Assembly (NCBI GenBank): GCA_963786955.1
Contig: CAWBAT010000005.1
Span: 1,248,001-1,312,000 of the forward strand
Direction of reading: 5' to 3'
Source: an uncultured Acidimicrobiia bacterium
GTDB lineage: Bacteria; Acidobacteriota; Terriglobia; Versatilivoradales; Versatilivoraceae
DNA: 64,000 nucleotides
Position numbers and translations under genes: made by a program
Shown here: piece after piece, positions 1-64,000 of the stretch
Layout of the letters: every line of letters begins with the position of its first letter
How positions within the stretch are numbered: position 1 is the stretch's first letter
The notes under the pieces: generated by a model
Told to the model about the DNA's origin: nothing
Seen by the model: only the letters and a program-made list of their open reading frames with translations
Databases searched by the model: none

Positions 1-290
1 AAATTGTTGTCTTTGAGAATGAGGAATACGCTTTACAAAGCTTAGATCCGGGCTTGATCACTACAACGACCAGCGTGTCAGTCGGCGAAACTGGGACAAA
101 CGGCAGGGTTTCTTTGAAGAAGATTGGCAAGTTAGCTGCCCAAGAGGCGGAAAAACAATTGATTCTCAAAACCTTGTTGGAAACCCGTTGGAATCGCAAA
201 AAGGCAGCCGATCTTTTGGAAATCAGTTACAAGGCATTACTTTATAAGATTAAACAGGCGGGTTTGAGCAAAAAGAGGATCACGATCTAA
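1..290 (+). CDS. Sigma-54-dependent Fis-family transcriptional activator (NtrC/PrsR-like), C-terminal part; 5' end outside window
   Basis: Frame open from the window start; ends in a Fis-type HTH (AEKQLILKTLLETRWNRKKAADLLEISYKALLYKIK). Confidence 0.85.
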   Translation, partial: IVVFENEEYALQSLDPGLITTTTSVSVGETGTNGRVSLKKIGKLAAQEAEKQLILKTLLETRWNRKKAADLLEISYKALLYKIKQAGLSKKRITI

Positions 291-342
291 CGGGTTTCCC
301 CAAAACTCCAAGAAATTTTCAAACACCACGGAGAGACCGCTG

Positions 343-819
343 ATGACCAATACTCCTGAGGAAGTCCATAAGCCGGAATTCAAGGTGGCCGCTGAAAAGG
401 AGTTAAAGCGCTGCCTTCGATACCAAAATTTTGCCTCATTACTCTTATTAAGTGTTACGCCCGACACAATCTCTGCCGGATCCGACGGTTCTTCTGCCGT
501 GACGGGTGATAGGCTCATGGGGCTAATCAAAAACGCAGTTCGTGAAACAGATGTTATCGATTTAGATAAAGAAGGCTTAATAACAGTTTTGCTGCTCTAT
601 TCCGATAAAAAGGTGGCTCAACGCGTTGGGGACCGTTTGCAAGATTGGATCTCTAACTACGTCGATGGGAAGAGGAATTCAGGCTCTCCAAGAGTCCATT
701 CTGGAGGGGCTTGTTTCCCTTCACACGCAACTGATTATGGAACGCTGTTTCAATTGGCGTTCGAGATGGTAGAAAAAGCCAGGAACTCAGGGAAAACACA
801 GGTGCAGATCTTCGAGTAG
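343..819 (+). CDS. Stand-alone degenerate GGDEF-domain protein
   Basis: GGDEF-like layout (ELKRCLRY..ASLLLL, VRETDVI, GGACFPSHA..LFQLA..AR..GK), but the GGDEF signature is missing; RxxD (RETD) is retained. Confidence 0.7.
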   Translation: MTNTPEEVHKPEFKVAAEKELKRCLRYQNFASLLLLSVTPDTISAGSDGSSAVTGDRLMGLIKNAVRETDVIDLDKEGLITVLLLYSDKKVAQRVGDRLQDWISNYVDGKRNSGSPRVHSGGACFPSHATDYGTLFQLAFEMVEKARNSGKTQVQIFE

Positions 820-875
820 GTCTAGACCTACTTTGCCTTAGTTAAAAAGCAAGTTGGACGCTAGGTGGGTAAGTT

Positions 876-1526
876 ATGTTAATTCAAGAGATTACACTTA
901 AGAAAGCCCTGCTCTTCACAATCCTGTTAGGGGTACTAGTCTTGACGACGACATTTGTAGCAGATGAGAAGAGCGAGGATAAGAAGGATTCTTCAGAGTC
1001 CACAACGGTTCTAACAGGCCCTCAGAAATCTCCTGATCAGATGGCAGGAGACTTCGTGATAGGTCCCGGCGACATGTTGCATATATTCGTTTGGAAAGAG
1101 CCGGATCTATCCAAGGATGTCCCAGTTAGGCCAGATGGCAAGATCTCATTGCCTTTAGTCAATGATGTTCAAGCAAGCGGGTTAAGTGCGATGCAATTGA
1201 AGAACACGCTTGAAGAAAAACTCTCAAAATTTATCAACGACCCCAATGTGACGGTTACCGTTCAAACAGTCACCAGCCATAAAGTTATTCTCATGGGGGA
1301 AGTCACTCTCCCGGGTCCGCGTCCTTTGGCAGGGCCGATGAGAGTCATGGATATCTTGGCAACGACCGGATTTACTCCCTTTTCAAAGACCACCAAAGTC
1401 TATGTCCTGAGAAATGAAGACGGGAAACAGCAGAAGTTTGCATTCAATTATAAGGATTATTTGAAAGGTAAAAATCCAGAGCAGAACATTTTGCTAAAAA
1501 ACGGAGATACGATCGTCGTCCCTTGA
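876..1526 (+). CDS. wza: Polysaccharide export protein, Wza/OPX family
   Basis: FVIGPGDMLHIFVWKEPDLS..VRPDGKISLPLV Poly_export motif, SLBB-like C-terminus, N-terminal hydrophobic segment. Confidence 0.9.
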   Translation: MLIQEITLKKALLFTILLGVLVLTTTFVADEKSEDKKDSSESTTVLTGPQKSPDQMAGDFVIGPGDMLHIFVWKEPDLSKDVPVRPDGKISLPLVNDVQASGLSAMQLKNTLEEKLSKFINDPNVTVTVQTVTSHKVILMGEVTLPGPRPLAGPMRVMDILATTGFTPFSKTTKVYVLRNEDGKQQKFAFNYKDYLKGKNPEQNILLKNGDTIVVP

Positions 1527-1555
1527 CTTGATAGGGACGGGATCGGCTAACGCTT

Positions 1556-3004
1556 ATGACTGAAACTACTAAGAAATTTGTGCTCTACACTGTCCTGGCG
1601 CTTGCCACGATGGGCTTTGTTTTCGAAATGTCGGTCTCCGCCCAGTCCCAGCCAGCGGCGCAAAACACAGCGGGCGTGCAGGGCCAGTTGCCATCGACGA
1701 GTACAGCCGCAGATGAATTCAGAACTCCGTCGGCCAACGCGCTGGGCAGCATTTTCTTTGAGTCAAGAAATTCGCTCATTTTTTCTCTTGGAGCCGCGGA
1801 ATCTTTTACTAATAACCTTTATTATTCGGGGCTTTCCTATGTGCAATATGGCAATGGGTCGGGGTACACGGGAGACTATTTTCCGATAACTTCTCTTACG
1901 GGACGTGTGGCCTATCAACGCGAAACGCAAAAGACAACTCTGGGAATTGACTACGGGGTTGGTTACGGAATAATTACCAAGGCAGGCCCGAATAATTTCC
2001 TCTCGCAAGACGGCGGTATTTATTTAACTCAGCGCGTCACGCCACGGTTTAATTTCAACATTTCGAGTTCGGCCTACGTCTCCCCATTTACGAATCGATC
2101 CTATTCTCCGGAAGGGATTCTCCCCCCTTTGAGTCCAAACATAGTTCCCAATAACTCGCAGATTATGGGTTATGGTCGGGCGATTGGAAGTACAACGGCT
2201 GGAGGATTCACCTATGAACTGAGCCGCCGGTCTAGTTTTAACACGAACCTTTATTATACCCTGACAAGATACCAGCAGGTTGGGTCTTACTCAATGAACC
2301 AGCCCGGTGTAAATGCTCAATATAGTTACCGGCTGAAAGAGCGGACCAGCATGCAGTTGGGATACTTGTTCAGCTACTACAGTTATGATGATCGACAGGC
2401 GCTTTCAGGCGGTAAGCTTTCTGAAGGGAGCAGTATTTACCGAAATCATTTCCCTTACATTGGGCTCACCCAGCAAATCACACCTGCGATTTCCGGGTCA
2501 ATTCAGGTCGGGCCTAACTTTATCATCGGAAATCCCATTTATTATGTTGGAGGAGGAACCGGCGCACGTCCCGGGCCTTTCCTGGGTGTCAATGGCACTC
2601 TTACATTCAGCGAAGCCGTCTCTCATGACCCGAGAACTTTCTACTCAATCAATTTGGGACAAGTGACGAGTGACGGCTCCGGCCTTGGCTATGTTACCGT
2701 CACGCGAAATGTCGGAGGCTCTGTGGGCCACCTTTTTACAAAGAAGCTATTGGGTTCCATTAATGGGGGCTATTCACACAACCAATACCCAATGAACCTC
2801 GATTCGAGCGGTCAGTCCTTGTTGGCCAACACTATCTCGGCTGGAGCCTTCTTAAGGTTGAATACGAGCCAAAGGTTTCAGGTATATGCTAACTACATTT
2901 ACGTCCGCCAATTATCTGAAGGATTTAGCGGATACATACCGGGGAATGGATTTGGAAACACGTTTACGATTGGAATCAACTACCTTCATCCAATCTTCTT
3001 TTGA
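1556..3004 (+). CDS. Outer-membrane beta-barrel protein associated with EPS export
   Basis: Signal peptide, alternating aromatic/Gly beta-strand pattern, aromatic C-terminus (GINYLHPIFF); lies between wza and the chain-length gene. Confidence 0.7.
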   Translation: MTETTKKFVLYTVLALATMGFVFEMSVSAQSQPAAQNTAGVQGQLPSTSTAADEFRTPSANALGSIFFESRNSLIFSLGAAESFTNNLYYSGLSYVQYGNGSGYTGDYFPITSLTGRVAYQRETQKTTLGIDYGVGYGIITKAGPNNFLSQDGGIYLTQRVTPRFNFNISSSAYVSPFTNRSYSPEGILPPLSPNIVPNNSQIMGYGRAIGSTTAGGFTYELSRRSSFNTNLYYTLTRYQQVGSYSMNQPGVNAQYSYRLKERTSMQLGYLFSYYSYDDRQALSGGKLSEGSSIYRNHFPYIGLTQQITPAISGSIQVGPNFIIGNPIYYVGGGTGARPGPFLGVNGTLTFSEAVSHDPRTFYSINLGQVTSDGSGLGYVTVTRNVGGSVGHLFTKKLLGSINGGYSHNQYPMNLDSSGQSLLANTISAGAFLRLNTSQRFQVYANYIYVRQLSEGFSGYIPGNGFGNTFTIGINYLHPIFF

Positions 3005-3032
3005 TGTTTACTGCTAAGAGTGGGGCGACCCG

Positions 3033-4610
3033 ATGAAAGACATCCAGAACCTGCAGGTACAGGATTACATAGAGATCATTAAGAGGCGAGTCTTGTGGAT
3101 TCTTGTTCCGGCGCTATTGGTTAGTTTGGCTACTTATCTTTATGTCAGAACTCTTCCGAATGTTTATCTGTCGGAAACAGTCATTTTGGTGGAAGCACCG
3201 AAGATTCCCGTCGAGTATGTGAGGTCAACGGCTTCGGCTATCCAAAACTTACTGTCAACAATATCTCAGCAAATCATGAGTAGAACAAGACTCGAAAAGA
3301 TCATCATTGAAAACAATCTTTATTTTGAGAAACGCAAGAAATCTCCAATGGAAGATGTTGTTGAGGGGATGCGAAAGGAGATTGAGCTAAAGGTCACTAA
3401 AGCGGAGGGACGATCCGCTGATTCGTTTACGTTATCTTACGAAACCTATAGTCCAGAAATTGCTCAAAGAGTGACTTCCCAGCTTGCCTCACTCTATATC
3501 GAAGAGAATCTAAAAAATCGCGAAGAGCAGACCGAAGACGTGACCCAGTTTCTGGATTCTCAGTTGAAAGAGACCGAGACAAAGCTCAACCAACTTGAAA
3601 TAAGACTAGGCGAATTCAAATCTCGCAATATGGGCGCGCTCCCTGAACAGGAAAATGCGAACATTGCAGTTTTGAATGGCTTGCAACAGCAATTGCAGGC
3701 CAACATTGATTCTACCAATCGGCTCGAGGATCAGAAAACCTATCAGAATAGGCTCCTGTCGGAGCTGAGATCGCTCGGGAATCTTGCAAAATCCCGAAGA
3801 TCAGATGCATCATCGGCATCCAAAGCGGCGCCGTCATTGCCGAATGGACCTCAATCGGAGCTGGAAGGGCTCAAGACCCAAAGAGACATTCTCCTGAGCC
3901 GATATACTAAAGACCATCCCGATGTCCGGAAGTTGGAGTTACAGATCGCGCAGTTGGAGAGGACGATACCCACTACTAGGGAAACTCCGTTGCAGAATGG
4001 ATTACCCGACGCAAATTCAGGAGCAGCAGTCGCACAGCCGGATCTTGAGTCGGCACAGATCAAAAACCAGATTGAAGTCTTAGATCAGCAGCTTAAACGG
4101 GGCTTGATTGAACAGCAAAGAATTCGGGCGCAAATCGGATCTTATCAAGTTCGCGTGGACTCTTCACCGAGGGTTGAACAGCAGCAAAAGGAAATCAGCC
4201 GAGATTACGACATCACCAAGCAGCATTACCAGACACTGCTTGCAAAGAGGAATGACGCGGCAATGGCCACAAACTTGGAGAAACGTCAGAAAGGAGAGCA
4301 ATTTCGGATTATTGACCCGGCCAGTTTCCCGGAGAAACCCACAAAGCCGGATCGGTTAAGACTCAATCTATTTGGACTTCTCGCGGGGCTTGCGATTGGT
4401 TTTGGAATAGCCTTGAGTCTAGAGCTTGCCGACGAATCCATAAGAAGCGAACACGAACTAGCTCGCTTGACCAGTTTGCCCGTATTGGCTTCCATACCAG
4501 TCATTTCAACGGTATATCCAACCGATCCGGGAAGCCGCTTGGATCCGGTCCCGAACAAAGCTTTTACAATGTTTGCTAAAAGTGACAAGCATCAAAAGCA
4601 ATCTGTTTGA
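3033..4610 (+). CDS. Polysaccharide chain-length determinant (Wzc/GumC periplasmic part, XrtA-system type)
   Basis: N-terminal TM, long coiled coil, YTKDHPDV motif, KGEQFRIIDPA..PEKP, second TM. Confidence 0.9.
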   Translation: MKDIQNLQVQDYIEIIKRRVLWILVPALLVSLATYLYVRTLPNVYLSETVILVEAPKIPVEYVRSTASAIQNLLSTISQQIMSRTRLEKIIIENNLYFEKRKKSPMEDVVEGMRKEIELKVTKAEGRSADSFTLSYETYSPEIAQRVTSQLASLYIEENLKNREEQTEDVTQFLDSQLKETETKLNQLEIRLGEFKSRNMGALPEQENANIAVLNGLQQQLQANIDSTNRLEDQKTYQNRLLSELRSLGNLAKSRRSDASSASKAAPSLPNGPQSELEGLKTQRDILLSRYTKDHPDVRKLELQIAQLERTIPTTRETPLQNGLPDANSGAAVAQPDLESAQIKNQIEVLDQQLKRGLIEQQRIRAQIGSYQVRVDSSPRVEQQQKEISRDYDITKQHYQTLLAKRNDAAMATNLEKRQKGEQFRIIDPASFPEKPTKPDRLRLNLFGLLAGLAIGFGIALSLELADESIRSEHELARLTSLPVLASIPVISTVYPTDPGSRLDPVPNKAFTMFAKSDKHQKQSV

Positions 4611-4628
4611 GTGTTATTGAGGAGGCCT

Positions 4629-5618
4629 ATGTACGAGGGGTTCTACAACCTAAAAGAAAAACCTTTTAACCTGAGCCCTGACCCGCGTTTCATTTACTTT
4701 ACCGAAAGGCATTGTGAAGCGCTGGCAAACCTGGTTTATGGGATTCGAGAGCGGAAAGGGTTTATGGTTCTCTCGGGAGAAGTGGGTACAGGAAAAACCA
4801 CCCTGGTCAATGCGCTTCTCGACACCCTGGACCGGTCAGGTGTTTTGACAGCCTTTATTTTTAACCCCATTCTCACCAGCCCGGAGTTTTTTGAATACTT
4901 GCTGACAGACCTTAATCTGAAAGCCGATCCCCGCTCGAAGAGTCAGGCATTAATTAAACTCAATTCCCTCCTCTTAGAAAGATATCGAATGGGCCAGGCT
5001 ACCGTATTGATCATCGACGAATCACAGAATCTCAGCTCCGAAATTCTTGAAGAGATTCGGCTGCTGACGAACCTGGAGACCGCAACGGAGAAGTTGCTCC
5101 AAATTGTTTTGGTCGGCCAGCCGGAATTGAGCCTTAAACTCAACTCACCTGAGTTGCGCCAATTGAAGCAGCGCATTAGCTTGCGTTGTAATCTGGATCC
5201 TCTAACTCTCTATGAGACCAAAGAATACATCAAGACCCGGCTTGAGATTGCCGGTTTATCGGATCAGCAGATTTTTGCCGACAACGTCGTGGCTGAAATC
5301 TATCGCTGCTCGGGAGGGATTCCGCGGCTGGTCAACACGATTTGTGACAACGCCCTGCTGACTGGTTACGCCTGCGACGCAACATCCATAGAAGTTGAAA
5401 TCATTCGGGAGGTAGCCGAGGATCTCGAACTGGCTGATATCCATCACCATCCACTCCGCAGAGCAACACCTTCCCGGCAACAGAGTTTTTCCAGTTCCGA
5501 AAGTAAGAATTTTTTTGAACCGAAAATTGCTGAACAAGAAGAAGAAAGTCAGCGTGAGGATCCTTCCTTTGACCTGTTTGTGCAATTTGTAGACAAGTTG
5601 AAAACACGAGGCAAGTAA
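4629..5618 (+). CDS. ExeA-family AAA ATPase (PEP-CTERM/XrtA-locus type)
   Basis: MYEGFYNLKEKPFNLSPDP start, Walker A GEVGTGKT, Walker B LIIDESQ, LVGQPEL, SGGIPRLVN; GGAGG upstream of ATG 4629. Confidence 0.9.
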   Translation: MYEGFYNLKEKPFNLSPDPRFIYFTERHCEALANLVYGIRERKGFMVLSGEVGTGKTTLVNALLDTLDRSGVLTAFIFNPILTSPEFFEYLLTDLNLKADPRSKSQALIKLNSLLLERYRMGQATVLIIDESQNLSSEILEEIRLLTNLETATEKLLQIVLVGQPELSLKLNSPELRQLKQRISLRCNLDPLTLYETKEYIKTRLEIAGLSDQQIFADNVVAEIYRCSGGIPRLVNTICDNALLTGYACDATSIEVEIIREVAEDLELADIHHHPLRRATPSRQQSFSSSESKNFFEPKIAEQEEESQREDPSFDLFVQFVDKLKTRGK

Positions 5619-5626
5619 GAAAACCT

Positions 5627-6535
5627 ATGAGTCGAATTCATGAGGCTATTCGAAAGGCAGAGCGGGAAAACCCTAATGGGAAGTCTGTTGTTCCTGGAAT
5701 GCGGCAAGCCCTTTCTGAGTTCATTAAGGGCGAGATTCTCTCAACAAGGCCAGCCGAACAGGAGCGGCTTCAGGGCAAAGCTCGTCTCATGGAGCCAAAC
5801 CCTAAAGTTGAAAGGAAAGTAAATTCTGATACCTTTCCGCTACCGATCGCACATGAATTTAGGCTGGTGAGTATTTTGGCTCCTAAGTCAGTACCCAGCG
5901 AGCAGTATCGTTCGCTCAAAGCGAAATTCTATCGAGTTAGAAATGAACGCCGTTTGAAATCGATCTTAGTCACTAGTGCAGCCCCTGGGGAGGGTAAGAC
6001 CTTGACGGCTGTCAACCTGGCGCTGACGTTTGCCCAGGAGATTGACAAAAAAGTGCTTCTGATCGATTGCGACCTGCGGAGGCCCTCTGTCCACAAGCTC
6101 ATCGGTTTGGATCAACCCCAAGGCCTGGCAGACTTCCTCGCGAAAAAAATTTCTTCATCAGAAGCTATTGTAGCTACGAGAATCTCCAACTTTTCTGTCA
6201 TGCCGGCGGGTCGAATTCCGGAGAACCCGGCTGAACTGCTAAACACCCAAGCGATGCGTGATTTTGTGGCTGCTTCTTCAGAAGAGTACGATTGGGTGAT
6301 CCTGGACTCTCCCCCACTCATCCCCCTGGCGGACACCGAAACGATTTCATCTATGGTGGATGGAATCATGCTGGTTGTCCGGGCCAACCAAACTCCGGCA
6401 TCTTTGATAACAAGCTGTGTTGAGAAGCTCAAAGGAAAGAACATCTTGGGTTTTGTTTTTAACGGTTCGAAGCTATCTCAGAAATCAAAATACTATTACC
6501 AGTACGACTATTCAGATCAATCTCCGAAACTCTAG
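5627..6535 (+). CDS. CpsD/CapB-family tyrosine autokinase (BY-kinase)
   Basis: Walker A APGEGKT, LIDCDLRRP, ILDSPP, C-terminal Tyr cluster YYYQYDY. Confidence 0.92.
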   Translation: MSRIHEAIRKAERENPNGKSVVPGMRQALSEFIKGEILSTRPAEQERLQGKARLMEPNPKVERKVNSDTFPLPIAHEFRLVSILAPKSVPSEQYRSLKAKFYRVRNERRLKSILVTSAAPGEGKTLTAVNLALTFAQEIDKKVLLIDCDLRRPSVHKLIGLDQPQGLADFLAKKISSSEAIVATRISNFSVMPAGRIPENPAELLNTQAMRDFVAASSEEYDWVILDSPPLIPLADTETISSMVDGIMLVVRANQTPASLITSCVEKLKGKNILGFVFNGSKLSQKSKYYYQYDYSDQSPKL

Positions 6536-6538
6536 CTT

Positions 6539-7933
6539 ATGTTGAGGAATTTCAACTATTACTTTCCTCGTCGCACGATTTTTCTCGTGGTCTCAGAGAA
6601 TCTGCTGATTTTTGGAATTATTCAGTTGGCGGTCTTCATGAGATCAGGGTTTGAGACAGGTTCTGGAGTAAATTCTCTGAACTTGATGGCGAGAGTCGTT
6701 TTGATCACATTAGTCTGCCAGATGTCTCTCTATTATCACGATCTTTACGATCTCCGTATCGTCAAAGAGAGCAAGGAACTCTTTGTCCGTCTCATTCAGT
6801 CTGTGGGCATTTCAGCTATTTTGGTGGCCGGAATCTATCTCGTTTTCCCATCAACGTTTCTGGGTCAGGGGGTATTCGTCTTATCAACGCTTTTTCTGTT
6901 GACGTTGCTTTCAGTATGGCGAGTCACCTTCAGGAAGCTGAGCCAAATTCGGGACTTGAAGAAACCCCTCGTGATTTTGGGTATGGGCCATCTGGCAGAG
7001 AAACTTTACGCCGAGATACTCAGTCGTCCCGAAGTGGGGGTTCGTATTGTCGGATTCATCTCTGACGACCCGGAAACAAGGGGAAATTCTGTAAATAGCC
7101 TCCCAGTGCTTGGTTATACTTCTGAGTTGCTCCAACTGGTTGCGCGGGAGAAAGTGGCCGGACTGGTTGTCGCAATGCCTGAAAGCCGTGGGAAATTGCC
7201 CGTCCGGGAATTGCTGGAATTGAAGCTCCAAGGTGTCTCGATTGAAGAAGCCACTTCACTGTACGAACAAATCACCGGGAAGATTGCTGTCGAGAATTTG
7301 CGCCCGAGCTGGCTGATCTTTTCCCATGGATTTAAAAAGTCCAGACTGGCGCTTTTTTACAAGCGAGTTTTTGGAATTGTTTTCTCACTGGTTGGATTGT
7401 TGATTTGTTCTCCATTGATGGCTGTAGTTGCCGTGCTGATCAAGCTGGATTCCAAAGGCCCGGTTTTTTTCAAGCAACAACGGGTTGGGGAGAATGGCAA
7501 GGTATTCGAACTTTTGAAGTTTCGATCCATGTACCACAACGCTGAAACGAAAACGGGCCCTATCTGGGCGCAGAAAAATGATGCCCGAGTGACGCGGGTC
7601 GGAAATTTGATAAGAAGGATCCGGCTGGATGAGGTCCCTCAATTTATTAATGTATTGCTTGGTGACATGAGCTTTGTTGGCCCGAGACCTGAGCGCCCAA
7701 ACTTTGTCGAGCAATTGACGGAAGTGATCCCCTATTACAATCAGCGGCATACCGTCAAACCAGGGATTACGGGGTGGGCTCAAATCAAATTCCGCTATGG
7801 AAATACGATCGAAGATACATTGGAGAAACTACAATACGATCTTTTCTACATCAAGCACATGTCTATCTCTTTAGACCTCTTTATCATCTTACAGACGATT
7901 AAGATCGTCATGCAGGGACGGGGAGCTTATTAA
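6539..7933 (+). CDS. Priming undecaprenyl-phosphate sugar transferase (WcaJ-like, PEP-CTERM-locus type)
   Basis: N-terminal TMs, Rossmann-like middle, Bac_transf motifs KFRSM, RLDEVPQ, GPRPERP, KPGITGWAQ, KLQYDLFY. Confidence 0.92.
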   Translation: MLRNFNYYFPRRTIFLVVSENLLIFGIIQLAVFMRSGFETGSGVNSLNLMARVVLITLVCQMSLYYHDLYDLRIVKESKELFVRLIQSVGISAILVAGIYLVFPSTFLGQGVFVLSTLFLLTLLSVWRVTFRKLSQIRDLKKPLVILGMGHLAEKLYAEILSRPEVGVRIVGFISDDPETRGNSVNSLPVLGYTSELLQLVAREKVAGLVVAMPESRGKLPVRELLELKLQGVSIEEATSLYEQITGKIAVENLRPSWLIFSHGFKKSRLALFYKRVFGIVFSLVGLLICSPLMAVVAVLIKLDSKGPVFFKQQRVGENGKVFELLKFRSMYHNAETKTGPIWAQKNDARVTRVGNLIRRIRLDEVPQFINVLLGDMSFVGPRPERPNFVEQLTEVIPYYNQRHTVKPGITGWAQIKFRYGNTIEDTLEKLQYDLFYIKHMSISLDLFIILQTIKIVMQGRGAY

Positions 7934-7978
7934 TACAAACGCAGGAAGTAAAACTACACTTTGGGCCATCCTCGAATT

Positions 7979-8095
7979 GTTCTCCTTCACCCGGTCCGCC
8001 TGTTGGCGGACCACGCTCTCCCCCCGGGGAGTCAGCCAAACCTGCACATTTCCTACACGGAATGACTATACAAGGAGCCGGGGTGAGGGAGAAAT
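7979..8095. repeat. Imperfect intergenic inverted repeat (REP-like remnant)
   Basis: TTTCTCCTTCACCCGG at the left pairs imperfectly with CCGGGGTGAGGGAGAAA at the right; internal hairpin GGTCCGCC-tgtt-GGCGGACC. Confidence 0.5.
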
Positions 8096-8180
8096 TGTCA
8101 AAATACCTACTGCGTTTATATTAGTTCTGAGAATTGCTCATGTTTGAAGGCTGTAAATTCATCGCTGAGGCCATCTTCAA

Positions 8181-9485
8181 GTGCACATAACAGTAGTGGG
8201 CACAGGATACGTCGGGTTGGTGTCTGGAGCAGGATTCGCAGATTTTGGGCTTGACGTGACCTGTGTGGACTGTGATGAAACAAAAATCCAGGCTCTCGCA
8301 GATGGGGTGATCCCAATCTATGAGATCGGTTTAGAAGAAATCATTAGACGAAACGTCAAGAATCGCAGGCTACACTTCTCTACAGATCTGAAAACGGCTG
8401 TTCAAAGGTCGCTCGTCATCTTTATTGCTGTGGGCACGCCGGAAGGCGCCGATGGAAATCCGGATTTAAGTCAGGTTGAAACGGTTGCCCGCCAGTTGGC
8501 TGAATACATGGATGACTACAAAGTCATTGTCACGAAGAGCACGGTACCGATTGGAACCGGGAAATGGATCAAAAAGTTCATCCAGGATCACCAGAAAGAA
8601 AAGATTAATTTTGACGTGATTTCCAATCCCGAATTCCTTCGCGAAGGGTCAGCAATAGAAGATTTCATGCGACCTAATCGGGTCGTCATTGGAGCAGACA
8701 GTGAGCAGGCGGCGGCAATCGTAAAGGACATTTATCGTCCGCTTTATTTGATTGAAACCCCATTTGTGGTCACGAATCTGGAGACGGCTGAACTGAGCAA
8801 ATACGCCTCAAATGCATTTCTGGCAACCAAGATCACCTTTATCAATGAGGTAGCTAATCTTTGTGAAAAAGTTGGAGCGGATGTTCACGACGTTGCTCGG
8901 GCTATGGGTTTAGATAAGCGAATTGGGCCAAAATTTTTGCATCCAGGCCCAGGATACGGGGGGTCTTGCTTTCCCAAAGATACTCTTGCTTTGGCCAGAA
9001 TGGGAAGAAAATGTGGCTCTCCCCTCGGGATTGTAGATGCTGTAATCGAAGCAAACCGAAAACAGCGGGATATCATCATCGAGAAAATGGATCACGTTTT
9101 GGGGGGGCTTTCCGATAAGGTTTTTGGTGTGCTTGGGCTTTCTTTTAAGCCAAATACGGACGATGTTCGAGAGTCTCCTGCGATCGAAATATGTCATAGA
9201 CTGATGACAGTTGGTGCGTCGATCAGGGCTTATGATCCTGTTGCCATTCCCAACGCGAAAAGGCTGTTGAATGGAGATCGAATTGTATATTGCTCTGACA
9301 GCTACGAAGCTGCCTTAGGTGTCGATGCAATCTTGTTAGCGACAGAATGGAATGAATTTCGCAATATCGATTTAGAGAAGATCAAGTCGCTCATGAAGGC
9401 AGCTGTTATTTTCGATACAAGAAATGTTTTCGAGCCTGGGAAAATGCAGGCTCTTGGCTTTAGGTACTATGGCACAGGAAGATAG
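8181..9485 (+). CDS. ugd: UDP-glucose 6-dehydrogenase
   Basis: GTGYVG, SNPEFLREG, catalytic GYGGSCFPKD, FKPNTDDVRES. Confidence 0.95.
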   Translation: MHITVVGTGYVGLVSGAGFADFGLDVTCVDCDETKIQALADGVIPIYEIGLEEIIRRNVKNRRLHFSTDLKTAVQRSLVIFIAVGTPEGADGNPDLSQVETVARQLAEYMDDYKVIVTKSTVPIGTGKWIKKFIQDHQKEKINFDVISNPEFLREGSAIEDFMRPNRVVIGADSEQAAAIVKDIYRPLYLIETPFVVTNLETAELSKYASNAFLATKITFINEVANLCEKVGADVHDVARAMGLDKRIGPKFLHPGPGYGGSCFPKDTLALARMGRKCGSPLGIVDAVIEANRKQRDIIIEKMDHVLGGLSDKVFGVLGLSFKPNTDDVRESPAIEICHRLMTVGASIRAYDPVAIPNAKRLLNGDRIVYCSDSYEAALGVDAILLATEWNEFRNIDLEKIKSLMKAAVIFDTRNVFEPGKMQALGFRYYGTGR

Positions 9486-9492
9486 GTTACCC

Positions 9493-10059
9493 ATGGAAAG
9501 CGGCGAACTATTAAGTCTTGATCTCCCGCGATTCAAATTTCAAGAGGCACTTTTGGACAGGTCCCTGTCTCAGGCCAATTGGTATGCCATTTATACCCGC
9601 AGCCGGCACGAGCTCTATGTCAAGCGGCAACTGGATCATAAAGGGATCTCAAATCTCCTTCCTCTCTATGCAAAAGTAAGCCAATGGAAAGACCGCAAGA
9701 AAGAAATTCAGCTTCCCTTATTTCCAGGATATCTTTTCGTGCAAATCCCATTATTGGATCGGATGGCCGTATTGACGACATTTGGTGTCGTCTATATTGT
9801 GGGTGACGGATCAGCACCTCTACCGGTGCCGGAAGAGAACATAGACAGTATTCAAGCATTCTTAACCCAAGGGGTAAAGTGCGATCCTCATCCGTATTTG
9901 AACGTGGGGAACCGGGTACGGATCACTGAAGGTCCGCTGAGTGGCATTGAGGGAATCCTGATTCGAAAAAAGAAGCGAACCTTGCTGGTTGTATCTGTAG
10001 ATTTGATTCAGCGCTCAGTCTCGGTGGAAATCGAGAGCTGGAAGATCGAGCGAGTCTGA
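9493..10059 (+). CDS. UpxY/RfaH-like NusG-paralog transcription antiterminator
   Basis: NGN domain (WYAIYTRSRHE, PLFPGYLFV) plus KOW (GNRVRITEGPLSGIEG); sits upstream of a long polysaccharide operon. Confidence 0.9.
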   Translation: MESGELLSLDLPRFKFQEALLDRSLSQANWYAIYTRSRHELYVKRQLDHKGISNLLPLYAKVSQWKDRKKEIQLPLFPGYLFVQIPLLDRMAVLTTFGVVYIVGDGSAPLPVPEENIDSIQAFLTQGVKCDPHPYLNVGNRVRITEGPLSGIEGILIRKKKRTLLVVSVDLIQRSVSVEIESWKIERV

Positions 10060-10130
10060 GCCAGTCTTCAAGTATCTGAATTACTTTCAATCATTTACAG
10101 GGTTTTTGTCCTGTGACTGAGAAGGCGGAG

Positions 10131-10456
10131 CTGTATATACATGTGCTGGGTTGACGTCCTTTTTTGCACTCAGAGTTTGAGTATCCGCCGACTGTCAGAC
10201 GGTTGGCTTTCTTCTTATCGGCCGCGCTTTTCTGCTGCTCCTTGAACTTCACCTCTGCCTCACAATTCAGATTTTTTCTATGTGTGAAATTGTTGGAGAA
10301 GTAGATCCTCTAGCTTGTGACGAAGCTCAGTAGCTCCGCATGAGGGGTATGATGATCCATCGTGGCTCCAACGGGCGGTTCAGAGACGGGTAGTCGGATC
10401 AACTTCTTTTCCGTGGTTGTCGAATCTCCGGTGGCGTCCAAATTCAGAAGATACTT
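10131..10456 (+). pseudogene. Decayed duplicate: asnB leader and 5' end fused to an internal nadE-like fragment
   Basis: 10131-10370 aligns with 12636-12872 (ATGTGTGAAATTGTTGGAGAA.. with an in-frame TAG); 10371-10456 aligns with about 17239-17326 of the NadE-like gene. Confidence 0.85.
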
Positions 10457-10502
10457 ACTTTGACTCTTCTGCACGTCCACCAGTGCAAATAAAGGATACG
10501 TA

Positions 10503-11534
10503 ATGGCACAGGTCTCTATGAGCGGGATGATAGTCCGAGGTATCGTTGGCTGTGTACCGGAGAGAGAAATTTCCAATGAGAAGGACTATCCGTGGTTCGA
10601 AGCTTCTGATATCCAAAGACTCACCGACATGGTGGGGGTCAAGACGCGTCGGATGGCAGATGAAAAAACCTGTACTTCGGATTTGTGTCGATCCGCCGCT
10701 GCTCACCTGCTCAATGAATTAGACTGGGATCCAGCCAGCGTGGACGGATTGGTCCTCGTCACTCAAACCCCGGACTATGTAATGCCTTCAACTAGTTGCA
10801 TCCTTCAGCACCGGCTGGGGTTGCCGGAGTCCTGCGCAGCCTTCGACGTGAATCTGGGTTGTTCTGCCTATCCTTACGGAATGTTTCTGGCCAATTCACT
10901 GCTCTTCTCGAAGGCGTGCCGTCGAATTCTGCTGCTGACCGGTGACACCCCTACAAAATTGGTCGACCCTAAGGATCGTGGTACGGCTCTAGTGTTTGGC
11001 GATGCCGGCTGTGCGACGGCGCTAGAGGGAAGCGATGACCCTGAAACCCGGTCACATTATGTCATGATGACCGATGGAAAAGGAGCTTGCGATCTGATCG
11101 TTCCCGGAGGCATGTTTCGAGAGCGTTTTCCTGAAGACCGTTCCCGCTACTGGCTCCACATGGATGGCGTGCAGATCTTCGACTTCACGCGCAACCGTGT
11201 TCCGTCCTTGATTCAAGACCTGCTCGCTTTGTCAGGTCGAATGCCGGAAGAATACGCCTATTTCATCTTTCACCAGGCCAATGAGTATTTGATCAAGTTT
11301 CTGGCCGGTCGAGCAGGAATCAGTATGGACAAGGTGCCGTGCTCGATCGGGCAATTCGGAAATACTGGGGCCGCTTCTGTGCCGCTGACGCTGGCGCTAG
11401 CCGGTTCGCCAACGGGAAGAGACGGGAACCCCTATCACGTCATGTTGTTGGGATTCGGTGTCGGGCTCTCTTGGGGAGGGGTTTCCCTTCGTTTCCCCGC
11501 TGACTGTTTTCTTGGGCACTCTGTATATGGTTGA
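10503..11534 (+). CDS. fabH: 3-oxoacyl-ACP synthase III family protein, copy 1
   Basis: FDVNLGCS (catalytic Cys), FGDAG, FHQAN (His), FGNT (Asn), GFGVGLSWG. Confidence 0.9.
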   Translation: MAQVSMSGMIVRGIVGCVPEREISNEKDYPWFEASDIQRLTDMVGVKTRRMADEKTCTSDLCRSAAAHLLNELDWDPASVDGLVLVTQTPDYVMPSTSCILQHRLGLPESCAAFDVNLGCSAYPYGMFLANSLLFSKACRRILLLTGDTPTKLVDPKDRGTALVFGDAGCATALEGSDDPETRSHYVMMTDGKGACDLIVPGGMFRERFPEDRSRYWLHMDGVQIFDFTRNRVPSLIQDLLALSGRMPEEYAYFIFHQANEYLIKFLAGRAGISMDKVPCSIGQFGNTGAASVPLTLALAGSPTGRDGNPYHVMLLGFGVGLSWGGVSLRFPADCFLGHSVYG

Positions 11535-11697
11535 ACATTTAATCCGTTAGAATATGTGAATAGATTCCGCCGGGTCTGGGATCCGGTCTACAACTATGTT
11601 CTAAGCTCATCTGAAGAATTGTGGGTTTGATGCTTTCTCAAATCCTCAACCTTACGCGGCGACTCACCTCAAATCAGAAATCTTTTCACGCCAACTT

Positions 11698-11826
11698 ATT
11701 ACTGCTATTCGTAATTACGGTGACGTTTCTGAGGTTAGGCGCCGCGTGGGGTCACGCGGCCTACAAAGTTGTAGGCCGGGTCACCGACCCGGCGTTAACG
11801 TCACCGTATTTATGAATTCTTGTACT
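11698..11826. mobile_element. MITE-like element, family A, copy 1 (129 bp)
   Basis: About 29-bp imperfect TIRs (ATTACTGCTATTCGTAATTACGGTGACGT / ACGTCACCGTATTTATGAATTCTTGTACT), internal GGCCTACAAAGTTGTAGGCC; reverse-orientation copies at 40830 and 62708. Confidence 0.8.
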
Positions 11827-12000
11827 TAGTTATTGGAGGAATCTCGAATTGGGGTGCTTGTCGAGTGCGCGGCCAAAGGCTTGGCGGTCCGTATCTGCCG
11901 CCGCCGCTCAATAAGCTGCGTTTTGCAGAAACGACCTACAGTTAACGTCCGTAACTATCGCAATATTTTGGGTACTTTAAATCTAACTTCGGGGAACATT

Positions 12001-12240
12001 ATGAGCAAACAAATGGGGCTGGAATGGTTGACAGAAGTACTCGGGGTGCGAAGCCGTACTTTAACCATGGAGGATACAAGGCTGTCAGTCAGTGAATGGG
12101 ACTCATTGGGCATGCTGATGCTCTTGTCACGATTAGAAGAGGATCACGGCATTTTTGTCAGTGCTGACGAAATTGCCAAAATCGAGTCGGTCAAAGAGAT
12201 CTGTGAGATTTTGGAGAGAAAAGCTGTTTTTTCAAAGTGA
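12001..12240 (+). CDS. Acyl carrier protein (paralog of 18991..19233)
   Basis: 79 aa, acidic, WDSL phosphopantetheine motif followed by LEEDHGI. Confidence 0.85.
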   Translation: MSKQMGLEWLTEVLGVRSRTLTMEDTRLSVSEWDSLGMLMLLSRLEEDHGIFVSADEIAKIESVKEICEILERKAVFSK

Positions 12241-12255
12241 CCCGCTTTTTGAGCC

Positions 12256-12366
12256 ATGCGATTTATTCTGGTAGACGATATCTTGGAGTTGGAGCCGCTA
12301 TTGCAGCGCCTCCAAAGTCATGTCTCAGAGCCAGATCGAGTCGGTCAGTTGCGAAACCTTTTTTGA
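12256..12366 (+). pseudogene. fabZ-like 5' remnant
   Basis: MRFILVDDILELEP matches MRFLLVDQILELEP at 19214; homology is then lost and a stop follows. Confidence 0.75.
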
Positions 12367-12428
12367 GGGAAGCGCTCCGCTCTTTAAGAGGATAGGGGGG
12401 AAAGAGTTTCCCCCACTTCAGACCTGGC

Positions 12429-12575
12429 GGTGTGAAAGAATTGGAAAACGCTGCGTGAGGTTCAGGCTTTGAGAAAGCCTGAAGCCTACAATGATTTCAA
12501 AGGGCATACCATTATGTTGTAGGCATGAAGCATTCTCAACGCTTCATCCCCGACCCGGCGCAATCTTTTCACACC
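12429..12575. mobile_element. MITE-like element, family B, copy 1
   Basis: Ends GGTGTGAAAGAATTGG and CAATCTTTTCACACC form an imperfect TIR; related ends at 41150-41296 and about 50172-50231. Confidence 0.6.
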
Positions 12576-12782
12576 TTCCCTGTTTGGGGGGGATGCCCTC
12601 GAATAGGGTTCCCGCGCTAAGTACTAATTGCGGACCTGTATATATATGTGGGATTGACGTTCTTGGTTGTACTCAGAATTTGCTTATCGGCCGGCTGTCA
12701 GACGCTCTACCTGTTTCCTATTGGCCTCGCTTTTTTGCTATCCCTTTAACCTTACCAATGCCTAGCGATTAGGTTTTTTTCT

Positions 12783-14801
12783 ATGTGTGGAATCGTTGGA
12801 GAATTAGGTCCTCTAGCCTGTGACGAAGCCCAATTGCTCCGCATGATGGGGATGTTGACCCATCGTGGCCCTGACGAAGCGGGTCTCCTTATTGCCGAAG
12901 GCGTGGCTCTTGGTCACCTGCGTCTCAGCATCATTGACTTGGCACAGGGCCAGCAGCCTATGCGAAGCAGAAACGGTCGATATTGGGTCGTCTTTAATGG
13001 AGAGATTTTCAATTATTTGGAACTAAAGAAAGAACTCGAGAGTTTGGGTCACATTTTCCAAACGAACAGCGACACAGAAGTTCTCCTCAATTCTTATGAC
13101 CATTGGGGGCCCGACTGTTTGAAAAAGTTCAACGGGCAATGGGCCTTTGCCATTTGGGATCTCAAAGAGCAGTCTTTTTTTCTGGCCCGTGACCGCTGGG
13201 GGGTTCGGCCCCTTTTTTACAGCTGGCTCCCTGATGGTAGGACCTTGGTGTTTGGCTCAGAAATCAAGGCTATCCTGGCAGACGATCGTGTTTCACGGAA
13301 GTGGGATCACGAAGCGTTGCGGGATATCTTTGTGAGTTGGGTCCCTACGTCAAATCGAACGCCATTGCACTCAATCTCCCAGCTACCGCCGGGAGCATAT
13401 ATGATCTACCGAAATGGAAGCTCCAAAATCCGGTATTGGTGGAAGCTTGATTATAGTCCAGAGGCGGTAGATTGGAAGCGGAGCGAGGAAAGCTGGTGTG
13501 AGGAGATCCGCAGTACACTTCAGGAAGCATGCCGTTTGCGGCTACGCGCCGATGTACCTGTCGGGGCTTATCTGTCTGGGGGAATGGATTCGAGTATCAT
13601 TTCGTCTCTGACGCGGCAGCTCCACCGGAATGAGCTGAAGACCTTTTCAATTGCATTTGAAGATGGCCCTATGGATGAGTCGGAATTTCAACAGCTGATG
13701 GCCAGGCATCTAGGGACAGACCATCACCAGCTGCTTACAAGTAAAGAGAGTATCGCAATGGATTTCCCGAAAACGGTTTGGCACGCGGAGACTCCAATCT
13801 ATCGGACGGCTCCTGTTCCAATGATGCAACTCGCCGGGCTGGTGCGCCAAACACCGGTGAAGGTTATCCTTACCGGAGAAGGAGCAGACGAGTTATTTGG
13901 AGGGTACGATCAATTCAAAGAAGACAAGATCAGACGCTTTTGGGCAAGCCAGCCAAACTCGGCTTGGCGGAAACGATTGCTAGAGCGGCTCGACACGCAG
14001 GCGGCAAATGCCACCCAGCGATCACGCGCCTTTTGGTTTGCTTTCTTTCAAAATCATCTCACCCAAACCGATGCTCCTGGGTATTCCCATTACCCGCGGT
14101 GGCAAAACGGGATGGCGCTGCTAGGTATGCTCGAGCCAGCAATTCTAAGGAATTCAAAAATTGTTGCGGACGATTCCTGGATTAAAGCTGTAGAGAAGAC
14201 CGTTCCACCATGCTTTGGTCAATGGTCGCCACTTTCCAGGGCACAATATTGGGAAACGACCCAGCTTTTGTCGGGGTATTTACTGTCTTCCCAGGGGGAT
14301 CGCATGAGCATGGCTCACTCGGTTGAGGGAAGATATCCCTTCCTCGATGTGAATCTCTGTGAATTGGTGCGGCAGATCCCTCCAACTTTGAAACTTCATG
14401 TCCTTAACGAGAAATTCGTTCTGAGGCAGGCATTCAAAAATGTCGTTCCGTCTCAGATCCTCAGCCGCAGAAAGAAAGCATATCGTGCTCCAGAGGGGTC
14501 CGCATTGCTGCATCCTGCCTGCCGTGAGGCGTTCCAAGAGAGTCTTTCAGAGGCCGGAGTGAGGCAGCGTGGGTTACTAGATCCTGTGGCCATTTCAAAA
14601 CTGCGGACCCGCATGCAACAAGCTTCGGGATCTTCCATTCGCGACAACATTGGTCTGGTCCTGGCTTATTCAACTCACCTTTTCCATGACTTGTTTGTGC
14701 GGGGGAAAATGGAGCCTAATCCTCTGCCTACGGTGAGAGTAAATGTACGGTTCTCTACGAGAGCAGATGAAATGACGAGCTCCCACAGCAGGGTTGTCTG
14801 A
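12783..14801 (+). CDS. asnB: Asparagine synthase-like glutamine amidotransferase (AsnB family)
   Basis: MCGI N-terminal Cys, HRGPD, RLSIID, FNGEIFN, LSGGMDSS, TGEGADELFGGY, DRMSMAHSVEGRYPFLD. Confidence 0.93.
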   Translation: MCGIVGELGPLACDEAQLLRMMGMLTHRGPDEAGLLIAEGVALGHLRLSIIDLAQGQQPMRSRNGRYWVVFNGEIFNYLELKKELESLGHIFQTNSDTEVLLNSYDHWGPDCLKKFNGQWAFAIWDLKEQSFFLARDRWGVRPLFYSWLPDGRTLVFGSEIKAILADDRVSRKWDHEALRDIFVSWVPTSNRTPLHSISQLPPGAYMIYRNGSSKIRYWWKLDYSPEAVDWKRSEESWCEEIRSTLQEACRLRLRADVPVGAYLSGGMDSSIISSLTRQLHRNELKTFSIAFEDGPMDESEFQQLMARHLGTDHHQLLTSKESIAMDFPKTVWHAETPIYRTAPVPMMQLAGLVRQTPVKVILTGEGADELFGGYDQFKEDKIRRFWASQPNSAWRKRLLERLDTQAANATQRSRAFWFAFFQNHLTQTDAPGYSHYPRWQNGMALLGMLEPAILRNSKIVADDSWIKAVEKTVPPCFGQWSPLSRAQYWETTQLLSGYLLSSQGDRMSMAHSVEGRYPFLDVNLCELVRQIPPTLKLHVLNEKFVLRQAFKNVVPSQILSRRKKAYRAPEGSALLHPACREAFQESLSEAGVRQRGLLDPVAISKLRTRMQQASGSSIRDNIGLVLAYSTHLFHDLFVRGKMEPNPLPTVRVNVRFSTRADEMTSSHSRVV

Positions 14802-14846
14802 CCCTTTCATAGTGCGAAATTTTGCCTGTACCTCTGAAGAGGATAG

Positions 14847-15146
14847 ATGACTATTCGACCCCTTATTACGGACCAGATGGTTATTCAAGAAGTCAAGAGT
14901 TTCATTCTCGATACCATTTTAATTGGTAGTTACGAAGATTCGCTGCAGCCTCAAGACTCCTTTCTTCAGAAGGGAATTCTCGACAGTACAGGAGTCCTCG
15001 AACTAGTACAGTTTCTGGAAGAACAATATGGGTTCTTATGCAGTGACCAGGAAATCACGCCAGAAAACTTAGACTCTCTGCAAAGTATATCTACCTTCGT
15101 ACTTCGCAAGCTCTCGCAATCTTCCTCGACGGCACTTGCAAGGTAG
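14847..15146 (+). CDS. Acyl carrier protein
   Basis: GILDSTGVLELVQFLEEQYG..EITPENLDS, the carrier type usually found with AsnB/AMP-ligase cassettes; the start may be a later Met. Confidence 0.88.
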   Translation: MTIRPLITDQMVIQEVKSFILDTILIGSYEDSLQPQDSFLQKGILDSTGVLELVQFLEEQYGFLCSDQEITPENLDSLQSISTFVLRKLSQSSSTALAR

Positions 15147-15168
15147 GGCGCGCTCCGGTAGCGCGACG
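15143..15168 (+). repeat. GTAG-type REP-like palindrome
   Basis: GTAGGGCGCGCTCCGGTAGCGCGACG; its TAG is the stop codon of the ACP gene; relatives at 17872 and 50076. Confidence 0.55.
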
Positions 15169-15272
15169 CAAGTAAACGGTTTTTGCGAAACCGTCTCATC
15201 CTTGCGGGTGCTGAGACCGACGGCATTTCCCTCTAGTGTGCCTCGTGTGGCCAACGCCCCTTTCCATAAATA

Positions 15273-16826
15273 ATGATTGATCCTTCATCCATCCAGCCTG
15301 AGATCTTGACGATGCAAGATCTCCTTCTTAGGGCGTCCCAACGTTCTGGAAGTGCTATAGCCCTCCTCCATGACGGCCAAGTCTGGACGTACTCTGAAGT
15401 GTATTTGCGAGCGCTCCAATATGCCGCTGCATTGCGCGCTGCAGAACTGCAACCAGGGGATCGGGTGGCTCTCCTCATGGAGAACGGCCTGGAGTACGTG
15501 GCAGCCTATTTCGGGATATTCTTTGCAGGAGGGATCGCAGTCCCCCTGGATGCACGTACAGAACCCCTCCTTCTACTATCCCTTCGGGAGGATTGTAAAG
15601 CTAGACACCAAGTCGTTAGCCCATCCCAGATGAATCGTTTATGCAAGACTTTACCCCAATTGTTTGAACTCGACTGGTTGATACTCCCAGACCGAACCAA
15701 TCTGGGGCAGAGTGGGACCAGGGTCTTGATAGCCTCTGAATTTTCTCCCACTCCAATCTACTCGGCAGCTTGTCCAGCGGATCCTGCCGTGATCAATTAC
15801 ACTTCCGGCTCATCCGGCGCATCCAAGGGAGTTGTGGTCAGTCATCGGGCAATTCTGGCGAACACGCGAAGCATTGTGTCTTATCTGGAATTAGGACCCG
15901 AGGACCGCATGATGCAAATCCTCCCATTCTCTTACTGCTACGGGGCTTCTTTGCTGCACACCCACTTCCTGGCTGGGGGTAGCGTTGTCATTGATAATCG
16001 CTTTCTATACCCCAGCGCGGTTATCGAAAATATGAAGCAGACGCGTTGCACAGGCTTTGCCGGGGTACCCAGTACCTTCCATACATTGGCGACAAAGTGT
16101 AATCTGAAGAAGAACGTTTATCCGGGCCTTCGCTATATGACCCAGGCGGGTGGACCGATGAAGCCTGAACTCGTTGACAGGATCCGGGAGGCGATTGACC
16201 CGGCTCAACTCTTTATTATGTACGGGCAAACAGAAGCTACGGCACGACTGACCTTTTTGGACCCGAGCCGATGGAGTGACAAACGAGGCAGCGTTGGCAA
16301 ACCCATACCCGGGGTTTTGCTGCGAATCGTGTCGGAAGAAGGGGAAATCTTGCCTGCTGGCTCCGTGGGAGAAATCTGGGTTTCCGGCGAAAATCTAATG
16401 GCTGGATACTGGCAGAAACCGGAAGAAACGCGACAGGTGCTTCAAGACGGCTGGTTGCGAACAGGGGATTTGGGAGTCCAGGATCAGGAAGGTTTCCTTT
16501 ATGTCAAAGGGCGCTTGCGAGACTTCATCAAGAGCAGTGGATACCGGATTAGTCCGCAGGAGATTGAAGAGGTGCTTAGCCGCCACCCAGCGGTTAGCGA
16601 ATGTTTCGTAGTCGGGGTGCCAGATGACCAGCTGGGAGAAAGGATCGCCGCTGTCGTTTCCCTGAAACATGGAATGGAGCTTGGTCAGAGTGACCTGTTG
16701 CATCACTGTAAAACCTCGCTTGCGCCCCATAAGATCCCACGGCAAGTCACTTTTCTTCCCGAAATTCCGAAGTCAAGCTCAGGGAAAGTGCAACGGGAGT
16801 CTCTTTTGCGTCATTTGGTTTCTTAG
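15273..16826 (+). CDS. AMP-dependent acyl/aminoacyl-ACP (or CoA) ligase
   Basis: YTSGSSGASKG, MYGQTEA, LRTGDLG, IKSSGYRISPQEIE, PKSSSGK. Confidence 0.92.
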   Translation: MIDPSSIQPEILTMQDLLLRASQRSGSAIALLHDGQVWTYSEVYLRALQYAAALRAAELQPGDRVALLMENGLEYVAAYFGIFFAGGIAVPLDARTEPLLLLSLREDCKARHQVVSPSQMNRLCKTLPQLFELDWLILPDRTNLGQSGTRVLIASEFSPTPIYSAACPADPAVINYTSGSSGASKGVVVSHRAILANTRSIVSYLELGPEDRMMQILPFSYCYGASLLHTHFLAGGSVVIDNRFLYPSAVIENMKQTRCTGFAGVPSTFHTLATKCNLKKNVYPGLRYMTQAGGPMKPELVDRIREAIDPAQLFIMYGQTEATARLTFLDPSRWSDKRGSVGKPIPGVLLRIVSEEGEILPAGSVGEIWVSGENLMAGYWQKPEETRQVLQDGWLRTGDLGVQDQEGFLYVKGRLRDFIKSSGYRISPQEIEEVLSRHPAVSECFVVGVPDDQLGERIAAVVSLKHGMELGQSDLLHHCKTSLAPHKIPRQVTFLPEIPKSSSGKVQRESLLRHLVS

Positions 16827-16848
16827 AGAAATGCATACGAAAAAGGAC

Positions 16849-17835
16849 ATGTCTCGCAATCTCGAATGGTTGAAAATCGATCTGGAAGTTGAAGCCTTCA
16901 GGATTTCTCAGTTCATTAGGAAGGGGATCGCGGCAACTTTTCGGAAGAGAGGTGCTGTCGTGGCTGTGAGCGGAGGAATTGACAGCAGTACGACAGCGGC
17001 GCTCTGTGTTCGAGCTCTCGGACCAGAACATGTGTTTGCCTTGCTGATGCCCGAAAAGGATTCGAGCCGTGAAAGCCTCCATTTTGGCAAGATTCTGGTC
17101 CAGCATCTGGGCATCCCCTATCAGGTTATTGATATTGGTCCGATTCTTGAATCGATGGGGTGCTACCAGTATCGCGATGAAGCGATTTATGAAATCATCC
17201 CGGAGTATTCCCCCGATTGGAAAAATAAGATCGTCCTGACGGGCGGCTCAGAGACAGGGAGTCGAATCAACTTCTTTTCTGTGGTTGTCGAGTCCCCGGA
17301 AGGCGTTCAATTTCAGAAAAGACTTCCTTGGAAGAATTATTTGCAGGTCGTGGCTGCCACGAACATGAAGCAACGGACTCGCAAGTCGCTGGAATACTTC
17401 CATGCTGACCGGCTAAACTATGCAGTAGCGGGAACACCGAACTTGCTGGAATATGACCAGGGATTCTTTGTCAAGCTTGGGGATGGTGCGGCCGACTTGA
17501 AACCTATCGCCCATCTCTACAAGACCCAAGTCTACGCGATGGCGCGCCACCTTGGGCTCCCCGAAGAATTGTGCACTCGTCAGCCAACAACTGACACCTA
17601 TAGCTTGGATCAGACACAAGAGGAGTTCTTTTTTCAGGCTCCGCACCAATTACTCGATCTTGTGCTCTGGGGCTTTTCCCAAGGGCTTGCTCCTGAGGCG
17701 ATTGCAGTGGGGGCTTCCGTTCCGGTCGAGAGGGTGAACGCACTGATCAAGGATATCCAGCAGAAGCGCCAGACGACAGAGCCCTTGCACCTTCCAGCCT
17801 TAACGGTTGAACCTGTCCAGTTTGGTCAGGACTGA
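16849..17835 (+). CDS. nadE: NAD+ synthetase-like (NadE, ammonia-dependent type) ATP pyrophosphatase paralog
   Basis: SGGIDSS PP-loop, NMKQRTRK, GTPNLLEYDQGFFVKLGDG, PIAHLYKTQVY; AAGGA upstream of ATG 16849. Confidence 0.85.
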   Translation: MSRNLEWLKIDLEVEAFRISQFIRKGIAATFRKRGAVVAVSGGIDSSTTAALCVRALGPEHVFALLMPEKDSSRESLHFGKILVQHLGIPYQVIDIGPILESMGCYQYRDEAIYEIIPEYSPDWKNKIVLTGGSETGSRINFFSVVVESPEGVQFQKRLPWKNYLQVVAATNMKQRTRKSLEYFHADRLNYAVAGTPNLLEYDQGFFVKLGDGAADLKPIAHLYKTQVYAMARHLGLPEELCTRQPTTDTYSLDQTQEEFFFQAPHQLLDLVLWGFSQGLAPEAIAVGASVPVERVNALIKDIQQKRQTTEPLHLPALTVEPVQFGQD

Positions 17836-17871
17836 CTTGTGGCGCCCGCTCCCCCTGCTTTGCTGCCTAAG

Positions 17872-17897
17872 GTAGGGCGGTCTCGCTGAGACCGCCG
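17872..17897 (+). repeat. GTAG-type REP-like palindrome
   Basis: GTAGGGCGGTCTCGCTGAGACCGCCG, identical to the arm at 50076. Confidence 0.7.
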
Positions 17898-17932
17898 TCA
17901 ACGAAAACAATAAAATAACGATGGAATAAGCA

Positions 17933-18973
17933 ATGGCCCAAGTCTCACTTTCAGGCATGGTTGTCCGAGGCATCGTTGGTTGTGTACCGGAAAGAGAAGT
18001 TTCCAACGAAAAGGACTATCCGTGGTTCGCAGCTTCTGAGATCCGAAAAGTCACGGGCATGGCTGGGATCAAGTCTCGTCGCATAGCAGAAGAGAAAACT
18101 TGTACTTCTGACCTGTGTCGCGCAGCGGCTCTCAGATTGATCCAGGCTCTCAAATGGGACCCTTTGACAGTCGATGGCCTGATCCTTGTCACCCAAACCC
18201 AGGACTACGTAATGCCTTCAACTAGTTGCATCCTCCAGCACCGGCTGGGGTTGCCGGAGTCCTGCGCAGCCTTCGACGTGAATCTTGGTTGTTCTGCCTA
18301 TGTTTACGGAATGTGGCTGGCCAATTCACTGCTCTTCTCGAAGGCCTGCCGGCGAATTCTACTGCTGACTGGCGAGACCCCTTCAAAATTCGTCGACCCC
18401 AAGGATCGTGGTACGGCTCTAATCTTTGGCGATGCCGGGAGTGCGACGGCGCTGGAGGCCACCGATGATCCTGAAACCCGGGCACATTATGTCATGATGA
18501 CCGATGGAAAAGGAGCTTGCGATCTGATCGTTCCCGGAGGGATGTTTCGAGAGCGCTTTCCTGAAGACCGTTCCCGTTACTGGCTCCACATGGATGGCGG
18601 GCATATTTTCGACTTCACGCGCAACCGTGTTCCGTCCTTGATTCAAGACCTGCTCGCTTTGTCAGGTCGAATACCGGAAGAATACGCCTATTTCATCTTT
18701 CACCAGGCCAATGAGTATTTGATCAAGTTTCTGGCCGGTCGAGCGGGAATCAGTATGGACAAGGTGCCGTGTTCGATCGGCCAATTCGGGAACACTGGGG
18801 CCGCTTCTGTGCCACTGACGCTGGCAGTAGCCGGTTCGCCAACGGGAAGGGACGGGACCCCCTATCACGTCATGCTACTGGGATTCGGTGTCGGGCTTTC
18901 TTGGGGAGGGGTTTCCATTAAGTTCCCCGCAAATTGCATGCTGGATCATATTGTCTACCAGGCGTTGACTTGA
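17933..18973 (+). CDS. fabH: 3-oxoacyl-ACP synthase III family protein, copy 2
   Basis: Same Cys-His-Asn motifs; close paralog of 10503..11534. Confidence 0.9.
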   Translation: MAQVSLSGMVVRGIVGCVPEREVSNEKDYPWFAASEIRKVTGMAGIKSRRIAEEKTCTSDLCRAAALRLIQALKWDPLTVDGLILVTQTQDYVMPSTSCILQHRLGLPESCAAFDVNLGCSAYVYGMWLANSLLFSKACRRILLLTGETPSKFVDPKDRGTALIFGDAGSATALEATDDPETRAHYVMMTDGKGACDLIVPGGMFRERFPEDRSRYWLHMDGGHIFDFTRNRVPSLIQDLLALSGRIPEEYAYFIFHQANEYLIKFLAGRAGISMDKVPCSIGQFGNTGAASVPLTLAVAGSPTGRDGTPYHVMLLGFGVGLSWGGVSIKFPANCMLDHIVYQALT

Positions 18974-18990
18974 TCCCAATAGGGGGCCCT

Positions 18991-19233
18991 ATGGACACAC
19001 AGAAGGCATTGGAATGGCTAAGTGAAGTCCTGGCGGTCCAAGATCGGACGCTGACACTGCAAGATAGCCGCAACACCGTGGCCGAGTGGGATTCACTGGG
19101 CGCGTTGCTTCTCCTCTCTCGGCTGGAAGAAGATCTGCAGATTGTGATCAGTACCGATGAGATTGCAGCGATGAGCACCATCCAGGAAATCTGTGAATTG
19201 ATGGAAAGAAACAATGCGTTTTCTGCTGGTTGA
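18991..19233 (+). CDS. Acyl carrier protein
   Basis: WDSL motif, LEEDLQI; paralog of 12001..12240. Confidence 0.85.
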   Translation: MDTQKALEWLSEVLAVQDRTLTLQDSRNTVAEWDSLGALLLLSRLEEDLQIVISTDEIAAMSTIQEICELMERNNAFSAG

Positions 19234-19420
19234 CCAGATTCTTGAATTGGAACCGGTGAAAAGAATCATCACTTCGAAATGGGCGGCTCCGGATGAAGAT
19301 TATTTTGCCGACCATTTCCCAGGCTACCCGGTTGTTCCCGGGGTTCTCCTCTTGGAAATGATTGCCCAGTCTGCCGGCAAATGCCTGATGGCTGGTATGG
19401 ACTCCGCACTTGTAGCGTAG
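19214..19420 (+). pseudogene. fabZ: Truncated FabZ/FabA-like 3-hydroxyacyl-ACP dehydratase
   Basis: FLLVDQI and catalytic HFPGYPVVPGVLLLEMIAQ are present, but it stops at 68 aa, about half of a hot-dog fold. Confidence 0.8.
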
Positions 19421-19485
19421 CTCACCAAAGCAGACCCGCCAGCGATACCATTTGGTTTCATGGCCGAATCAAAAAAGAGCCCGAG

Positions 19486-20373
19486 ATGATCCGAACTGTT
19501 CTTTCATCGTTATCCCCGGCTCAAAAGAGCCGGATCCGCGGCTGGTATCGGAAGAGTCAGCAGCAGTTGGTCCGCCGATTCTTGTCGTACGATGCGACAG
19601 CGCTAACGGAGTGCCTCCGCAAAATGGGCATTCGCCCTGGAGACACGCTCATGGTTCACAGCGCTTTTGGACCGTTACTGGGATTTCGGGGTTCTCCCAA
19701 CGCGCTCATCGATGTTTTACTGGACGCAGTCGGGGAAGAGGGCAACCTGCTAATGGTCTCGATGTCATACTCGGGCTCGTCTGCCGAGTATTTGAGGACC
19801 CTCCCATATTTCGATGTCCAAAAAACAATTTCCCTTATGGGACTGGTATCCGAAACCTTTCGCCGTCGACCGGCTGTTGTTCGTAGCCTGAATTCCACCC
19901 ATCCCGTTCTGGCTTTCGGACCCAAGGCCGAATGGATTGTTTCAGGGCACGAGAATTGTCCCTATCCTTGTGGCCCGGGTTCCCCCTTTGAAAAGCTACT
20001 CAAATTGAATGGGAAGGTGCTCTTCTATGGAGCCAGCGTGCGGACTTTCACTTTCTACCACTATCTGGAGCATTTAGTGAAAGAGGAATTGCCCTTTCCT
20101 CTCTACGAAGGCCAGCCCTTTGAAGCTCAGGTGATCGATCATCGGGGTCAGATTCGAATTGTGACGACCTATGTGTTCTCGCAAGAGGCCATTCCGCGCC
20201 GCCGCCCCGATAAACTTTTTGCGGAACTCATGAAGCGTAAGCAGTGGAATAAGGCTCGGCTTGGCAATACCCCAATTGTCCTGATCGACGTGAGCCATGC
20301 CCTCTCTTCCACTCTTGACCTGGCAAAACGTGGAATCTACTTCTTCGAGATGAGCCGAATTTCAGGAGCGTAG
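19486..20373 (+). CDS. AAC(3)/Antibiotic_NAT-family N-acyltransferase
   Basis: GIRPGDTLMVHS, VGEEGNLLM, MGLVSETFR, RSLNSTHPVLAFG, SPFEKL, TFYHYLE. Confidence 0.85.
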   Translation: MIRTVLSSLSPAQKSRIRGWYRKSQQQLVRRFLSYDATALTECLRKMGIRPGDTLMVHSAFGPLLGFRGSPNALIDVLLDAVGEEGNLLMVSMSYSGSSAEYLRTLPYFDVQKTISLMGLVSETFRRRPAVVRSLNSTHPVLAFGPKAEWIVSGHENCPYPCGPGSPFEKLLKLNGKVLFYGASVRTFTFYHYLEHLVKEELPFPLYEGQPFEAQVIDHRGQIRIVTTYVFSQEAIPRRRPDKLFAELMKRKQWNKARLGNTPIVLIDVSHALSSTLDLAKRGIYFFEMSRISGA

Positions 20374-20585
20374 AGTGATGATTTATTCAACTCGGGAGGA
20401 TCTGCATGGGAGGGCGCATTCGCTGAACGCGCCGCAGACGGCGGTTTCTTCCGGTCCCGTTGGATGTGGATTTTGTGGGTTGCTGATTCTGGATTTGTCC
20501 CCGACTGCGCACCAGCTGATGTTTAGCGCAGACGAAACTGGGGTGATGGTTCTTAACTCACAGGATACAAATTATGTCATAAGGA

Positions 20586-21538
20586 GTGAAGAAAGTGTCC
20601 GAGAAGGTTGATTTCAACAATCGGGTGAGCGATATGGCTAACCTCTATGACGAGGGTAAGCCGCAATTCCTGGGCGCGCGGAATCTTATCTCGCGCAAGC
20701 GGTTTGCGCTGGAGATGGTGGAGACCGGTCTCTCTCACCCCTTGAAGATTCTGGACGCCGGGTGCGGGACAGGCGAGATTGTTGGGCAGCTCATACGATG
20801 CGGGCACGAGGTCTGGGGTCTCGATATCTCGGAGCTGATGATACGTTATGCAAAAGAACACTGCGTCTTGGGCCGATTTCAGCAGGGCGACATCGAACAT
20901 CTTCCGTTTCGGGATAACACCTTTGACATGGTGGTGTGCCTAGGGGTCTTGGAGTATCTGAACACGGACGAGAAGGCCCTTCGTGAAATAAGGCGGGTGC
21001 TCAAACCCGGGGGGGAGCAGTGATCTCTACCCCCAATGCCATCTTTCCTCTCTATTATGTGGACCGCGCGCTCGTCGGTCTAAAGGCTGCCGCTTGGCCC
21101 CTCTACCGTATCCTGAAGTACTTGTCTGGCGGGAGGCCGACCCCTACTCATCAACCCCCCCATGAGCTTATCCACCGGAGGTTTTATCCCAGGCGGTGGC
21201 TGCGGCTCTTGCGCTCGGTGGGCTTGGAGCCACAGGAGTTGGTCTGCCATGGCTGGGGATGGTACCGTTCCTGGCAGCTTGAACAGCTCCTGCAGTTTCT
21301 GTCTCGGCTGGCGGGGCTGTTTAGACTCACCTTGAGCCGATCTTTAGGACAAGCTCTTCTCAACCGAGCCGTTGAGGGAATTGTTCGAAATCGAGCGCTG
21401 AACTGGCTTCTTTCCGAGCAAATTGTCCGGGTGCGTGCGGTCAAGTCGCCGACCTCCCCGCAACTGCCCCGGGTGGTGGCGATCATGAACGCAACGTTCG
21501 TCATCTGTCAAGTAATGCCCGACGTCCTGTGTCACTAG
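20586..21538 (+). pseudogene. Class I SAM-dependent methyltransferase split by a frameshift in a G7 tract
   Basis: ILDAGCGTG, LPFRDNTFD, RVLKPGG, then continues in another frame as AVISTPN; one extra G at 21009-21015 fuses the two ORFs. Confidence 0.8.
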
Positions 21539-21549
21539 CTCTCCTTCCT

Positions 21550-23055
21550 ATGTCACCCAGTATTCAAAGCAAGATGATGCGAGGCGCATTCTGGATGGTG
21601 CTATTGAAGTTCGCTGACCACGGCCTTGGGTTTACCAGTATGCTTATCCTCGTGCGACTACTCACGCCCGCGGATTTTGGAATCTCTGCCATGGGAGGTT
21701 CTTGTGTCGCAATGGCGGAGGCACTCACTGCATTCGGGTTCGACATCGCACTGATTCAACATCCGAAACCAAGTAAGGAACACTATCACACGGCGTGGAC
21801 ATGCAATGTGGTTCTCGGATGCACGGTCACCGCACTCTCACTTGCGTTGGCATGGCCGGTAGCCCAGTTTTACCGCCACCCTGAAGTGTTCTGGGTAATG
21901 ACTGCGCTTGCGTTCGGCCCTCTTCTGGTATCTCTGGAGAACATTGGCATCGTCAACTTCCGAAAGGAGTTGCAGTTTCGCAAGGAGTTCACGTTTCGAC
22001 TGAGTCGCAGGATCTTTACTTTCCTTGTGGTCTTGCCGCTGGCCTTCTGGTGGCGCAGCTACTGGGCGCTGGTTTTAGGAATCTTGATTAATAAGCTAGG
22101 AGTCTCTGTGTTGAGCTACATGGCGCATGAATTTCGGCCGCGCTTTTGCATAGCGAAAGTGAAGGAGCTGTTCGATTTTTCGAAGTGGCTCTTAATTGGC
22201 AACATTGTCGGCACTTTGAATAAGCACTTCACAGACTTCATCATCGGGAGATGGCACGGGCCAGCGGCCCTTGGGCTCTATAGCATAAGCTACGAAATTG
22301 CCAACACGCCGACGGCTGATTTGAGTGCCTCCGTCAATCAGGCATTGCTGCCGGGTTTCGCAAAGATCGACACCGGCAAGGAACTACGTGCTGTTTACGG
22401 CGACGCGATGAGCGTCCTTGCGCTGATCGCCTTGCCGGCCGCAGCTGGCCTCTACGCGGTGGCGCCATTCGTCGTGCCCGTGGTACTTGGAAGCAAATGG
22501 TTACAAAGTGCAGCGTTGGTGGAAATCCTCGCCTTCAATGGGGTAGTGTTCCTATTCCATTCCTCTATTTGCACAGTGCTCATGGGGAGAGGCTATCCCG
22601 ATGTCGCCACGAAGACTGGTGCCCTGTACGTCCCGTTGTTTCTCGGGTTACTGGCTCTCTTCGGTATCCATCATGGTGTTGCCGGGGTCGCTTACTCGGC
22701 CTTGGCAGCGTCGGTCTTGATGACTCCCCTCTATCTTTACCAAATGAAGCGGCGGATTGGTGTCGGAGTTAATGTATTCCTACGGGCGATCATCCGACCT
22801 GCACTGGCATCCATTCTAATGGCATGGATCGTGCGCGGGGTGCTGCCAGCGTATGAGTTCTCAATGTCGACGCACCATGCTATCTTCCTGCTGATCGGTG
22901 GCGTTGCTCTCGGCGGTGTGGTTTATGCATTCGCTGCAGGGCTGCTTTGGCTGATCGCTGGACGTCCCGCCAGCGCGGAGCGCCTTGTGCTTGAGCGTAT
23001 CCGAGGCGCGGTCGCGTCGGTTAGCGTCGGCGGTGTATTGTGGAACGGCAGATGA
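21550..23055 (+). CDS. wzx: Wzx/WzxC-type polysaccharide flippase, copy 1
   Basis: Multi-TM; LVRLLTPADFG, FRKELQF, WRSYWALV, ALGLYS motifs. Confidence 0.88.
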   Translation: MSPSIQSKMMRGAFWMVLLKFADHGLGFTSMLILVRLLTPADFGISAMGGSCVAMAEALTAFGFDIALIQHPKPSKEHYHTAWTCNVVLGCTVTALSLALAWPVAQFYRHPEVFWVMTALAFGPLLVSLENIGIVNFRKELQFRKEFTFRLSRRIFTFLVVLPLAFWWRSYWALVLGILINKLGVSVLSYMAHEFRPRFCIAKVKELFDFSKWLLIGNIVGTLNKHFTDFIIGRWHGPAALGLYSISYEIANTPTADLSASVNQALLPGFAKIDTGKELRAVYGDAMSVLALIALPAAAGLYAVAPFVVPVVLGSKWLQSAALVEILAFNGVVFLFHSSICTVLMGRGYPDVATKTGALYVPLFLGLLALFGIHHGVAGVAYSALAASVLMTPLYLYQMKRRIGVGVNVFLRAIIRPALASILMAWIVRGVLPAYEFSMSTHHAIFLLIGGVALGGVVYAFAAGLLWLIAGRPASAERLVLERIRGAVASVSVGGVLWNGR

Positions 23056-23119
23056 TTGGTGGCCGAAAAGAAGAATCTATGCTGGGTTAAGTCAGGGCGG
23101 TTGACAGAACGGGCGACTC

Positions 23120-23535
23120 GATGCGCTAATCTACAACGCTGCAACAGGTGTCCGCAAGCCAATGGATGTCTTCACCCAACGCCACCTTTCGGCGGTCTGG
23201 CAGGTGAATGTCGGGGCATTTTTTGATTTGTCTTTGAAATTTCGTACATGCATGCCGGATGGATCCCGAATCATTGCTGTCTCCTCGGAGGGTGCTCGCC
23301 GTGCATTGGATGGCTACCGGGCTATCGGCAGCTCAAAAGGGGCACTGGAGGCCTTGTGCCGGTAAATGGCGGCCGAATGGGCCCCCGACCGCGTTGCGCA
23401 TGAGGCTCAATCGAACCCGTTGGGTCGGCTTGTTGATCTAAACGAGGTCGCTCAGGTCGTGCACTTCCTTTGTTCTCCTGCATCAGATGCGATCATTGCG
23501 CAAACTCTGGTGATTGATGGAGGGAAGGCTATCTC
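23120..23535 (+). pseudogene. Enoyl-ACP reductase (FabL/FabI-like SDR) remnant
   Basis: LIYNAATG, IIAVSSEG, Yx6K (YRAIGSSK), NPLGR..LCSPAS..QTLVIDGG; in-frame TAA at 23363, N-terminus missing, internal deletion. Confidence 0.8.
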
Positions 23536-23714
23536 CGCGCCGCCGCCCCAGGATACTTTTTGCAGAACTCATGAAACGTAAGCAGTGGAATAAGGCTCGG
23601 CTTGGCAATACCCCAATTGTCCTGATCGACGTGAGCCATGCCCTCTCTTCCACCATCGACCTGGCGAAACGTGGAATCTACTTTTACGAGATGAGTCGAA
23701 GCTCAGGGTCGTAG
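23528..23714 (+). pseudogene. Duplicated 3' end of the AAC(3)-family gene
   Basis: Near-identical DNA to about 20187-20373 (LFAELMKRKQWNKARLGNTPIVLIDVSHALSST.DLAKRGIYF). Confidence 0.9.
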
Positions 23715-23729
23715 CGGAGGGCAAAAACG

Positions 23730-24020
23730 ATGAATAGTCCCCGAAAGAGTTACTGGAAGACGGTGTTCTTGGCCAGTACGATGCTGGTCGTTGACGTCGC
23801 AGCCGCGGTCTTGGGGTTCGTAAAGGGATCGATCTTTCTTCTCTTGCACGTTTTAAGGTTAAGGCAGGTTCCTAGCTTGTACCTTTCAGCATTCGCTTGT
23901 TCGGGCCTCATCGCGTTATTTTGCTTTTTCATTGTTCTCGGAGGGCTATTCGCGATCTTCGGTGACGCCGGGGAGGTAGTAGAGCAGGCGGCCAGATCCT
24001 TCATCGCTAAAAGACAATGA
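23730..24020 (+). CDS. Small hypothetical membrane protein
   Basis: GGAGG RBS, hydrophobic segments, ATGA overlap with the next gene; no family recognised. Confidence 0.5.
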   Translation: MNSPRKSYWKTVFLASTMLVVDVAAAVLGFVKGSIFLLLHVLRLRQVPSLYLSAFACSGLIALFCFFIVLGGLFAIFGDAGEVVEQAARSFIAKRQ

Positions 24021-25022
24021 GTAAACGTCTCGTCCTGAACCTTAGAGTTGGAGATCTTGTAGAAGTGCGAACCAAGGAAGAAATTCTTGCGACGCTTGAC
24101 GAACGAGGAACTCTGGATAACATGCCGTTCATGCCCGAAATGCTCAGTTTTTGCGGCAAGACCTTCCGCGTGTTCAAACACGCTCACAAAGTGGATGATC
24201 GGATTGAAAGAACGGGACTAAGACGTTTGGATCACTGTGTCATCCTTGATGCAGTGCGGTGCAGTGGTGAGGGGCATGGGAGTTGTCAAGCCGGTTGTAA
24301 CATCTTGTGGAAAGAAACCTGGTTAAGAAAGGTTCGTCACAGTGCAGAGGAGAAACCAGCTCTCCACTAAGGGCAGGCCTTCTGCCGCCACGACATCGGA
24401 TTCGACGGCCCACGAGGGTCCCTGTACGGATGAGACCTTGATGAAGGTTGCTCGGCGAACCCAGGGACAGGAGCCTTCGTTTGAAGAAGTCTTCATGTGC
24501 CAAGCTACTGAACTCAGAAGAGCAACCTCATATCTGTCACCGTGGAACTTGAGACAATACGTTCTGGACGTTTGGCTTGGAAACATTACCTTCTTTGAGT
24601 TCGTGCGGGGCATGTCTATCTGGCTCTTCAATGAGGTTCAGGCACTTAGAGGAGGCTGTGTCTACCCATATGTGAAAGAAGGCAAATTGACAAAAACCCC
24701 CAAGATTGAACTCAATCTTGAACCAGGAGAAATGGTAAGAGTTAAGACAATGAACGAGATCCAGCAGACCCTCGACAAAGGAACCAAAAACCGTGGATTG
24801 TGGTTTGATAGGGAAATGGTTCGTTATTGCGATGGAAGGTTCAGGGTTTTTAGAAGAGTCAACCGGATCATCGATGAGAAGAGCGGAAGGATGCTCCACT
24901 TCCGCACCGTAAACATCATTCTTGAAGGCGTCACCACTCGAGGCGACTACCATAGGTTTTGCCCCATGAATGAATATATATTTTGGCATGAGATTTGGCT
25001 TGAAAGGATTGAATTAAGATGA
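24017..25022 (+). pseudogene. Two-repeat Cys-containing conserved hypothetical protein, split by a frameshift near 24345-24370
   Basis: The two ORFs carry homologous halves (LNLRVGDLVEVRTKEEILATLD..EMLSFCG..FRVF / LNLEPGEMVRVKTMNEIQQTLD..EMVRYCD..FRVF; WKETWL / WHEIWL). Confidence 0.65.
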
Positions 25023-25367
25023 ATGGTCCTTTCCCATGCTTTTTTGCAACTTGTCATTGTTTAGCTGTGCTCTTGCAGGCCGATTTTGAGAGACGTGCAA
25101 CGCTTTGAGATATATTCAGGATGCCGAACATTCTGGCAATGGGGAACCTTCATTCCATATCTGGGAAAAAGTCCTAACCTTAAGTCCCTAATTTCGGCAA
25201 AACCCGTTAGAAAGATACATGATGGCTTCCAGCGAGTAACTTTTAAGTCACTGAGAATTATAACCAAAGTTCAAGCCCAATCTATTTCTGACAGTAAAGT
25301 TGATTTTTGGTAAAGGGAATGCTGTCTTAAGGATTGGCGATCTCAAAATGATCCGGAGCAAGAAACA

Positions 25368-26273
25368 ATGTCACGAGTGAGTGTTGGCCTGCCCGTTTAT
25401 AACGGAGAGCGCTACTTGCGTATAGCGATAGAGTCGATCTTGGCTCAGACGTACCAGGATTTTGAATTTATCATTTCCGACAATGCATCAACAGATAAGA
25501 CTGAGCAGATTTGCCGTGAGTATGCTAGATCGGACAATCGCATAAGGTATCATCGGAATGAGAAAAACATTGGCGCACCGAGAAACTTCAATTTGGTTTT
25601 TAATCTATCACATGGAGAGTACTTAAAGTGGGCAACTTGCGACGATCACGTTGCCCCGGAAATGATTGAGAAATGTCTTGCAGTGATGGACTCGAATCCC
25701 GATGTCGTTTTGTGTTTTCCGAATGCCAAACTCATCGATGCCGAAGGAATCTTTATAGAGAATTATGATGATGTGCTTCACTTGCAGGATCCAATAGCGA
25801 GCCGTCGATTTATCCAACTCATACAGCAAATCGGGCTTGCACACCAACACCTCGGATTGATCCGTTCTGAAGCGCTGAAAAAGACAATGCTCCATGGTAT
25901 TTTCATGGCTGCAGACATCAACTTCCTAGCTGAATTGAGTCTTTATGGGAAATTTTACAGATTGCCAGAATACCTCCTCTTCCGCAGATTCCATCCTGGC
26001 TCCTCCAGTTGGGATCGGTCAGATCAAAAACGCCAAGTGGTATGGACTGATCCTGGTCGAGGCAACCACATCCGTCTCGACCATTGGGAATCTACTTGGA
26101 ACTTTTTTGAAGCAGTTCGTAGATCTCCTATCCCAGTACGCCAAAAGGTTGAAGCATGGCGCTATCTTTGTCACAAGGCTTACTGGAATAAGAGTATCTT
26201 GTGGGGGGAGCTGATTGATATCTTCAGAAAGGGTAGTCGGCATTTTTCTAAGGCCAAGACTTTATCTCCGTGA
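25368..26273 (+). CDS. Glycosyltransferase family 2
   Basis: VSVGLPVYNGE, ISDNASTD, WATCDD. Confidence 0.92.
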   Translation: MSRVSVGLPVYNGERYLRIAIESILAQTYQDFEFIISDNASTDKTEQICREYARSDNRIRYHRNEKNIGAPRNFNLVFNLSHGEYLKWATCDDHVAPEMIEKCLAVMDSNPDVVLCFPNAKLIDAEGIFIENYDDVLHLQDPIASRRFIQLIQQIGLAHQHLGLIRSEALKKTMLHGIFMAADINFLAELSLYGKFYRLPEYLLFRRFHPGSSSWDRSDQKRQVVWTDPGRGNHIRLDHWESTWNFFEAVRRSPIPVRQKVEAWRYLCHKAYWNKSILWGELIDIFRKGSRHFSKAKTLSP

Positions 26274-26499
26274 TGGTTAGGTTGGGAGTCGGCACGGACC
26301 TATCGCTGCTATCCGTCAAAGAGCTGCAGAGGATCACATTGCTAAATGAGACATTGTCCGGTGATTCTTATGTGGTGAGGGTGAATTTTCGACGACTATT
26401 GAACGCGGCGAGAAGTTATGACTTGGACGATTGCCGAAAGAGTCCGACTTTCTCAACACAAACCGTGAAGCGCGTCTGCACAAGGCTTTTGTGTCTGGG

Positions 26500-27576
26500 A
26501 TGAACATGAAATTTTGGAAGGCAAAGCGAGTCTTGTTGACCGGTCATACAGGATTCAAGGGCAGTTGGTTGGCGCTCTGGCTTCAGGCCCTTGGGGCCGA
26601 AACCATTGGATATTCGCTTCCTCCTCCAACGGAACCAAGCCTATTTGAACTCGCACAGGTATCGAGTGGCATGACCTCGGTTATGGGCGATGTTCGTGAC
26701 TTCGAACTCCTCAAGAGAGTGATTGGAGAGAAGAATCCGGAAATAGTGATCCACATGGCTGCACAGTCAGTAGTCAGATACTCATATGATAGCCCCATCG
26801 AGACGTACTCAACGAATGTCATGGGCACGGTGAACTTGCTCGAGGCGATACGCCAATTGCAACTGCCGTGTGTGGTTGTGAATGTGACGAGCGATAAGTG
26901 CTACGAAAACAAGAACTGGGAGTGGGGGTATCGAGAGAATGAGCAACTGGGCGGGCATGACCCTTACTCCAACAGTAAAGCCTGCTCGGAACTGGTTACC
27001 GCGGCATTTCGAGAGTCCTACTTCCACAATCAGGGCTCTGCACAACCACGGGTTTTGCTTGCTAGCAGCAGAGCGGGGAATGTGATAGGTGGAGGAGATT
27101 GGACAGAAGATCAGCTTGTTCCAGATATTATGAGGGCGTTCATTAAAGGGCAACCAGTGCGAATCCGCAATCCACATGCTGTCCGACCGTGGCAGTTCGT
27201 GCTGGAGCCGTTGCGTGGATATCTCATGCTCGCGGAGCACTTATGGAACCACGGTTCAGAATTTGCAGAAGGTTGGAATTTTGGCCCCCATGAAGAGGAG
27301 GCACAACCTGTTTCCTGGATTGTGCAAAATATTTCGGCTTTGTGGGGAGAAAGCGCCCGCTGGGAGGCGGACCAGGGAATTCATCCTCATGAGGCACAGA
27401 TCCTCAAGCTTGATAGTTCGAAGGCGAGATCAAAGCTTGGGTGGGTACCTAAACTGCACCTTTCTCCTGCCTTAGAGTGGGTTGTTGAATGGTACAAGTC
27501 ATACTGTATGAGAAAGAACCTGCTCGAGGTTACTCGCGCCCAAATAGCCAGATACCAGAACCTAGTAACAAGTTGA
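26500..27576 (+). CDS. rfbG: CDP-glucose 4,6-dehydratase
   Basis: TGHTGFKGSWL, VTSDKCY, DPYSNSKAC, RAGNVIGGGDW, RPWQFVLEPL. Confidence 0.95.
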   Translation: MNMKFWKAKRVLLTGHTGFKGSWLALWLQALGAETIGYSLPPPTEPSLFELAQVSSGMTSVMGDVRDFELLKRVIGEKNPEIVIHMAAQSVVRYSYDSPIETYSTNVMGTVNLLEAIRQLQLPCVVVNVTSDKCYENKNWEWGYRENEQLGGHDPYSNSKACSELVTAAFRESYFHNQGSAQPRVLLASSRAGNVIGGGDWTEDQLVPDIMRAFIKGQPVRIRNPHAVRPWQFVLEPLRGYLMLAEHLWNHGSEFAEGWNFGPHEEEAQPVSWIVQNISALWGESARWEADQGIHPHEAQILKLDSSKARSKLGWVPKLHLSPALEWVVEWYKSYCMRKNLLEVTRAQIARYQNLVTS

Positions 27577-27606
27577 CATATTTGAATCCGCAACGAGGGG
27601 GACGCC

Positions 27607-28137
27607 TTGCAGTTTATGGATACCACCATTGTGGGTGCCTGGGTAATCGAGCCCAATCCCCACGAAGATGACCGGGGTCGGTTCATGCGAGCATGGTGTA
27701 GCCGGGAGTTTGCCGAACATGGTCTCGACTTTCTTCCTGTGCAGGCAAACATGGGATTTAGCGTCCGCAAAGGGACGGTTCGTGGTATGCACTTCCAGGA
27801 GGAGCCTGCGCTGGAGGCCAAGCTAGTCCGCTGCACGAGAGGAACCATCTTCGATGTGGTCATCGACCTCAGACCGGGGTCCCCGACTTACGGTAAATGG
27901 TACGGTGCAGAATTGAGCTCGGAGAATGGTCGAATGCTCTATGTGCCAGAACACTGTGCGCACGGATACCAGACCCTCGAGGAATCTACGGAGATATATT
28001 ATATGACGTCGGCATTCTACACTCCAAACTCGGTGCGTGGCGTACGATTTGATGATCCGGCCTTTGGTATTGAGTGGCCATTGGTCGCCACGATTGTCTC
28101 TGACCAAGACCGCAACTGGCCGCTCTTGGAGCGGTAG
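27607..28137 (+). CDS. rfbC: NDP-4-keto-6-deoxyhexose 3,5-epimerase (RmlC/RfbC cupin)
   Basis: DDRGRF, GTVRGMHFQ, DLRPGSPTYG, AHGYQTL. Confidence 0.92.
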   Translation: MQFMDTTIVGAWVIEPNPHEDDRGRFMRAWCSREFAEHGLDFLPVQANMGFSVRKGTVRGMHFQEEPALEAKLVRCTRGTIFDVVIDLRPGSPTYGKWYGAELSSENGRMLYVPEHCAHGYQTLEESTEIYYMTSAFYTPNSVRGVRFDDPAFGIEWPLVATIVSDQDRNWPLLER

Positions 28138-28154
28138 GAGGGACTAATACAAAC

Positions 28155-28476
28155 ATGATCGTAGATACTGCTCATAGAGAGCGAGAAGCTAGCTAATGGT
28201 TGCCCAATCCGCGTCAGAATGGTTGACGCCAGTGCGACAGAGTGGGTTATTGCAGGGTCTACTCAAGAGGCAGAAGCGGCAATCGATGGGGGGCCCGGTC
28301 CTGACTGACGATCCGTCGGTACTGACCGCCTGCAAGGCCATCGATATCCTCGTGGAAGTAACGGGCACAATTGAGGCTGCGGCCCACGTCGTGCTCGAGG
28401 CGTTCGACCACGACAAACATGTGGTCCTGGTGAACGCTGAGCTCGATTCAGTGTTTGGTCCGATTTTGAAGGCAAG
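28155..28476 (+). pseudogene. Decayed 5' duplicate of the SAF-domain oxidoreductase
   Basis: MIVDTAHRERE and PVLTDDPSVLTACKAIDILVEVTGTIEAAAHVV..ELDSVFGPILKA match the 29447 gene, with internal deletions. Confidence 0.85.
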
Positions 28477-28551
28477 AACGGGTGAGTATGGTGGAATTTC
28501 ACCATCAACTCGCGTTGGGTTGGGAGTAACAATAATTGGACGTAAAGTGTG

Positions 28552-29289
28552 ATGAAAAGACGGTTTATTGTTTCTCCGGTGATCTTTCTTTTTGCTTTAG
28601 CATTTTTGTCTGGTGCCGAAGCTATAGCCAGAACATTCACCACCAATTTCCCTCTTACGGAGAACCCCATTTCAGAGAGTGGAGCTTGGATCAACGGTAA
28701 AACTGTTGGTCTTGATTGGGCTAATGTTAGGACGACTCCAGGGAAAGCATTCGGCACTCAAGTTCCAGGCACAGGCAATTACTACGGAGATTCTACTGCA
28801 GTGCTGTCTGGGAACTGGGGAGCGGATCAAACATTGACCGCTGGTGTTTATTCGGCCAATTTGTCCACAAATGGAGAAGTGGAGCTAAGACTTCGTACAT
28901 CGATCACAGCCCACAGCATTACGGGCTATGAAGTAAATTTTTTGGCTCAAAACAGTGGCAACAGCTACTGCCAGATTGTTCGATGGAACGGTCCTGCAGG
29001 GAGTTTCACGGTCCTGGCAGATGTGGGGGGGAGTTCCACGCAGATTGCGAATGGAGCTACTATTAAGGCGACAATTGTTGGCAACGTCATAACTGCCTAT
29101 GTCAATAGTGTTCAAGTAGCACAGTCGACTGATAGTACCTATGCGACGGGTAGTCCAGGCATAGGATTCTTTCTCTCAGGAGGAAGTTCCAGCTTAAACG
29201 CTGATTTTGGACTTACAAGTTTTACGGCTTCGGACGCCGCAGATACAACAGCTCCATCTCCGCCAGAGAATCTGCGCATTTTACCTTGA
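28552..29289 (+). CDS. Secreted beta-sandwich (ConA/lectin-like) protein with C-terminal APSPPENLRILP tail
   Basis: Signal peptide (MKRRF..AEAIA), Gly/Ser/Thr-rich beta protein, GNVITAYVN..TDSTYATGSPGIGF. Confidence 0.75.
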   Translation: MKRRFIVSPVIFLFALAFLSGAEAIARTFTTNFPLTENPISESGAWINGKTVGLDWANVRTTPGKAFGTQVPGTGNYYGDSTAVLSGNWGADQTLTAGVYSANLSTNGEVELRLRTSITAHSITGYEVNFLAQNSGNSYCQIVRWNGPAGSFTVLADVGGSSTQIANGATIKATIVGNVITAYVNSVQVAQSTDSTYATGSPGIGFFLSGGSSSLNADFGLTSFTASDAADTTAPSPPENLRILP

Positions 29290-29327
29290 TGAATGAAGCC
29301 AAAAGGGAATCTTCAGAAGAAGTAAAT

Positions 29328-29427
29328 GGTGTGCGATTCGATGATCCAGCCTTCACAATTCAATGGACATTGGTTGCCTCAGTAGTTTCTGAACAGGATC
29401 GCAACTGGCCACTTGTGGAAGGTGTAG
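29328..29427 (+). pseudogene. Duplicated 3' end of rfbC
   Basis: GVRFDDPAFTIQWTLVASVVSEQDRNWPLVE versus rfbC GVRFDDPAFGIEWPLVATIVSDQDRNWPLLE. Confidence 0.85.
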
Positions 29428-29443
29428 GAGGTCCTAAAACAAC

Positions 29444-30769
29444 GTGATGGTAGATACTGTACTTCGAGAGCGTGAAAACCAGGGTCGTCCGATCCGCGTC
29501 GGAATGATTGGAGCCGGCGCGACGGGCCGTGCCATTGCCCTGCAGCTCGGGACACCAGTTCCGGGGATTCGTCTGGCGGCGATCGCAAACAGAACGCTAG
29601 CGCACGGTGAGCGGGCATTTCGCGAAGCCGGCATCACGGAGTGGAGTCGGGCAGGATCTGCACGCGAGGCGGAATCGGCGATCGGCCGTGGGCTTCCAGT
29701 GCTTACGGATGATCCCTCGTTGCTGACCAGCTGCGACGCTGTCGATATCCTGGTAGAGGTGACGGGCACCGTGGAAGCCGCAGCCCATGTTGTGATCGAT
29801 GCGTTCGACCATGGCAAGCACGTGGTCCTAGTGAACGCGGAGCTCGATTCGATGCTCGGTCCGATTCTCAAAGCGAAAGCAGACCTGGCCGGGGTGGTCC
29901 TTACCCACACGGACGGGGATGAGCCGGGTGTGGCGATGACCCTCTTTCGCTATCTCCGATCGCTAGGACTACATCCCGTGGCCGCGGGCAACCTTAAGGG
30001 GATGGTTGACTACTACCGGACCCCCGAGACCCAACGGGCATTTGCCGAGAAGAATGACCAGGATCCCAGGAAGGTGACTTCGTTTGCAGACGCCACGAAG
30101 TTATCCATGGAGGCAACGGTTCTGGCAAACGCGACAGGCTTCCACGTGGGTCGCCCTGGCATGTATGGCCCTGCCTGCAAGTATGTTCGCGAGATGGCAA
30201 ATCTGCTCCCCGCCAACCAGATGCTCAGCACCGGCCTCGTGGACTATGCCCTTGGAGCCGCGCCCTACACCGGTGCCTTTGTCATCGTTCACGAAGCATC
30301 GCCACTCAAAAAAGCTCAGTTAGCCTACTACAAACTGGGCGACGGGCCATTTTACGTTTTTTACACTCCGTTTCATTTACCTCACATCCAAATCGCCTCG
30401 ACCATCGGTCGAGCAGTTATTCATCGCGATCCGACCGTTGCACCCATCGCCGGGCCTGTGTGTGAGGTCGTGACAGTCGCAAAGAAAGATCTGAGAGCAG
30501 GTGAACATCTTGACGGGATCGGTGGCTTCTGCACCTATGGGCTTGTGGATAACACTGTCGCCGCTCGCGCGCGAGCAGCGCTCCCAATAGGCCTCTCGGA
30601 AGGCTGCGTATTGCTTCGGGATGTTTTGAAAGACGAGGTGCTCTCTTTCGATGATGTGATATCACCACCGGACCGATTGGTCGAAACCCTCTGGCGTGAA
30701 CAGAACGCACGTTGGGCGACCGCAGCAGGAGAAACTAAGGCACGGTTAAAGCAAGAAACGACTGCATGA
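29444..30769 (+). CDS. NAD(P)-dependent oxidoreductase, homoserine-dehydrogenase-like, with C-terminal SAF domain
   Basis: IRVGMIGAG, VLVNAELD, DGDEPG, SFADATK, AKKDLRAGEHLDGIGG, LPIGLSEG. Confidence 0.85.
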   Translation: MMVDTVLRERENQGRPIRVGMIGAGATGRAIALQLGTPVPGIRLAAIANRTLAHGERAFREAGITEWSRAGSAREAESAIGRGLPVLTDDPSLLTSCDAVDILVEVTGTVEAAAHVVIDAFDHGKHVVLVNAELDSMLGPILKAKADLAGVVLTHTDGDEPGVAMTLFRYLRSLGLHPVAAGNLKGMVDYYRTPETQRAFAEKNDQDPRKVTSFADATKLSMEATVLANATGFHVGRPGMYGPACKYVREMANLLPANQMLSTGLVDYALGAAPYTGAFVIVHEASPLKKAQLAYYKLGDGPFYVFYTPFHLPHIQIASTIGRAVIHRDPTVAPIAGPVCEVVTVAKKDLRAGEHLDGIGGFCTYGLVDNTVAARARAALPIGLSEGCVLLRDVLKDEVLSFDDVISPPDRLVETLWREQNARWATAAGETKARLKQETTA

Positions 30770-30842
30770 ACAGCTCCATAAGAGTTATGTCGCTCCACAG
30801 GCAACAACGGTTGCAGCGCCAACCGAAAAATCGAGAGAGATT

Positions 30843-32180
30843 ATGACAATGCCAAACATTATAGTTCTAGGGAGCGGAATGGGCGGGTTCGGAGCTGCTT
30901 ACCGGCTACACAGCGAAGGCATTACACCGGTAATGTACGACCAGAACTCTTACCATGGGGGCCACACCGCGTCGTTTCGACACGACGAGGGCTTTCTCTT
31001 TGACCAAGGCCCCCACATTTCTTTTACGAAGGATCCACGCATTCAAGACCTTTTTGCTGACAGTGTTGATCAGCAGTACGAAACCGTGCAGATCAGGTTG
31101 AATAATTACTGGCGTGGTTACTGGCCACTGCATCCGGTTCAGCTCCACCTTCATGGGCTGCCGGAAGACGTCATAGTAAAGGTCATTACCGACTTTGTGG
31201 AGGAGCGTCAGCTCCCCGAACGACCGATAAAGAACTATGAAGACTGGCTATTCGCAAGCTTTGGTCGGACATTTGCCGAGCTTTTTCCCATGCAATACAC
31301 GCGAAAATACCACCTCACGACGGCTGCGAACATGAGCACCGATTGGCTGGGTCCACGGATCTACCGCCCTACCCTCGAAGAGGTTCTACACGGTGCGCTC
31401 TCGTCTTCAGCTCCACACGTCCACTATATTACGCATTTCCGTTATCCCACCGAGGGTGGATTCATGTCCTACCTCAAGAAATTCGTCCCGCTGGGAAATC
31501 TTAAACTTAATCATAAGTTGGTATCTCTCGACGCCAAGATGCAACAGCTTAGCTTCTCGAATGGTTCTGTGGCGAAGTACGATGCACTCGTCTCTTCGGT
31601 ACCTCTGCCAGATCTCGTGGGTATGATTAAAGGCGTACCGACAGATGTTCTAGACGCTTCCCGACGACTGGCCTGTTCAACTTGCGTCCTGGTGAATGTC
31701 GGCGTGAACCGCGAAGACCTTTCCCGGGCGCACATGAGTTATTTCTATGACGAAGACATTTGTTTCACACGCCTCAGCTTCCCCCACATGCTTTCGGCCC
31801 GAAACGTTTCTCCCGGCACTGGAAGCATTCAGGCAGAGGTCTATTTCTCTGACAAGTACAAGCCCCTGACCGGGTCCCCTCAAGACTGGATCGAACCTGT
31901 TATAAAAGATCTCCACAGCTGTGGGCTCCTACGTGAGGATGACCGAGTCCTTTTCAGCAATGCCATGCTGGTGAAGCATGCCAACGTCATTTTTGATCTT
32001 GACCGTGCGGCTGCACTGAAGACGGTCCACGGCTACCTCGATGATATTGGAATATCCTATTGTGGACGATATGGAGATTGGGGATATATGTGGACGGACG
32101 AGAGCTTCAAGAGCGGGGAGTGTGCCGCAGAACGGGCTCTTTCAACCCTGGTGGCTAGACCCCAACAGAGCATATTGTAG
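30843..32180 (+). CDS. FAD-dependent oxidoreductase (protoporphyrinogen oxidase / UDP-Gal mutase-like fold)
   Basis: VLGSGMGG dinucleotide motif, FDQGPHISF, FRYPTEGG, CGRYGDW.Y. Confidence 0.8.
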   Translation: MTMPNIIVLGSGMGGFGAAYRLHSEGITPVMYDQNSYHGGHTASFRHDEGFLFDQGPHISFTKDPRIQDLFADSVDQQYETVQIRLNNYWRGYWPLHPVQLHLHGLPEDVIVKVITDFVEERQLPERPIKNYEDWLFASFGRTFAELFPMQYTRKYHLTTAANMSTDWLGPRIYRPTLEEVLHGALSSSAPHVHYITHFRYPTEGGFMSYLKKFVPLGNLKLNHKLVSLDAKMQQLSFSNGSVAKYDALVSSVPLPDLVGMIKGVPTDVLDASRRLACSTCVLVNVGVNREDLSRAHMSYFYDEDICFTRLSFPHMLSARNVSPGTGSIQAEVYFSDKYKPLTGSPQDWIEPVIKDLHSCGLLREDDRVLFSNAMLVKHANVIFDLDRAAALKTVHGYLDDIGISYCGRYGDWGYMWTDESFKSGECAAERALSTLVARPQQSIL

Positions 32181-32195
32181 AAAGGAGTACTTCAC

Positions 32196-32981
32196 ATGAA
32201 GGTCGTTCTCTTTTGCGGAGGGCTGGGAATGAGGATAAGGGAAAACAACGAAAGCCTCCCCAAGCCCATGGTTCATCTCGGTTACAGGCCGCTCTTGTGG
32301 CATGTGATGAAATATTACGCGCACTTCGGCCATAAGGACTTCATCCTTTGCCTCGGTTATCGATCCGATGTCATAAAGAATTACTTCCTGGGATATAGCG
32401 AATGCCTTTCCAATGATTTCCTTCTGTCGAAGGGAGGCAAGGACATTAAGTTATATTCCTCAGACATCAGCGATTGGAAGATAACCTTTGCAGATACTGG
32501 CGTCAATTCCAACATTGGCCAGAGACTCAAGGCGATTGAGACTTATTTAAAGGATGAAGAGATATTCCTGGCGAATTACAGTGATAACTTAACGGACCTC
32601 CCTCTTCCAAAGCTGTTGGATTACTCTCATGAGCGCGATAAGGTGGCTACACTGCTTTGTGTGAAACCTAATATGAGTGTTCACTCAGTCTCTTTAGATT
32701 CATTGGGAAGCATCAAAGAGATATCAGAAATCGATCGAACGAATCTTCGGATAAACGGTGGATACTTCGTTTTCAAAAGAGAAATTTTTAAATATTTAAG
32801 GGATGGCGAGGAGTTAGTAAATGAACCTTTTCAGCGTTTGATCGTTGAAAACCAGCTGGTTGGTTATCCTTACGATGGTTTCTGGAAGGCAATGGACACT
32901 TTTAAGGACAGGCAGCAATTGGAGGCCTTGCATGCCACGGGAAAAGCCCCTTGGGAAATTTGGAAGAATAATGGCAAGTAA
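32196..32981 (+). CDS. rfbF: Glucose-1-phosphate cytidylyltransferase
   Basis: LFCGGLGMR, PKPMV, GHKDFILCLGY, INGGYF, GFWKAMDTFKD, APW. Confidence 0.92.
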   Translation: MKVVLFCGGLGMRIRENNESLPKPMVHLGYRPLLWHVMKYYAHFGHKDFILCLGYRSDVIKNYFLGYSECLSNDFLLSKGGKDIKLYSSDISDWKITFADTGVNSNIGQRLKAIETYLKDEEIFLANYSDNLTDLPLPKLLDYSHERDKVATLLCVKPNMSVHSVSLDSLGSIKEISEIDRTNLRINGGYFVFKREIFKYLRDGEELVNEPFQRLIVENQLVGYPYDGFWKAMDTFKDRQQLEALHATGKAPWEIWKNNGK

Positions 32982-33030
32982 TTATGGACCTGAACCTTAA
33001 ACCCATGCATTTTGAAAGGTGCCATTATTT

Positions 33031-33681
33031 ATGCTGAAGCTACAGCTCCCTAACAAGCGTTCTAACTACCAGATTCTATGTGTAGGAGCTCATTCCGACG
33101 ACATCGAAATTGGGTGTGGCGGAGCAATTCTAAAGCTGATCAAGGAGTGTAAGAATCTGACGATTCACTGGATCGTATTTAGTGCGGAACCAGAACGGAA
33201 ACGCGAAGCTTTGAGGAGCGCAAGGCTTTTCTTGAAGGGAACAGCAACTGAGAACCTCTCGGTCAAAGAATTCAGAGGCAGCTTCTTTCCCGATCAGTAC
33301 GCTCAAATCAAGGAAGCATTCGAGCTAATCAAAGGGAAGAACTCACCCGACCTGATCTTTACGCACAGCCGCCACGATTTGCATCAAGACCATCGGGTTA
33401 TCAATGAACTTACCTGGAACACGTTCCGCGACCATTTCATTCTGGAGTACGAGATCCCTAAGTACGACGGTGATTTAGGGAATCCCAATTTTTACATCCA
33501 GTTGGACGAATCGCTTTGTGCACGCAAGCTCCAATACGTTCTTCAATCCTTCAAGACGCAACGGACCAAACACTGGTTTACGGAAGACACATTCAGAGCC
33601 CTTCTGAGGTTGCGAGGTATCGAGTCTGGTGCTTCTGCAAAGTATGCAGAAGCCTTCTATGCAAGGAAGATTGCCCTATAA
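33031..33681 (+). CDS. PIG-L/LmbE-family deacetylase
   Basis: AHSDDIEIGCGG, DLHQDH, YEIPKYDGD. Confidence 0.88.
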   Translation: MLKLQLPNKRSNYQILCVGAHSDDIEIGCGGAILKLIKECKNLTIHWIVFSAEPERKREALRSARLFLKGTATENLSVKEFRGSFFPDQYAQIKEAFELIKGKNSPDLIFTHSRHDLHQDHRVINELTWNTFRDHFILEYEIPKYDGDLGNPNFYIQLDESLCARKLQYVLQSFKTQRTKHWFTEDTFRALLRLRGIESGASAKYAEAFYARKIAL

Positions 33682-33955
33682 AAAATATGAACTCACGAAG
33701 TAAAGTTACGTTTTGTGTCATCCTCGAATCGTTCCCAGTAATCCAGGGGGTTGGCCAATTTTTGAACATTCCCTGTTGGGGAATGAATATACCAGCAGGA
33801 AGTTATTACAAAACCAAATCCACCTTTAGGAGTGGGGATCTCCTCCCTTTGCTATCGAGGGTAAACCCGTTGAGCGGAGTTCTTCCGAATTGAAACTTGA
33901 AGGATAGGATACTGAAACGACTAACCGGAGTAGGTTGCTCCGGATTAATGGGGCC

Positions 33956-35281
33956 ATGGAGATATCGATGATCACAAGAGTCCTCCCAGATCGCTTGGTT
34001 GGCGTTGAATTGAAGAAAGCCTGCTATTCCGCGCACAACAATTTGGGCAGGCTCCTCTTCTTGTTACGAAATTCGAACTACTCATTCACCCGATATATTC
34101 TCAAAGACTTCATCAGATTCCTGACAAACTCGGTTGTACCGGTAGAAGGACAATCGAGAGAAAGAGCTCGCGAAGCGGCAGACTGGCTCATCAGAGCGTG
34201 GTATGCGACGTCTAATTTTGGTGTGTCTTATGGATATTTCCCGTGTGATAACGAGAAAGGCTGGCTCGATTCTTACCCAGAGACGACAGGTTACATCATT
34301 CCCACAATGCTTGAGTTTGCCCGCCGCTACAGATATGACGCCGCCAGGAGCATGGCCCTGAAAATGTCGCGATGGGAAATGGACATTCAAATGGAATCAG
34401 GAGCCGTTCAGGGAGGACGTTTTTCACACTTGCAACCCCAGGCGGCTTCAGTCTTCAACACCGGTATGGTTCTTAAAGGTTGGAGCGCTGCATATCGGGA
34501 ATGTCATGATGAGAGCTTTCTCCTCGCGGCAAAGAAAGCGGCGGCCTTTATGCTCAATGATCTGGATGACGATGGTTACTTCAGAACGCACGGTCCATTT
34601 GTCAAACAAGAGAGGATCAAGACATACAATTGCCTTTGTGCGTGGAGTCTGTTCTGCCACGGAGAAGATGCAGCCGATAGCTCTTGTAAAGAGGCTGCTA
34701 TCAAGGTGACCGAATCAGCGCTTCGCCAGCAGAAACCGAATGGCTGGTTCGCTAACAATTGCCTGACAAATGGGGAGGCACCCTTGCTCCACACCATTGG
34801 CTATACACTCCAAGGAATTCTGGAGATGGGATTTCTGACCGGTCGGAGCGATTACATCGAGGCCGTTCGACTTGGCACCGATCCGCTAATTTCGCGCATT
34901 TCAACGAAAGGTTTTCTGTATGGTCGCTACAAACCGGATTGGGAGCCTGCCAACTCATCGAGTTGCCTTACCGGCTCCGCACAGCTCGCAGTCGTTTGCT
35001 ACAGACTGTACGAATATACCGGAGCTGACCAATATCGACTCGCGGCAGATCGGTTGTTGAACTATTTGAAAGCCTTGCAGGACGTAAAGACCAGCAATCT
35101 GTCCATCAAGGGGGCAATCGCTGGCTCGTTTCCTCTCTTTGGAGAATACATGACCGCAGGGTACCCGAATTGGGCTACCAAATATTACCTCGACGGGTTG
35201 ATATTACAGGATCGGCTTGGCCACGTAGTTGACGCCGGCTCCGCCGAGGCATTGAAGCAAAAAACCGTCGGGATTCATTGA
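33956..35281 (+). CDS. Putative (alpha/alpha)-barrel protein (prenyltransferase/squalene-oxidase-repeat-like) of EPS loci
   Basis: SYPETTGYIIPT, FNTGMVL.GW, QKPNGWF, LHTIGY, CLTGSAQ, YPNWATKY; start uncertain. Confidence 0.65.
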   Translation: MEISMITRVLPDRLVGVELKKACYSAHNNLGRLLFLLRNSNYSFTRYILKDFIRFLTNSVVPVEGQSRERAREAADWLIRAWYATSNFGVSYGYFPCDNEKGWLDSYPETTGYIIPTMLEFARRYRYDAARSMALKMSRWEMDIQMESGAVQGGRFSHLQPQAASVFNTGMVLKGWSAAYRECHDESFLLAAKKAAAFMLNDLDDDGYFRTHGPFVKQERIKTYNCLCAWSLFCHGEDAADSSCKEAAIKVTESALRQQKPNGWFANNCLTNGEAPLLHTIGYTLQGILEMGFLTGRSDYIEAVRLGTDPLISRISTKGFLYGRYKPDWEPANSSSCLTGSAQLAVVCYRLYEYTGADQYRLAADRLLNYLKALQDVKTSNLSIKGAIAGSFPLFGEYMTAGYPNWATKYYLDGLILQDRLGHVVDAGSAEALKQKTVGIH

Positions 35282-35563
35282 GTGCTTCATTCTTCGAGAA
35301 GCCTCCCCTCCCTCATTTTCTCCTAGAAAGATCATTCAAGCAGTCATCCCATATTAGGATATTGGCCGACTCCTGGTGTTTGAAAATCTCGATGGTCACG
35401 GCGGTCGCAAACTCGACCGCGCCGACCGATTTTTCGTAGTGAATTCCAGCGCGCAGGTGATTACAGAGGGGCCCATCATCCGCAAACTTCTCATGATTTA
35501 CCGCATGTCCACCGGCCTTTGTCGGGTAACGCCCGGCGTTCTCTGTCATTAGCTCTCCCACTC

Positions 35564-37069
35564 ATGTCAAGAAGCGTTCAAAGCAAGATGATGCACGGCG
35601 CCTTTTGGATGGTGCTATTGAAGCTCGCGGACCACGGCCTTGGGTTTACCAGTATGCTTATCCTGGTGCGCCTGCTCTCGCCGGCGGATTTTGGAATCGC
35701 TGCCATGGGAGGTTCTTTTGTCGCATTGGCAGAATTACTCACTGCCTTAGGGTTCGACTACGCACTGATTCAACATCCGAAACCAACCCAGGAACACTAT
35801 CACACGGCGTGGACATGCAACGTGCTTCTCGGATCCGCTGTTACCGCTCTCTCGCTTGCGGTCGCTTGGCCGGTCGCCCAGTTTTACCGCCAACCTAAAG
35901 TGTTCTGGGTGATGTGTGCACTTGCATTCGGTCCTCTTCTGGCGTCCCTGGAGAACATTGGCATCGTCAACTTTCGAAAGGAGTTGCAATTCCGCAAAGA
36001 GTTCACGTTCCGATTGAGCCGCCGGATCTTTACTTTCCTCGTGGCCTTGCCGCTGGCCTTTTGGTGGCGCAGCTACTGGGCGCTGGTTGTCGGAATCTTG
36101 ATAAACAAGCTAGGCGTTTCCGTGTTGAGCTACATGGCGCACGAATTTCGGCCGCGCTTTTGTCTAGAGCACGTAAAGGAACTGTTCGGTGTATCGAAGT
36201 GGCTCTTAATTAGCAACATAATCAGCTCCTTAAGGCAGCGATCCACAGATTTCGTCATCGGGAGATGGCACGGTGCAGCGGCCCTTGGGTTCTATGGCAT
36301 TAGCTATGAAATCGCCAACACGCCGACGGCCGATTTGAGCGCCTCCATCAATCGGGCATTGATGCCGGGTTTCGCAAAGATTGAGACCGGCAATGAACTC
36401 CGTGCTGCTTACGGCAACGCGATGAGCGTCCTCGCAATGATTGCCCTGCCTGCCGGGGCTGGCGTCTATGGGGTAGCGCCATTCCTCGTGCCTGTCGTGC
36501 TTGGAAGTAAATGGTTACAGAGCACGGCGTTGGTGGAGATCCTCGCCTTCAATGGTGTCGTTCTCCTGTTCCATTCCTCTATTTGTGCAGTGCTCTTGGG
36601 GAGAGGTTATCCCGATGTCGTTACAAAGACCAGTGCCCTGTACGTCCCGTTGTTTTTCGGGTTGCTGGCTCTGTTCGGTGCCCATTATGGCGTTGCCGGC
36701 GTCGCATACTCGTCGTTGGCAACGTCGGTCATGATGACTCCCCTCTACCTTTATCACGTAAAACGGCGGATTGGGGTTGCATCTGAAGTATTCCTACGGG
36801 CGATCACCCGACCAGCAATCGCTTCCATTCTAATGGCATGGATCGTGCGCATGGTGCTCCCAGCCTATGAGCTCTCAATGTCGACGCGACACGCAGCCTC
36901 CTTGCTGATTGGTGGCGCAGCTCTGGGCGTTGCGGTCTATGCAGTTGCAATAGGGCTGCTATGGCTCCAAGCTGGACGTCCCGCCAGCGCGGAGCGCCTT
37001 GTGCTTGCGCGTATCCGAAGAGCAACCGCCTCGGTTAGCGTCGGCAGCTCACTGTGGAACGGTAAATGA
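35564..37069 (+). CDS. wzx: Wzx/WzxC-type polysaccharide flippase, copy 2
   Basis: Colinear close paralog of 21550..23055. Confidence 0.88.
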   Translation: MSRSVQSKMMHGAFWMVLLKLADHGLGFTSMLILVRLLSPADFGIAAMGGSFVALAELLTALGFDYALIQHPKPTQEHYHTAWTCNVLLGSAVTALSLAVAWPVAQFYRQPKVFWVMCALAFGPLLASLENIGIVNFRKELQFRKEFTFRLSRRIFTFLVALPLAFWWRSYWALVVGILINKLGVSVLSYMAHEFRPRFCLEHVKELFGVSKWLLISNIISSLRQRSTDFVIGRWHGAAALGFYGISYEIANTPTADLSASINRALMPGFAKIETGNELRAAYGNAMSVLAMIALPAGAGVYGVAPFLVPVVLGSKWLQSTALVEILAFNGVVLLFHSSICAVLLGRGYPDVVTKTSALYVPLFFGLLALFGAHYGVAGVAYSSLATSVMMTPLYLYHVKRRIGVASEVFLRAITRPAIASILMAWIVRMVLPAYELSMSTRHAASLLIGGAALGVAVYAVAIGLLWLQAGRPASAERLVLARIRRATASVSVGSSLWNGK

Positions 37070-37153
37070 TTGTTGGCCGAAAAATAGAATTTGGGCCGGA
37101 TTTGTTCAATTCGGTGGACACAGAGCCACCCGTCGCCTTCAGAATTTGTTCTA

Positions 37154-38092
37154 ATGTCGCGTTTTCTGGATGGGAAATTGCGAAACATCTTAACCATTGA
37201 CGTCGAGGATTACTTCCAAGCCAGTGCATTTGACCGGATCATTGGTCGCGGTGAGTGGGATCGCGTCGAAAGCCGGGTGACAGTGAACACTGAAATAATT
37301 CTGGAACTCATGGCCGCCAAAAACGTAATGGCAACATTCTTCATTCTCGGTTGGGTGGCTGAGCGATTTCCTGACTTGGTTGCACGGATCCACTCGCAAG
37401 GGCACGAGGTTGCCTGTCATGGTTACAGTCACAAACTCATCTATCAGCAGACTCGCCAGGAGTTTGCTGAGGAAACACGTCGAGCCAAGTCGGTCCTGGA
37501 AGACATTATTGGCCGCCCCGTGGTTTCCTATCGGGCGGCCAGCTACTCAGTCACCAGGAAGTCTCAATGGGCTCTGCAGATCCTGGCTGAGGAAGGCTTT
37601 CAGTACGATTCCAGCATCTTCCCCATTGTTCACGACCGGTACGGAGTGCCTAGTTCTCCCCGTTACCCATTTCGACTAAAGCTGGAAGACGGAAAGGAAC
37701 TGTTCGAGTTTCCGATTTCCACTCTCCGAGTATTGGGCATTAACTTTCCTATGGCAGGGGGAGGATACTTCAGACTATTGCCCTATGTTGCTACCAGGAA
37801 AGCGGTCTGCAGGCTTAACTCTCGGGATAGGCTGCCGCTGATTTTTTACCTGCATCCATGGGAGTTTGATCCCGAGCAACCGCGACTGCGAGTCGGAAGA
37901 TCCACAAGATTTCGGCATTATTTGAATCTCAAGCGAACCGGTGATCGTTTTCAATGCCTGTTGCGGGACTTTGAGTTCAGTTCGCTGGCAGAGATCGCAT
38001 CCACCATGAATTTTCCCAGCTTGGCTCTTGACGAAGTCATGAACAATTCCCAAGGGAAGTCCGCCAAGATCGATTCGGCGAAAAAGGTTTAG
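37154..38092 (+). CDS. XrtA-system polysaccharide deacetylase (CE4 + DUF3473-like)
   Basis: TIDVEDYF, ATFFILGWVAE, HEVACHGYSH, YRAASYS, GGGYFR, YLHPWE.DP.QPR. Confidence 0.9.
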   Translation: MSRFLDGKLRNILTIDVEDYFQASAFDRIIGRGEWDRVESRVTVNTEIILELMAAKNVMATFFILGWVAERFPDLVARIHSQGHEVACHGYSHKLIYQQTRQEFAEETRRAKSVLEDIIGRPVVSYRAASYSVTRKSQWALQILAEEGFQYDSSIFPIVHDRYGVPSSPRYPFRLKLEDGKELFEFPISTLRVLGINFPMAGGGYFRLLPYVATRKAVCRLNSRDRLPLIFYLHPWEFDPEQPRLRVGRSTRFRHYLNLKRTGDRFQCLLRDFEFSSLAEIASTMNFPSLALDEVMNNSQGKSAKIDSAKKV

Positions 38093-38223
38093 TAGATGCT
38101 CATGGGTAGCTCGGTTTTGCATATTCTAGAGACACTTGGCTTTTATACCTGTCACGAGAATGATCGGTCCTATCATCAGAAAACGCATCAGCTTATGAGT
38201 CGACTTTTTTCAGACATTCAACC

Positions 38224-39537
38224 ATGCGCATAGGGAGAACTCTACCGCCTGCAGCGGCCCCCTTCGGCATCAGGGAAATTTATTCTGGAATTTGCGGGAT
38301 TGTTAACGGTCGGAATGAATTGGCTCGTTTTGAGTCAGAATTAAAGGAACACTTTGGTGTTCAACACTGCTTCCTCGTCTCTTCGGGAAAGGCCGCTCTC
38401 ACCTTGATTCTCCTGGCCCTCAAAGATTTGTCGCCCGATAGAGATGAGGTTCTCATCCCTGCATTCACCTGTTATTCAGTGCCTTCGTCAATCATTCGCG
38501 CAGGTCTCAGCATGCGGTTATGTGACCTGCACCCGGATGGTCTGGATTTTGACTTTGATCATTTGTCGGCAATGCTTTCTAGATCATCCCTCTTAGGCGA
38601 GGCCGATGATTCCCTTTCCGAAGGCGTCACGGATTCACCGGACAAAGCTTCGGATGAGGCAGGTGATTCCAGGGACTCGACCCAGCGGCTTCTGGCCGTT
38701 GTTCCCACCCATCTATTGGGTGTTCCGGCTGATGTCATGAGATTGAGGGGAATAGTTCATGACTCCAGGGTTACATTCGTTGAGGATGCTGCGCAGGCCA
38801 TGGGGGGGGAGTACGAGGGCAGGAAGCTTGGAACCCTTGGCGACGTCGGATTTTTCAGCCTGGGACGCGGGAAGGCATTTTCAACGGTTGAGGGAGGTGT
38901 CATCTTGACGGATCGGGATGATATCGCTGAAAAACTCAAGCGTCACGTGGCAGGCCTCCCTTCTTATAGTCTATTGGAATTGCTGAATCTGTTTATGAAG
39001 GCCGTGTTGCTCAGGCTTTTCCTCCATCCGCTCCTGTTCTGGATTCCCCGGTCTATGCCATTCCTTAAACTCGGGGAGACATTTTTCGAGCCGAATTTTC
39101 CGATTCGGAAAATGTCCTCCTTTCAGGCAGGTCTCGCCAGAAATCGGCCGGCCAGACTCCAGAAACTTCAGGAGGGTCGAAGAAGAAATGTGAAGCGATG
39201 GATTGCAGCCCTCGACGCCCTTGGAATTCACAGGTTACCTTTCAATCATTGCTCAGGGTCTGGCCTCATCCGATTTCCTGTTAGGGTCAAGGGTGTTGAA
39301 AAAAGAGAATCCCTGTTGCGGGAAAGCGCGGTAAGAGGCTTAGGAATTATGCCGATGTACCCAGATACCATCGCGCGTCTTCCGGAGTTAAGAGGAACTA
39401 TGGATGCTCGAGAGTTTCCCGTGGCCGAACGTTGCGCCAAAGAACTCGTCACATTGCCCACCCATGAATATGTTACCCGGAAAGATGTAATGAAGATCAG
39501 CCAACTTCTCGCTCATACACTCACCTCTAAACTCTGA
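38224..39537 (+). CDS. DegT/DnrJ/EryC1/StrS-family PLP protein
   Basis: SSGKAAL, VLIPAFTC, VEDAAQA, FSLGRGK, LVTLPTH. Confidence 0.8.
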   Translation: MRIGRTLPPAAAPFGIREIYSGICGIVNGRNELARFESELKEHFGVQHCFLVSSGKAALTLILLALKDLSPDRDEVLIPAFTCYSVPSSIIRAGLSMRLCDLHPDGLDFDFDHLSAMLSRSSLLGEADDSLSEGVTDSPDKASDEAGDSRDSTQRLLAVVPTHLLGVPADVMRLRGIVHDSRVTFVEDAAQAMGGEYEGRKLGTLGDVGFFSLGRGKAFSTVEGGVILTDRDDIAEKLKRHVAGLPSYSLLELLNLFMKAVLLRLFLHPLLFWIPRSMPFLKLGETFFEPNFPIRKMSSFQAGLARNRPARLQKLQEGRRRNVKRWIAALDALGIHRLPFNHCSGSGLIRFPVRVKGVEKRESLLRESAVRGLGIMPMYPDTIARLPELRGTMDAREFPVAERCAKELVTLPTHEYVTRKDVMKISQLLAHTLTSKL

Positions 39538-39643
39538 AAATCTTCTTGATGATTGAATCGATTGGCGTTAGAAGACCAGTGCTGCAGTTTTTCCAAAGAG
39601 TCCTTGAATGTTCGTAGCACATCAATAAATATTGGCCGAGCCT

Positions 39644-40738
39644 ATGAAGCATGTGTTGCATCTGACAGAAACTTCCGACACCGGCGGTGCGGAAAACATG
39701 TTCATCAGCTTGATTGAGAATCTGGACAAAACCCGTTACAAGTCCATTGCCTGTCTGCTGGGAGATGGATGGCTCAAGACCCAATTACAGAGGCGGGGGA
39801 TCGAAACCATAGTGGTCCCGCAGCGTCATTCTTTCGATTTTCCTTGGCTCTTTCGGCTTACCAGGCTGCTGAGGGACCGTTCGATACACGTGATGCACGC
39901 GCATGAGTTTGCAATGAACGTGTACGGAAGTCTGCTTTCCAAGATGACGGGAATTCCTATCATTACAACAGTACATGGGAAAAACTATTATTGGGAAAAA
40001 TGGCGCCGCCGATTGGCCTACCGATTCGCAGCGCGGCAATCAACCATGGTGGCTGTTTCTGAAGATCTTAAGCAGTTCTTGATGCAACGGGTCGCGATCC
40101 CTGCTGAGAATATCCGGGTTATACATAATGGTATTGATTTTCACGGCTATGGGGAGATGGACCGGAACAATACAATCCGGCGGGAACTGGGCATCGACGC
40201 GAAACAGCCCGTCATTGGTACGGTAGGCAATCTTTTCGCCGTGAAGGGACAAATTTACCTCCTCCGGGCTTGCAAGTCCGTAGCAAAGACTTTCCCGGAC
40301 TTTGTACTGCTGGTAGCTGGTGAGGGTGAGGAGTTGGGTTCCCTTGAAGAAGAAGCCTGCAATCTCGGAATTCGAGGCAACGTCAAGTTCTTGGGGTTTC
40401 GTGAGGATGTTCCCTCTCTCCTTCAGACGATGGATGTCTTTGTCCTGCCCTCCCTTTCCGAAGGGCTGCCGCTTTCCGTCTTGGAAGCATTCGCCTTGCG
40501 GAAACCCGTTGTAGCCACGAGCGTGGGGGGAATTCCTGAAATCGTGCAAGACGAGGCCACCGGTTATCTCGTGCCTCCGAAAAGTCCGGAAGCTCTGGCG
40601 GTGAGGATTATTGGGTTGCTTCGCGATCCTCAGAAAGCTGCAAAAATTGGAAAGGCTGGCCGGGAGAGAGTGGAAGAGGCTTTTGGCTTGGAGCAGATGG
40701 TACAGAAATATCAGTCTCTTTACGACAACGATCAATGA
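39644..40738 (+). CDS. Glycosyltransferase family 4
   Basis: GGAE, IHNGID, PSLSEGLPLSVLEA, VGGIPEIV. Confidence 0.92.
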   Translation: MKHVLHLTETSDTGGAENMFISLIENLDKTRYKSIACLLGDGWLKTQLQRRGIETIVVPQRHSFDFPWLFRLTRLLRDRSIHVMHAHEFAMNVYGSLLSKMTGIPIITTVHGKNYYWEKWRRRLAYRFAARQSTMVAVSEDLKQFLMQRVAIPAENIRVIHNGIDFHGYGEMDRNNTIRRELGIDAKQPVIGTVGNLFAVKGQIYLLRACKSVAKTFPDFVLLVAGEGEELGSLEEEACNLGIRGNVKFLGFREDVPSLLQTMDVFVLPSLSEGLPLSVLEAFALRKPVVATSVGGIPEIVQDEATGYLVPPKSPEALAVRIIGLLRDPQKAAKIGKAGRERVEEAFGLEQMVQKYQSLYDNDQ

Positions 40739-40829
40739 AGTTCTCGATTGACCGCTTGAATCAGGCGACGACGATCTTGACAGGCACCGCTTCTTCATTA
40801 TTGGCTCTGGTCTTGAACCGCTGATACGA

Positions 40830-40958
40830 AGTAATGCTTTTCATAAATAGAATGATGTTAACGCCGGGTCGGTGACCCGGCCTACAACTTTGTAGGCCGC
40901 GTGCCCCCACGCGGCGCCTGTCCTAATATTCGTCACTCTAATTACGAATCGCAGTACT
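40830..40958. mobile_element. MITE-like element, family A, copy 2 (129 bp)
   Basis: Reverse-complement homolog of 11698..11826. Confidence 0.8.
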
Positions 40959-40977
40959 AAGTTGCTGACGATTGAAT

Positions 40978-41344
40978 ACATTAAGTCGAGCTACCCCCCC
41001 CCCAGGAGATGCGAATGGAGACAAGTCCCCTCTCGGGAGGGGAGTGAAGGCTTGATAAGCCTTCACGCGTCATTAGCCCTCAGGGGTGGGTATGATTGGC
41101 ACTGGGAGCGCTGGCATCCTGCCCGCTTTTCGTCACCGATGCCCCCCAAGGTGTGAAATATTGGTTTCGGTGTTGCTCTGAGAGTGTCCCCCTTGGTTAA
41201 GGGGGACTGTAGGGGGGGGGTCCAGCAGCACTAACGACTACCCCCTAGCCCCCTCCTTACCCAAGGAGGGGAACCGATATTGAATTTTTTCACACCTCCC
41301 CACCAGCGGAAGGGAATTCAGACTGTGGCCGTTTGAATGCGACT
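40978..41344. repeat. Composite repeat: outer element shared with 50018..50280, with a nested family-B MITE (41150..41296)
   Basis: Left TAAGTCGA..CCAGG..GGAGACAAG and right TTCACACC..CCAGCGGA..GGAATTCA..TTTGAATGCGACT occur at both loci; internal hairpins such as CCCCTTGGTTAAGGGG. Confidence 0.65.
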
Positions 41345-41389
41345 GGGTATGTGAGCCAAACTCGGAATATAACCACAGGCAATTTAGAG

Positions 41390-41465
41390 AATGGTTCTGT
41401 GCCGCCGTTCTGGGATGGAAAGACAGCAGAAGGGATAGTAGCCGATATTGAGGGTTTTTTTCATG
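41390..41465 (+). pseudogene. 3' remnant of a UDP-GlcNAc 2-epimerase (WecB-like) gene
   Basis: Translates GSVPPFWDGKTAEGIVADI, resembling the WecB C-terminal P..WDG.AAERI motif. Confidence 0.55.
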
Positions 41466-42716
41466 ATCAATCGAAAGAAGGTCCTCATGATCTGTTATTA
41501 TTTCCCGCCGCTCATCACCTCAGGGGTGACGCGAAGCCTTGAATTTGCAAAACTCCTGCCGGATTTCGGGTGGGAGCCACTGGTTCTTACCGTGAAACGT
41601 TCCAAGGATCCGTGGGTCAAAGCTAGCCACGGCGGGGATCCGAAAGGGATTCAGATTGAGCGGAGTTTTGAATGGAACCTGGCGGGCCTGGCTGATTTCC
41701 TTCACGGCTGCTGCAGTCGGGTCGGCCGGCTCTTTGGAAAGAATCTCACCCAAAATTTCTTCCGGGAATATCTTTGCATTCCAGATACCCAGATAGCCTG
41801 GTTCTCAACCATCCCGGCACGTAGGTTCGCACGCGAATGTGAGCTCATCTACGTAAGCTGTTCGCCATTCAGTTCATCTGTCAGCGCCGCCATCGTGAAG
41901 CGGCTCACTGAGCGACCCTTGGTCGTCGATTTCCGCGACGCATGGTCCCTCAATCCGCATACTCACCCTAACCGGCTGCACCGCGCGATCATTAGACTCT
42001 TCGAACGTTTCGTTCTCAACGCCTGTGATGCTCTGATAGTGAACACGGATGGAGCAGCGCGGCTGTATGCCGCCGCTTATCCGGAGCACCGTAAGAAGAT
42101 CGTCACCATTCCAAATGGATATGACGTGCTTACCCCCGTTGATCGAAGGACCACAGGGGGTGACTTTCAAATCATGCACGTCGGATCGTTTTACGGGTCG
42201 CGAAGCCCAGACGCGCTCCTGGAGTGTCTGGCCGAGATGAGGAGGGATGACATTGTATTCGTCCAGGTTGGTGGCAGTTTCGACTCATATGAGCAGTTCA
42301 AGGAAAGGGTGCGAATCAAGATTATTCCTCCTCTTCCCAGAGAGGGGGCACTTGAGTTGATGCGCGAGGCATCGCTTCTGTATCTTAAACAAGGATGGGA
42401 ACCCGGCGTGTCAGAATATATTGCAGTGGGAGCGAAAACATACGAGTATCTTGCCACCGGTCTTCCAATTCTTGCCGAAGTACCGCCTGGCGACAACGCC
42501 GAGTTGGTCCAAAAATTTGCGTCAGCCGGATACGTAGTGACTTCCAATAATCGCGCGGACCTTCGTCATGCGGTCGAACAGGCTTACGAAGCCCGTTCGC
42601 GGGAAAGTGTGGCGATCCATCCACAGTTTGCGAAAGAGTTCTCGAGACGCGACCTTACTCAAAAGCTTGCAGCCACGTTTGACCGGCTGGCGGCCTCGCC
42701 CGGTGAAGGGAAATAA
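41463..42716 (+). CDS. GT-B/GT4-like glycosyltransferase
   Basis: ICYYFPP..SGVTR..FAK.L..FGWEP.VLT, DFRDAW, IPNGYD, KTYEYLATG.PIL. Confidence 0.85.
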   Translation: MINRKKVLMICYYFPPLITSGVTRSLEFAKLLPDFGWEPLVLTVKRSKDPWVKASHGGDPKGIQIERSFEWNLAGLADFLHGCCSRVGRLFGKNLTQNFFREYLCIPDTQIAWFSTIPARRFARECELIYVSCSPFSSSVSAAIVKRLTERPLVVDFRDAWSLNPHTHPNRLHRAIIRLFERFVLNACDALIVNTDGAARLYAAAYPEHRKKIVTIPNGYDVLTPVDRRTTGGDFQIMHVGSFYGSRSPDALLECLAEMRRDDIVFVQVGGSFDSYEQFKERVRIKIIPPLPREGALELMREASLLYLKQGWEPGVSEYIAVGAKTYEYLATGLPILAEVPPGDNAELVQKFASAGYVVTSNNRADLRHAVEQAYEARSRESVAIHPQFAKEFSRRDLTQKLAATFDRLAASPGEGK

Positions 42717-42762
42717 CGACAAAAGACTTTTCCCATTTATTGCAAAGCTCCGTTCACGAAAG

Positions 42763-43965
42763 ATGAAAATCTGCAAAATCTGGGATGCTGATTACCCTTG
42801 GGACATTCGGGTGGAAAAGGTATGCGACTCGCTTACTCAAGCAGGACACAGCGTCCATTTGGTATGCCGGAATCAAGAACGACGACAAAGGCTGGAACAG
42901 CAAGGGCAATTGAGCATCCATCGGCTGCCCTCCCTTCCCCATGCATTTGAGTCGGTCCATACACTGTGTAATTCTCCCTTTCCCGTGAACCCAGTATGGG
43001 TCGGGGCAATCGGAAGTGTCATCCGCAAAAATCAGGTTGATCTAATTCTCGTTCGCGATATTCTGCTTGCCCTTCCCAGTGCGGTTCTAGGAAGAGCATT
43101 TGGGATCCCAGTTGTGTTAGATATGGCCGAAAACTACCCTGCCATGTTGCGGGACCGACTCAGGTATACTCCAACGAGTCTTTTGGGTCGGTTGGCTAGA
43201 AATCCCATTCAGGCTCGATTTGTGGAATGGCTTTGCTTACGAATGGTTGACCATACCATCGTCGTGGTCGAAGAATCTCAAGAACGTCTTGTACGGGCAG
43301 GTTTGCCTCCAGATCGGCTCAGCATTGTGAACAATACACCCAGGCTAGATCGATGGGACTCAAGCAGGCAAGGCCGCGCGCAGGGAACCGGGCAAGAGAC
43401 TGTGGCGCTCGTTTACCTCGGAAACTTGGATGGGAGTCGTGGCATTGACGTGACAATTCAAGCCATTCAACAGTTGAAAGATCAAGACTTCCTCGCCACT
43501 CTTACCGTGATCGGAGACGGCCCAAACCTCAACGAATTTCGCGACATGGCAAGGCAGCTAGGTGTCGCGGATCGCATCACGTTTACAGGCCGCTTATCCT
43601 TTTCAAAAGTGCAAGATTTCGTGGCCCGCTCTAACATAGGTCTTATCCCACACTATGCGACCGACGCATGGAATGCAACCATTCCCAACAAGCTCTTCGA
43701 TTACATGTCTTCTGAACTTCCGGTCATTGTCTCAGATGCTAAACCTATGGCTCGGATTGTCCGCGAAGAGGGGTGCGGAGAGGTGTTCAAGGACAGGGAT
43801 CCGTACGACCTTGCTCGCTGTATCAGAGCCCTCATGGATCCCGTTGTGCGAGAGCGTCTAGGGCAACGCGGTCAGGCCGCAATTCGCCGGCGCTATAATT
43901 GGAATTACGATTCCGAAGTTTTATTGAAAACGCTGCTAGCAGTGAGAAAGCGGCATGACTCGTAA
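42763..43965 (+). CDS. Glycosyltransferase family 4
   Basis: YPWDIRVEK, LDMAENYP, TIPNKLFDYM..LPVIVS. Confidence 0.88.
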   Translation: MKICKIWDADYPWDIRVEKVCDSLTQAGHSVHLVCRNQERRQRLEQQGQLSIHRLPSLPHAFESVHTLCNSPFPVNPVWVGAIGSVIRKNQVDLILVRDILLALPSAVLGRAFGIPVVLDMAENYPAMLRDRLRYTPTSLLGRLARNPIQARFVEWLCLRMVDHTIVVVEESQERLVRAGLPPDRLSIVNNTPRLDRWDSSRQGRAQGTGQETVALVYLGNLDGSRGIDVTIQAIQQLKDQDFLATLTVIGDGPNLNEFRDMARQLGVADRITFTGRLSFSKVQDFVARSNIGLIPHYATDAWNATIPNKLFDYMSSELPVIVSDAKPMARIVREEGCGEVFKDRDPYDLARCIRALMDPVVRERLGQRGQAAIRRRYNWNYDSEVLLKTLLAVRKRHDS

Positions 43966-44128
43966 TAATCCGGTTTGTTTAATCCAAACGTCCCCCGGGT
44001 TGTAAGAGAATTAAATTGGTATTTTCCAACCGGAAAGTTTGGGCCGCGCTGAAGCTGGCGAGGCTAGATATACATGGCACAATCTCGCACCCAATCCTTC
44101 CTGAAAACGCAATAATGGCCTCTCGTTT

Positions 44129-46006
44129 ATGTGTGGCATAGCCGGCATCGTACATGCTGATTTCCAGCGCCCCGTCTCCTTAGGGTCAATTCAAGCGATG
44201 TGCGATAAGCTCGCCCACCGTGGGCCCGATCACTTTGGACATTATGTGCACGAAAACATTGGGCTCGGGATGCGACGCCTTAGCATCATTGACTTGCAGA
44301 CAGGACAACAACCCATTACCAACGAAGATGGATCAGTATGGATCGTTTTTAATGGTGAAATTTATAACTATCGTACCGTTCGAAAAGATCTCGAAGCAAG
44401 GGGCCATCACTTTCGCACGACGAGTGACACGGAAGTTATCGTGCACCTGTATGAAGACATGGGTCAGGAATGTGTCCAACGTCTTCGAGGGATGTTTGCT
44501 TTTGCCATTTGGGACGCGAAACGGCACGCCTTGTTGCTCGCACGAGACCGGCTTGGCATAAAGCCGCTGTACTATGCCGAAACCTCAGAGGGCCTGATCT
44601 TTGGTTCCGAACTGAAGGCCTTGCTCACGCATCCGTCCGTTTCGCGCGACATTAGCCCCAAAGCAATTTTCGAATACTTTACCCACTTTTGCATTCCCGG
44701 GGATCTATCGATCTTCGAGAGCATCCACAAACTTCCCGCTGGACACGTGCTGGTGTATAGCCACAGCCGAGCCGCTCTCACTCATTACTGGCATATTCAA
44801 CCTACCCCCGATTACAGACCAACGGAGGAGGAGTGGACAGAAGAACTTCGCAGCCGGCTCCAAGATGCCGTCGAGAGTCACCTTGTGTCCGACGTGCCGG
44901 TTGGTGCATTTCTCAGTGGCGGGCTTGACTCAGGCGCGATGGTGGCGCTGATGGCCCAAGCTTCACAAGAGCCCATTCGCACTTTCACGGTTGGGTTTGG
45001 AACAGATGTCGGTCGGTTTGATGAACGACTTGCCGCCAGAACTGTCGCTGAGCGGTATGGGACGAACCACCGCGAGTGTCTGCTCGAAACCAATGTGACA
45101 GAACTTCTTCCCAAAATCGTGTCAGCCTTCGACGAACCGTTTGCGGATTCATCAGCGATTCCCAACTGGCTGGTCTGCGAGGAAACGGCACGCCACGTTA
45201 AAGTGGCGCTCTCTGGCCTGGGAGCCGATGAATTGTTTGGTGGCTACGAGCGTTACCTTGGACTTCAGCTAGGTGAAGTGTATCATCGGATTCCTCGCCC
45301 ACTGCGCCTCGCGTTCGCAAAGATTATTGATCTCTTGCCCACCAGCGACCGGATCTCCTATCGCAGCGACCGGCTGACACGTTTCATTGCCGCGGGCGAT
45401 TTGTCCCTTGCATCACGTTATCGGAGCTTCATCGCCGCGTTTGAGGATGCCCGTACAATTATTCACCCCAATGTGTTAGCAGCAATTGAGGGTAAAGATC
45501 ACTATTACGACCAGGTGACTAGAGACCTAAAAATCCGAAAAGCCTTAGATCTTGGCCTATTCACAGACTTGTTTCTCTATTTGCCAGATGACCTACTGCC
45601 TCTTAGTGACCGAGTGAGCATGGCTCATTCTCTAGAGGTACGCGTTCCATTCGTAGATCATGAACTCGTGGAGTTCGCTGCTCGAATTCCGGCTCATCTA
45701 AAAGTACACCGATTGCAGAAGAAATATATCTTTCGAAAAGCGATTTCGCCCTGGCTCCCCCCACAACACATGACACGTCCCAAACAGGGCTTCTCAGTCC
45801 CGATTGGCACATGGTTGAGAGGACCGCTACGCCCAATGCTCCTGGACCTCAAGGAGAGCCAGGGGTTGCGTATGTCGCCTTGGCTCAATCATGCTGCGGT
45901 GCAGCAGTTAATTGATGAACACCTAGCTGGCACGCAGAACCATGAGAGTCGCCTTTGGACAATCCTGTGCTTTTGTGAGTGGGAACGTCAATATAAGGCA
46001 GATTGA
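44129..46006 (+). CDS. asnB: Asparagine synthase-like amidotransferase (AsnB/WbpS-type polysaccharide amidotransferase)
   Basis: MCGIAG, HRGPD, RDRLGIKPLY, LSGGLDS, DEPFADSS, DRVSMAHSLEVRVPF, KQGFSVP. Confidence 0.93.
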   Translation: MCGIAGIVHADFQRPVSLGSIQAMCDKLAHRGPDHFGHYVHENIGLGMRRLSIIDLQTGQQPITNEDGSVWIVFNGEIYNYRTVRKDLEARGHHFRTTSDTEVIVHLYEDMGQECVQRLRGMFAFAIWDAKRHALLLARDRLGIKPLYYAETSEGLIFGSELKALLTHPSVSRDISPKAIFEYFTHFCIPGDLSIFESIHKLPAGHVLVYSHSRAALTHYWHIQPTPDYRPTEEEWTEELRSRLQDAVESHLVSDVPVGAFLSGGLDSGAMVALMAQASQEPIRTFTVGFGTDVGRFDERLAARTVAERYGTNHRECLLETNVTELLPKIVSAFDEPFADSSAIPNWLVCEETARHVKVALSGLGADELFGGYERYLGLQLGEVYHRIPRPLRLAFAKIIDLLPTSDRISYRSDRLTRFIAAGDLSLASRYRSFIAAFEDARTIIHPNVLAAIEGKDHYYDQVTRDLKIRKALDLGLFTDLFLYLPDDLLPLSDRVSMAHSLEVRVPFVDHELVEFAARIPAHLKVHRLQKKYIFRKAISPWLPPQHMTRPKQGFSVPIGTWLRGPLRPMLLDLKESQGLRMSPWLNHAAVQQLIDEHLAGTQNHESRLWTILCFCEWERQYKAD

Positions 46007-46160
46007 GTATTTCTAGCAAAAAATGTCAGCAATTTGCAATTACCGCACAATTAACCCTGCCACAATTTGGGAGGCACCCCGTTTATGTTGAACACCCATA
46101 TCTGCAGTGCGGTTAGTGAGTCCAATTCGTCTATAGAGATGGCTCCATGGGCACAGTAAC

Positions 46161-47366
46161 ATGGAAATCCCCACCCATCCCACGCTTAGGTCGAACATGA
46201 GCAACGAGACGAATAATCGTTCACTCCACAGTCCACAAATTTTGTTTATTTTCCCACTTGTCTATCGTCCCCTTAAGGACAATTTTGCTGGGAAGTTCAA
46301 ACATCTCTCAAATTGGTTCGGTGGCCACATCTTTTCCCTTAGCGGTACAAAACAAAGAAACGTAGCCCTTTCGAATTTTCGTTTTCACTCGGAGAAGTCA
46401 GGGACCAGTGCCGCAAGTCGGTTGTTCCTCGGAATTTGGGTTCAAACCGTTGTTCCCCTCCAGTTGTTGTGGGGTAAAACTCAGGTAGATATGGTCGTAG
46501 CTTATGACCCCTATAGATCCGGCCTAGCTGCGCTGATTTTGAAATACATCTTTCGCTGTAAGATGATCGTTGAAGAGAATGGGGAGTATTATGGCGACTA
46601 TGAAAGAAATGAATCGGGTCAATCCTTTGTGAGTAAGGGGCTTATGAGACTCTTGTTTAATCTGAGTCTTCGATGTGCTGATGCCATCAAAGTATTGAAT
46701 ACTGACCAGGAAGCATATTATCGACGGCTTCTCCCACACAAGCGCGTTTACCTGTTTCCGAATTTTGTGGCTACAGAATACTTCCAATCGCTTGCATCTT
46801 ACCAAGGCGAGTATTTGCTGTCCGTAGGCTATCCTTTTTATCGTAAAGGTGTTGATGTATTAATCGAAGCTTTTAAACTGATTGCAGGAAAGCATCAACG
46901 CGTAAGACTAAGGATCATGGGTTATTGCCCGGCTGAAGAGTTTGAAAAATACCGAACCATTGCTGGCGATCACCCCCGAATAGAGTTTATTAAACCCGGA
47001 TGGATGGAGGAAGTTGGTGAGCAGATGAAAGGTTGCTATGCGCTCGTGAATGCCGCCCGATCTGAAGCGATGGGGCGAGTTCACATTGAAGCGATGGCTT
47101 GCGGAAAGCCGATAGTGGCGACACGCAATAATGGCGCACTCCTATGCATTGAGGATGGGCAGACTGGCCTCCTGTGCGAAATTGGGGATATTGAAGATCT
47201 CGCCGCAAAGCTGGATGAATTGCTCTCGGACCCTCATCGCGCGGACCGGATGGGTCAAGCCGGTAAGATGCGGATGCATGAGATGTTTTCCGAGAATGCA
47301 TATGTAACAAATTTTCGTACCATGTTCGATGAGGTTAATGGAACAGGTACTACTCATAATAGCTGA
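46161..47366 (+). CDS. Glycosyltransferase family 4
   Basis: KGVDVLIEAF, SEAMGRVHIEAMACGKPIV; start may be 46197. Confidence 0.88.
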   Translation: MEIPTHPTLRSNMSNETNNRSLHSPQILFIFPLVYRPLKDNFAGKFKHLSNWFGGHIFSLSGTKQRNVALSNFRFHSEKSGTSAASRLFLGIWVQTVVPLQLLWGKTQVDMVVAYDPYRSGLAALILKYIFRCKMIVEENGEYYGDYERNESGQSFVSKGLMRLLFNLSLRCADAIKVLNTDQEAYYRRLLPHKRVYLFPNFVATEYFQSLASYQGEYLLSVGYPFYRKGVDVLIEAFKLIAGKHQRVRLRIMGYCPAEEFEKYRTIAGDHPRIEFIKPGWMEEVGEQMKGCYALVNAARSEAMGRVHIEAMACGKPIVATRNNGALLCIEDGQTGLLCEIGDIEDLAAKLDELLSDPHRADRMGQAGKMRMHEMFSENAYVTNFRTMFDEVNGTGTTHNS

Positions 47367-47619
47367 TACAGTCCTACACCCTGATCTGGTCGTTCAATCA
47401 CGGGATCTTCAGCGCCAAGACTACTTGTGAAGGGTTGTGTGTAGGAGCCTCCTTATTGCCTATATCGGCGCTGCCTCACCCGCATTGTGGAATTGTGAAC
47501 CAGTTATTCCTTAAGGTTGGGCATGAATTTTGAGACGCGTGATCTAAGCACTGGCGTAGACCCAATTAGGCATAGTTATCTCGTACATTAATGGGCGAAT
47601 CTTCATCTATAGGTGACAA

Positions 47620-48894
47620 GTGAGATCCAATAACATTAGGGCCCCGCAAGATGTGCGGGAATCGACGTCCACCGGTTTTGGCTTCTTTCTCGTCATCCTT
47701 TTCTTGCTCTTCGAGTACGGCCGTCCACAGGACAAATTCAGTGCAATCGGGGCAATTCATCCAAACTGGATTCTCACATCACTGATGGTAATCGCATGGT
47801 TTCGGAGCGGTAAGTTTCGGATGGTGGCGAGTCCACAAGTTTATCGCATGGTTCTCATCCTTTTTTTGCTTGCCCTCCACGTCCCTTTCGCCCGCAATAA
47901 TTTTTGGGCATTTAATACAACCCTAGGCTTTTTCTTGCTCGTTCCGTTCTGCATTTCTATCGTGCTCTTCGTGGACAGCTTTGAGAGGTTGCGCGTCTTC
48001 ATGAAGTGGTGGATCTTTCTGGCGATCTATATTGCGGTGAACGGAATTCGTGGTTCCGGGGTAGCCGGATCGTCCTTTCTTGAAGACGAGAACGACGTCT
48101 CTCTCCTCATAAACATGATGCTGCCCTTCGCGCTTTGTTTATTCGTGTACGAACAGCAAATGAAGATGAGGCTGGTCTACCTGATCACTTCGCTCCTTTG
48201 TGTGGCAGGCATCGTTTTTTCCAGGTCTCGCGGCGGGTTTCTTGGCCTGATAGCAGTGTTGACAGTGATCTGGCTGGCCAGCCCCAGGAAAGTGCTTTCC
48301 TTGTTTCTGGTTGGTGTCTTGGCCCTCGGCGTCTTCCTTGTTTCGGACCAGAAATACTGGGACCGAATGTCCACAATTGAAAAGACTGATGAAGGCACGG
48401 CGAAAGAGAGAACTGACTCCTGGCACGCGGGATGGGAAATGTTCAAGGACCATCCCTTTGGTGTTGGCCCCGGGAATTTTCCAATCCGGTTCCCGGAATA
48501 TCAACCGGAAACCATGAAAAGATCCATGTGGGGAAGGCAGGCGCATTCTCTGTGGTTCACGCTCTTGCCAGAGTTGGGTGTCCCTGGCCTGCTGCTCTAC
48601 CTATCGCTCCTTTGGCTGAATTTACGGGACCTGAGGTATCTCAGGAGATTGCCAAAGGATGACGATAATTCCCGATTTGTTTACTTCTTGTCGCTGGCGT
48701 ATGTGGCGAGTCTAGTCGGCTATTTTGTCTCAGGCACATTCCTATCCGTCTTGTACTATCCGCACTACTGGTATCTTACCGCTATGATTGTTGCAACTCG
48801 TAAGATCGTTGAAAACGCAGATCCTTCCAAATCAATGGTGCCCGGGCATGGGATAGAATTAGGGAAATCCTCAGCTCAAGAAAATGTGGCGTGA
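47620..48894 (+). CDS. O-antigen ligase / Wzy-like polymerase family protein
   Basis: Multi-TM; DENDVSL, SRSRGGFLGL, R..SW..GW.MF.DHPFGVG.GNF, AHSLWF..LPELG. Confidence 0.85.
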   Translation: MRSNNIRAPQDVRESTSTGFGFFLVILFLLFEYGRPQDKFSAIGAIHPNWILTSLMVIAWFRSGKFRMVASPQVYRMVLILFLLALHVPFARNNFWAFNTTLGFFLLVPFCISIVLFVDSFERLRVFMKWWIFLAIYIAVNGIRGSGVAGSSFLEDENDVSLLINMMLPFALCLFVYEQQMKMRLVYLITSLLCVAGIVFSRSRGGFLGLIAVLTVIWLASPRKVLSLFLVGVLALGVFLVSDQKYWDRMSTIEKTDEGTAKERTDSWHAGWEMFKDHPFGVGPGNFPIRFPEYQPETMKRSMWGRQAHSLWFTLLPELGVPGLLLYLSLLWLNLRDLRYLRRLPKDDDNSRFVYFLSLAYVASLVGYFVSGTFLSVLYYPHYWYLTAMIVATRKIVENADPSKSMVPGHGIELGKSSAQENVA

Positions 48895-48935
48895 GATAGC
48901 GAAGAATTGTGCCTATCGAAGGGTTTCTTTAATAC

Positions 48936-49967
48936 ATGGAAGCATCCATAAAGGCCAAATCAGTGCTGGCTTCGTTCCTACATTTAGCCGGCGTCAATTC
49001 CTGGAAGCTACGGCGGTCCGCGCGGGGCGATATCGCAGTCTTAATGTACCACAGGGTCGTTCCAATAAAAGAAATGGGGCGTTCTGTGCAAGCAGGGATG
49101 GTTGTTGAACCCGATACCTTGGATCTACATATTAGCTATTTACGAAATCATTTTGAAATCATTCCTCTCTCTGATTTGAATTTGTTTCACCAGAACAATC
49201 CGCAGAATCTCTCCAGAAAGCCCGTTTGTGCCCTCACTTTTGATGATGGTTGGTGCGACTTCTTTGAGTATGCCTACCCGATTCTCAAGAAGCACGAAGC
49301 CCCAGCGACGGTTTTCCTACCAACCGATTTTATCGGGACAGGCCGGTGGTTCTGGACCGATCGCGTGGGAATTCTATTGGACCGAATGGATCAGTACCGG
49401 GATAGTATGAAATGCGCTTCACTCTTTCCGGATCCTCTACTAAGCGAAGCAGTGCGCATGCCGGGAACCCATGAGACAAGACTGGAGAGGATAATTGCTC
49501 TCTTGAAATCTTACAAAATTGAAAAAATTGAGTGGGTCATTTCGGAAGTATCTGCCGCCTTGGGTGAAGATCCGGCCCCAACGGACCGGGCTTTTTTGTC
49601 TTGGGAGGAAGTGCAGGAAATGTCTGGATCTGGCCTCGTGTCCTTTGGGTCACACACCGCCGGGCATCCGCTCCTGACGACTCTGACAGAGGAAGAGGCT
49701 GAGAATGAACTGAGAAAGTCGATGGACGTCTTGATTGCTCATAAAGTTGCCGACGCCAATTTCATCTCTTTCAGTTACCCGAATGGAAGTTTTTCGGAGA
49801 GATTGAGCGAAATGGTTCGGGAAGCGGGCTACCATCTGGCAGTGACCACCCGAAATGGATGGCATCACCAAGGGGCGAACCCTTATACAATCCGAAGGAT
49901 TCCAGTTCATCAAGATATGACCTCTACGGAAGCCATGTACGAATCGCGAATCGTCAACTTATTATGA
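48936..49967 (+). CDS. Polysaccharide deacetylase (CE4)
   Basis: LMYHRV, LTFDDGW, FGSHT..H, FSYPNG. Confidence 0.9.
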   Translation: MEASIKAKSVLASFLHLAGVNSWKLRRSARGDIAVLMYHRVVPIKEMGRSVQAGMVVEPDTLDLHISYLRNHFEIIPLSDLNLFHQNNPQNLSRKPVCALTFDDGWCDFFEYAYPILKKHEAPATVFLPTDFIGTGRWFWTDRVGILLDRMDQYRDSMKCASLFPDPLLSEAVRMPGTHETRLERIIALLKSYKIEKIEWVISEVSAALGEDPAPTDRAFLSWEEVQEMSGSGLVSFGSHTAGHPLLTTLTEEEAENELRKSMDVLIAHKVADANFISFSYPNGSFSERLSEMVREAGYHLAVTTRNGWHHQGANPYTIRRIPVHQDMTSTEAMYESRIVNLL

Positions 49968-50017
49968 ACACCATTTGAATGGGCGGAATCTCTGATATTG
50001 AATTGCAAACAATTGGA

Positions 50018-50280
50018 TACACTAAGTCGACCTAGCCCCTCCAGGGGATGTGAGTGGAGACAAGCAGTGGTTAAGGTAGGGCGGTCTCGCTGAGACCGCC
50101 GACTCTAGTTTGGGCATGGCGGCGCGCACGGCGTTCGCGCCCTACCAGAGCGACCACCCCAATACCTCTGAAGAAGTGAAGAAATTGTAGCGGCGCTCAT
50201 AGAGCGCCGCTACAGCCAATTCTTTCACACCTTCCCTCCAGCGGAGGGGAATTCACATAGTTGCCCTTTGAATGCGACTT
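50018..50280. repeat. Composite repeat with a REP doublet (50076..50145) and a family-B end (to 50231)
   Basis: GTAGGGCGGTCTCGCTGAGACCGCC...GGCGCGCACGGCGTTCGCGCCCTAC; hairpin TGTAGCGGCGCTC-ATA-GAGCGCCGCTACA; CCAATTCTTTCACACC. Confidence 0.7.
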
Positions 50281-50384
50281 GTTAAGAGAAAAAGCCTCGC
50301 GGTTTCGGACATTGGGATATGGGATAGCTGGCTCCGGGAGGTGGTGGCGCGAGCGGCAAGGTGAACGATGCAACCGCAAGTACG

Positions 50385-51497
50385 ATGACGCTGAAGATTT
50401 GCCATCTAATTTCAGGTGACCTTTGGGCAGGAGCTGAAGCGATGGCCTTTCATCTTCTCAGCGGCCTCAAGATGCAGCCTGGGATCGACCTTTTCGTGAT
50501 CCTCTTGAACAAAGGCAGACTCTCGGATGAGCTTGAAAACTTAAGCATACCCACCTGTGTTCTTGATGAGGGCAAGCGATCATTCCTGGAAATTGTTAGG
50601 TTGGCGACAAAATTGGTAAGGAAAAGATCACCCCATATTCTCCATTCCCATCGTTACAAGGAAAATATTCTTTCCTACCTTGTTTCCATCACTTTGAAAG
50701 AGAAGCCGGCTCTAGTCAGTACGCAGCATGGCATGCCTGAACTTTATGATGCTAGGCCGAGTCTGCTCCACAGGCTGAAGTTACACCTCAACTACAGGTT
50801 GCTTGCATCCAGGTTCGATAAGACCGTGGCCGTTTCTTCGGACATCAAGGAATCATTGATGAAGAACTATGGCTTCCAGGAAGAACAGCTTGAAATTATC
50901 CGTAACGGCATTCTTGTTCCGGAGATGCATTGTGGCTCCAGGGCGAACGAAGGCTTCGTGATTGGTTCTGCGGGTCGATTCTTCCCCGTTAAGAACTACC
51001 CCTTCATGGTCGAAGTGGCCAAAGAAGTGAATACGGAAACTGACAAAATTCGTTTCGAGCTGGCTGGTGAGGGGCCCATGCTGGACGACATTCAAGCCCT
51101 GATCAACCAGTATGGGCTAAAAGAGTTCTTTAAGCTCCGAGGGTTCATTCACGACGTGAGTGCCTTCTATCAGGGGCTTGATGTCTATGTGAATACCTCG
51201 TTGCATGAAGGAATTCCCATGAGCGTGCTCGAAGCCATGGCATACGGGGTTCCACCAATTGTACCCAGAGTCGGAGGATTGGAGGAGATCGTGACAGACG
51301 GGGTGGATGGATATCTTGTGGACTCTGGCAACCCAAGGGCCTTTGCCGAAAAATGCTTATCTCTCTACAATAACGAGACCCTGCGGCGGAATATGGCTTG
51401 TGCAGCACGAGAAAAAATAGTCAGGCAGTTTTCTGTTGAAAGAATGGTCAAGGATTACCTGGACATGTATACGAGCACGGTCAAGGAATCAGGTTGA
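50385..51497 (+). CDS. Glycosyltransferase family 4
   Basis: SGDLWAGAE, HSHRYKEN, IRNGI, SLHEGIPMSVLEAM; an upstream GTG start at 50361 is possible. Confidence 0.9.
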   Translation: MTLKICHLISGDLWAGAEAMAFHLLSGLKMQPGIDLFVILLNKGRLSDELENLSIPTCVLDEGKRSFLEIVRLATKLVRKRSPHILHSHRYKENILSYLVSITLKEKPALVSTQHGMPELYDARPSLLHRLKLHLNYRLLASRFDKTVAVSSDIKESLMKNYGFQEEQLEIIRNGILVPEMHCGSRANEGFVIGSAGRFFPVKNYPFMVEVAKEVNTETDKIRFELAGEGPMLDDIQALINQYGLKEFFKLRGFIHDVSAFYQGLDVYVNTSLHEGIPMSVLEAMAYGVPPIVPRVGGLEEIVTDGVDGYLVDSGNPRAFAEKCLSLYNNETLRRNMACAAREKIVRQFSVERMVKDYLDMYTSTVKESG

Positions 51498-51597
51498 GGT
51501 TAACTGGCACCGGTCCACGGATTCCCGTAGCTGCACGTTGACGATGGATTATCAATAATTAGAGGCAGCGTGGTCTCAAGAACACTTCTAAGATCAT

Positions 51598-51692
51598 TAA
51601 GCCGCCGATGAACGAAGATAGGGTGAAGATCAACCTGCTGAATTGCTTCTGTTTCCATACCGGCGTTGATCAGCGTTTATCTGCGGCAATTG
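51598..51692. repeat. Imperfect intergenic inverted repeat
   Basis: GCCGCCGATGAACG pairs imperfectly with CGTTTATCTGCGGC. Confidence 0.45.
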
Positions 51693-51738
51693 GCCGTTTT
51701 CGATTCTTAAGATAAGTTCTAGAGGGTGCGCGCACTAA

Positions 51739-52872
51739 ATGGCAGAAATCCTCCTTATTAGTTCGATCTTTCTCATCTTCTTCACCTATTTCGGTTATCC
51801 CGTGTCGCTGCTTCTGGTGGGCTGGATCCGGGGCCGGGACGTCAAGAGCGCTACGGTTCTGCCGTCTGTCACCTTCATTGTGACGGTTCATAATGAGGAA
51901 ACAAGGATCAAGACCAAGTTGGAGAACACGTTCAGTCTCGACTATCCGAAATCCAGACTCCAGATACTAGTGGCTTCAGATGGATCGAGCGACCGCACTA
52001 ATGAGATCGTTCGAGACTATTTTAGCCAGGGGGCCGTGCTTCTTGAAATGCCGGACCGGAGAGGAAAAGAGAATGCCCAAAAAGAGGCCATCGAGCGCGC
52101 GACCGGCGAAATTATTGTATTCAGCGATGTGGCGACCAGCATGGAGATAGGGGGGCTTCGGCAATTGGTTTCCAATTTCGCCGACCCCATGGTGGGCTGC
52201 GTCAGCAGTGAAGACCGCTTGCTGGGAAGGGATGGAAAGCCAAGTGGGGAGGGTTTGTATGTGCAGTATGAGATGTGGTTAAGAGCTCTCGAATCCAGGG
52301 CCAACTCACTAGTCGGACTCAGTGGGTCGCTGTTTGCTGCCAGAAAAGAGGTCTGTAAGGATTTTTCAGGCGAGATGCAGAGTGATTTCAGGACTGTATT
52401 GAATAGTGTGAAGATGGGACTTCGAGGTGTCAGCGATCCCCTTGCGGTTGGTTTATATCAGGACACCGTAGATCAGAAGCGAGAATGGGAGCGCAAGATT
52501 CGGACGGTGGTGCGAGGGCTCACTGTTTTTTTTCGCCACGTGGAACTTTTGAATGTGTTTCAGTATGGCCTTTTTTCATATCAGTTGTTTTGTCACAAGC
52601 TCCTTCGCTGGTTGGTGCCTTTCTTCCTGATTGGGGCTTTTGTTTCCAATCTCGCACTGATACAAAGCTCTTTCATCTATGGGGTTCTACTACTGCTTCA
52701 GCTCTTGCTTTATGGCTTTGGCACCCTTGGTTTACTGAGGCCAAAGATACAAAACAAAAGCTTGGTAAAGATCCCTGTGTACTTCCTCGCTGTAAATTCA
52801 TCAATCTTGCTTGCATGGTGGCGCTACTTGAGCGGCCAGCGCATCATCACATGGACGCCGACGAGAAGGTAA
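51739..52872 (+). CDS. Glycosyltransferase family 2 (membrane-anchored)
   Basis: VHNEE, ASDGSSD, FSDVA, GEGLY..YE..LR..ES, C-terminal TMs. Confidence 0.9.
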   Translation: MAEILLISSIFLIFFTYFGYPVSLLLVGWIRGRDVKSATVLPSVTFIVTVHNEETRIKTKLENTFSLDYPKSRLQILVASDGSSDRTNEIVRDYFSQGAVLLEMPDRRGKENAQKEAIERATGEIIVFSDVATSMEIGGLRQLVSNFADPMVGCVSSEDRLLGRDGKPSGEGLYVQYEMWLRALESRANSLVGLSGSLFAARKEVCKDFSGEMQSDFRTVLNSVKMGLRGVSDPLAVGLYQDTVDQKREWERKIRTVVRGLTVFFRHVELLNVFQYGLFSYQLFCHKLLRWLVPFFLIGAFVSNLALIQSSFIYGVLLLLQLLLYGFGTLGLLRPKIQNKSLVKIPVYFLAVNSSILLAWWRYLSGQRIITWTPTRR

Positions 52873-52909
52873 GAAGCTTTCTGCATGTAGTGGTTTTGAA
52901 TTCGGTGCC

Positions 52910-53926
52910 ATGCTGCATAAACTACCTTCCGCCACCCACGTCCAGGAAACTGAAATCGTCCCTCGGAAAACTCTGATCGATCCGCGCGTGCGGATTCCGA
53001 TCGCGCTCGCCGCCGTGACAATGTGCGTAGCAGTCGCCGTGCTCGGGCCGGACCCGAACCCGTATCTTCGTTCCGCGGAACGCTTTCACGACTTCCTGCA
53101 CGTGCCAGGATTCGGGCTCGTGGCTGCTTTTCTGCTCTTTGGCTTCCCATATCGCCCCGGCGCGACGCTCGGGAGGCGGACTTGGCATGTGGCAGTGCTC
53201 TTCATGGTCTCCGTCGCCATCGGCACCCTGGTCGAATTACTCCAGGGGATGCTAGGCAGCGATCCGGACCCGTGGGACGTCGTGCACGATGGGGCAGGCG
53301 CAGCGGCGATGTTGCTGGGTGCCGCCTCGTTCTGGCCCGCCGTGCGAACGTCCGGTCGCTGGGGACTACGTCTGGCGGCGCTGATTGCGGCGATCGGCTT
53401 TGCGGGGCCGACGATCTACGCGATTACCGACGAGGCCCGCGCACGGCGCGAATTCCCTGTCCTTGCCAGTTTCAACCGAGCCGAAGAGATCGACCGCTTC
53501 GAGTGGTCGGCTCTCGCGTCCGCGTCGCTCGTGCGCTTGGACAGGGGCGGCGCGGGCCAACGACGAGCGGTTCAGGTGACGTTTTCTCCCGGCGAGTACC
53601 CGGGGTTCACTTTGAAGTATTTCCCGCGAGACTGGCGCGGTTTCCAGCAGTTCGTCCTCTCTTGTACCAACGTTTCGGACGTCCCGTTCGACGTGACCAT
53701 CCGGCTCGATGACATGCAACACAACGAGGATTATTTTGATCGCTTCAACCGGAGCTACGTGCTCGCGCCGGGCCGCAACGAGATAGTCATTCCCTTGGCC
53801 GCCGTCGAGGCTGCACCGCTTGGGCGGAAGTTCGACCTCGGTCGCGTCCGGAGCGTCATGATTTTCGCCTATCGGTTGAAAGCGTCGCGGGAGATCCTGG
53901 TCGAAAGCCTGCGCCTCGATCGCTGA
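52910..53926 (+). CDS. VanZ-family membrane protein with a C-terminal carbohydrate-binding-like domain
   Basis: DFLHVPGFG, VELLQ..LG.D.D..DV..D..GA; C-terminal YPG..PRDW..F..RFN..GRNEI.IPL. Confidence 0.7.
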   Translation: MLHKLPSATHVQETEIVPRKTLIDPRVRIPIALAAVTMCVAVAVLGPDPNPYLRSAERFHDFLHVPGFGLVAAFLLFGFPYRPGATLGRRTWHVAVLFMVSVAIGTLVELLQGMLGSDPDPWDVVHDGAGAAAMLLGAASFWPAVRTSGRWGLRLAALIAAIGFAGPTIYAITDEARARREFPVLASFNRAEEIDRFEWSALASASLVRLDRGGAGQRRAVQVTFSPGEYPGFTLKYFPRDWRGFQQFVLSCTNVSDVPFDVTIRLDDMQHNEDYFDRFNRSYVLAPGRNEIVIPLAAVEAAPLGRKFDLGRVRSVMIFAYRLKASREILVESLRLDR

Positions 53927-54034
53927 GCGCAGCTAGGACACTCAACGCGGTGGGGTATCATACCATCTTGGAAAGGCCAAGCTAGTATCGGTATTGCGTC
54001 ATCTCGCACCACCCCTGCGGCACTGCGCGCCATA

Positions 54035-54058
54035 TCCCCTCCTCAGCAGAGGAGGGGA
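54035..54058. terminator. GC-rich hairpin between convergent genes (possible bidirectional terminator or REP remnant)
   Basis: TCCCCTCCTC-AGCA-GAGGAGGGGA perfect 10-bp stem. Confidence 0.5.
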
Positions 54059-54139
54059 GCTTTCATGCAACCATGCAGTTTCGCGAAAGCAACTAGGTAA
54101 CGGGAATACGCGAGGAAGCTCGCACCAACGGAAGCGGAT

Positions 54140-55069
54140 TTAGTTTATTTTCCTTAAGTTTTGAGGGGGGAGGGGAGCTGAAGCGTCCGTTGAGCATCCA
54201 ATTCGCTGGGTGGAAACAACTAAGTTATCCCAATAACGTGACTGCACCTGTGAGGCGCCGTTATTAATGTAATTTTCAAAAAATACTGCATTGATGCCAT
54301 AGGTGCTATAGCTACCGATAAAATTTAGGTTGGTTTTGCTTGCCTCAAGATGACCGTCAATCCAGAATTCTTGTATGCCATTCGACTGTCCCGCATCGTT
54401 CAACTTCACGTGCGCTTCAACGCAGTTCCACGTTCCGGCATTTGGAGAAGTGAAGATTGGGGTAGTACCACTCGCGCCCCCCAGGTAAACGATATGGGAA
54501 CTATCGTTATAGCCAACGCAATTTACCGTACTTCCTGTTACACAACTTGCAGGATCAATGAGTAAGTAATTATTGTTCCCCCCTGTATCATTTGACCATA
54601 GGTGAGCAATCATCGCCTCCGACCAATTCGAGGCAACAAAAGAAATCGCCCGTGTGAACTTGCTGTTGTGTCCACTTCCCTGACCAACCCAGTTGGCTTG
54701 AGACTTCAAATAGACCCGGTAATACACTTCTCGAAATTTCGTTGTACTATCCACTCCTGCAGGAGGAGGCATACCTGCACCTGGAGGTGTCATCCCTAGC
54801 GCTAATTTAAGTGATCCTGCATCCACTTGTCCGGAAGTCCAACTTGCCCGCATCCCATACGAATTGTTGAAGCCAATTCCAGACACTCTCGCAAAGCCGC
54901 CCTGGCCAGACGAATCAAAGTAGTTGGATATCTTGTCCGTTTCGAAATCATCGCACCATAACCAGGCCGGATGCAGTGTTTTCCAGTTGGACGGGCATTC
55001 GTCCGCAAATGAATTCAACGAAAACGTGGTGTACAGACAGAGCATGGCAAAGGGAATTGCATATTTCAC
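54140..55069 (-). CDS. Secreted jelly-roll (polysaccharide lyase/Cip1-like) protein with C-terminal APLPPQNLRKIN tail
   Basis: Signal peptide, WCDDFE, EVYYRVYLK, W.CVE.HVKLN..G..NG..EFWIDG, YWDNLVVST.RIGC; GGAG before GTG 55069. Confidence 0.7.
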   Translation of the reverse strand: MKYAIPFAMLCLYTTFSLNSFADECPSNWKTLHPAWLWCDDFETDKISNYFDSSGQGGFARVSGIGFNNSYGMRASWTSGQVDAGSLKLALGMTPPGAGMPPPAGVDSTTKFREVYYRVYLKSQANWVGQGSGHNSKFTRAISFVASNWSEAMIAHLWSNDTGGNNNYLLIDPASCVTGSTVNCVGYNDSSHIVYLGGASGTTPIFTSPNAGTWNCVEAHVKLNDAGQSNGIQEFWIDGHLEASKTNLNFIGSYSTYGINAVFFENYINNGASQVQSRYWDNLVVSTQRIGCSTDASAPLPPQNLRKIN

Positions 55070-55138
55070 TGATGTCTCCAAACAAATGATTTGATCTACT
55101 AGGGCCCAGTTCTCTGCAGGAAGCGGCAGAGAATTTAC

Positions 55139-56020
55139 TTATTGAATCCGCAGGTTAGTCGGTGGATTGGGAGGATTAACGGGACTTCCTGAAATATTCG
55201 AATTCCATGTATCATCTGTCGAGTAATCATCTGTCCATATATTTCCACCAGACCCGCAGGAACTTCCACCATTGCAATTCTGATGGTAGAAGACCTGGCA
55301 CATCGCATTGCCCCAGGTCGCCCCAGAAAAATCCCCACTCGCAGAATTGTAGAGATTGTGAACGAAGCTACCTACACTTGTTCCATTGACAAACAGTTCT
55401 ACCTTTCCACTGCCACCAGAAGTCGTTTGAAGAGTCAATGCGATAATGTACTCTTGATAATTCTTAGCCGCCGCTCCATTGAAGTTGTAATTCACGCTCC
55501 CGCAGACCCCACCACTACAACCGCTTCCATTGGTCGACTCCACGTTGATATTCGTCGTGTCGAGGTAAAACGTGAGCAGGTCACTGCCTCCGCCCTGCGT
55601 CAGCCGAATGATCTTATTGTGGCCCCTATTCCCAAAGCTAAACGTGCTGCCAAACTTCATCCACCAACGAAAGTAAAACGTCTTCCCACTAAACCACGTC
55701 CCAGCCCCGTAACTCCCGCTCTGCAAGTCATTACACCCACTCTGCCCATCACTTCCATCAGGAATCGTGTACTTCATCGCTCCGCTGCCATCATGCCCCC
55801 CCGTTGCATCAATCACCGCATTCGCAAAATTACACGTCCCTTTACTCGTCGTCGCACTGTCCGCATTCCAAGTAAAGTAGTTAGTTGCCATGGCGTCCTG
55901 ACCGGCCACGAACAGACAGAGAAACCAGATTATAGCCGCCAGACAAGACGACTTTTTCATTCTGGCTAAATAGAGCTTCCTGCTGCTGGGGAGACGCCAA
56001 AATGAAGAGGTGATTGTCAT
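55139..56020 (-). CDS. Secreted jelly-roll (polysaccharide lyase-like) protein with C-terminal PPNPPTNLRIQ tail
   Basis: AAGGAG RBS before ATG 56020, signal peptide ending QDAMA, FYFRWWMKF, HNKIIR, GKVELFVNG, IWTDD. Confidence 0.7.
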   Translation of the reverse strand: MTITSSFWRLPSSRKLYLARMKKSSCLAAIIWFLCLFVAGQDAMATNYFTWNADSATTSKGTCNFANAVIDATGGHDGSGAMKYTIPDGSDGQSGCNDLQSGSYGAGTWFSGKTFYFRWWMKFGSTFSFGNRGHNKIIRLTQGGGSDLLTFYLDTTNINVESTNGSGCSGGVCGSVNYNFNGAAAKNYQEYIIALTLQTTSGGSGKVELFVNGTSVGSFVHNLYNSASGDFSGATWGNAMCQVFYHQNCNGGSSCGSGGNIWTDDYSTDDTWNSNISGSPVNPPNPPTNLRIQ

Positions 56021-56885
56021 AGCAAAACTTCTCCTTGATTTGAACCGTTTCGTCAAGAGCGAACCTACATTGCCCGATAGGCTGAGTTTTCCGTCCCGCA
56101 ATGATCTTTCAACGTTCATTGGCTCACCGAATTCAAACCTATCCGAACTGCGCGCCAATGCCAGCGTCTTCTTTGCGGACCTCAATTGATTCTCTTGCGT
56201 CCCGGGGACCGTATATTGAAATCTTTCAGGCGCCATTTGGATTTCGTAGAACGACTGTCGAGCCCGGAAACATTACGGCATGAGAATCGCCAAAATCGCT
56301 CAGGCGTCAAGAACCAGATTAGCAGCTTTCTGGCCGCAGTTCACGCTTTCTTGGGGGCAGCTCAGAAATATGAAATTCCTAGCCAAGTTTGAGTATACAA
56401 CTTTCTTTTAAGTTGGATAGTTATGCTAACGAATCATCCAGTCCAAGCGGTGGAAAAGTCAAATCAATACCTGAACTTAGCCGATCTAATCCAGCCTGGA
56501 CCAGGTCTCCGGGATCATTACGACCTCTGAAGGAAGCTTCTTAACGAAACAGACTGAGCGGAGGCTTAAGAGGTTTTTGCCTGCACCCCTCGACTGCGTT
56601 CCGTCATTGAGTTCGAGGAAGGCCATAACTAATTCTGTAATGTCGAGAACAATATTGCAACCGCTGATCAAATCGTGTTGAAAAGTGACGTCCGAGCAGA
56701 GCGCCCCAGCCATACTTTGCTTATTGATGGAACAGGCACATGGACTTACCTTATACTTTGCCGACAGGCGCGCGTCACAGCGATGACAGTGATGGGACGG
56801 GCCATACTGAAGAAAGAGATCCATTCCCACCAGTACTAAAGGTAACAGGGGGTTGTGGCGATATAGATTTGGCCTTCTAAATACC

Positions 56886-57956
56886 ATGCCTATTAGTCCT
56901 CCAAATATCGCCCCAAAGGAAACCACAGTTACTGAAATATCGAATCGTCTTGACTCTGTTACATCCTACAACGCGTATCGCGAAAGACACCGGCACAATA
57001 GCTTCTACCACGATCCCGCCTGGGTAGACGTTATCCGTTCCTGCTTTGGTCACGAGACTCATTGGATTACGGTAAAGCAAAATGACAGGCTGACCGGAGC
57101 TCTTCCGCTGGTTTTCCTAAAGAGCCGGCTATTCGGAAAGGCGCTGGTCTCCATGCCCTATTTCAACTATGGCGGGATTCTGGCAGATGATAGCAGCGTC
57201 ACACAAATTCTCGTAAAGGGAGCTCTTGACCTTAAAGCAAGATTGCGGGCAGATTACATCGAGCTTCGTCAGACAGAAAAACTGGACTCCAACTGGCCCT
57301 TCCGGTCAAACAAGGTAAATATGCTGCTGTCGCTTCCTGGGCACGCCGAAACGCTCATGAAAGGCTTCAAGTCGAAGCTGCGCAATCAAATCCGACGTCC
57401 GGAAAAAGAGGGCTGTACCTTCCACTGGGGACAGGTCGAGCTTCTGCCTGAGTTTTACTCGGTTTTTGCAGAAAATATGAGAGATTTGGGTACACCTGTT
57501 TACCCGCAACGCTTTTTCAATACTATTCTTGAAAAATTCTCCGGTCAGTCCAATATTGCGGTGGTTCGGCTACGACAGAAGCCGGTTGCAGCCGCCTTCC
57601 TCGTTCATTATCAAAACAAGATGGAGATCCCCTGGGCAAGCTCCTTGAGGTCTTTTAATCCGGTCTCTCCAAATATGATGTTGTATTGGGGGGCTCTCGA
57701 GCGTGCTATTGCAATGGAAATGATCCAATTTGATTTCGGACGCTCATCTGTGGGCAGTGGAACATACCAATTCAAAGAACAGTGGGGTGCTTTGCCGCAT
57801 CCGACTTTTTGGATTTATCCAGGGAGCGCGGCCTCTCAACTTCCTGAACACAGCCCCCAAAGTAGCAAGTTTTTCTGGGCTACTCAGATTTGGAGGCGTC
57901 TGCCCCTGTTTCTGACAAACACAGCCGGACCCTGGATCGTTAAGAATATTCCGTAA
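56886..57956 (+). CDS. FemAB-like GNAT protein, XrtA/PEP-CTERM-system associated
   Basis: SRLFG..LVSMPYFNYGG, KLRNQIR, NMRDLGTPVY, PNMMLYW, FDFGRSS..GTYQFKEQWGA. Confidence 0.88.
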   Translation: MPISPPNIAPKETTVTEISNRLDSVTSYNAYRERHRHNSFYHDPAWVDVIRSCFGHETHWITVKQNDRLTGALPLVFLKSRLFGKALVSMPYFNYGGILADDSSVTQILVKGALDLKARLRADYIELRQTEKLDSNWPFRSNKVNMLLSLPGHAETLMKGFKSKLRNQIRRPEKEGCTFHWGQVELLPEFYSVFAENMRDLGTPVYPQRFFNTILEKFSGQSNIAVVRLRQKPVAAAFLVHYQNKMEIPWASSLRSFNPVSPNMMLYWGALERAIAMEMIQFDFGRSSVGSGTYQFKEQWGALPHPTFWIYPGSAASQLPEHSPQSSKFFWATQIWRRLPLFLTNTAGPWIVKNIP

Positions 57957-57986
57957 CGCCAAGTTCCGCAAATTCAGGGTAATTGT

Positions 57987-58569
57987 TGTAGCTGGGATCG
58001 CTGATCCTGGCCTGGGAGATTGGACATTTTTCGATAAAGTGCAGCGGCAGAATGCCGCTGCTTCCCCTGAGTGCCCTGTAAATTAGGCGATAGAATTCTA
58101 GCCCAGGGCCAGCGAGGAGCAAGAGCTCCTCACGCCGCCCTGGGTCAGCATTTCAACCAATATTATCTCCTCTCCCCCCGAATTGCTAGCCTTTCGGCGA
58201 TTCGGGGGGAGAGGGCGGGAGTGGGGGGTATTCGTTGCCAAATCCTGAATCATGCGTTTCGTTGTTGTTGCAGTGTTTGTCGGAACGAAGCGTGAGTTTT
58301 CGACGTCGACACCTTCTGCCCCCCCCTCACCTTCGCCCTCTCCCCCAACACGGAAAAGGTGTTGGGGGAGAGGGTAGGAATTCGTGGGAACGCTGACCCA
58401 GGGCAGCCGCAGCGGCTACTGCCGCTGGCGGCGCCCTGGGCTAGAATCCAACGCCCCGATGGGGCTCTCGAAGGAGGAAGCGGCCTCATGCCGCTTCATA
58501 AATGTCCAAACTCCAGAGCTGGGATCGCTGATCCTGGCCTGGGGGCCGGCCTCACCGCGGCCAGCTACA
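57987..58569. mobile_element. Non-coding MITE-like palindromic element inserted into a REP-like hairpin with a long direct repeat
   Basis: TIR about 17 bp (TGGGAGATTGGACATTT / AAATGTCCAAACTCCAG); AGCTGGGATCGCTGATCCTGGCCTGGG repeated at 57990 and 58517; nested internal inverted repeats. Confidence 0.75.
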
Positions 58570-59037
58570 GCTTGCACAAGTTAATTTCAAGTCTATCGCT
58601 TCATTTCTCGACCCACCCATTTGATTCCGCGAAGTCTCACTTCTTTTAGCATCCAATCCACGATGGCTATTACTGGTCCCAACTTGTAGTAGCTCCGCTT
58701 CAGATCCTTCGGTAACGGCGGCATTGCGTTACCCACGGCCTCCCGCAACGTCCTCCCTAACTACTCTGCTTTACGAGTTCCTTCCCGAATTCCCCCACCC
58801 CCAACTCACATCTACTCGAGTCCTCTTTGGATAATTCCACTGTAGCTCTCCAGCTCAAGGGCCCCGACCTTCTCAAAATTTCTCTCGGTTCAAATTGCAG
58901 CTCTTAGATTTCCGAGTGATGGCAAACATATGGTTCAGAAAGGGACTAATTCATAGATCCGAAATCAACTAGCGCTAAACCTTCAAAAATTTGGCGATGC
59001 AGGATGTGCGGAGCAAGATTCGCTCCCCGGTAACAGA

Positions 59038-59057
59038 ATTGTTCACAGTGGAACAAT
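59038..59057. promoter_or_regulatory. Candidate enhancer-binding-protein site
   Basis: Perfect inverted repeat ATTGTTC-N6-GAACAAT about 50 bp upstream of the -24 element. Confidence 0.55.
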
Positions 59058-59106
59058 CTCAGATGATTAAACATTAGACGTTGCAAGATTAGAGGTCAAA
59101 AACGAA

Positions 59107-59122
59107 TGGCATGCAAGTTGCT
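59107..59122 (+). promoter_or_regulatory. Sigma-54 (-24/-12) promoter
   Basis: TGGCATGCAAGTTGCT: GG-N10-GC, close to the TGGCACG-N4-TTGCW consensus, about 50 bp before ATG 59174. Confidence 0.8.
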
Positions 59123-59173
59123 GTACTTCAAGATGGAAAGAGGGCTTTTCTTGATTGGAGGAATCATAACATC

Positions 59174-59680
59174 ATGAAGTATAAAGCAGATAAACTTATT
59201 ACGATCACTATACTTCTTATTGTTGGAATGGTTCTTTTGCCTTCCTGTTTAATGGCAGCAGATGTTCAACTTGCCTGGAATGCCAATACAGAGTCCAACT
59301 TGGGTGGATACAGGATCTACTACGGGACGAGTTCGGGTAACCTGAGCAGTTCAGTCAACGCCGGGAACGTGACAGCCTATACCCTGACCGGACTTTCGCT
59401 TGGAACAACTTACTATTTTGCGGCGACTGCCTATAACACATCTGGGAGCGAAAGTGGTTTTTCAAACATCGTTTCTGCGACGGCTGGTTCTTCTTCTTCG
59501 CCTAGCTGTGATGTGAATGGGGATGGTTCTGTGAACGCACTCGATCTACAAGGATTGAGCAATGGCATATTGGCTGGATCCACGTCCAGTGTTTACGACA
59601 TTAATCGGGATACCGCAGTGAACGCTTTGGACTTGCAACGGCTTGCAAATATTATTCTCGGCACCGCTGTTTGCCAGTAG
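59174..59680 (+). CDS. Secreted FN3 (A-strand-less) + dockerin-like protein
   Basis: Signal peptide then directly DVQLAW..GYRIYYG..LTGL..GTTYYF..TAY..ES.FS; duplicated Ca-binding loops DVNGDGSVNALD and DINRDTAVNALD. Confidence 0.85.
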   Translation: MKYKADKLITITILLIVGMVLLPSCLMAADVQLAWNANTESNLGGYRIYYGTSSGNLSSSVNAGNVTAYTLTGLSLGTTYYFAATAYNTSGSESGFSNIVSATAGSSSSPSCDVNGDGSVNALDLQGLSNGILAGSTSSVYDINRDTAVNALDLQRLANIILGTAVCQ

Positions 59681-59726
59681 CTGCGAGAATGGGAATCATC
59701 AGACTAACTAAGGTGAAGGATTGGTC

Positions 59727-61406
59727 ATGCATATAGACAAGCGCTTTGCATTTCTTTTGATGGCTTTGATGATAATCTTGGGGGCATTCGTCTTATCGAC
59801 AGAGACCGCATTTGCCCAGGCCCCGGTTGTGAGCGTTGGAACGGCCAGCGGAAACGCTGGAACAGCTGTGGACTTGACCGTGTCTTTCACGGCTGGCGCC
59901 ACTGGAGTAAGCACCCTCCAATTTGACCTGACGTTCCCCTCGTCTCTAGCCTATGTTTCGACGACAACAGGTGCGGCGGCAACCGCGGCTGGGAAATCGG
60001 CAAGTGGCAGCGCTATCTCCGGAGGTGCTCGAGTGTTGGTCTTCGCACTTAACACAACCTCGATTGGTTCGGGTGCAGTCGCCATAGTTCGACTCAACAT
60101 CGCCAGTGTCACCAGCCCGGCATCCATACCTGTGGGCATCACGGGAATTGTCGCATCAGATTCTGTCAGCAACGCGGTTACTGCTAACGGTTCTGGCGGC
60201 TCGGTCACAGTCACAACCCCTGGCGACACGACCGCACCGGTGATTTCGGCAGTGACGGCCTCAGGCATGACGGCGACGGGAGCAACCATTAGCTGGACGA
60301 CCAACGAAGCGTCTGATACGCAGGTGGAGTATGGGAAGACGACGGCTTATGGAAGTCTGACGACGTTAAATGGCAGCATGGTGACGTCGCACTCACAGGG
60401 TTTGAGTGGACTCACGGCCAGCACGACTTATAACTACCGGGTGCGGTCGAAGGATGCGGCTGGAAACCAGGCGGTATCGGGGAACGCAACGTTTGCGACG
60501 ACAGCGGCGGCGGACACAACGGCACCGGTGATTTCGGCAGTGACGGCCTCAGGCATGACGGCGACGGGAGCAACCATTAGCTGGACGACCAACGAAGCGT
60601 CTGATACGCAGGTGGAGTATGGGAAGACGACGGCTTATGGAAGTCTGACGACGTTAAATGGCAGCATGGTGACGTCGCACTCACAGGGTTTGAGTGGACT
60701 CACGGCCAGCACGACTTATAACTACCGGGTGCGGTCGAAGGATGCGGCAGGAAACCAGGCGGTATCGGGGAACGCAACGTTTGCGACGACAGCGGCGGCG
60801 GACACGACGGCACCGGTGATTTCGGCAGTGACGTCGTCAGGGATGTCGGCGACGGGAGCGACTATTAGCTGGACGACCAATGAAGCGTCGGATACACAGG
60901 TGGAGTATGGGACGACGACGGCTTATGGGAGTCTGACGACGTTAAATGGCAGCATGGTGACGTCGCACTCGCAGGGTTTGAGTGGACTCACGGCCAGCAC
61001 GACTTATAACTACCGGGTGCGGTCGAAGGATGCGGCTGGAAACCAGGCGGTATCGGGGAACGCAACGTTTGCGACGACAACGGCGCCGGACACGACGGCA
61101 CCGGTGATTTCGGCAGTGACGTCGTCAGGGATGACGACGACGGGAGCGACCATTAGCTGGACGACCAATGAAGCGTCGGATACACAGGTGGAGTATGGAA
61201 CGACGACGGCTTATGGGAGCACCACAACCCTCAACACTTCCCAGCTCACCAGTCATCTCCAATCGGTGAGTGGTTTGTCTGCGAGGACGCTTTACCACTA
61301 TCGAGTCAAATCCAAAGATGCGGCAGGTAATCTGGCTACTTCAGCTGACTTGACTTTTACCACTTCCTCAGTCTTACCCCCTCCAACCAATGTTACGGTC
61401 AAGTAG
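59727..61406 (+). CDS. Secreted cohesin-like + 4x FN3-like repeat protein with C-terminal LPPPTNVTVK tail
   Basis: Signal peptide; cohesin-like VSVGTASG.AG..V.L.V..VSTLQFDLTF..IGSG.VA.V.L; four 96-aa DTTAPVIS..ATISWTTNE.SD.QVEYG..YNYRV.S.DAAGN repeats. Confidence 0.8.
   Translation: MHIDKRFAFLLMALMIILGAFVLSTETAFAQAPVVSVGTASGNAGTAVDLTVSFTAGATGVSTLQFDLTFPSSLAYVSTTTGAAATAAGKSASGSAISGGARVLVFALNTTSIGSGAVAIVRLNIASVTSPASIPVGITGIVASDSVSNAVTANGSGGSVTVTTPGDTTAPVISAVTASGMTATGATISWTTNEASDTQVEYGKTTAYGSLTTLNGSMVTSHSQGLSGLTASTTYNYRVRSKDAAGNQAVSGNATFATTAAADTTAPVISAVTASGMTATGATISWTTNEASDTQVEYGKTTAYGSLTTLNGSMVTSHSQGLSGLTASTTYNYRVRSKDAAGNQAVSGNATFATTAAADTTAPVISAVTSSGMSATGATISWTTNEASDTQVEYGTTTAYGSLTTLNGSMVTSHSQGLSGLTASTTYNYRVRSKDAAGNQAVSGNATFATTTAPDTTAPVISAVTSSGMTTTGATISWTTNEASDTQVEYGTTTAYGSTTTLNTSQLTSHLQSVSGLSARTLYHYRVKSKDAAGNLATSADLTFTTSSVLPPPTNVTVK
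60225..61370 (+). repeat. Four tandem 288-bp coding repeats
   Basis: Units start at 60225, 60513, 60801 and 61089; the first three are nearly identical at DNA level. Confidence 0.95.
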
Positions 61407-61771
61407 CATCGACAGAGCTTTGGTGTGTTAATTCCGCCTCCTATTATTCAGTCCTCCCGTTTCGCGAGACTGTTGCTGCGATCGTTTCTCGAAAGATCGT
61501 AGTATTCGAGTTTCCCGTCATCAACTCTTAAAACAACATATTCAGTCACTTAGGTTGTTTGATTCGTCATATATCATTCAAACTTTCTTCGTCTTCCTGT
61601 CGTGTATGCCTGTGTGCACGCCTCACTGTTTAAGCTCTATTTGTATTTATTTCCGTAGCAAAGATGGGCCGATTGATTCAGGCAATACCTCTTGTATTCA
61701 GGTGATGATCTCCGTTAGGATTCAAATAGGAAACTATTACTCATCTTTTATCGGAAAGGGAGCAGATATCG

Positions 61772-62701
61772 ATGCGGATACTTGTGACAGGTGGTGCTGG
61801 ATTCCTGGGGTCACATCTTTGTGAGGTTTTACTAGAGGAGAAGAATGAAGTGATTTGCCTCGACAACTTCTTCACTGGGTCGAAACGGAACGTTTATCAT
61901 TTGATGGATTTCAGGTACTTTGAGATCTTGCGGCACGATGTCATCAATCCGATCGATATCGAAGTGGATCAGATCTACAACCTGGCTTGTCCAGCCTCTC
62001 CAGTATTCTATCAATTCAATCCCGTTCGCACGATCCAGGCCAATGTTTTAGGTGTTACGAACATGTTAGAGCTTGCGAAAAGGACAAAAGCTAGAATTCT
62101 GCAGGCTTCGACTTCTGAGGTCTACGGCGATCCTGCCGTTCACCCCCAACGAGAAGACTATTGGGGGAATGTGAATCCGGTTGGAATCCGCAGTTGCTAT
62201 GATGAGGGCAAGCGAGTCGCAGAAGCCTTAATGATGGATTATTACCGCCAATACGCAATAGACATTAAGATTGTGAGAATCTTCAACACTTACGGACCGA
62301 GGATGGCAGTCAATGATGGAAGAGTTGTCAGCAATTTCATTGTTCAAGCACTCAAGGGAGGAGACATCACGGTATATGGTGATGGCCAGCATACACGCTC
62401 CTTCTGTTTTGTTTCAGATCTCGTGGCGGGGTTGAATGCGATGATGACCAGTGCGGATTTCACTGGCCCGGTTAACCTGGGGAACCCGGCTGAATTCACC
62501 ATTCTTAGCCTGGCAAGCAAGGTCATCGAACTAGTGGGCTCCCGTTCGAAGATTGTGTTCAACCCCTTACCATCAGATGACCCTTCTCGTCGTCGTCCAG
62601 ACATCAGTTTAGCTAAAGAGAAACTAAACTGGTCTCCGATTGTCCCGATCGATGAGGGTTTGGTGAAAACGGTCGAATACTTCAGGAAAGCATTGGCTTA
62701 A
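61772..62701 (+). CDS. uxs: UDP-glucuronate decarboxylase (UDP-xylose synthase)
   Basis: [64 protein letters not shown]. Confidence 0.93.
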
Positions 62702-62707
62702 TTACTT

Positions 62708-62807
62708 AGTACTGCTTTTCATAAATACGGTGACGTTAACGCCGGGTCGGTGACCCCACGCGGCGCCTATCCTAAGATACGTCACCGTAATTACGAATAG
62801 CAGTACT
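62708..62807. mobile_element. MITE-like element, family A, copy 3 (100 bp, internal deletion)
   Basis: 29-bp TIRs with 3 mismatches; lacks the central GGCCTACAA..TGTAGGCC segment. Confidence 0.8.
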
Positions 62808-62816
62808 TAGTACGCA

Positions 62817-63194
62817 TTGACTGCATACAATTCCTCAGAAAATGAAAGTGGCTTCTCCAATGAAATTTCGACGACGATAGCCGCTTCGACTGATACGACA
62901 CCAACGGTGATTTGGGCAGTGACGGCTTCAGTCGTGACGGCAATGGGAGCGACCATCTGCTGGACGACCAACGAGTCGTCTGATACGCAGGTGGGGTATG
63001 GGACGACAACGGCCTTTGGAAACAACCCTGCCATCGACTCACCAAAAGTAACAAGTCATTCTCAAGCCTGGGCTGGTCTCGCTTCAAGTACGCTCTATCA
63101 TTATCCCGCCAAGTCACGCGACGCTGCTCGCTATTTGTCATTGTCCGGTGATTTTGGTTTCACCACAGTGGCTACATTTGATCTCCATCCCTGA
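62817..63194 (+). pseudogene. Decayed FN3-protein remnant
   Basis: TAYNSSENESGFSNEIS (like the 59174 protein) joined directly to a degenerate DTTPTVI..ATICWTTNESSDTQV repeat; no signal peptide; 5' part missing next to the MITE. Confidence 0.75.
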
Positions 63195-63463
63195 GCATAT
63201 AAGTCTTCAAAGTTTGGATTAGCTCGAGTCTTGGGATCATAGCCAATTCAGCAATCTATGACCCAAAAATAGAACCGCAGCTAATGCATTAGTTATAGGG
63301 GAAGTTCCTGGTAAGGCGTGCTCGCCGAGTGCGCCATGGACGCTCCGGTGATCAGTCCTTCGCAAATCTTTGGCCCTGTGGGCTATCGTGCAGGGCAAAT
63401 TGCAAAGCAATCATCAGTTCTATGCCAGAAACGGCAGCCTTAACTATTTTATGTGATAAGCCG

Positions 63464-63630
63464 ATGAGAATTCTAGCTATGTGCGGCACAGGGATTGTTG
63501 ACCCTCACTGAGGCGAGCGCCTTTTTCGGAAGGTCATGAAGTTGTATGCCTGGACCACTATTTTCGTGATTCGAAAAAGAACATACACAATCTCTTGAAT
63601 TACAAAAATTTTGAGTTATGAACGATTGAG
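63464..63630 (+). pseudogene. Decayed 5' duplicate of uxs
   Basis: MRILAMCGTGIVDPH-stop, then EVVCLDHYF..SKKNIHNLLNYKNFE in another frame, matching the uxs N-terminus. Confidence 0.75.
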
Positions 63631-63653
63631 TATTACAGGGGTTCGCAAAGCAA

Positions 63654-64000
63654 ATGAACTCGACCTCCCAATTTCTCAAAACACGTCCATTTGTTGAAGA
63701 AGCTTCCCCGTACCTCAGAGCCCTTGTGGTCGGGTCTTTGCTAACTTATCTTTATTTCCCCGTCTTAAATGGGATCGTTGCTGAGTGGTGGAATAACGCC
63801 AACTACTCCTATGGCTTCCTGATCCCGATCGTATCTTTTGTCATACTTTGGAATCGAAGAAAAGAATTTCAGGGAATCCAGGTCTCTCCTGAATTCCGAG
63901 GGGCATGGATATTCTCTTTTGGTCTTTTCTTGTATCTTACTGGAATCGCGGGCAAGGAAGAATTCATTCAACGGTTTTCGTTCCCGCTCACACTTTTAGG
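63654..64000 (+). CDS. Exosortase (EpsH/XrtA family), 5' part; runs off the window
   Basis: Manual translation from ATG 63654: ..LYFPVLNGIVAEWWNNANYSYGFLIPIVSFVILWNRRKE.., matching the W...YSHGFLIP..S...W.R exosortase N-terminal motif; open to the window end. Confidence 0.85.
   Translation, partial: MNSTSQFLKTRPFVEEASPYLRALVVGSLLTYLYFPVLNGIVAEWWNNANYSYGFLIPIVSFVILWNRRKEFQGIQVSPEFRGAWIFSFGLFLYLTGIAGKEEFIQRFSFPLTLL

Follow-up and report, generated by a model that had tools for sequence, protein, structure and literature searches.

In TasA and in the archaeal bundling pili, a strand from a neighbour completes an incomplete beta-sandwich, and the cohesin-dockerin scaffolds of cellulosomes rely on portable docking modules carried by secreted carbohydrate-related proteins. 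The type V pili of Porphyromonas (FimA/Mfa1) use a C-terminal donor strand that fills the N-terminal groove of the next subunit, with tip, shaft and anchor roles, and their pilins are two-domain transthyretin-like lipoproteins in which the groove is opened by gingipain cleavage (PMC13655056). The donor is N-terminal in chaperone-usher pili and a linker strand in the Pam pili of the CPR, both of which work with chaperones (PMC13655056, PMC13278184). In the BppU-BppA pair of phage Tuc2009, a C-terminal extension completes a sheet in a carbohydrate-binding protein that has its own gene; among the solved cases of this kind that we read, it is the nearest (PMC4742702). C-terminal signals on signal-peptide proteins are also known from the PEP-CTERM/exosortase system, where they are associated with exopolysaccharide loci that contain an exosortase (PMC1569441).

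Here we describe an exopolysaccharide locus in which four secreted proteins end in a short tail resembling the first strand (strand A) of a fibronectin type III (FN3) domain, together with proteins whose mature chain begins with an FN3 domain that lacks this strand. In the mechanism that we propose, the tail would be a plug and the strand-A-less FN3 its socket. By layout, the polarity is that of type V pili, with a C-terminal candidate donor and an N-terminal candidate groove, and the arrangement would by analogy resemble type V strand donation in another fold. Unlike the two-domain transthyretin-like pilins, the fold here is FN3, as judged by Pfam and by a fold search with one model (L003, see below); moreover, the strand is missing from the gene itself, and heads of unrelated families can bear the candidate plug. 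With the chaperone-usher, Pam, TasA and archaeal pili, the locus shares the combination of an incomplete beta-sandwich and a neighbour's strand, whereas in contrast to the chaperone-usher donor the candidate donor is C-terminal and corresponds to strand A of FN3. The locus also encodes a dockerin and a cohesin-like domain, recalling cellulosomes; the tag differs from the cellulosomal one in being an 11-residue strand that would complete a fold rather than a folded calcium-binding module. The Tuc2009 extension, for its part, is a hairpin of 25 residues within the baseplate of a virion and involves neither Sec export nor a chain, and the word 'fibronectin' does not occur in the text (PMC4742702). 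In searches of the open-licence full texts of PMC and bioRxiv, we found no description of secreted bacterial proteins that share an FN3 domain divided between strands A and B. The available text of PMC12646305 contains neither 'fibronectin' nor 'strand' and does not describe such a system, and the same system is not described in the available parts of PMC13730344, which deals with rope-plus-dimer phage fibres, of 10.1101/2025.09.30.679562, which deals with an IPT glycofibril, or of PMC2881027.

Results

Four secreted proteins share a C-terminal tail

The window, by which we mean the whole stretch of 64,000 nucleotides that was analysed (G000:C5:1248001-1312000), comes from a genome of 5.65 Mb with ~51% GC and is filled by a Wzy-type exopolysaccharide locus that encodes a flippase, glycosyltransferases, an O-antigen-ligase-like protein and deacetylases, as well as a PEP-CTERM-system-associated FemAB protein that scores above the NCBIfam cut-off. 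The original prediction, made from this DNA alone, held that four signal-peptide proteins without a C-terminal membrane helix end in a common strand-A tag, and the four tails with their stops were recovered exactly where it had placed them (Table 1). The predicted architecture was likewise borne out by hydropathy and by eye: each of the four ORFs has an N-terminal hydrophobic stretch that ends in an AxA-like site, the weakest signal peptide being that of the 54140 protein (11-residue hydropathy maximum 1.75), and a hydrophobic helix is absent from the last 40 residues of all four (15-residue hydropathy maximum -0.58 to 0.89). None of the four tailed proteins (0/4) has a socket of its own. NCBIfam contains no model that matches the tail or the three heads 28549, 54140 and 55139, and a carbohydrate-related function of these heads is only hinted at by their sequences; the 28549 domain, for example, gives weak hints of a 3-keto-disaccharide-hydrolase/ConA-like fold.

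In being C-terminal, in sitting on signal-peptide proteins and in occurring in an exopolysaccharide locus with an exosortase, the tails are reminiscent of PEP-CTERM signals. They contain no Pro-Glu-Pro, do not match TIGR02595 and lack the membrane helix and basic cluster (hydropathy ≤0.89), in agreement with the earlier claim that they are not PEP-CTERM. The model for T9SS C-terminal sorting, TIGR04183, was also unmatched in the four window proteins.

Table 1. Coordinates of the features discussed, counted from the first nucleotide of the window
Feature	Position	Strand	Remarks
Candidate donor 1: signal peptide, ~200-aa domain, linker, strand-A tail	28549..29289	+	domain in no curated family
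Tail 1: FN3 strand-A-like peptide and stop	29251..29289	+	
Candidate donor 2: polysaccharide-lyase-14-like domain between a probable signal peptide and the tail	54140..55081	-	PF21294 25.4 bits, cut-off 27
Tail 2 and stop	54140..54178	-	
Candidate donor 3: signal peptide, unnamed domain, tail	55139..55960	-	likely start 55960, 273 aa
Tail 3 and stop	55139..55174	-	
Candidate acceptor: signal peptide (59174-59257), FN3 without strand A, dockerin	59174..59680	+	
Strand-A-less FN3, strands B-C-C'-E-F-G, 77 residues	59258..59488	+	mature chain starts at strand B
Dockerin type I domain	59510..59659	+	PF00404, 46.9 bits, E 3.2e-12, above cut-off
Candidate donor 4: signal peptide, then a cohesin-like domain and four complete FN3 repeats, ending in the tail	59721..61406	+	
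Cohesin-like domain	59817..60218	+	Atlas cohesin clusters 0.95; PDB cohesins E 9e-4; no PF00963 match
Four tandem complete FN3 repeats, ~96 aa each	60225..61362 (end approximate)	+	PF00041/PF16656, matched from profile position 4-6
Tail 4 and stop	61371..61406	+	
Decayed relic: socket-type FN3 end and one FN3, without signal peptide, without tail	62817..63194	+	
Exosortase	63654..64000	+	PF09721 above cut-off; extends past window, full ORF 291 aa; context only

The tail is a conserved strand A

By alignment, the tail is homologous to strand A of FN3, and the identity that the original prediction had assigned to it was thereby confirmed. The paralogue C5:1237171 is 70% identical to the 28549 protein over 219 residues in an alignment that extends through residue 242 of the latter, and from the position of the tail it runs on into three complete FN3 domains. 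The closest homologues of the 55139 protein also continue into whole FN3 domains and then end downstream in a tail-like strand, as judged by eye, and two fusions of 55139 and 54140 domains end in such a strand by the same judgement. Continuation of homologues into full FN3 had been named beforehand as a finding that would count against a functional tag. Such continuation is indeed seen in C5:1237171, P0361 and P0363, and the idea nevertheless stands, since in P0361 and P0363 a tail-like strand again forms the C-terminus, downstream of the FN3 domains. Because homologues with full FN3 domains end again in this way, the continuation reflects the origin of the tail and not its decay.

Contrary to what had been expected from a scan of the proteome, the loose motif was not enriched at C-termini genome-wide, with 3 terminal occurrences versus 2.2 expected and 82 internal ones in 6391 ORFs. 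A stricter, end-anchored tail rule, which was set before the locus, background and homologue counts were made, matched 3/58 ORFs of the locus versus 12/4843 elsewhere (p ~6e-4, for a locus picked after the fact), and none of the 12 background matches was convincing by eye. Under the same rule, the motif is terminal in 45/120 proteins of the 28549 family (the best 120 of 1144 homologues), in 74/120 of the 54140 family (the best 120 of 810) and in 21/95 of the 55139 family, and tail variants judged by eye push the counts of all three families higher. Compared with the background of 12/4843, these numbers uphold the view that the tail is a terminal module conserved across unrelated proteins. Within the 54140 family, 1-3 residues separate it from the stop in 63/67 cases (17/120 homologues were not anchorable). 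We regard the conservation among homologues as decisive evidence against a chance origin of the tails, and on these alignments the tail is a real feature under selection and not a relic.

It is accordingly very improbable that the tails are functionless leftovers of domain shuffling, produced when FN3-rich genes broke after strand A. This explanation would account for the paralogues and homologues that continue into whole FN3, for the decayed FN3 gene at 62817 and for the many homologues from which the tail is missing; the tail is in fact optional, as 33/110 anchored 28549 homologues stop without it. However, both the motif and its distance from the stop are kept across homologues that are 47-70% identical while the preceding linkers vary freely, the same break would have been needed in four unrelated families, and in the fusion proteins P0361, P0363, P0368 and P0378 the newly acquired C-terminus is again a tail-like strand. 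The relic reading is therefore largely excluded.

Where the tail would sit, some 54140 homologues have other C-terminal modules or recurring short ends, and in the homologue P0356 the tail is replaced by a T9SS sorting domain that scores above the cut-off. Since ends of the sorting type occur at the same C-terminal position, the slot of the tail is one that otherwise holds localisation signals. These replacements favour an alternative that we consider rather unlikely, namely that strand A gave rise to a tail that serves as a signal for sorting or retention and is read by a different receptor, such as an export or anchoring protein, and that the strand-A-less FN3 folds autonomously with six strands. 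Against this, swapping at the slot is equally compatible with anchoring by plug and socket, and no candidate receptor was seen.

Candidate sockets are widespread

The strand-A-less FN3 domains that had been postulated as acceptors do exist in the locus, and the 59174 protein singled out by the original prediction is one of them. It scores 35.8 bits against Pfam fn3 (PF00041; cut-off 25) and matches positions 15-82 of the 84 in the profile; by eye, its mature chain opens at strand B directly after an AxA-like site, and its cleavage site shows no lipoprotein Cys. The genome encodes four candidate sockets (the 59174 protein, C5:1313408, C5:1315341 and C5:1564484), in which strand B directly follows the signal peptide. 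One of these is located ~250 kb from any tail, which implies that partners need not be neighbours.

A search for socket loci in GTDB with an alignment of 8 closer rows returned at least 566 stretches that encode socket relatives, with record titles from Desulfobacterota, Nitrospirota, Acidobacteriota, Verrucomicrobiota and others. Among the best 79 loci, the domain directly follows a signal-peptide-like stretch in 73 (67/78 by a stricter rule). Socket-only proteins often have ends that we take to be anchor-like (a membrane helix, T9SS-like or GGGCFI; by eye), and small single sockets tethered to the membrane make up 3/80 metagenome loci. The strand-A-less FN3 was also seen as a C-terminal or internal domain, which suggests that it may be stable alone and counts against the proposed pairing.

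Proposed pairing of tails and sockets

When the socket was modelled with the last 32 residues of the 28549 protein, the complex prediction gave a score of 0.53, compared with 0.02 for the best of 3 controls; across the runs, contact agreement was at least 94% and the pLDDT of the partner at least 57. In the calibration, the mark was reached by 116/157 solved complexes and 2/215 mismatches, and at scores of 0.60 or below by just 18/157 solved complexes and by both mismatches. It is possible that the modelled score comes from likeness to solved FN3 folds, and the prediction weakly supports binding of the tail to the socket.

Matches to the end-anchored rule show modest enrichment beside sockets (10/777 versus 12/4843, with 5/10 convincing by eye). 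Most of the 78 socket loci lack a tail within 10 kb: a neighbour matches the rule in 9 of them (convincingly in 5), and 3 have a tail of their own. Tailed homologues of the 28549 protein were found beside a signal-peptide socket in 1/15 cases versus 2/64 for untailed ones (p 0.47, in metagenome data with many short contigs). Neither of these two tests revealed local linkage of tail and socket genes. At the level of genomes, the socket profile matched in 37/150 members of the phylum (~18/30 of the matches inspected were true sockets) and a real tail was detected in just 2/150, using two DNA patterns that catch fewer than half of the known tails; judged by these searches, sockets look far commoner than tails detectable by pattern. 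The 45 matches to the DNA patterns in 151 genomes yielded 4 real tails, two of them in this genome and one each in G124 and G088. Both of the latter genomes carry sockets, a coincidence with a chance probability of ~0.06 in an underpowered comparison, and in G088 tail and socket are 4 kb apart. The 28549 family was found in only 2/400 other genomes, both of which have tail-less members and socket-profile matches, and the 54140 family in 0/30 relatives.

The weak local linkage and the excess of sockets over tails would fit a sorting signal read by another receptor, which would, on the other hand, leave unexplained why strand-A-less proteins, including the minimal permutants described below, so frequently end in exactly strand A. 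As for the central claim of the original prediction, that the tail completes an FN3 in trans, its premises hold in that the terminal strand A is conserved and candidate sockets exist, the complex score of 0.53 supports it weakly, and the tests of local linkage do not support it; the prediction is thus upheld in part.

Socket and tail in one chain

A gene of 461 aa that lies 1.4 kb outside the window (C5:1313408-1314793) terminates in a fifth tail, of variant type, and itself begins with a strand-A-less FN3; its layout, socket-FN3-FN3-IPT followed by the variant tail, is kept in relatives. In the shorter L003 protein, a socket is followed by one FN3 and, after a linker of ~3 residues, by a tail. 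The tail terminates 15/56 of the socket-bearing homologues of L003 by a loose rule and 11/120 of all homologues by a strict one. An AF2 monomer model of L003 consists of a six-strand domain and a whole FN3 with the tail unpaired, and fold searches with this model returned ordinary FN3 proteins, with no split or permuted FN3 complex among the matches listed.

The most compact cases are viral. After removal of 11 duplicates and 23 proteins that are not of the signal-peptide type, 46 of 80 viral loci were of the socket type, and 8/46 of these proteins are minimal single-domain permutants (2/8 weaker by eye), a layout found in 0/79 GTDB loci. In these permutants, strand A lies 3-14 residues past strand G and the chain ends within 35 residues, a G-to-A spacing that matches the one inside the tandem paralogue C5:1237171. 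The N- and C-termini of an FN3 domain lie at opposite poles, so that the end strand of a permutant cannot reach its own groove. Within lineages, tail variants track socket subtypes, as judged by eye. That many relatives possess both ends, some of them nearly without a linker, points to head-to-tail chains rather than a one-off tag, and was missed by the original prediction.

We think it unlikely that complementation is real and yet confined mostly to intra-chain rings or small dimers, with plug-only heads whose binding is weak or which exchange strands with intact FN3 repeats, and no long chains. A multi-domain protein that carries both ends could bend back on itself in a U shape, and fibres have not been observed; moreover, in the AF2 model of L028, a long-linker protein with both ends, the tail does form a strand, at a pLDDT below 55 and in a protein whose alignment is heterogeneous in the middle. 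Arguing against such closed forms are the linkers of the permutants, which are too short for self-insertion, the unpaired tail in the L003 monomer model, and the window itself, in which 4/4 tails are on socket-less proteins.

Discussion

We propose that strand-A complementation in trans would yield tips, extenders and bases, by which carbohydrate-related heads would be displayed within the exopolysaccharide layer, and we hold this to be probable. From the observed sequences, their conservation and their layouts we infer the pairing in trans, the formation of chains, their location and their purpose. Following Sec export, cleavage by signal peptidase would yield a mature chain that begins at strand B and has an N-terminal FN3 with an open groove, which would then be filled by the C-terminal peptide of another secreted protein, completing the seven-stranded fold non-covalently. 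The 28549, 54140 and 55139 proteins would be plug-only heads, extenders would provide both a socket and a plug, as may be the case for the 461-aa gene, and socket-only bases would bear other C-terminal modules. Heads, extenders and bases might in this way build chains or scaffolds that present the heads in the exopolysaccharide layer. The mechanism is coherent, if unproven, as a reading of the sequences.

More tentatively, the locus may belong to a widespread surface system that assembles itself: a tandem array of FN3 domains would be divided among genes with the cut shifted by one strand, and secreted tips, extenders and anchored bases would join head to tail with no need of a chaperone, usher or sortase. 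Carbohydrate-active heads could then be exchanged on modular fibres of the exopolysaccharide matrix by bacteria of soil and sediment and by some phages. If the mechanism is correct, an assembly rule that states who plugs into whom could be read from sequence for many secreted proteins of Acidobacteriota, Desulfobacterota, Nitrospirota and others that are now annotated as 'fibronectin type III domain-containing' or as hypothetical. It would also add a machine-free mode of protein display in biofilm matrices to PEP-CTERM, T9SS and cohesin-dockerin, and would make available a tag of 11 residues and a catcher of 77 residues that form a pair in nature.

A special case is presented by the 59174 and 59721 genes, which by their domain content read as a split extender, made up of a socket-dockerin protein and a cohesin-like-FN3x4-tail protein, if the dockerin binds the cohesin. 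The cohesin-like domain of the 59721 protein is the only one in the genome, and the two genes stay adjacent in genome G001.

Variant ends of the tail and candidate anchored sockets

In six homologues of 54140, the tailed protein resembling polysaccharide lyase family 14 (P0305, P0318, P0349, P0344, P0346 and P0357), the slot of the strand-A-like tail is taken by other short, recurrent C-terminal ends, which include leucine-rich, two-cysteine and YLPxIxR-like types, and no NCBIfam model was found for the three replacement ends compared with that collection. In addition, socket proteins, which carry an FN3 domain lacking strand A, are encoded on viral contigs (L284, L286, L287, L294, L298 and L323) with a strand-A-like tail followed by a short, apparently amphipathic C-terminal helix, and these ends are possibly a membrane-associating variant. 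Moreover, L202, L207 and L233 encode small proteins in which a single strand-A-less FN3 follows a membrane helix or a lipoprotein-like signal, making them candidate anchored sockets.

Genomic surroundings of the tail and socket genes

Just past the window, one of two further socket proteins has a variant tail and the other ends in DUF5719-like repeats; this two-gene cassette (L021) recurs in genomes G002, G006 and G007. A decayed fragment of a socket-FN3 gene lies nearby, inside the window, lacking both signal peptide and tail. An exosortase gene and, by eye, an EpsI-like gene lie at the end of the window and just beyond it, but two motif scans of genome G000, which is 93% complete, found no PEP-CTERM-like ORFs.

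The head domain of 28549, the first tailed candidate donor, has a third genomic copy, C-terminal and tailless, which is separated by 10 kb from G000's fourth socket gene. Immediately upstream of 28549 itself lies a short, truncated duplicate of 29444, which suggests local rearrangement. Within the exopolysaccharide locus, a near-identical pair of FabH-like genes occurs together with acyl-carrier and ligase genes (all labels by eye). Finally, a second secreted dockerin-bearing protein of G000 is a possible alternative partner for the cohesin-like domain of 59721.

Coordinates of additional features in genome G000
Feature	Window	Genome
FabH-like ketoacyl-synthase genes	10503-11534; 17933-18973	
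Partial duplicate of 29444 (oxidoreductase-like)	28196-28552	
Socket-FN3 gene fragment	62817-63194	
Exosortase + EpsI-like gene (latter by eye)	63654-64000	C5:1311654-1313183
Two socket proteins (L021)		C5:1313408-1317635
28549 head, third copy		C5:1576294-1579572
Second dockerin-bearing protein		C6:146796-147902

Follow-up and report, generated by a model that had tools for sequence, protein, structure and literature searches.

How are the secreted products of two adjacent genes, A and B, joined to one another and to the other secreted proteins of their locus? Do they polymerise with each other, as an earlier note on this DNA had proposed, or do they occupy separate steps of an ordered assembly? 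We analysed the window, that is, the whole 64-kb stretch (64,000 nucleotides), together with its genome and homologous loci. A and B are probably parts of a non-cellulosomal assembly system that combines dockerin-cohesin joints with split-FN3 joints in a hierarchical order.

The adaptor and scaffold genes

Protein A, the adaptor, consists of a signal peptide, an FN3 domain that starts at strand B (DVQLAW; hereafter the catcher) and a dockerin, and Pfam, homologues and the AF2 model all bear out this reading, which the earlier note had made from the letters (Table 1). A Shine-Dalgarno-like GGAGGA lies upstream of the ORF. The signal peptide is predicted to be cleaved between CLMA and ADVQLAW; in 17/17 aligned A homologues A28 at position -1 is invariant and is followed by ADVxLAW, and the mature chain starts at the same strand-B motif, with the overall architecture common to all. 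Pfam fn3 matches A with E 7.4e-9 over profile positions 15–82 of 84, and because the match covers these positions only, the strand-A positions 1–14 are absent from A. For mature A, AF2 predicts (pLDDT 90.0) six strands and a two-helix dockerin (helices at mature residues 94–105 and 123–134) with no seventh strand, so that the domain falls short of a complete FN3, whose seven strands, A to G, belong to a single chain. A strand-A-less FN3 of this kind could be stable alone. Dockerin_1 (PF00404), like fn3 a family that the note had wished to see confirmed by HMM, matches with E 2.6e-12 and 47.2 bits against a cut-off of 22.9, over profile positions 3–57 of 57. The two Ca-binding loop-helix repeats of the dockerin, DVNGDGSVNALD and DINRDTAVNALD, have D/N positions that are invariant in the 17 homologues, as are C112 and C167, which bracket the domain.

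Table 1 Coordinates of the A–B genes, the tail-bearing cargo genes and a catcher remnant within the window
Feature	Position	Strand	Basis
Gene A, adaptor, 168 aa: signal peptide, catcher, dockerin	59174..59680	+	ORF, Pfam, homologues
Signal peptide of A, residues 1–28	59174..59257	+	Cleavage inferred from sequence
Catcher of A, FN3 strands B to G only, residues 29–105	59258..59488	+	Pfam fn3, AF2, complex model
Dockerin of A, residues 112–167, two Ca-loop/helix repeats	59507..59674	+	Dockerin_1, homologues, AF2
Gene B, scaffold, 559 aa: signal peptide, cohesin, four FN3, A-strand tail	59727..61406	+	ATG at 59727
Cohesin domain of B	59817..60251	+	AF2, Foldseek, Pfam Cohesin in homologues
Four FN3 (Pur_ac_phosph_N-type) spacer repeats of B	60252..61370	+	Pfam; 288-bp tandem array
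Tail of B, VLPPPTNVTVK, orphan FN3 strand A	61371..61403	+	Homologues, fission point relative to P0010
Cargo 1, secreted, PL14-like, ending PPQNLRKIN (tail 54143–54169)	54140..55081	-	Weak Polysacc_lyase_14, homologues, complex model
Cargo 2, secreted, no known family, ending PPTNLRIQ (tail 55142–55165)	55139..55960	-	Tail, homologue loci
Cargo 3 (P0001), secreted, jelly-roll-like, ending PPENLRILP (tail 29260–29286)	28549..29289	+	Tail, family
5′-truncated remnant of a catcher-FN3 gene, catcher strands F–G and one B-type FN3	62811..63194	+	Catcher HMM positions 54–74 only

Pfam, AF2 and Foldseek likewise bear out the architecture read earlier from the sequence of protein B, the scaffold: the signal peptide is followed by a cohesin, then by four FN3 repeats and finally by an orphan A-strand. 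The HMM check that the note had proposed for the cohesin gives a divided answer: the N-terminal domain of B itself has no Pfam Cohesin (PF00963) match at E <= 0.1, and 7/8 scanned B homologues, 60–68% identical, pass the family cut-off (26.9–49 bits). The predicted fold is that of a cohesin, which speaks against the note's refuting case that the domain is something else: for the AF2 model (pLDDT 95.5), all the Foldseek matches listed from the PDB are cohesins, 106 of them with E <= 0.001. The best is 2xdh, a non-cellulosomal cohesin of Archaeoglobus fulgidus (E 3.5e-10, TM 0.76/0.81), and 1g1k and 2vn5 are also listed. The four FN3 repeats are complete domains in a tandem array with a 288-bp unit (3.4 copies, 96% matches); the relatives P0003 and P0020 have two repeats each. 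The tail of B is unlike B's own inter-repeat linker, and the same tail stands at the C-terminus of P0003, P0020 and the B homologues in loci L001 and L005.

The gap between A and B is 46 nt, with no terminator-like site found in it, and the two genes are probably co-transcribed. A gene for a B-type cohesin comes next after the catcher-dockerin gene in 9/10 homologous loci, and there is none after the catcher gene in any of the 70 catcher loci that lack a dockerin; the genome as a whole encodes one cohesin of B's type and two dockerins. The tie to exopolysaccharide (EPS) that had been suspected is borne out by the families at the locus, which include an XrtA-type exosortase, an EpsI-like DUF3485 protein, a FemAB XrtA-associated protein, glycosyltransferases and Wzy_C.

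The C-terminal tail and the strand-A-less FN3

The strict tail motif PP.N[LVI].., sought within the last residues of all 22,673 ORFs of the genome, occurs in five against 0.84 expected, and four of the five lie inside the window. These four are B and the three cargo genes of Table 1, so that the three tagged cargo proteins recognised earlier are indeed there: B's tail also ends three unrelated secreted proteins, among which BLASTP finds no mutual similarity outside the tail. The fifth ORF (C5 406971–407336) encodes a small membrane protein with PPKNIQFK at its end; it was excluded as an apparent chance match. Two tail classes can be told apart, with N-V in B-type tails (TNVTVK, TNVIVR, TNVRVL, NNVSVK) as opposed to N-L-R in the cargo tails.

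Cargo 1 matches Polysacc_lyase_14 at 25.4 bits, below the cut-off of 27, over a partial profile (138–193 of 215), and many of its homologues carry a precomputed PF21294 match. The tail is the C-terminal end in 73/120 of the best cargo 1 homologues, down to 47% identity. Among 301 genomes of the phylum the PL14-like cargo occurs in its own genome only, with none in the 300 others sampled at E <= 1e-20. In the cargo-3 family (2,428 matches) the tail ends 13/150 representatives, at least 11 others do not stop at this PxNL motif but go on into a complete FN3, and a dockerin is present in one. Other ends in the two cargo families are PEP-CTERM, CFI-box-type or dockerin modules, or longer C-terminal extensions that resemble T9SS-type sorting domains by eye, one of them with a precomputed PF18962 match. 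The tails themselves end 3–5 residues past N[LV] and have no hydrophobic helix, unlike a PEP-CTERM/exosortase signal with its C-terminal PEP motif, transmembrane helix and basic cluster; true PEP-CTERM ends do occur within the family, in P0257 and P0345. Neither A nor any of the three cargos and remaining catcher proteins belongs to an NCBIfam family. Read-through of the tail stop codon into a downstream FN3 was rejected, as cargo 2 is followed by 57 nt and then cargo 1, and downstream of cargo 1 the stretch of roughly 210 nt up to the convergent gene, whose end is at 53926, contains no ORF of >=60 aa.

Modelling of cargo 1 (residues 27–313) with the FN3 of A (residues 29–108) supports, without showing, binding of the tail to the catcher. 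The pair reaches an ipSAE of 0.80 in 3/3 runs, against 0.01 for the best of three controls; the scoring mark is reached by 58/80 solved complexes and 2/110 mismatched pairs, counts that are only roughly valid here because our own alignments were used. At least 63% of contacts are shared between runs and partner pLDDT is at least 82. In the model, contact on cargo 1 is limited to residues 300–313, the tail, which touches residues 30–36 (strand B), 82–88 and 92–100 of A, and the contact pairs are antiparallel (306–311 against 36–32), as for strand A of an intact FN3. The Pfam profile and this model place the split between the two parts exactly in the AB loop. The predictor may just be restoring a fold known to it from intact FN3s, in which case the pass would reflect likeness rather than binding.

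Gene neighbourhoods point in the same direction. In 80 metagenome loci holding a PL14-like cargo, a catcher gene is present in the locus for 6/16 tail-bearing cargos and 0/59 tail-less ones (Fisher p = 4e-5, with kin not independent). A second look at the same loci added a seventh full catcher (L091) and a partial one (L086); apart from these, the 10/16 tail-bearing cargo loci without a catcher in the first pass are mostly short contigs. The metagenome catchers are minimal lipoproteins, made up of a lipobox, a Gly/Ser linker, FN3 strands B–G and a stop. Two tail-bearing genes follow directly on the lipoprotein catcher genes; in L083, L084 and L087 a tailed cargo 2 homologue is flanked by a lipoprotein catcher on one side and the PL14-like cargo on the other. 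A catcher also adjoins a tail gene in one locus each of Syntrophales (L055) and Desulfobacterales (L036). Around 80 catcher loci in species genomes, a strict-motif tail ORF is found within 10 kb in 3 against 0.76 expected, a test too weak to use; the strict expression overlooked two real tails there, in the upstream fragment of L001 and in L005.

Proposed order of assembly and rival readings

Besides A, the genome encodes three strand-A-less FN3 proteins, of 461, 602 and 764 aa; a catcher HMM scores the four strand-A-less FN3s at 50–119 bits and those with strand A at 23 bits or below. The 764-aa protein is encoded 3.3 kb past the window end. Its residues 120–764 align end to end with residues 163–792 of the protein P0010 at 55% identity, and the N-terminus of P0010 is a cohesin, 62% identical to that of B, in a single chain with the 764-aa-type body. 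In L001, as in this genome, P0010 corresponds to two separate chains, one ending in the tail and the other starting at strand B. The 764-aa protein is thus the fission counterpart of B and the likelier receiver of B's tail. L002 and L007 have B homologues without a tail and still encode catcher proteins, so the fission argument is not one-to-one. In the ESM Atlas the body of the 764-aa protein matches unnamed clusters and DUF5719 only. Complementary split-FN3 ends, as the earlier note had conceived them, thus gain support from the cargo 1/A modelling, tail conservation, operon context and the fusion/fission relation.

The favoured scheme is an assembly of secreted proteins whose genes belong to an XrtA/PEP-CTERM exopolysaccharide locus and which would be connected by two kinds of joint. 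At one, the ordinary Ca-type dockerin of A would bind the single cohesin of B. At the other, a catcher FN3 that begins at strand B right after signal-peptide cleavage would be completed in trans by the last nine or so residues of another protein, PPxN[LV]x[IV]xx; this C-terminal tail would serve as the orphan strand A and lie antiparallel to strand B with its Leu or Val buried in the core. A's catcher would take the tail-bearing enzymes (the PL14-like lyase and two other jelly-roll-like proteins), the dockerin of A would dock onto the cohesin of B, and the catcher of the 764-aa protein would take B's own tail, its large C-terminal body presumably retaining the complex at the cell surface or within the matrix. 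The domain identities, the conserved tail and strand-B start, the linkage of the genes and the fusion/fission relation are results of computation; binding at either joint, the pairing of tail to catcher and the compartment are what we infer in this scheme.

Such a hierarchy (cargo to A, A to B, B to the 764-aa protein) fits better than a self-polymerising scaffold, in which the catcher of A would take the tail of B and its dockerin the cohesin of another B, giving (A-B)n chains or rings capped by cargo. We regard that polymer as fairly unlikely, for all that both joints occur on both proteins, the two genes are close neighbours with their probable common transcript, the modelling supports a tail-catcher joint for a cargo tail, and catchers may be promiscuous. 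The N-V of B-type tails against the N-L-R of cargo tails hints at different partners, the fission relation directs B's tail to the 764-aa protein, and most relatives have a tail-less B yet an unchanged A, which implies a role for A's catcher independent of B's tail.

It is unlikely that the dockerin-cohesin joint alone is real and that the tail, whether a signal for sorting, secretion or processing or a linker left over from lost FN3s, has nothing to do with a stable six-strand FN3. The alternation of the tail with PEP-CTERM, CFI-box-type and T9SS-looking extensions at the same position would suit that reading, as would the weak neighbourhood enrichment around catchers in general and the tendency of structure predictors to complete familiar folds. 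It sits poorly with the position of catchers directly upstream of tail genes in several lineages, and never by tail-less homologues in the loci examined, with the break exactly in the AB loop, and with the constancy of the tail, as a remnant would not be expected to hold one exact length in 73/120 homologues down to 47% identity. Very improbable, in our judgement, is a covalent version in which a transpeptidase-like step fuses the C-terminus of the cargo with the N-terminus of the catcher, restoring a continuous FN3. The two termini do lie next to each other in the complex model, and the neighbourhood includes genes for an exosortase and a protein of the FemAB family; against this, FemAB-type enzymes act in the cytoplasm, we know of no enzyme for such a step, and the long linker before strand B in the lipoprotein catchers means that their N-terminus is not at the joint.

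Relation to known systems

The first joint resembles known cohesin-dockerin pairs in the Dockerin_1 domain with two Ca-loop repeats on A, the cohesin fold on B and the adjacency of adaptor and scaffold genes. Unlike in those pairs, one cohesin and two dockerins are found in a genome with no cellulases, the locus makes exopolysaccharide, and most of the cargo has no dockerin and seemingly connects to the adaptor by way of an additional joint based on FN3. Cohesin/dockerin adhesins of non-cellulolytic sulfate reducers are mentioned, without a split FN3, in the cited passages of PMC10553843.

The second joint recalls the donor-strand complementation of chaperone-usher systems, where an incomplete Ig-like sandwich is filled by a strand of another chain. 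In chaperone-usher pili the C-terminal G strand is missing, an N-terminal extension donates, and chaperone and usher are needed. Here, in contrast, the N-terminal A strand is missing, a C-terminal tail would donate and the partners are enzymes and anchors rather than pilins; no chaperone or usher family was matched among the 26 window ORFs scanned. As in SpyTag/SpyCatcher and similar engineered split domains, a short peptide, one strand of a beta-sandwich, would dock into the rest, and the tag is portable between cargos. SpyTag/SpyCatcher was engineered from CnaB2 and an isopeptide bond locks its joint, whereas no isopeptide chemistry is indicated in tail or catcher. In Type V pili a protease removes the N-terminal strand and the product is a homopolymeric filament; here the strand is instead absent from the gene, and the joint would connect different proteins. 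The likeness to these pili of Bacteroidota (FimA/Mfa1) is that the C-terminal strands of a subunit fill the groove of the absent N-terminal strand, and their subunits are lipoprotein precursors, as the cited passages of PMC4789730 and PMC5789003 describe. The surrogate light chain (VpreB with the lambda5 strand), in the cited part of PMC12859133, is a natural Ig-type domain that receives its missing strand in trans; unlike the tail and catcher it is eukaryotic, a single dedicated pair, and lacks the last strand. Neither FN3 strand complementation between secreted proteins nor this tail was found in open-access papers and bioRxiv.

Whether the PPxN[LV]x[IV] tail and the strand-A-less FN3 form a widespread natural, non-covalent 'tag and catcher' that places enzymes on interchangeable anchors across phyla seems to us evenly balanced. 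If the joint is real, a very short portable C-terminal tag would decide where many uncultured bacteria of soil and sediment place their secreted enzymes, and would amount to a new class of signal for sorting or anchoring proteins that acts by FN3 strand complementation; hundreds of 'hypothetical' N-terminal FN3 proteins would gain an anchor role, and the retention of lyase-like enzymes at the cell or matrix by an exopolysaccharide locus would be explained. Donor-strand complementation, so far a principle of pilus assembly, would also be a general docking device, and protein engineering would gain a natural, genetically encoded tag/catcher pair.

The phyla that come under a 'tag and catcher' reading would include Acidobacteriota, Desulfobacterota with Syntrophales, Nitrospirota and others. 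The anchor would be a lipid in the case of the minimal lipoprotein catchers, and in other cases a CTERM-type anchor in the membrane, a dockerin-cohesin scaffold, a carbohydrate-binding module or a large domain at the surface.

The truncated FN3 domain of A and the scaffold B

The FN3 domain of the adaptor A begins at strand B. Its Pfam match (fn3, E 7.4e-9) is confined to profile positions 15-82 of 84, and the signal peptide, ending in ...CLMA, is followed directly by the strand B sequence ADVQLAW at the start of the mature chain. This junction is identical in every sequence aligned (A and 16 homologues, 46-89% identical), and the alanine at -1 and two cysteines that bracket the dockerin (Dockerin_1, 47.2 bits against a cut-off of 22.9 in Pfam) are likewise invariant. 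The AF2 model of mature A (pLDDT 90.0, pTM 0.59) comprises six strands and the two-helix dockerin, and no substitute for strand A is present in it.

Gene B starts 46 nt downstream of gene A. The N-domain of B has no match to Pfam Cohesin in its own sequence; 7 of the 8 homologues scanned (60-68% identical) lie above the Cohesin cut-off, at 26.9-49 bits. The AF2 model of this domain has a pLDDT of 95.5, and the Foldseek PDB matches listed for it are all cohesins, led by the non-cellulosomal archaeal cohesin 2xdh (E 3.5e-10, TM 0.76/0.81). The FN3 spacers (60225-61216) are tandem copies of a 288-bp unit (3.4 copies, 96% matches), and two of the repeats are identical at the protein level; the relatives P0003 and P0020 each contain two, and the number of spacers seems to change quickly. 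The earlier note had described A as a strand-A-less FN3 joined to a dockerin and B as a cohesin-like domain, four FN3-like repeats and an orphan strand A, each behind a signal peptide; the results bear out this description in every part.

Of 10 homologous loci, 8 have a B-type cohesin gene starting 87-141 nt beyond the point where the catcher-dockerin match ends, and a ninth has one at 2.1 kb; such a gene occurs in 0 of 70 catcher loci lacking a dockerin (a catcher being an FN3 that starts at strand B after the signal peptide). The genome contains one B-type cohesin, that of B, and two dockerins, those of A and a 368-aa protein. From gene context and knowledge of the families we infer that the dockerin of A pairs with the cohesin of B. 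The dockerin of the 368-aa protein is very similar to that of A, with the same bracketing cysteines, and its ~290-aa domain has no Pfam match; this protein probably binds the cohesin of B as a direct client.

Features of the locus and related proteins of the same genome (window positions unless a contig is named)
Feature	Position	Strand	Description
Gene A	59174-59680	+	168 aa; GGAGGA Shine-Dalgarno-like site upstream
Gene B	ATG 59727 to 61406	+	559 aa; signal peptide, N-domain, four FN3 / Pur_ac_phosph_N repeats; tail-bearing, end ...VLPPPTNVTVK
Cargo 1	54140-55081	-	Tail-bearing, ...PPQNLRKIN; weak PL14 match
Cargo 2	55139-55960	-	Tail-bearing, ...PPTNLRIQ
Cargo 3 (P0001)	28549-29289	+	Tail-bearing, ...PPENLRILP
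Exosortase	63654 onward		In window
ORF fragment	62811-63194	+	Catcher-type strands F-G (..TAYNSSENESGFSNEIS..), then one B-type FN3
Membrane protein	52910-53926	+	338 aa
Intergenic repeats	57960-58650		Dense nested inverted repeats
1093-aa frame	C5 1237171-1240452	-	~8 kb before window; P0001-like domain, then three complete FN3 (..PATPTNLTATAGNAQVALGW..)
461-aa protein	C5 1313408-1314793 (L162:1408-2793)		Signal peptide, catcher FN3, two further FN3, IPT/TIG domain
764-aa protein	C5 1315341-1317635		3.3 kb past window end; signal peptide, catcher, two FN3 repeats, large body
368-aa protein	C6 146797-147903 (L165:1797-2903)		Signal peptide, N-terminal dockerin, ~290-aa domain

Orphan strands and their proposed catchers

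The C-terminal tail of B is unlike its inter-repeat linker (AADTTAPVISAV...) and matches the start of the classical FN3 type at Pfam profile positions ~1-9. A starts at position 15, which puts the break in the AB loop. B homologues P0003, P0020 and those in loci L001 and L005 also end in the tail. Searching the 22,673 ORFs of the 5.65-Mb genome for a strict C-terminal form of the motif, PP.N[LVI].., gives 5 matches where 0.84 would be expected, and 4 of these, B and the three cargo proteins, are inside the window. BLASTP found no similarity among the three cargo proteins beyond the tail. The recurrence of the tail is not due to chance.

Among the 120 homologues that best match cargo 1 (47-94% identity), 73 end in the tail, which a variable 8-12-residue linker separates from a conserved ...STQRIGC. 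Other homologues end at RIGC or have longer C-terminal extensions, which by eye resemble T9SS-type sorting domains, one (P0230) with a precomputed PF18962 match. In the family of cargo 3 (2,428 matches, C-termini examined in 150 representatives), 13 representatives are tail-ended, at least 11 have an entire FN3 following on from that same PxNL motif, one carries a directly attached dockerin, and others end in PEP-CTERM or CFI-box-type anchors. The tail is accordingly an isolated FN3 strand A at the site that anchoring modules occupy in relatives. Cargo 3 also has an unsplit paralogue in this genome, the 1093-aa frame.

An HMM built from the FN3 portion of the A alignment recovers four proteins of the genome at 50-119 bits, each with its FN3 directly behind the signal peptide: A, the 461-aa and 764-aa proteins, both encoded just past the window end, and a 602-aa protein. 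Strand-A-containing FN3s of the genome reach at most 23 bits. Across 80 species-genome loci, 105 domains score at least 40 bits; nearly all directly follow a signal peptide when assigned by eye, a position that the script's regex undercounts, and one clear internal domain has strand A. The C-terminal parts of catcher proteins vary (dockerin, CFI-box-type CTERM, lectin-like module by eye only, large bodies, or nothing). The 461-aa protein ends in ..GKPPKVRVF, which may be a divergent tail; this would place catcher and tail in one protein. The ORF fragment between the epimerase and exosortase genes is devoid of a signal peptide and strands B-E and looks like a 5'-truncated gene remnant.

Eighty metagenome loci with a PL14-like cargo were sorted by script into 16 tail-bearing, 59 tail-less, 2 running off the contig end and 3 unresolved; L092, tail-bearing but put among the tail-less by the regex, is additional to the 16. 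A catcher gene (at least 35 bits) is present in 6 of the 16 tail-bearing loci versus 0 of the 59 tail-less ones (Fisher p = 4e-5), the six representing about three independent lineages because L083, L084, L085 and L087 are close kin. Inspection added one full catcher (L091) and one partial (L086), and the tail-bearing loci still lacking one are mostly short contigs. The catchers at these loci are minimal lipoproteins consisting of lipobox, Gly/Ser linker and strands B to G before the stop. In L083, L084, L087 and L096 the catcher lies immediately upstream of two tail-bearing genes, which in three of the four loci are a cargo-2 homologue and then the PL14-like cargo, the gene order of the window pair at 54140-55960. 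A Syntrophales MAG (L055:9860-12510) and a Desulfobacterales MAG (L036:4450-11989) likewise have catcher and tail genes as neighbours; there the tail-bearing proteins (..PPRNLRIRFR, ..PPTNLRLR) resemble beta-helix enzymes, and a lectin-like module or CFI-box-like C-terminal anchors are joined to the catcher FN3s, all named by eye. Against this association, however, a strict-motif tail ORF lies within 10 kb in only 3 of the 80 species-genome catcher loci, with 0.76 expected.

Modelled joint and candidate assembly

Cargo 1 (residues 27-313, 72-row alignment) modelled with the FN3 of A (residues 29-108, 17-row alignment) scored 0.80 in each of three runs, with at least 63% contact agreement and partner pLDDT of at least 82; the best of three controls scored 0.01. 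Of 80 solved complexes 58 reach the mark, as do 2 of 110 mismatched pairs; these counts are rough here because our own alignments were used. Cargo 1 contacts A through residues 300-313 only, and A contributes residues 30-36, 82-88 and 92-100. L309 of cargo 1 packs against L33, A34, W35, F82-A84 and S97-V100 of A, the contact pairs run antiparallel, and the final tail residues adjoin the first residues of A, like a cut AB hairpin. The model supports, but does not demonstrate, binding of the tail to A's FN3; a predictor acquainted with intact FN3 domains may complete the fold irrespective of affinity.

The tail of B appears to have a different partner. Residues 120-764 of the 764-aa protein, whose body has a weak DUF5719 match, align over their whole length with residues 163-792 of the homologue P0010 (55% identity), and P0010 begins with a cohesin that shares 62% identity with that of B; the same single-chain arrangement is seen in the sequences of P0011 and P0014. 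The syntenic Terriglobia locus L001 has two chains, as here, one ending in the tail and the other starting at strand B. One chain in P0010 therefore corresponds to two chains here and in L001, which points to the 764-aa catcher rather than A as the partner of B's tail. B-type tails also differ from cargo tails, reading N-V rather than N-L-R. The fission argument does not hold one-to-one, as catcher-body proteins lie next to tail-less B homologues in L002 and L007. The best-supported picture is a hierarchy in which A would catch tail-bearing enzymes and dock on B, and the 764-aa anchor would hold B through its tail, in the periplasm, on the outer surface or in the matrix. The earlier note had instead proposed self-polymerising (A-B)n chains through the dockerin-cohesin and split-FN3 joints, an arrangement that is possible if catchers are promiscuous but has no specific support.

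We found no description of such a joint in the open-access papers and bioRxiv preprints searched. Known relatives of the principle are the surrogate light chain and several pili: those of the chaperone-usher class, those of type V, and a Gram-positive donor-strand pilus described in a preprint. PMC10553843 mentions non-cellulosomal cohesin/dockerin adhesins.

Locus setting

By its gene content the window is an exopolysaccharide locus. Besides the exosortase it encodes a FemAB family XrtA/PEP-CTERM-associated protein (TIGR03019, 356.6 bits), four GT4/GT1-type and two GT2-type glycosyltransferases, an Asn-synthase-type amidotransferase, Wzy_C, a polysaccharide deacetylase and sugar-nucleotide enzymes, and an EpsI-like DUF3485 protein lies just past the window end. 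The nearest loci are in Terriglobia / Acidobacteriota MAGs. The 338-aa membrane protein, whose gene separates the glycosyltransferase genes from the convergent cargo genes, has no Pfam match at E <= 1e-4. The intergenic repeats, which include the hairpins CCCTCTCCCCC / GGGGGAGAGGG at 58169-58214 and 58336-58374 and a 27-nt sequence directly repeated without mismatch at 57990 and 58517, have the appearance of repetitive palindromic elements; short ORFs predicted in this stretch are probably spurious.
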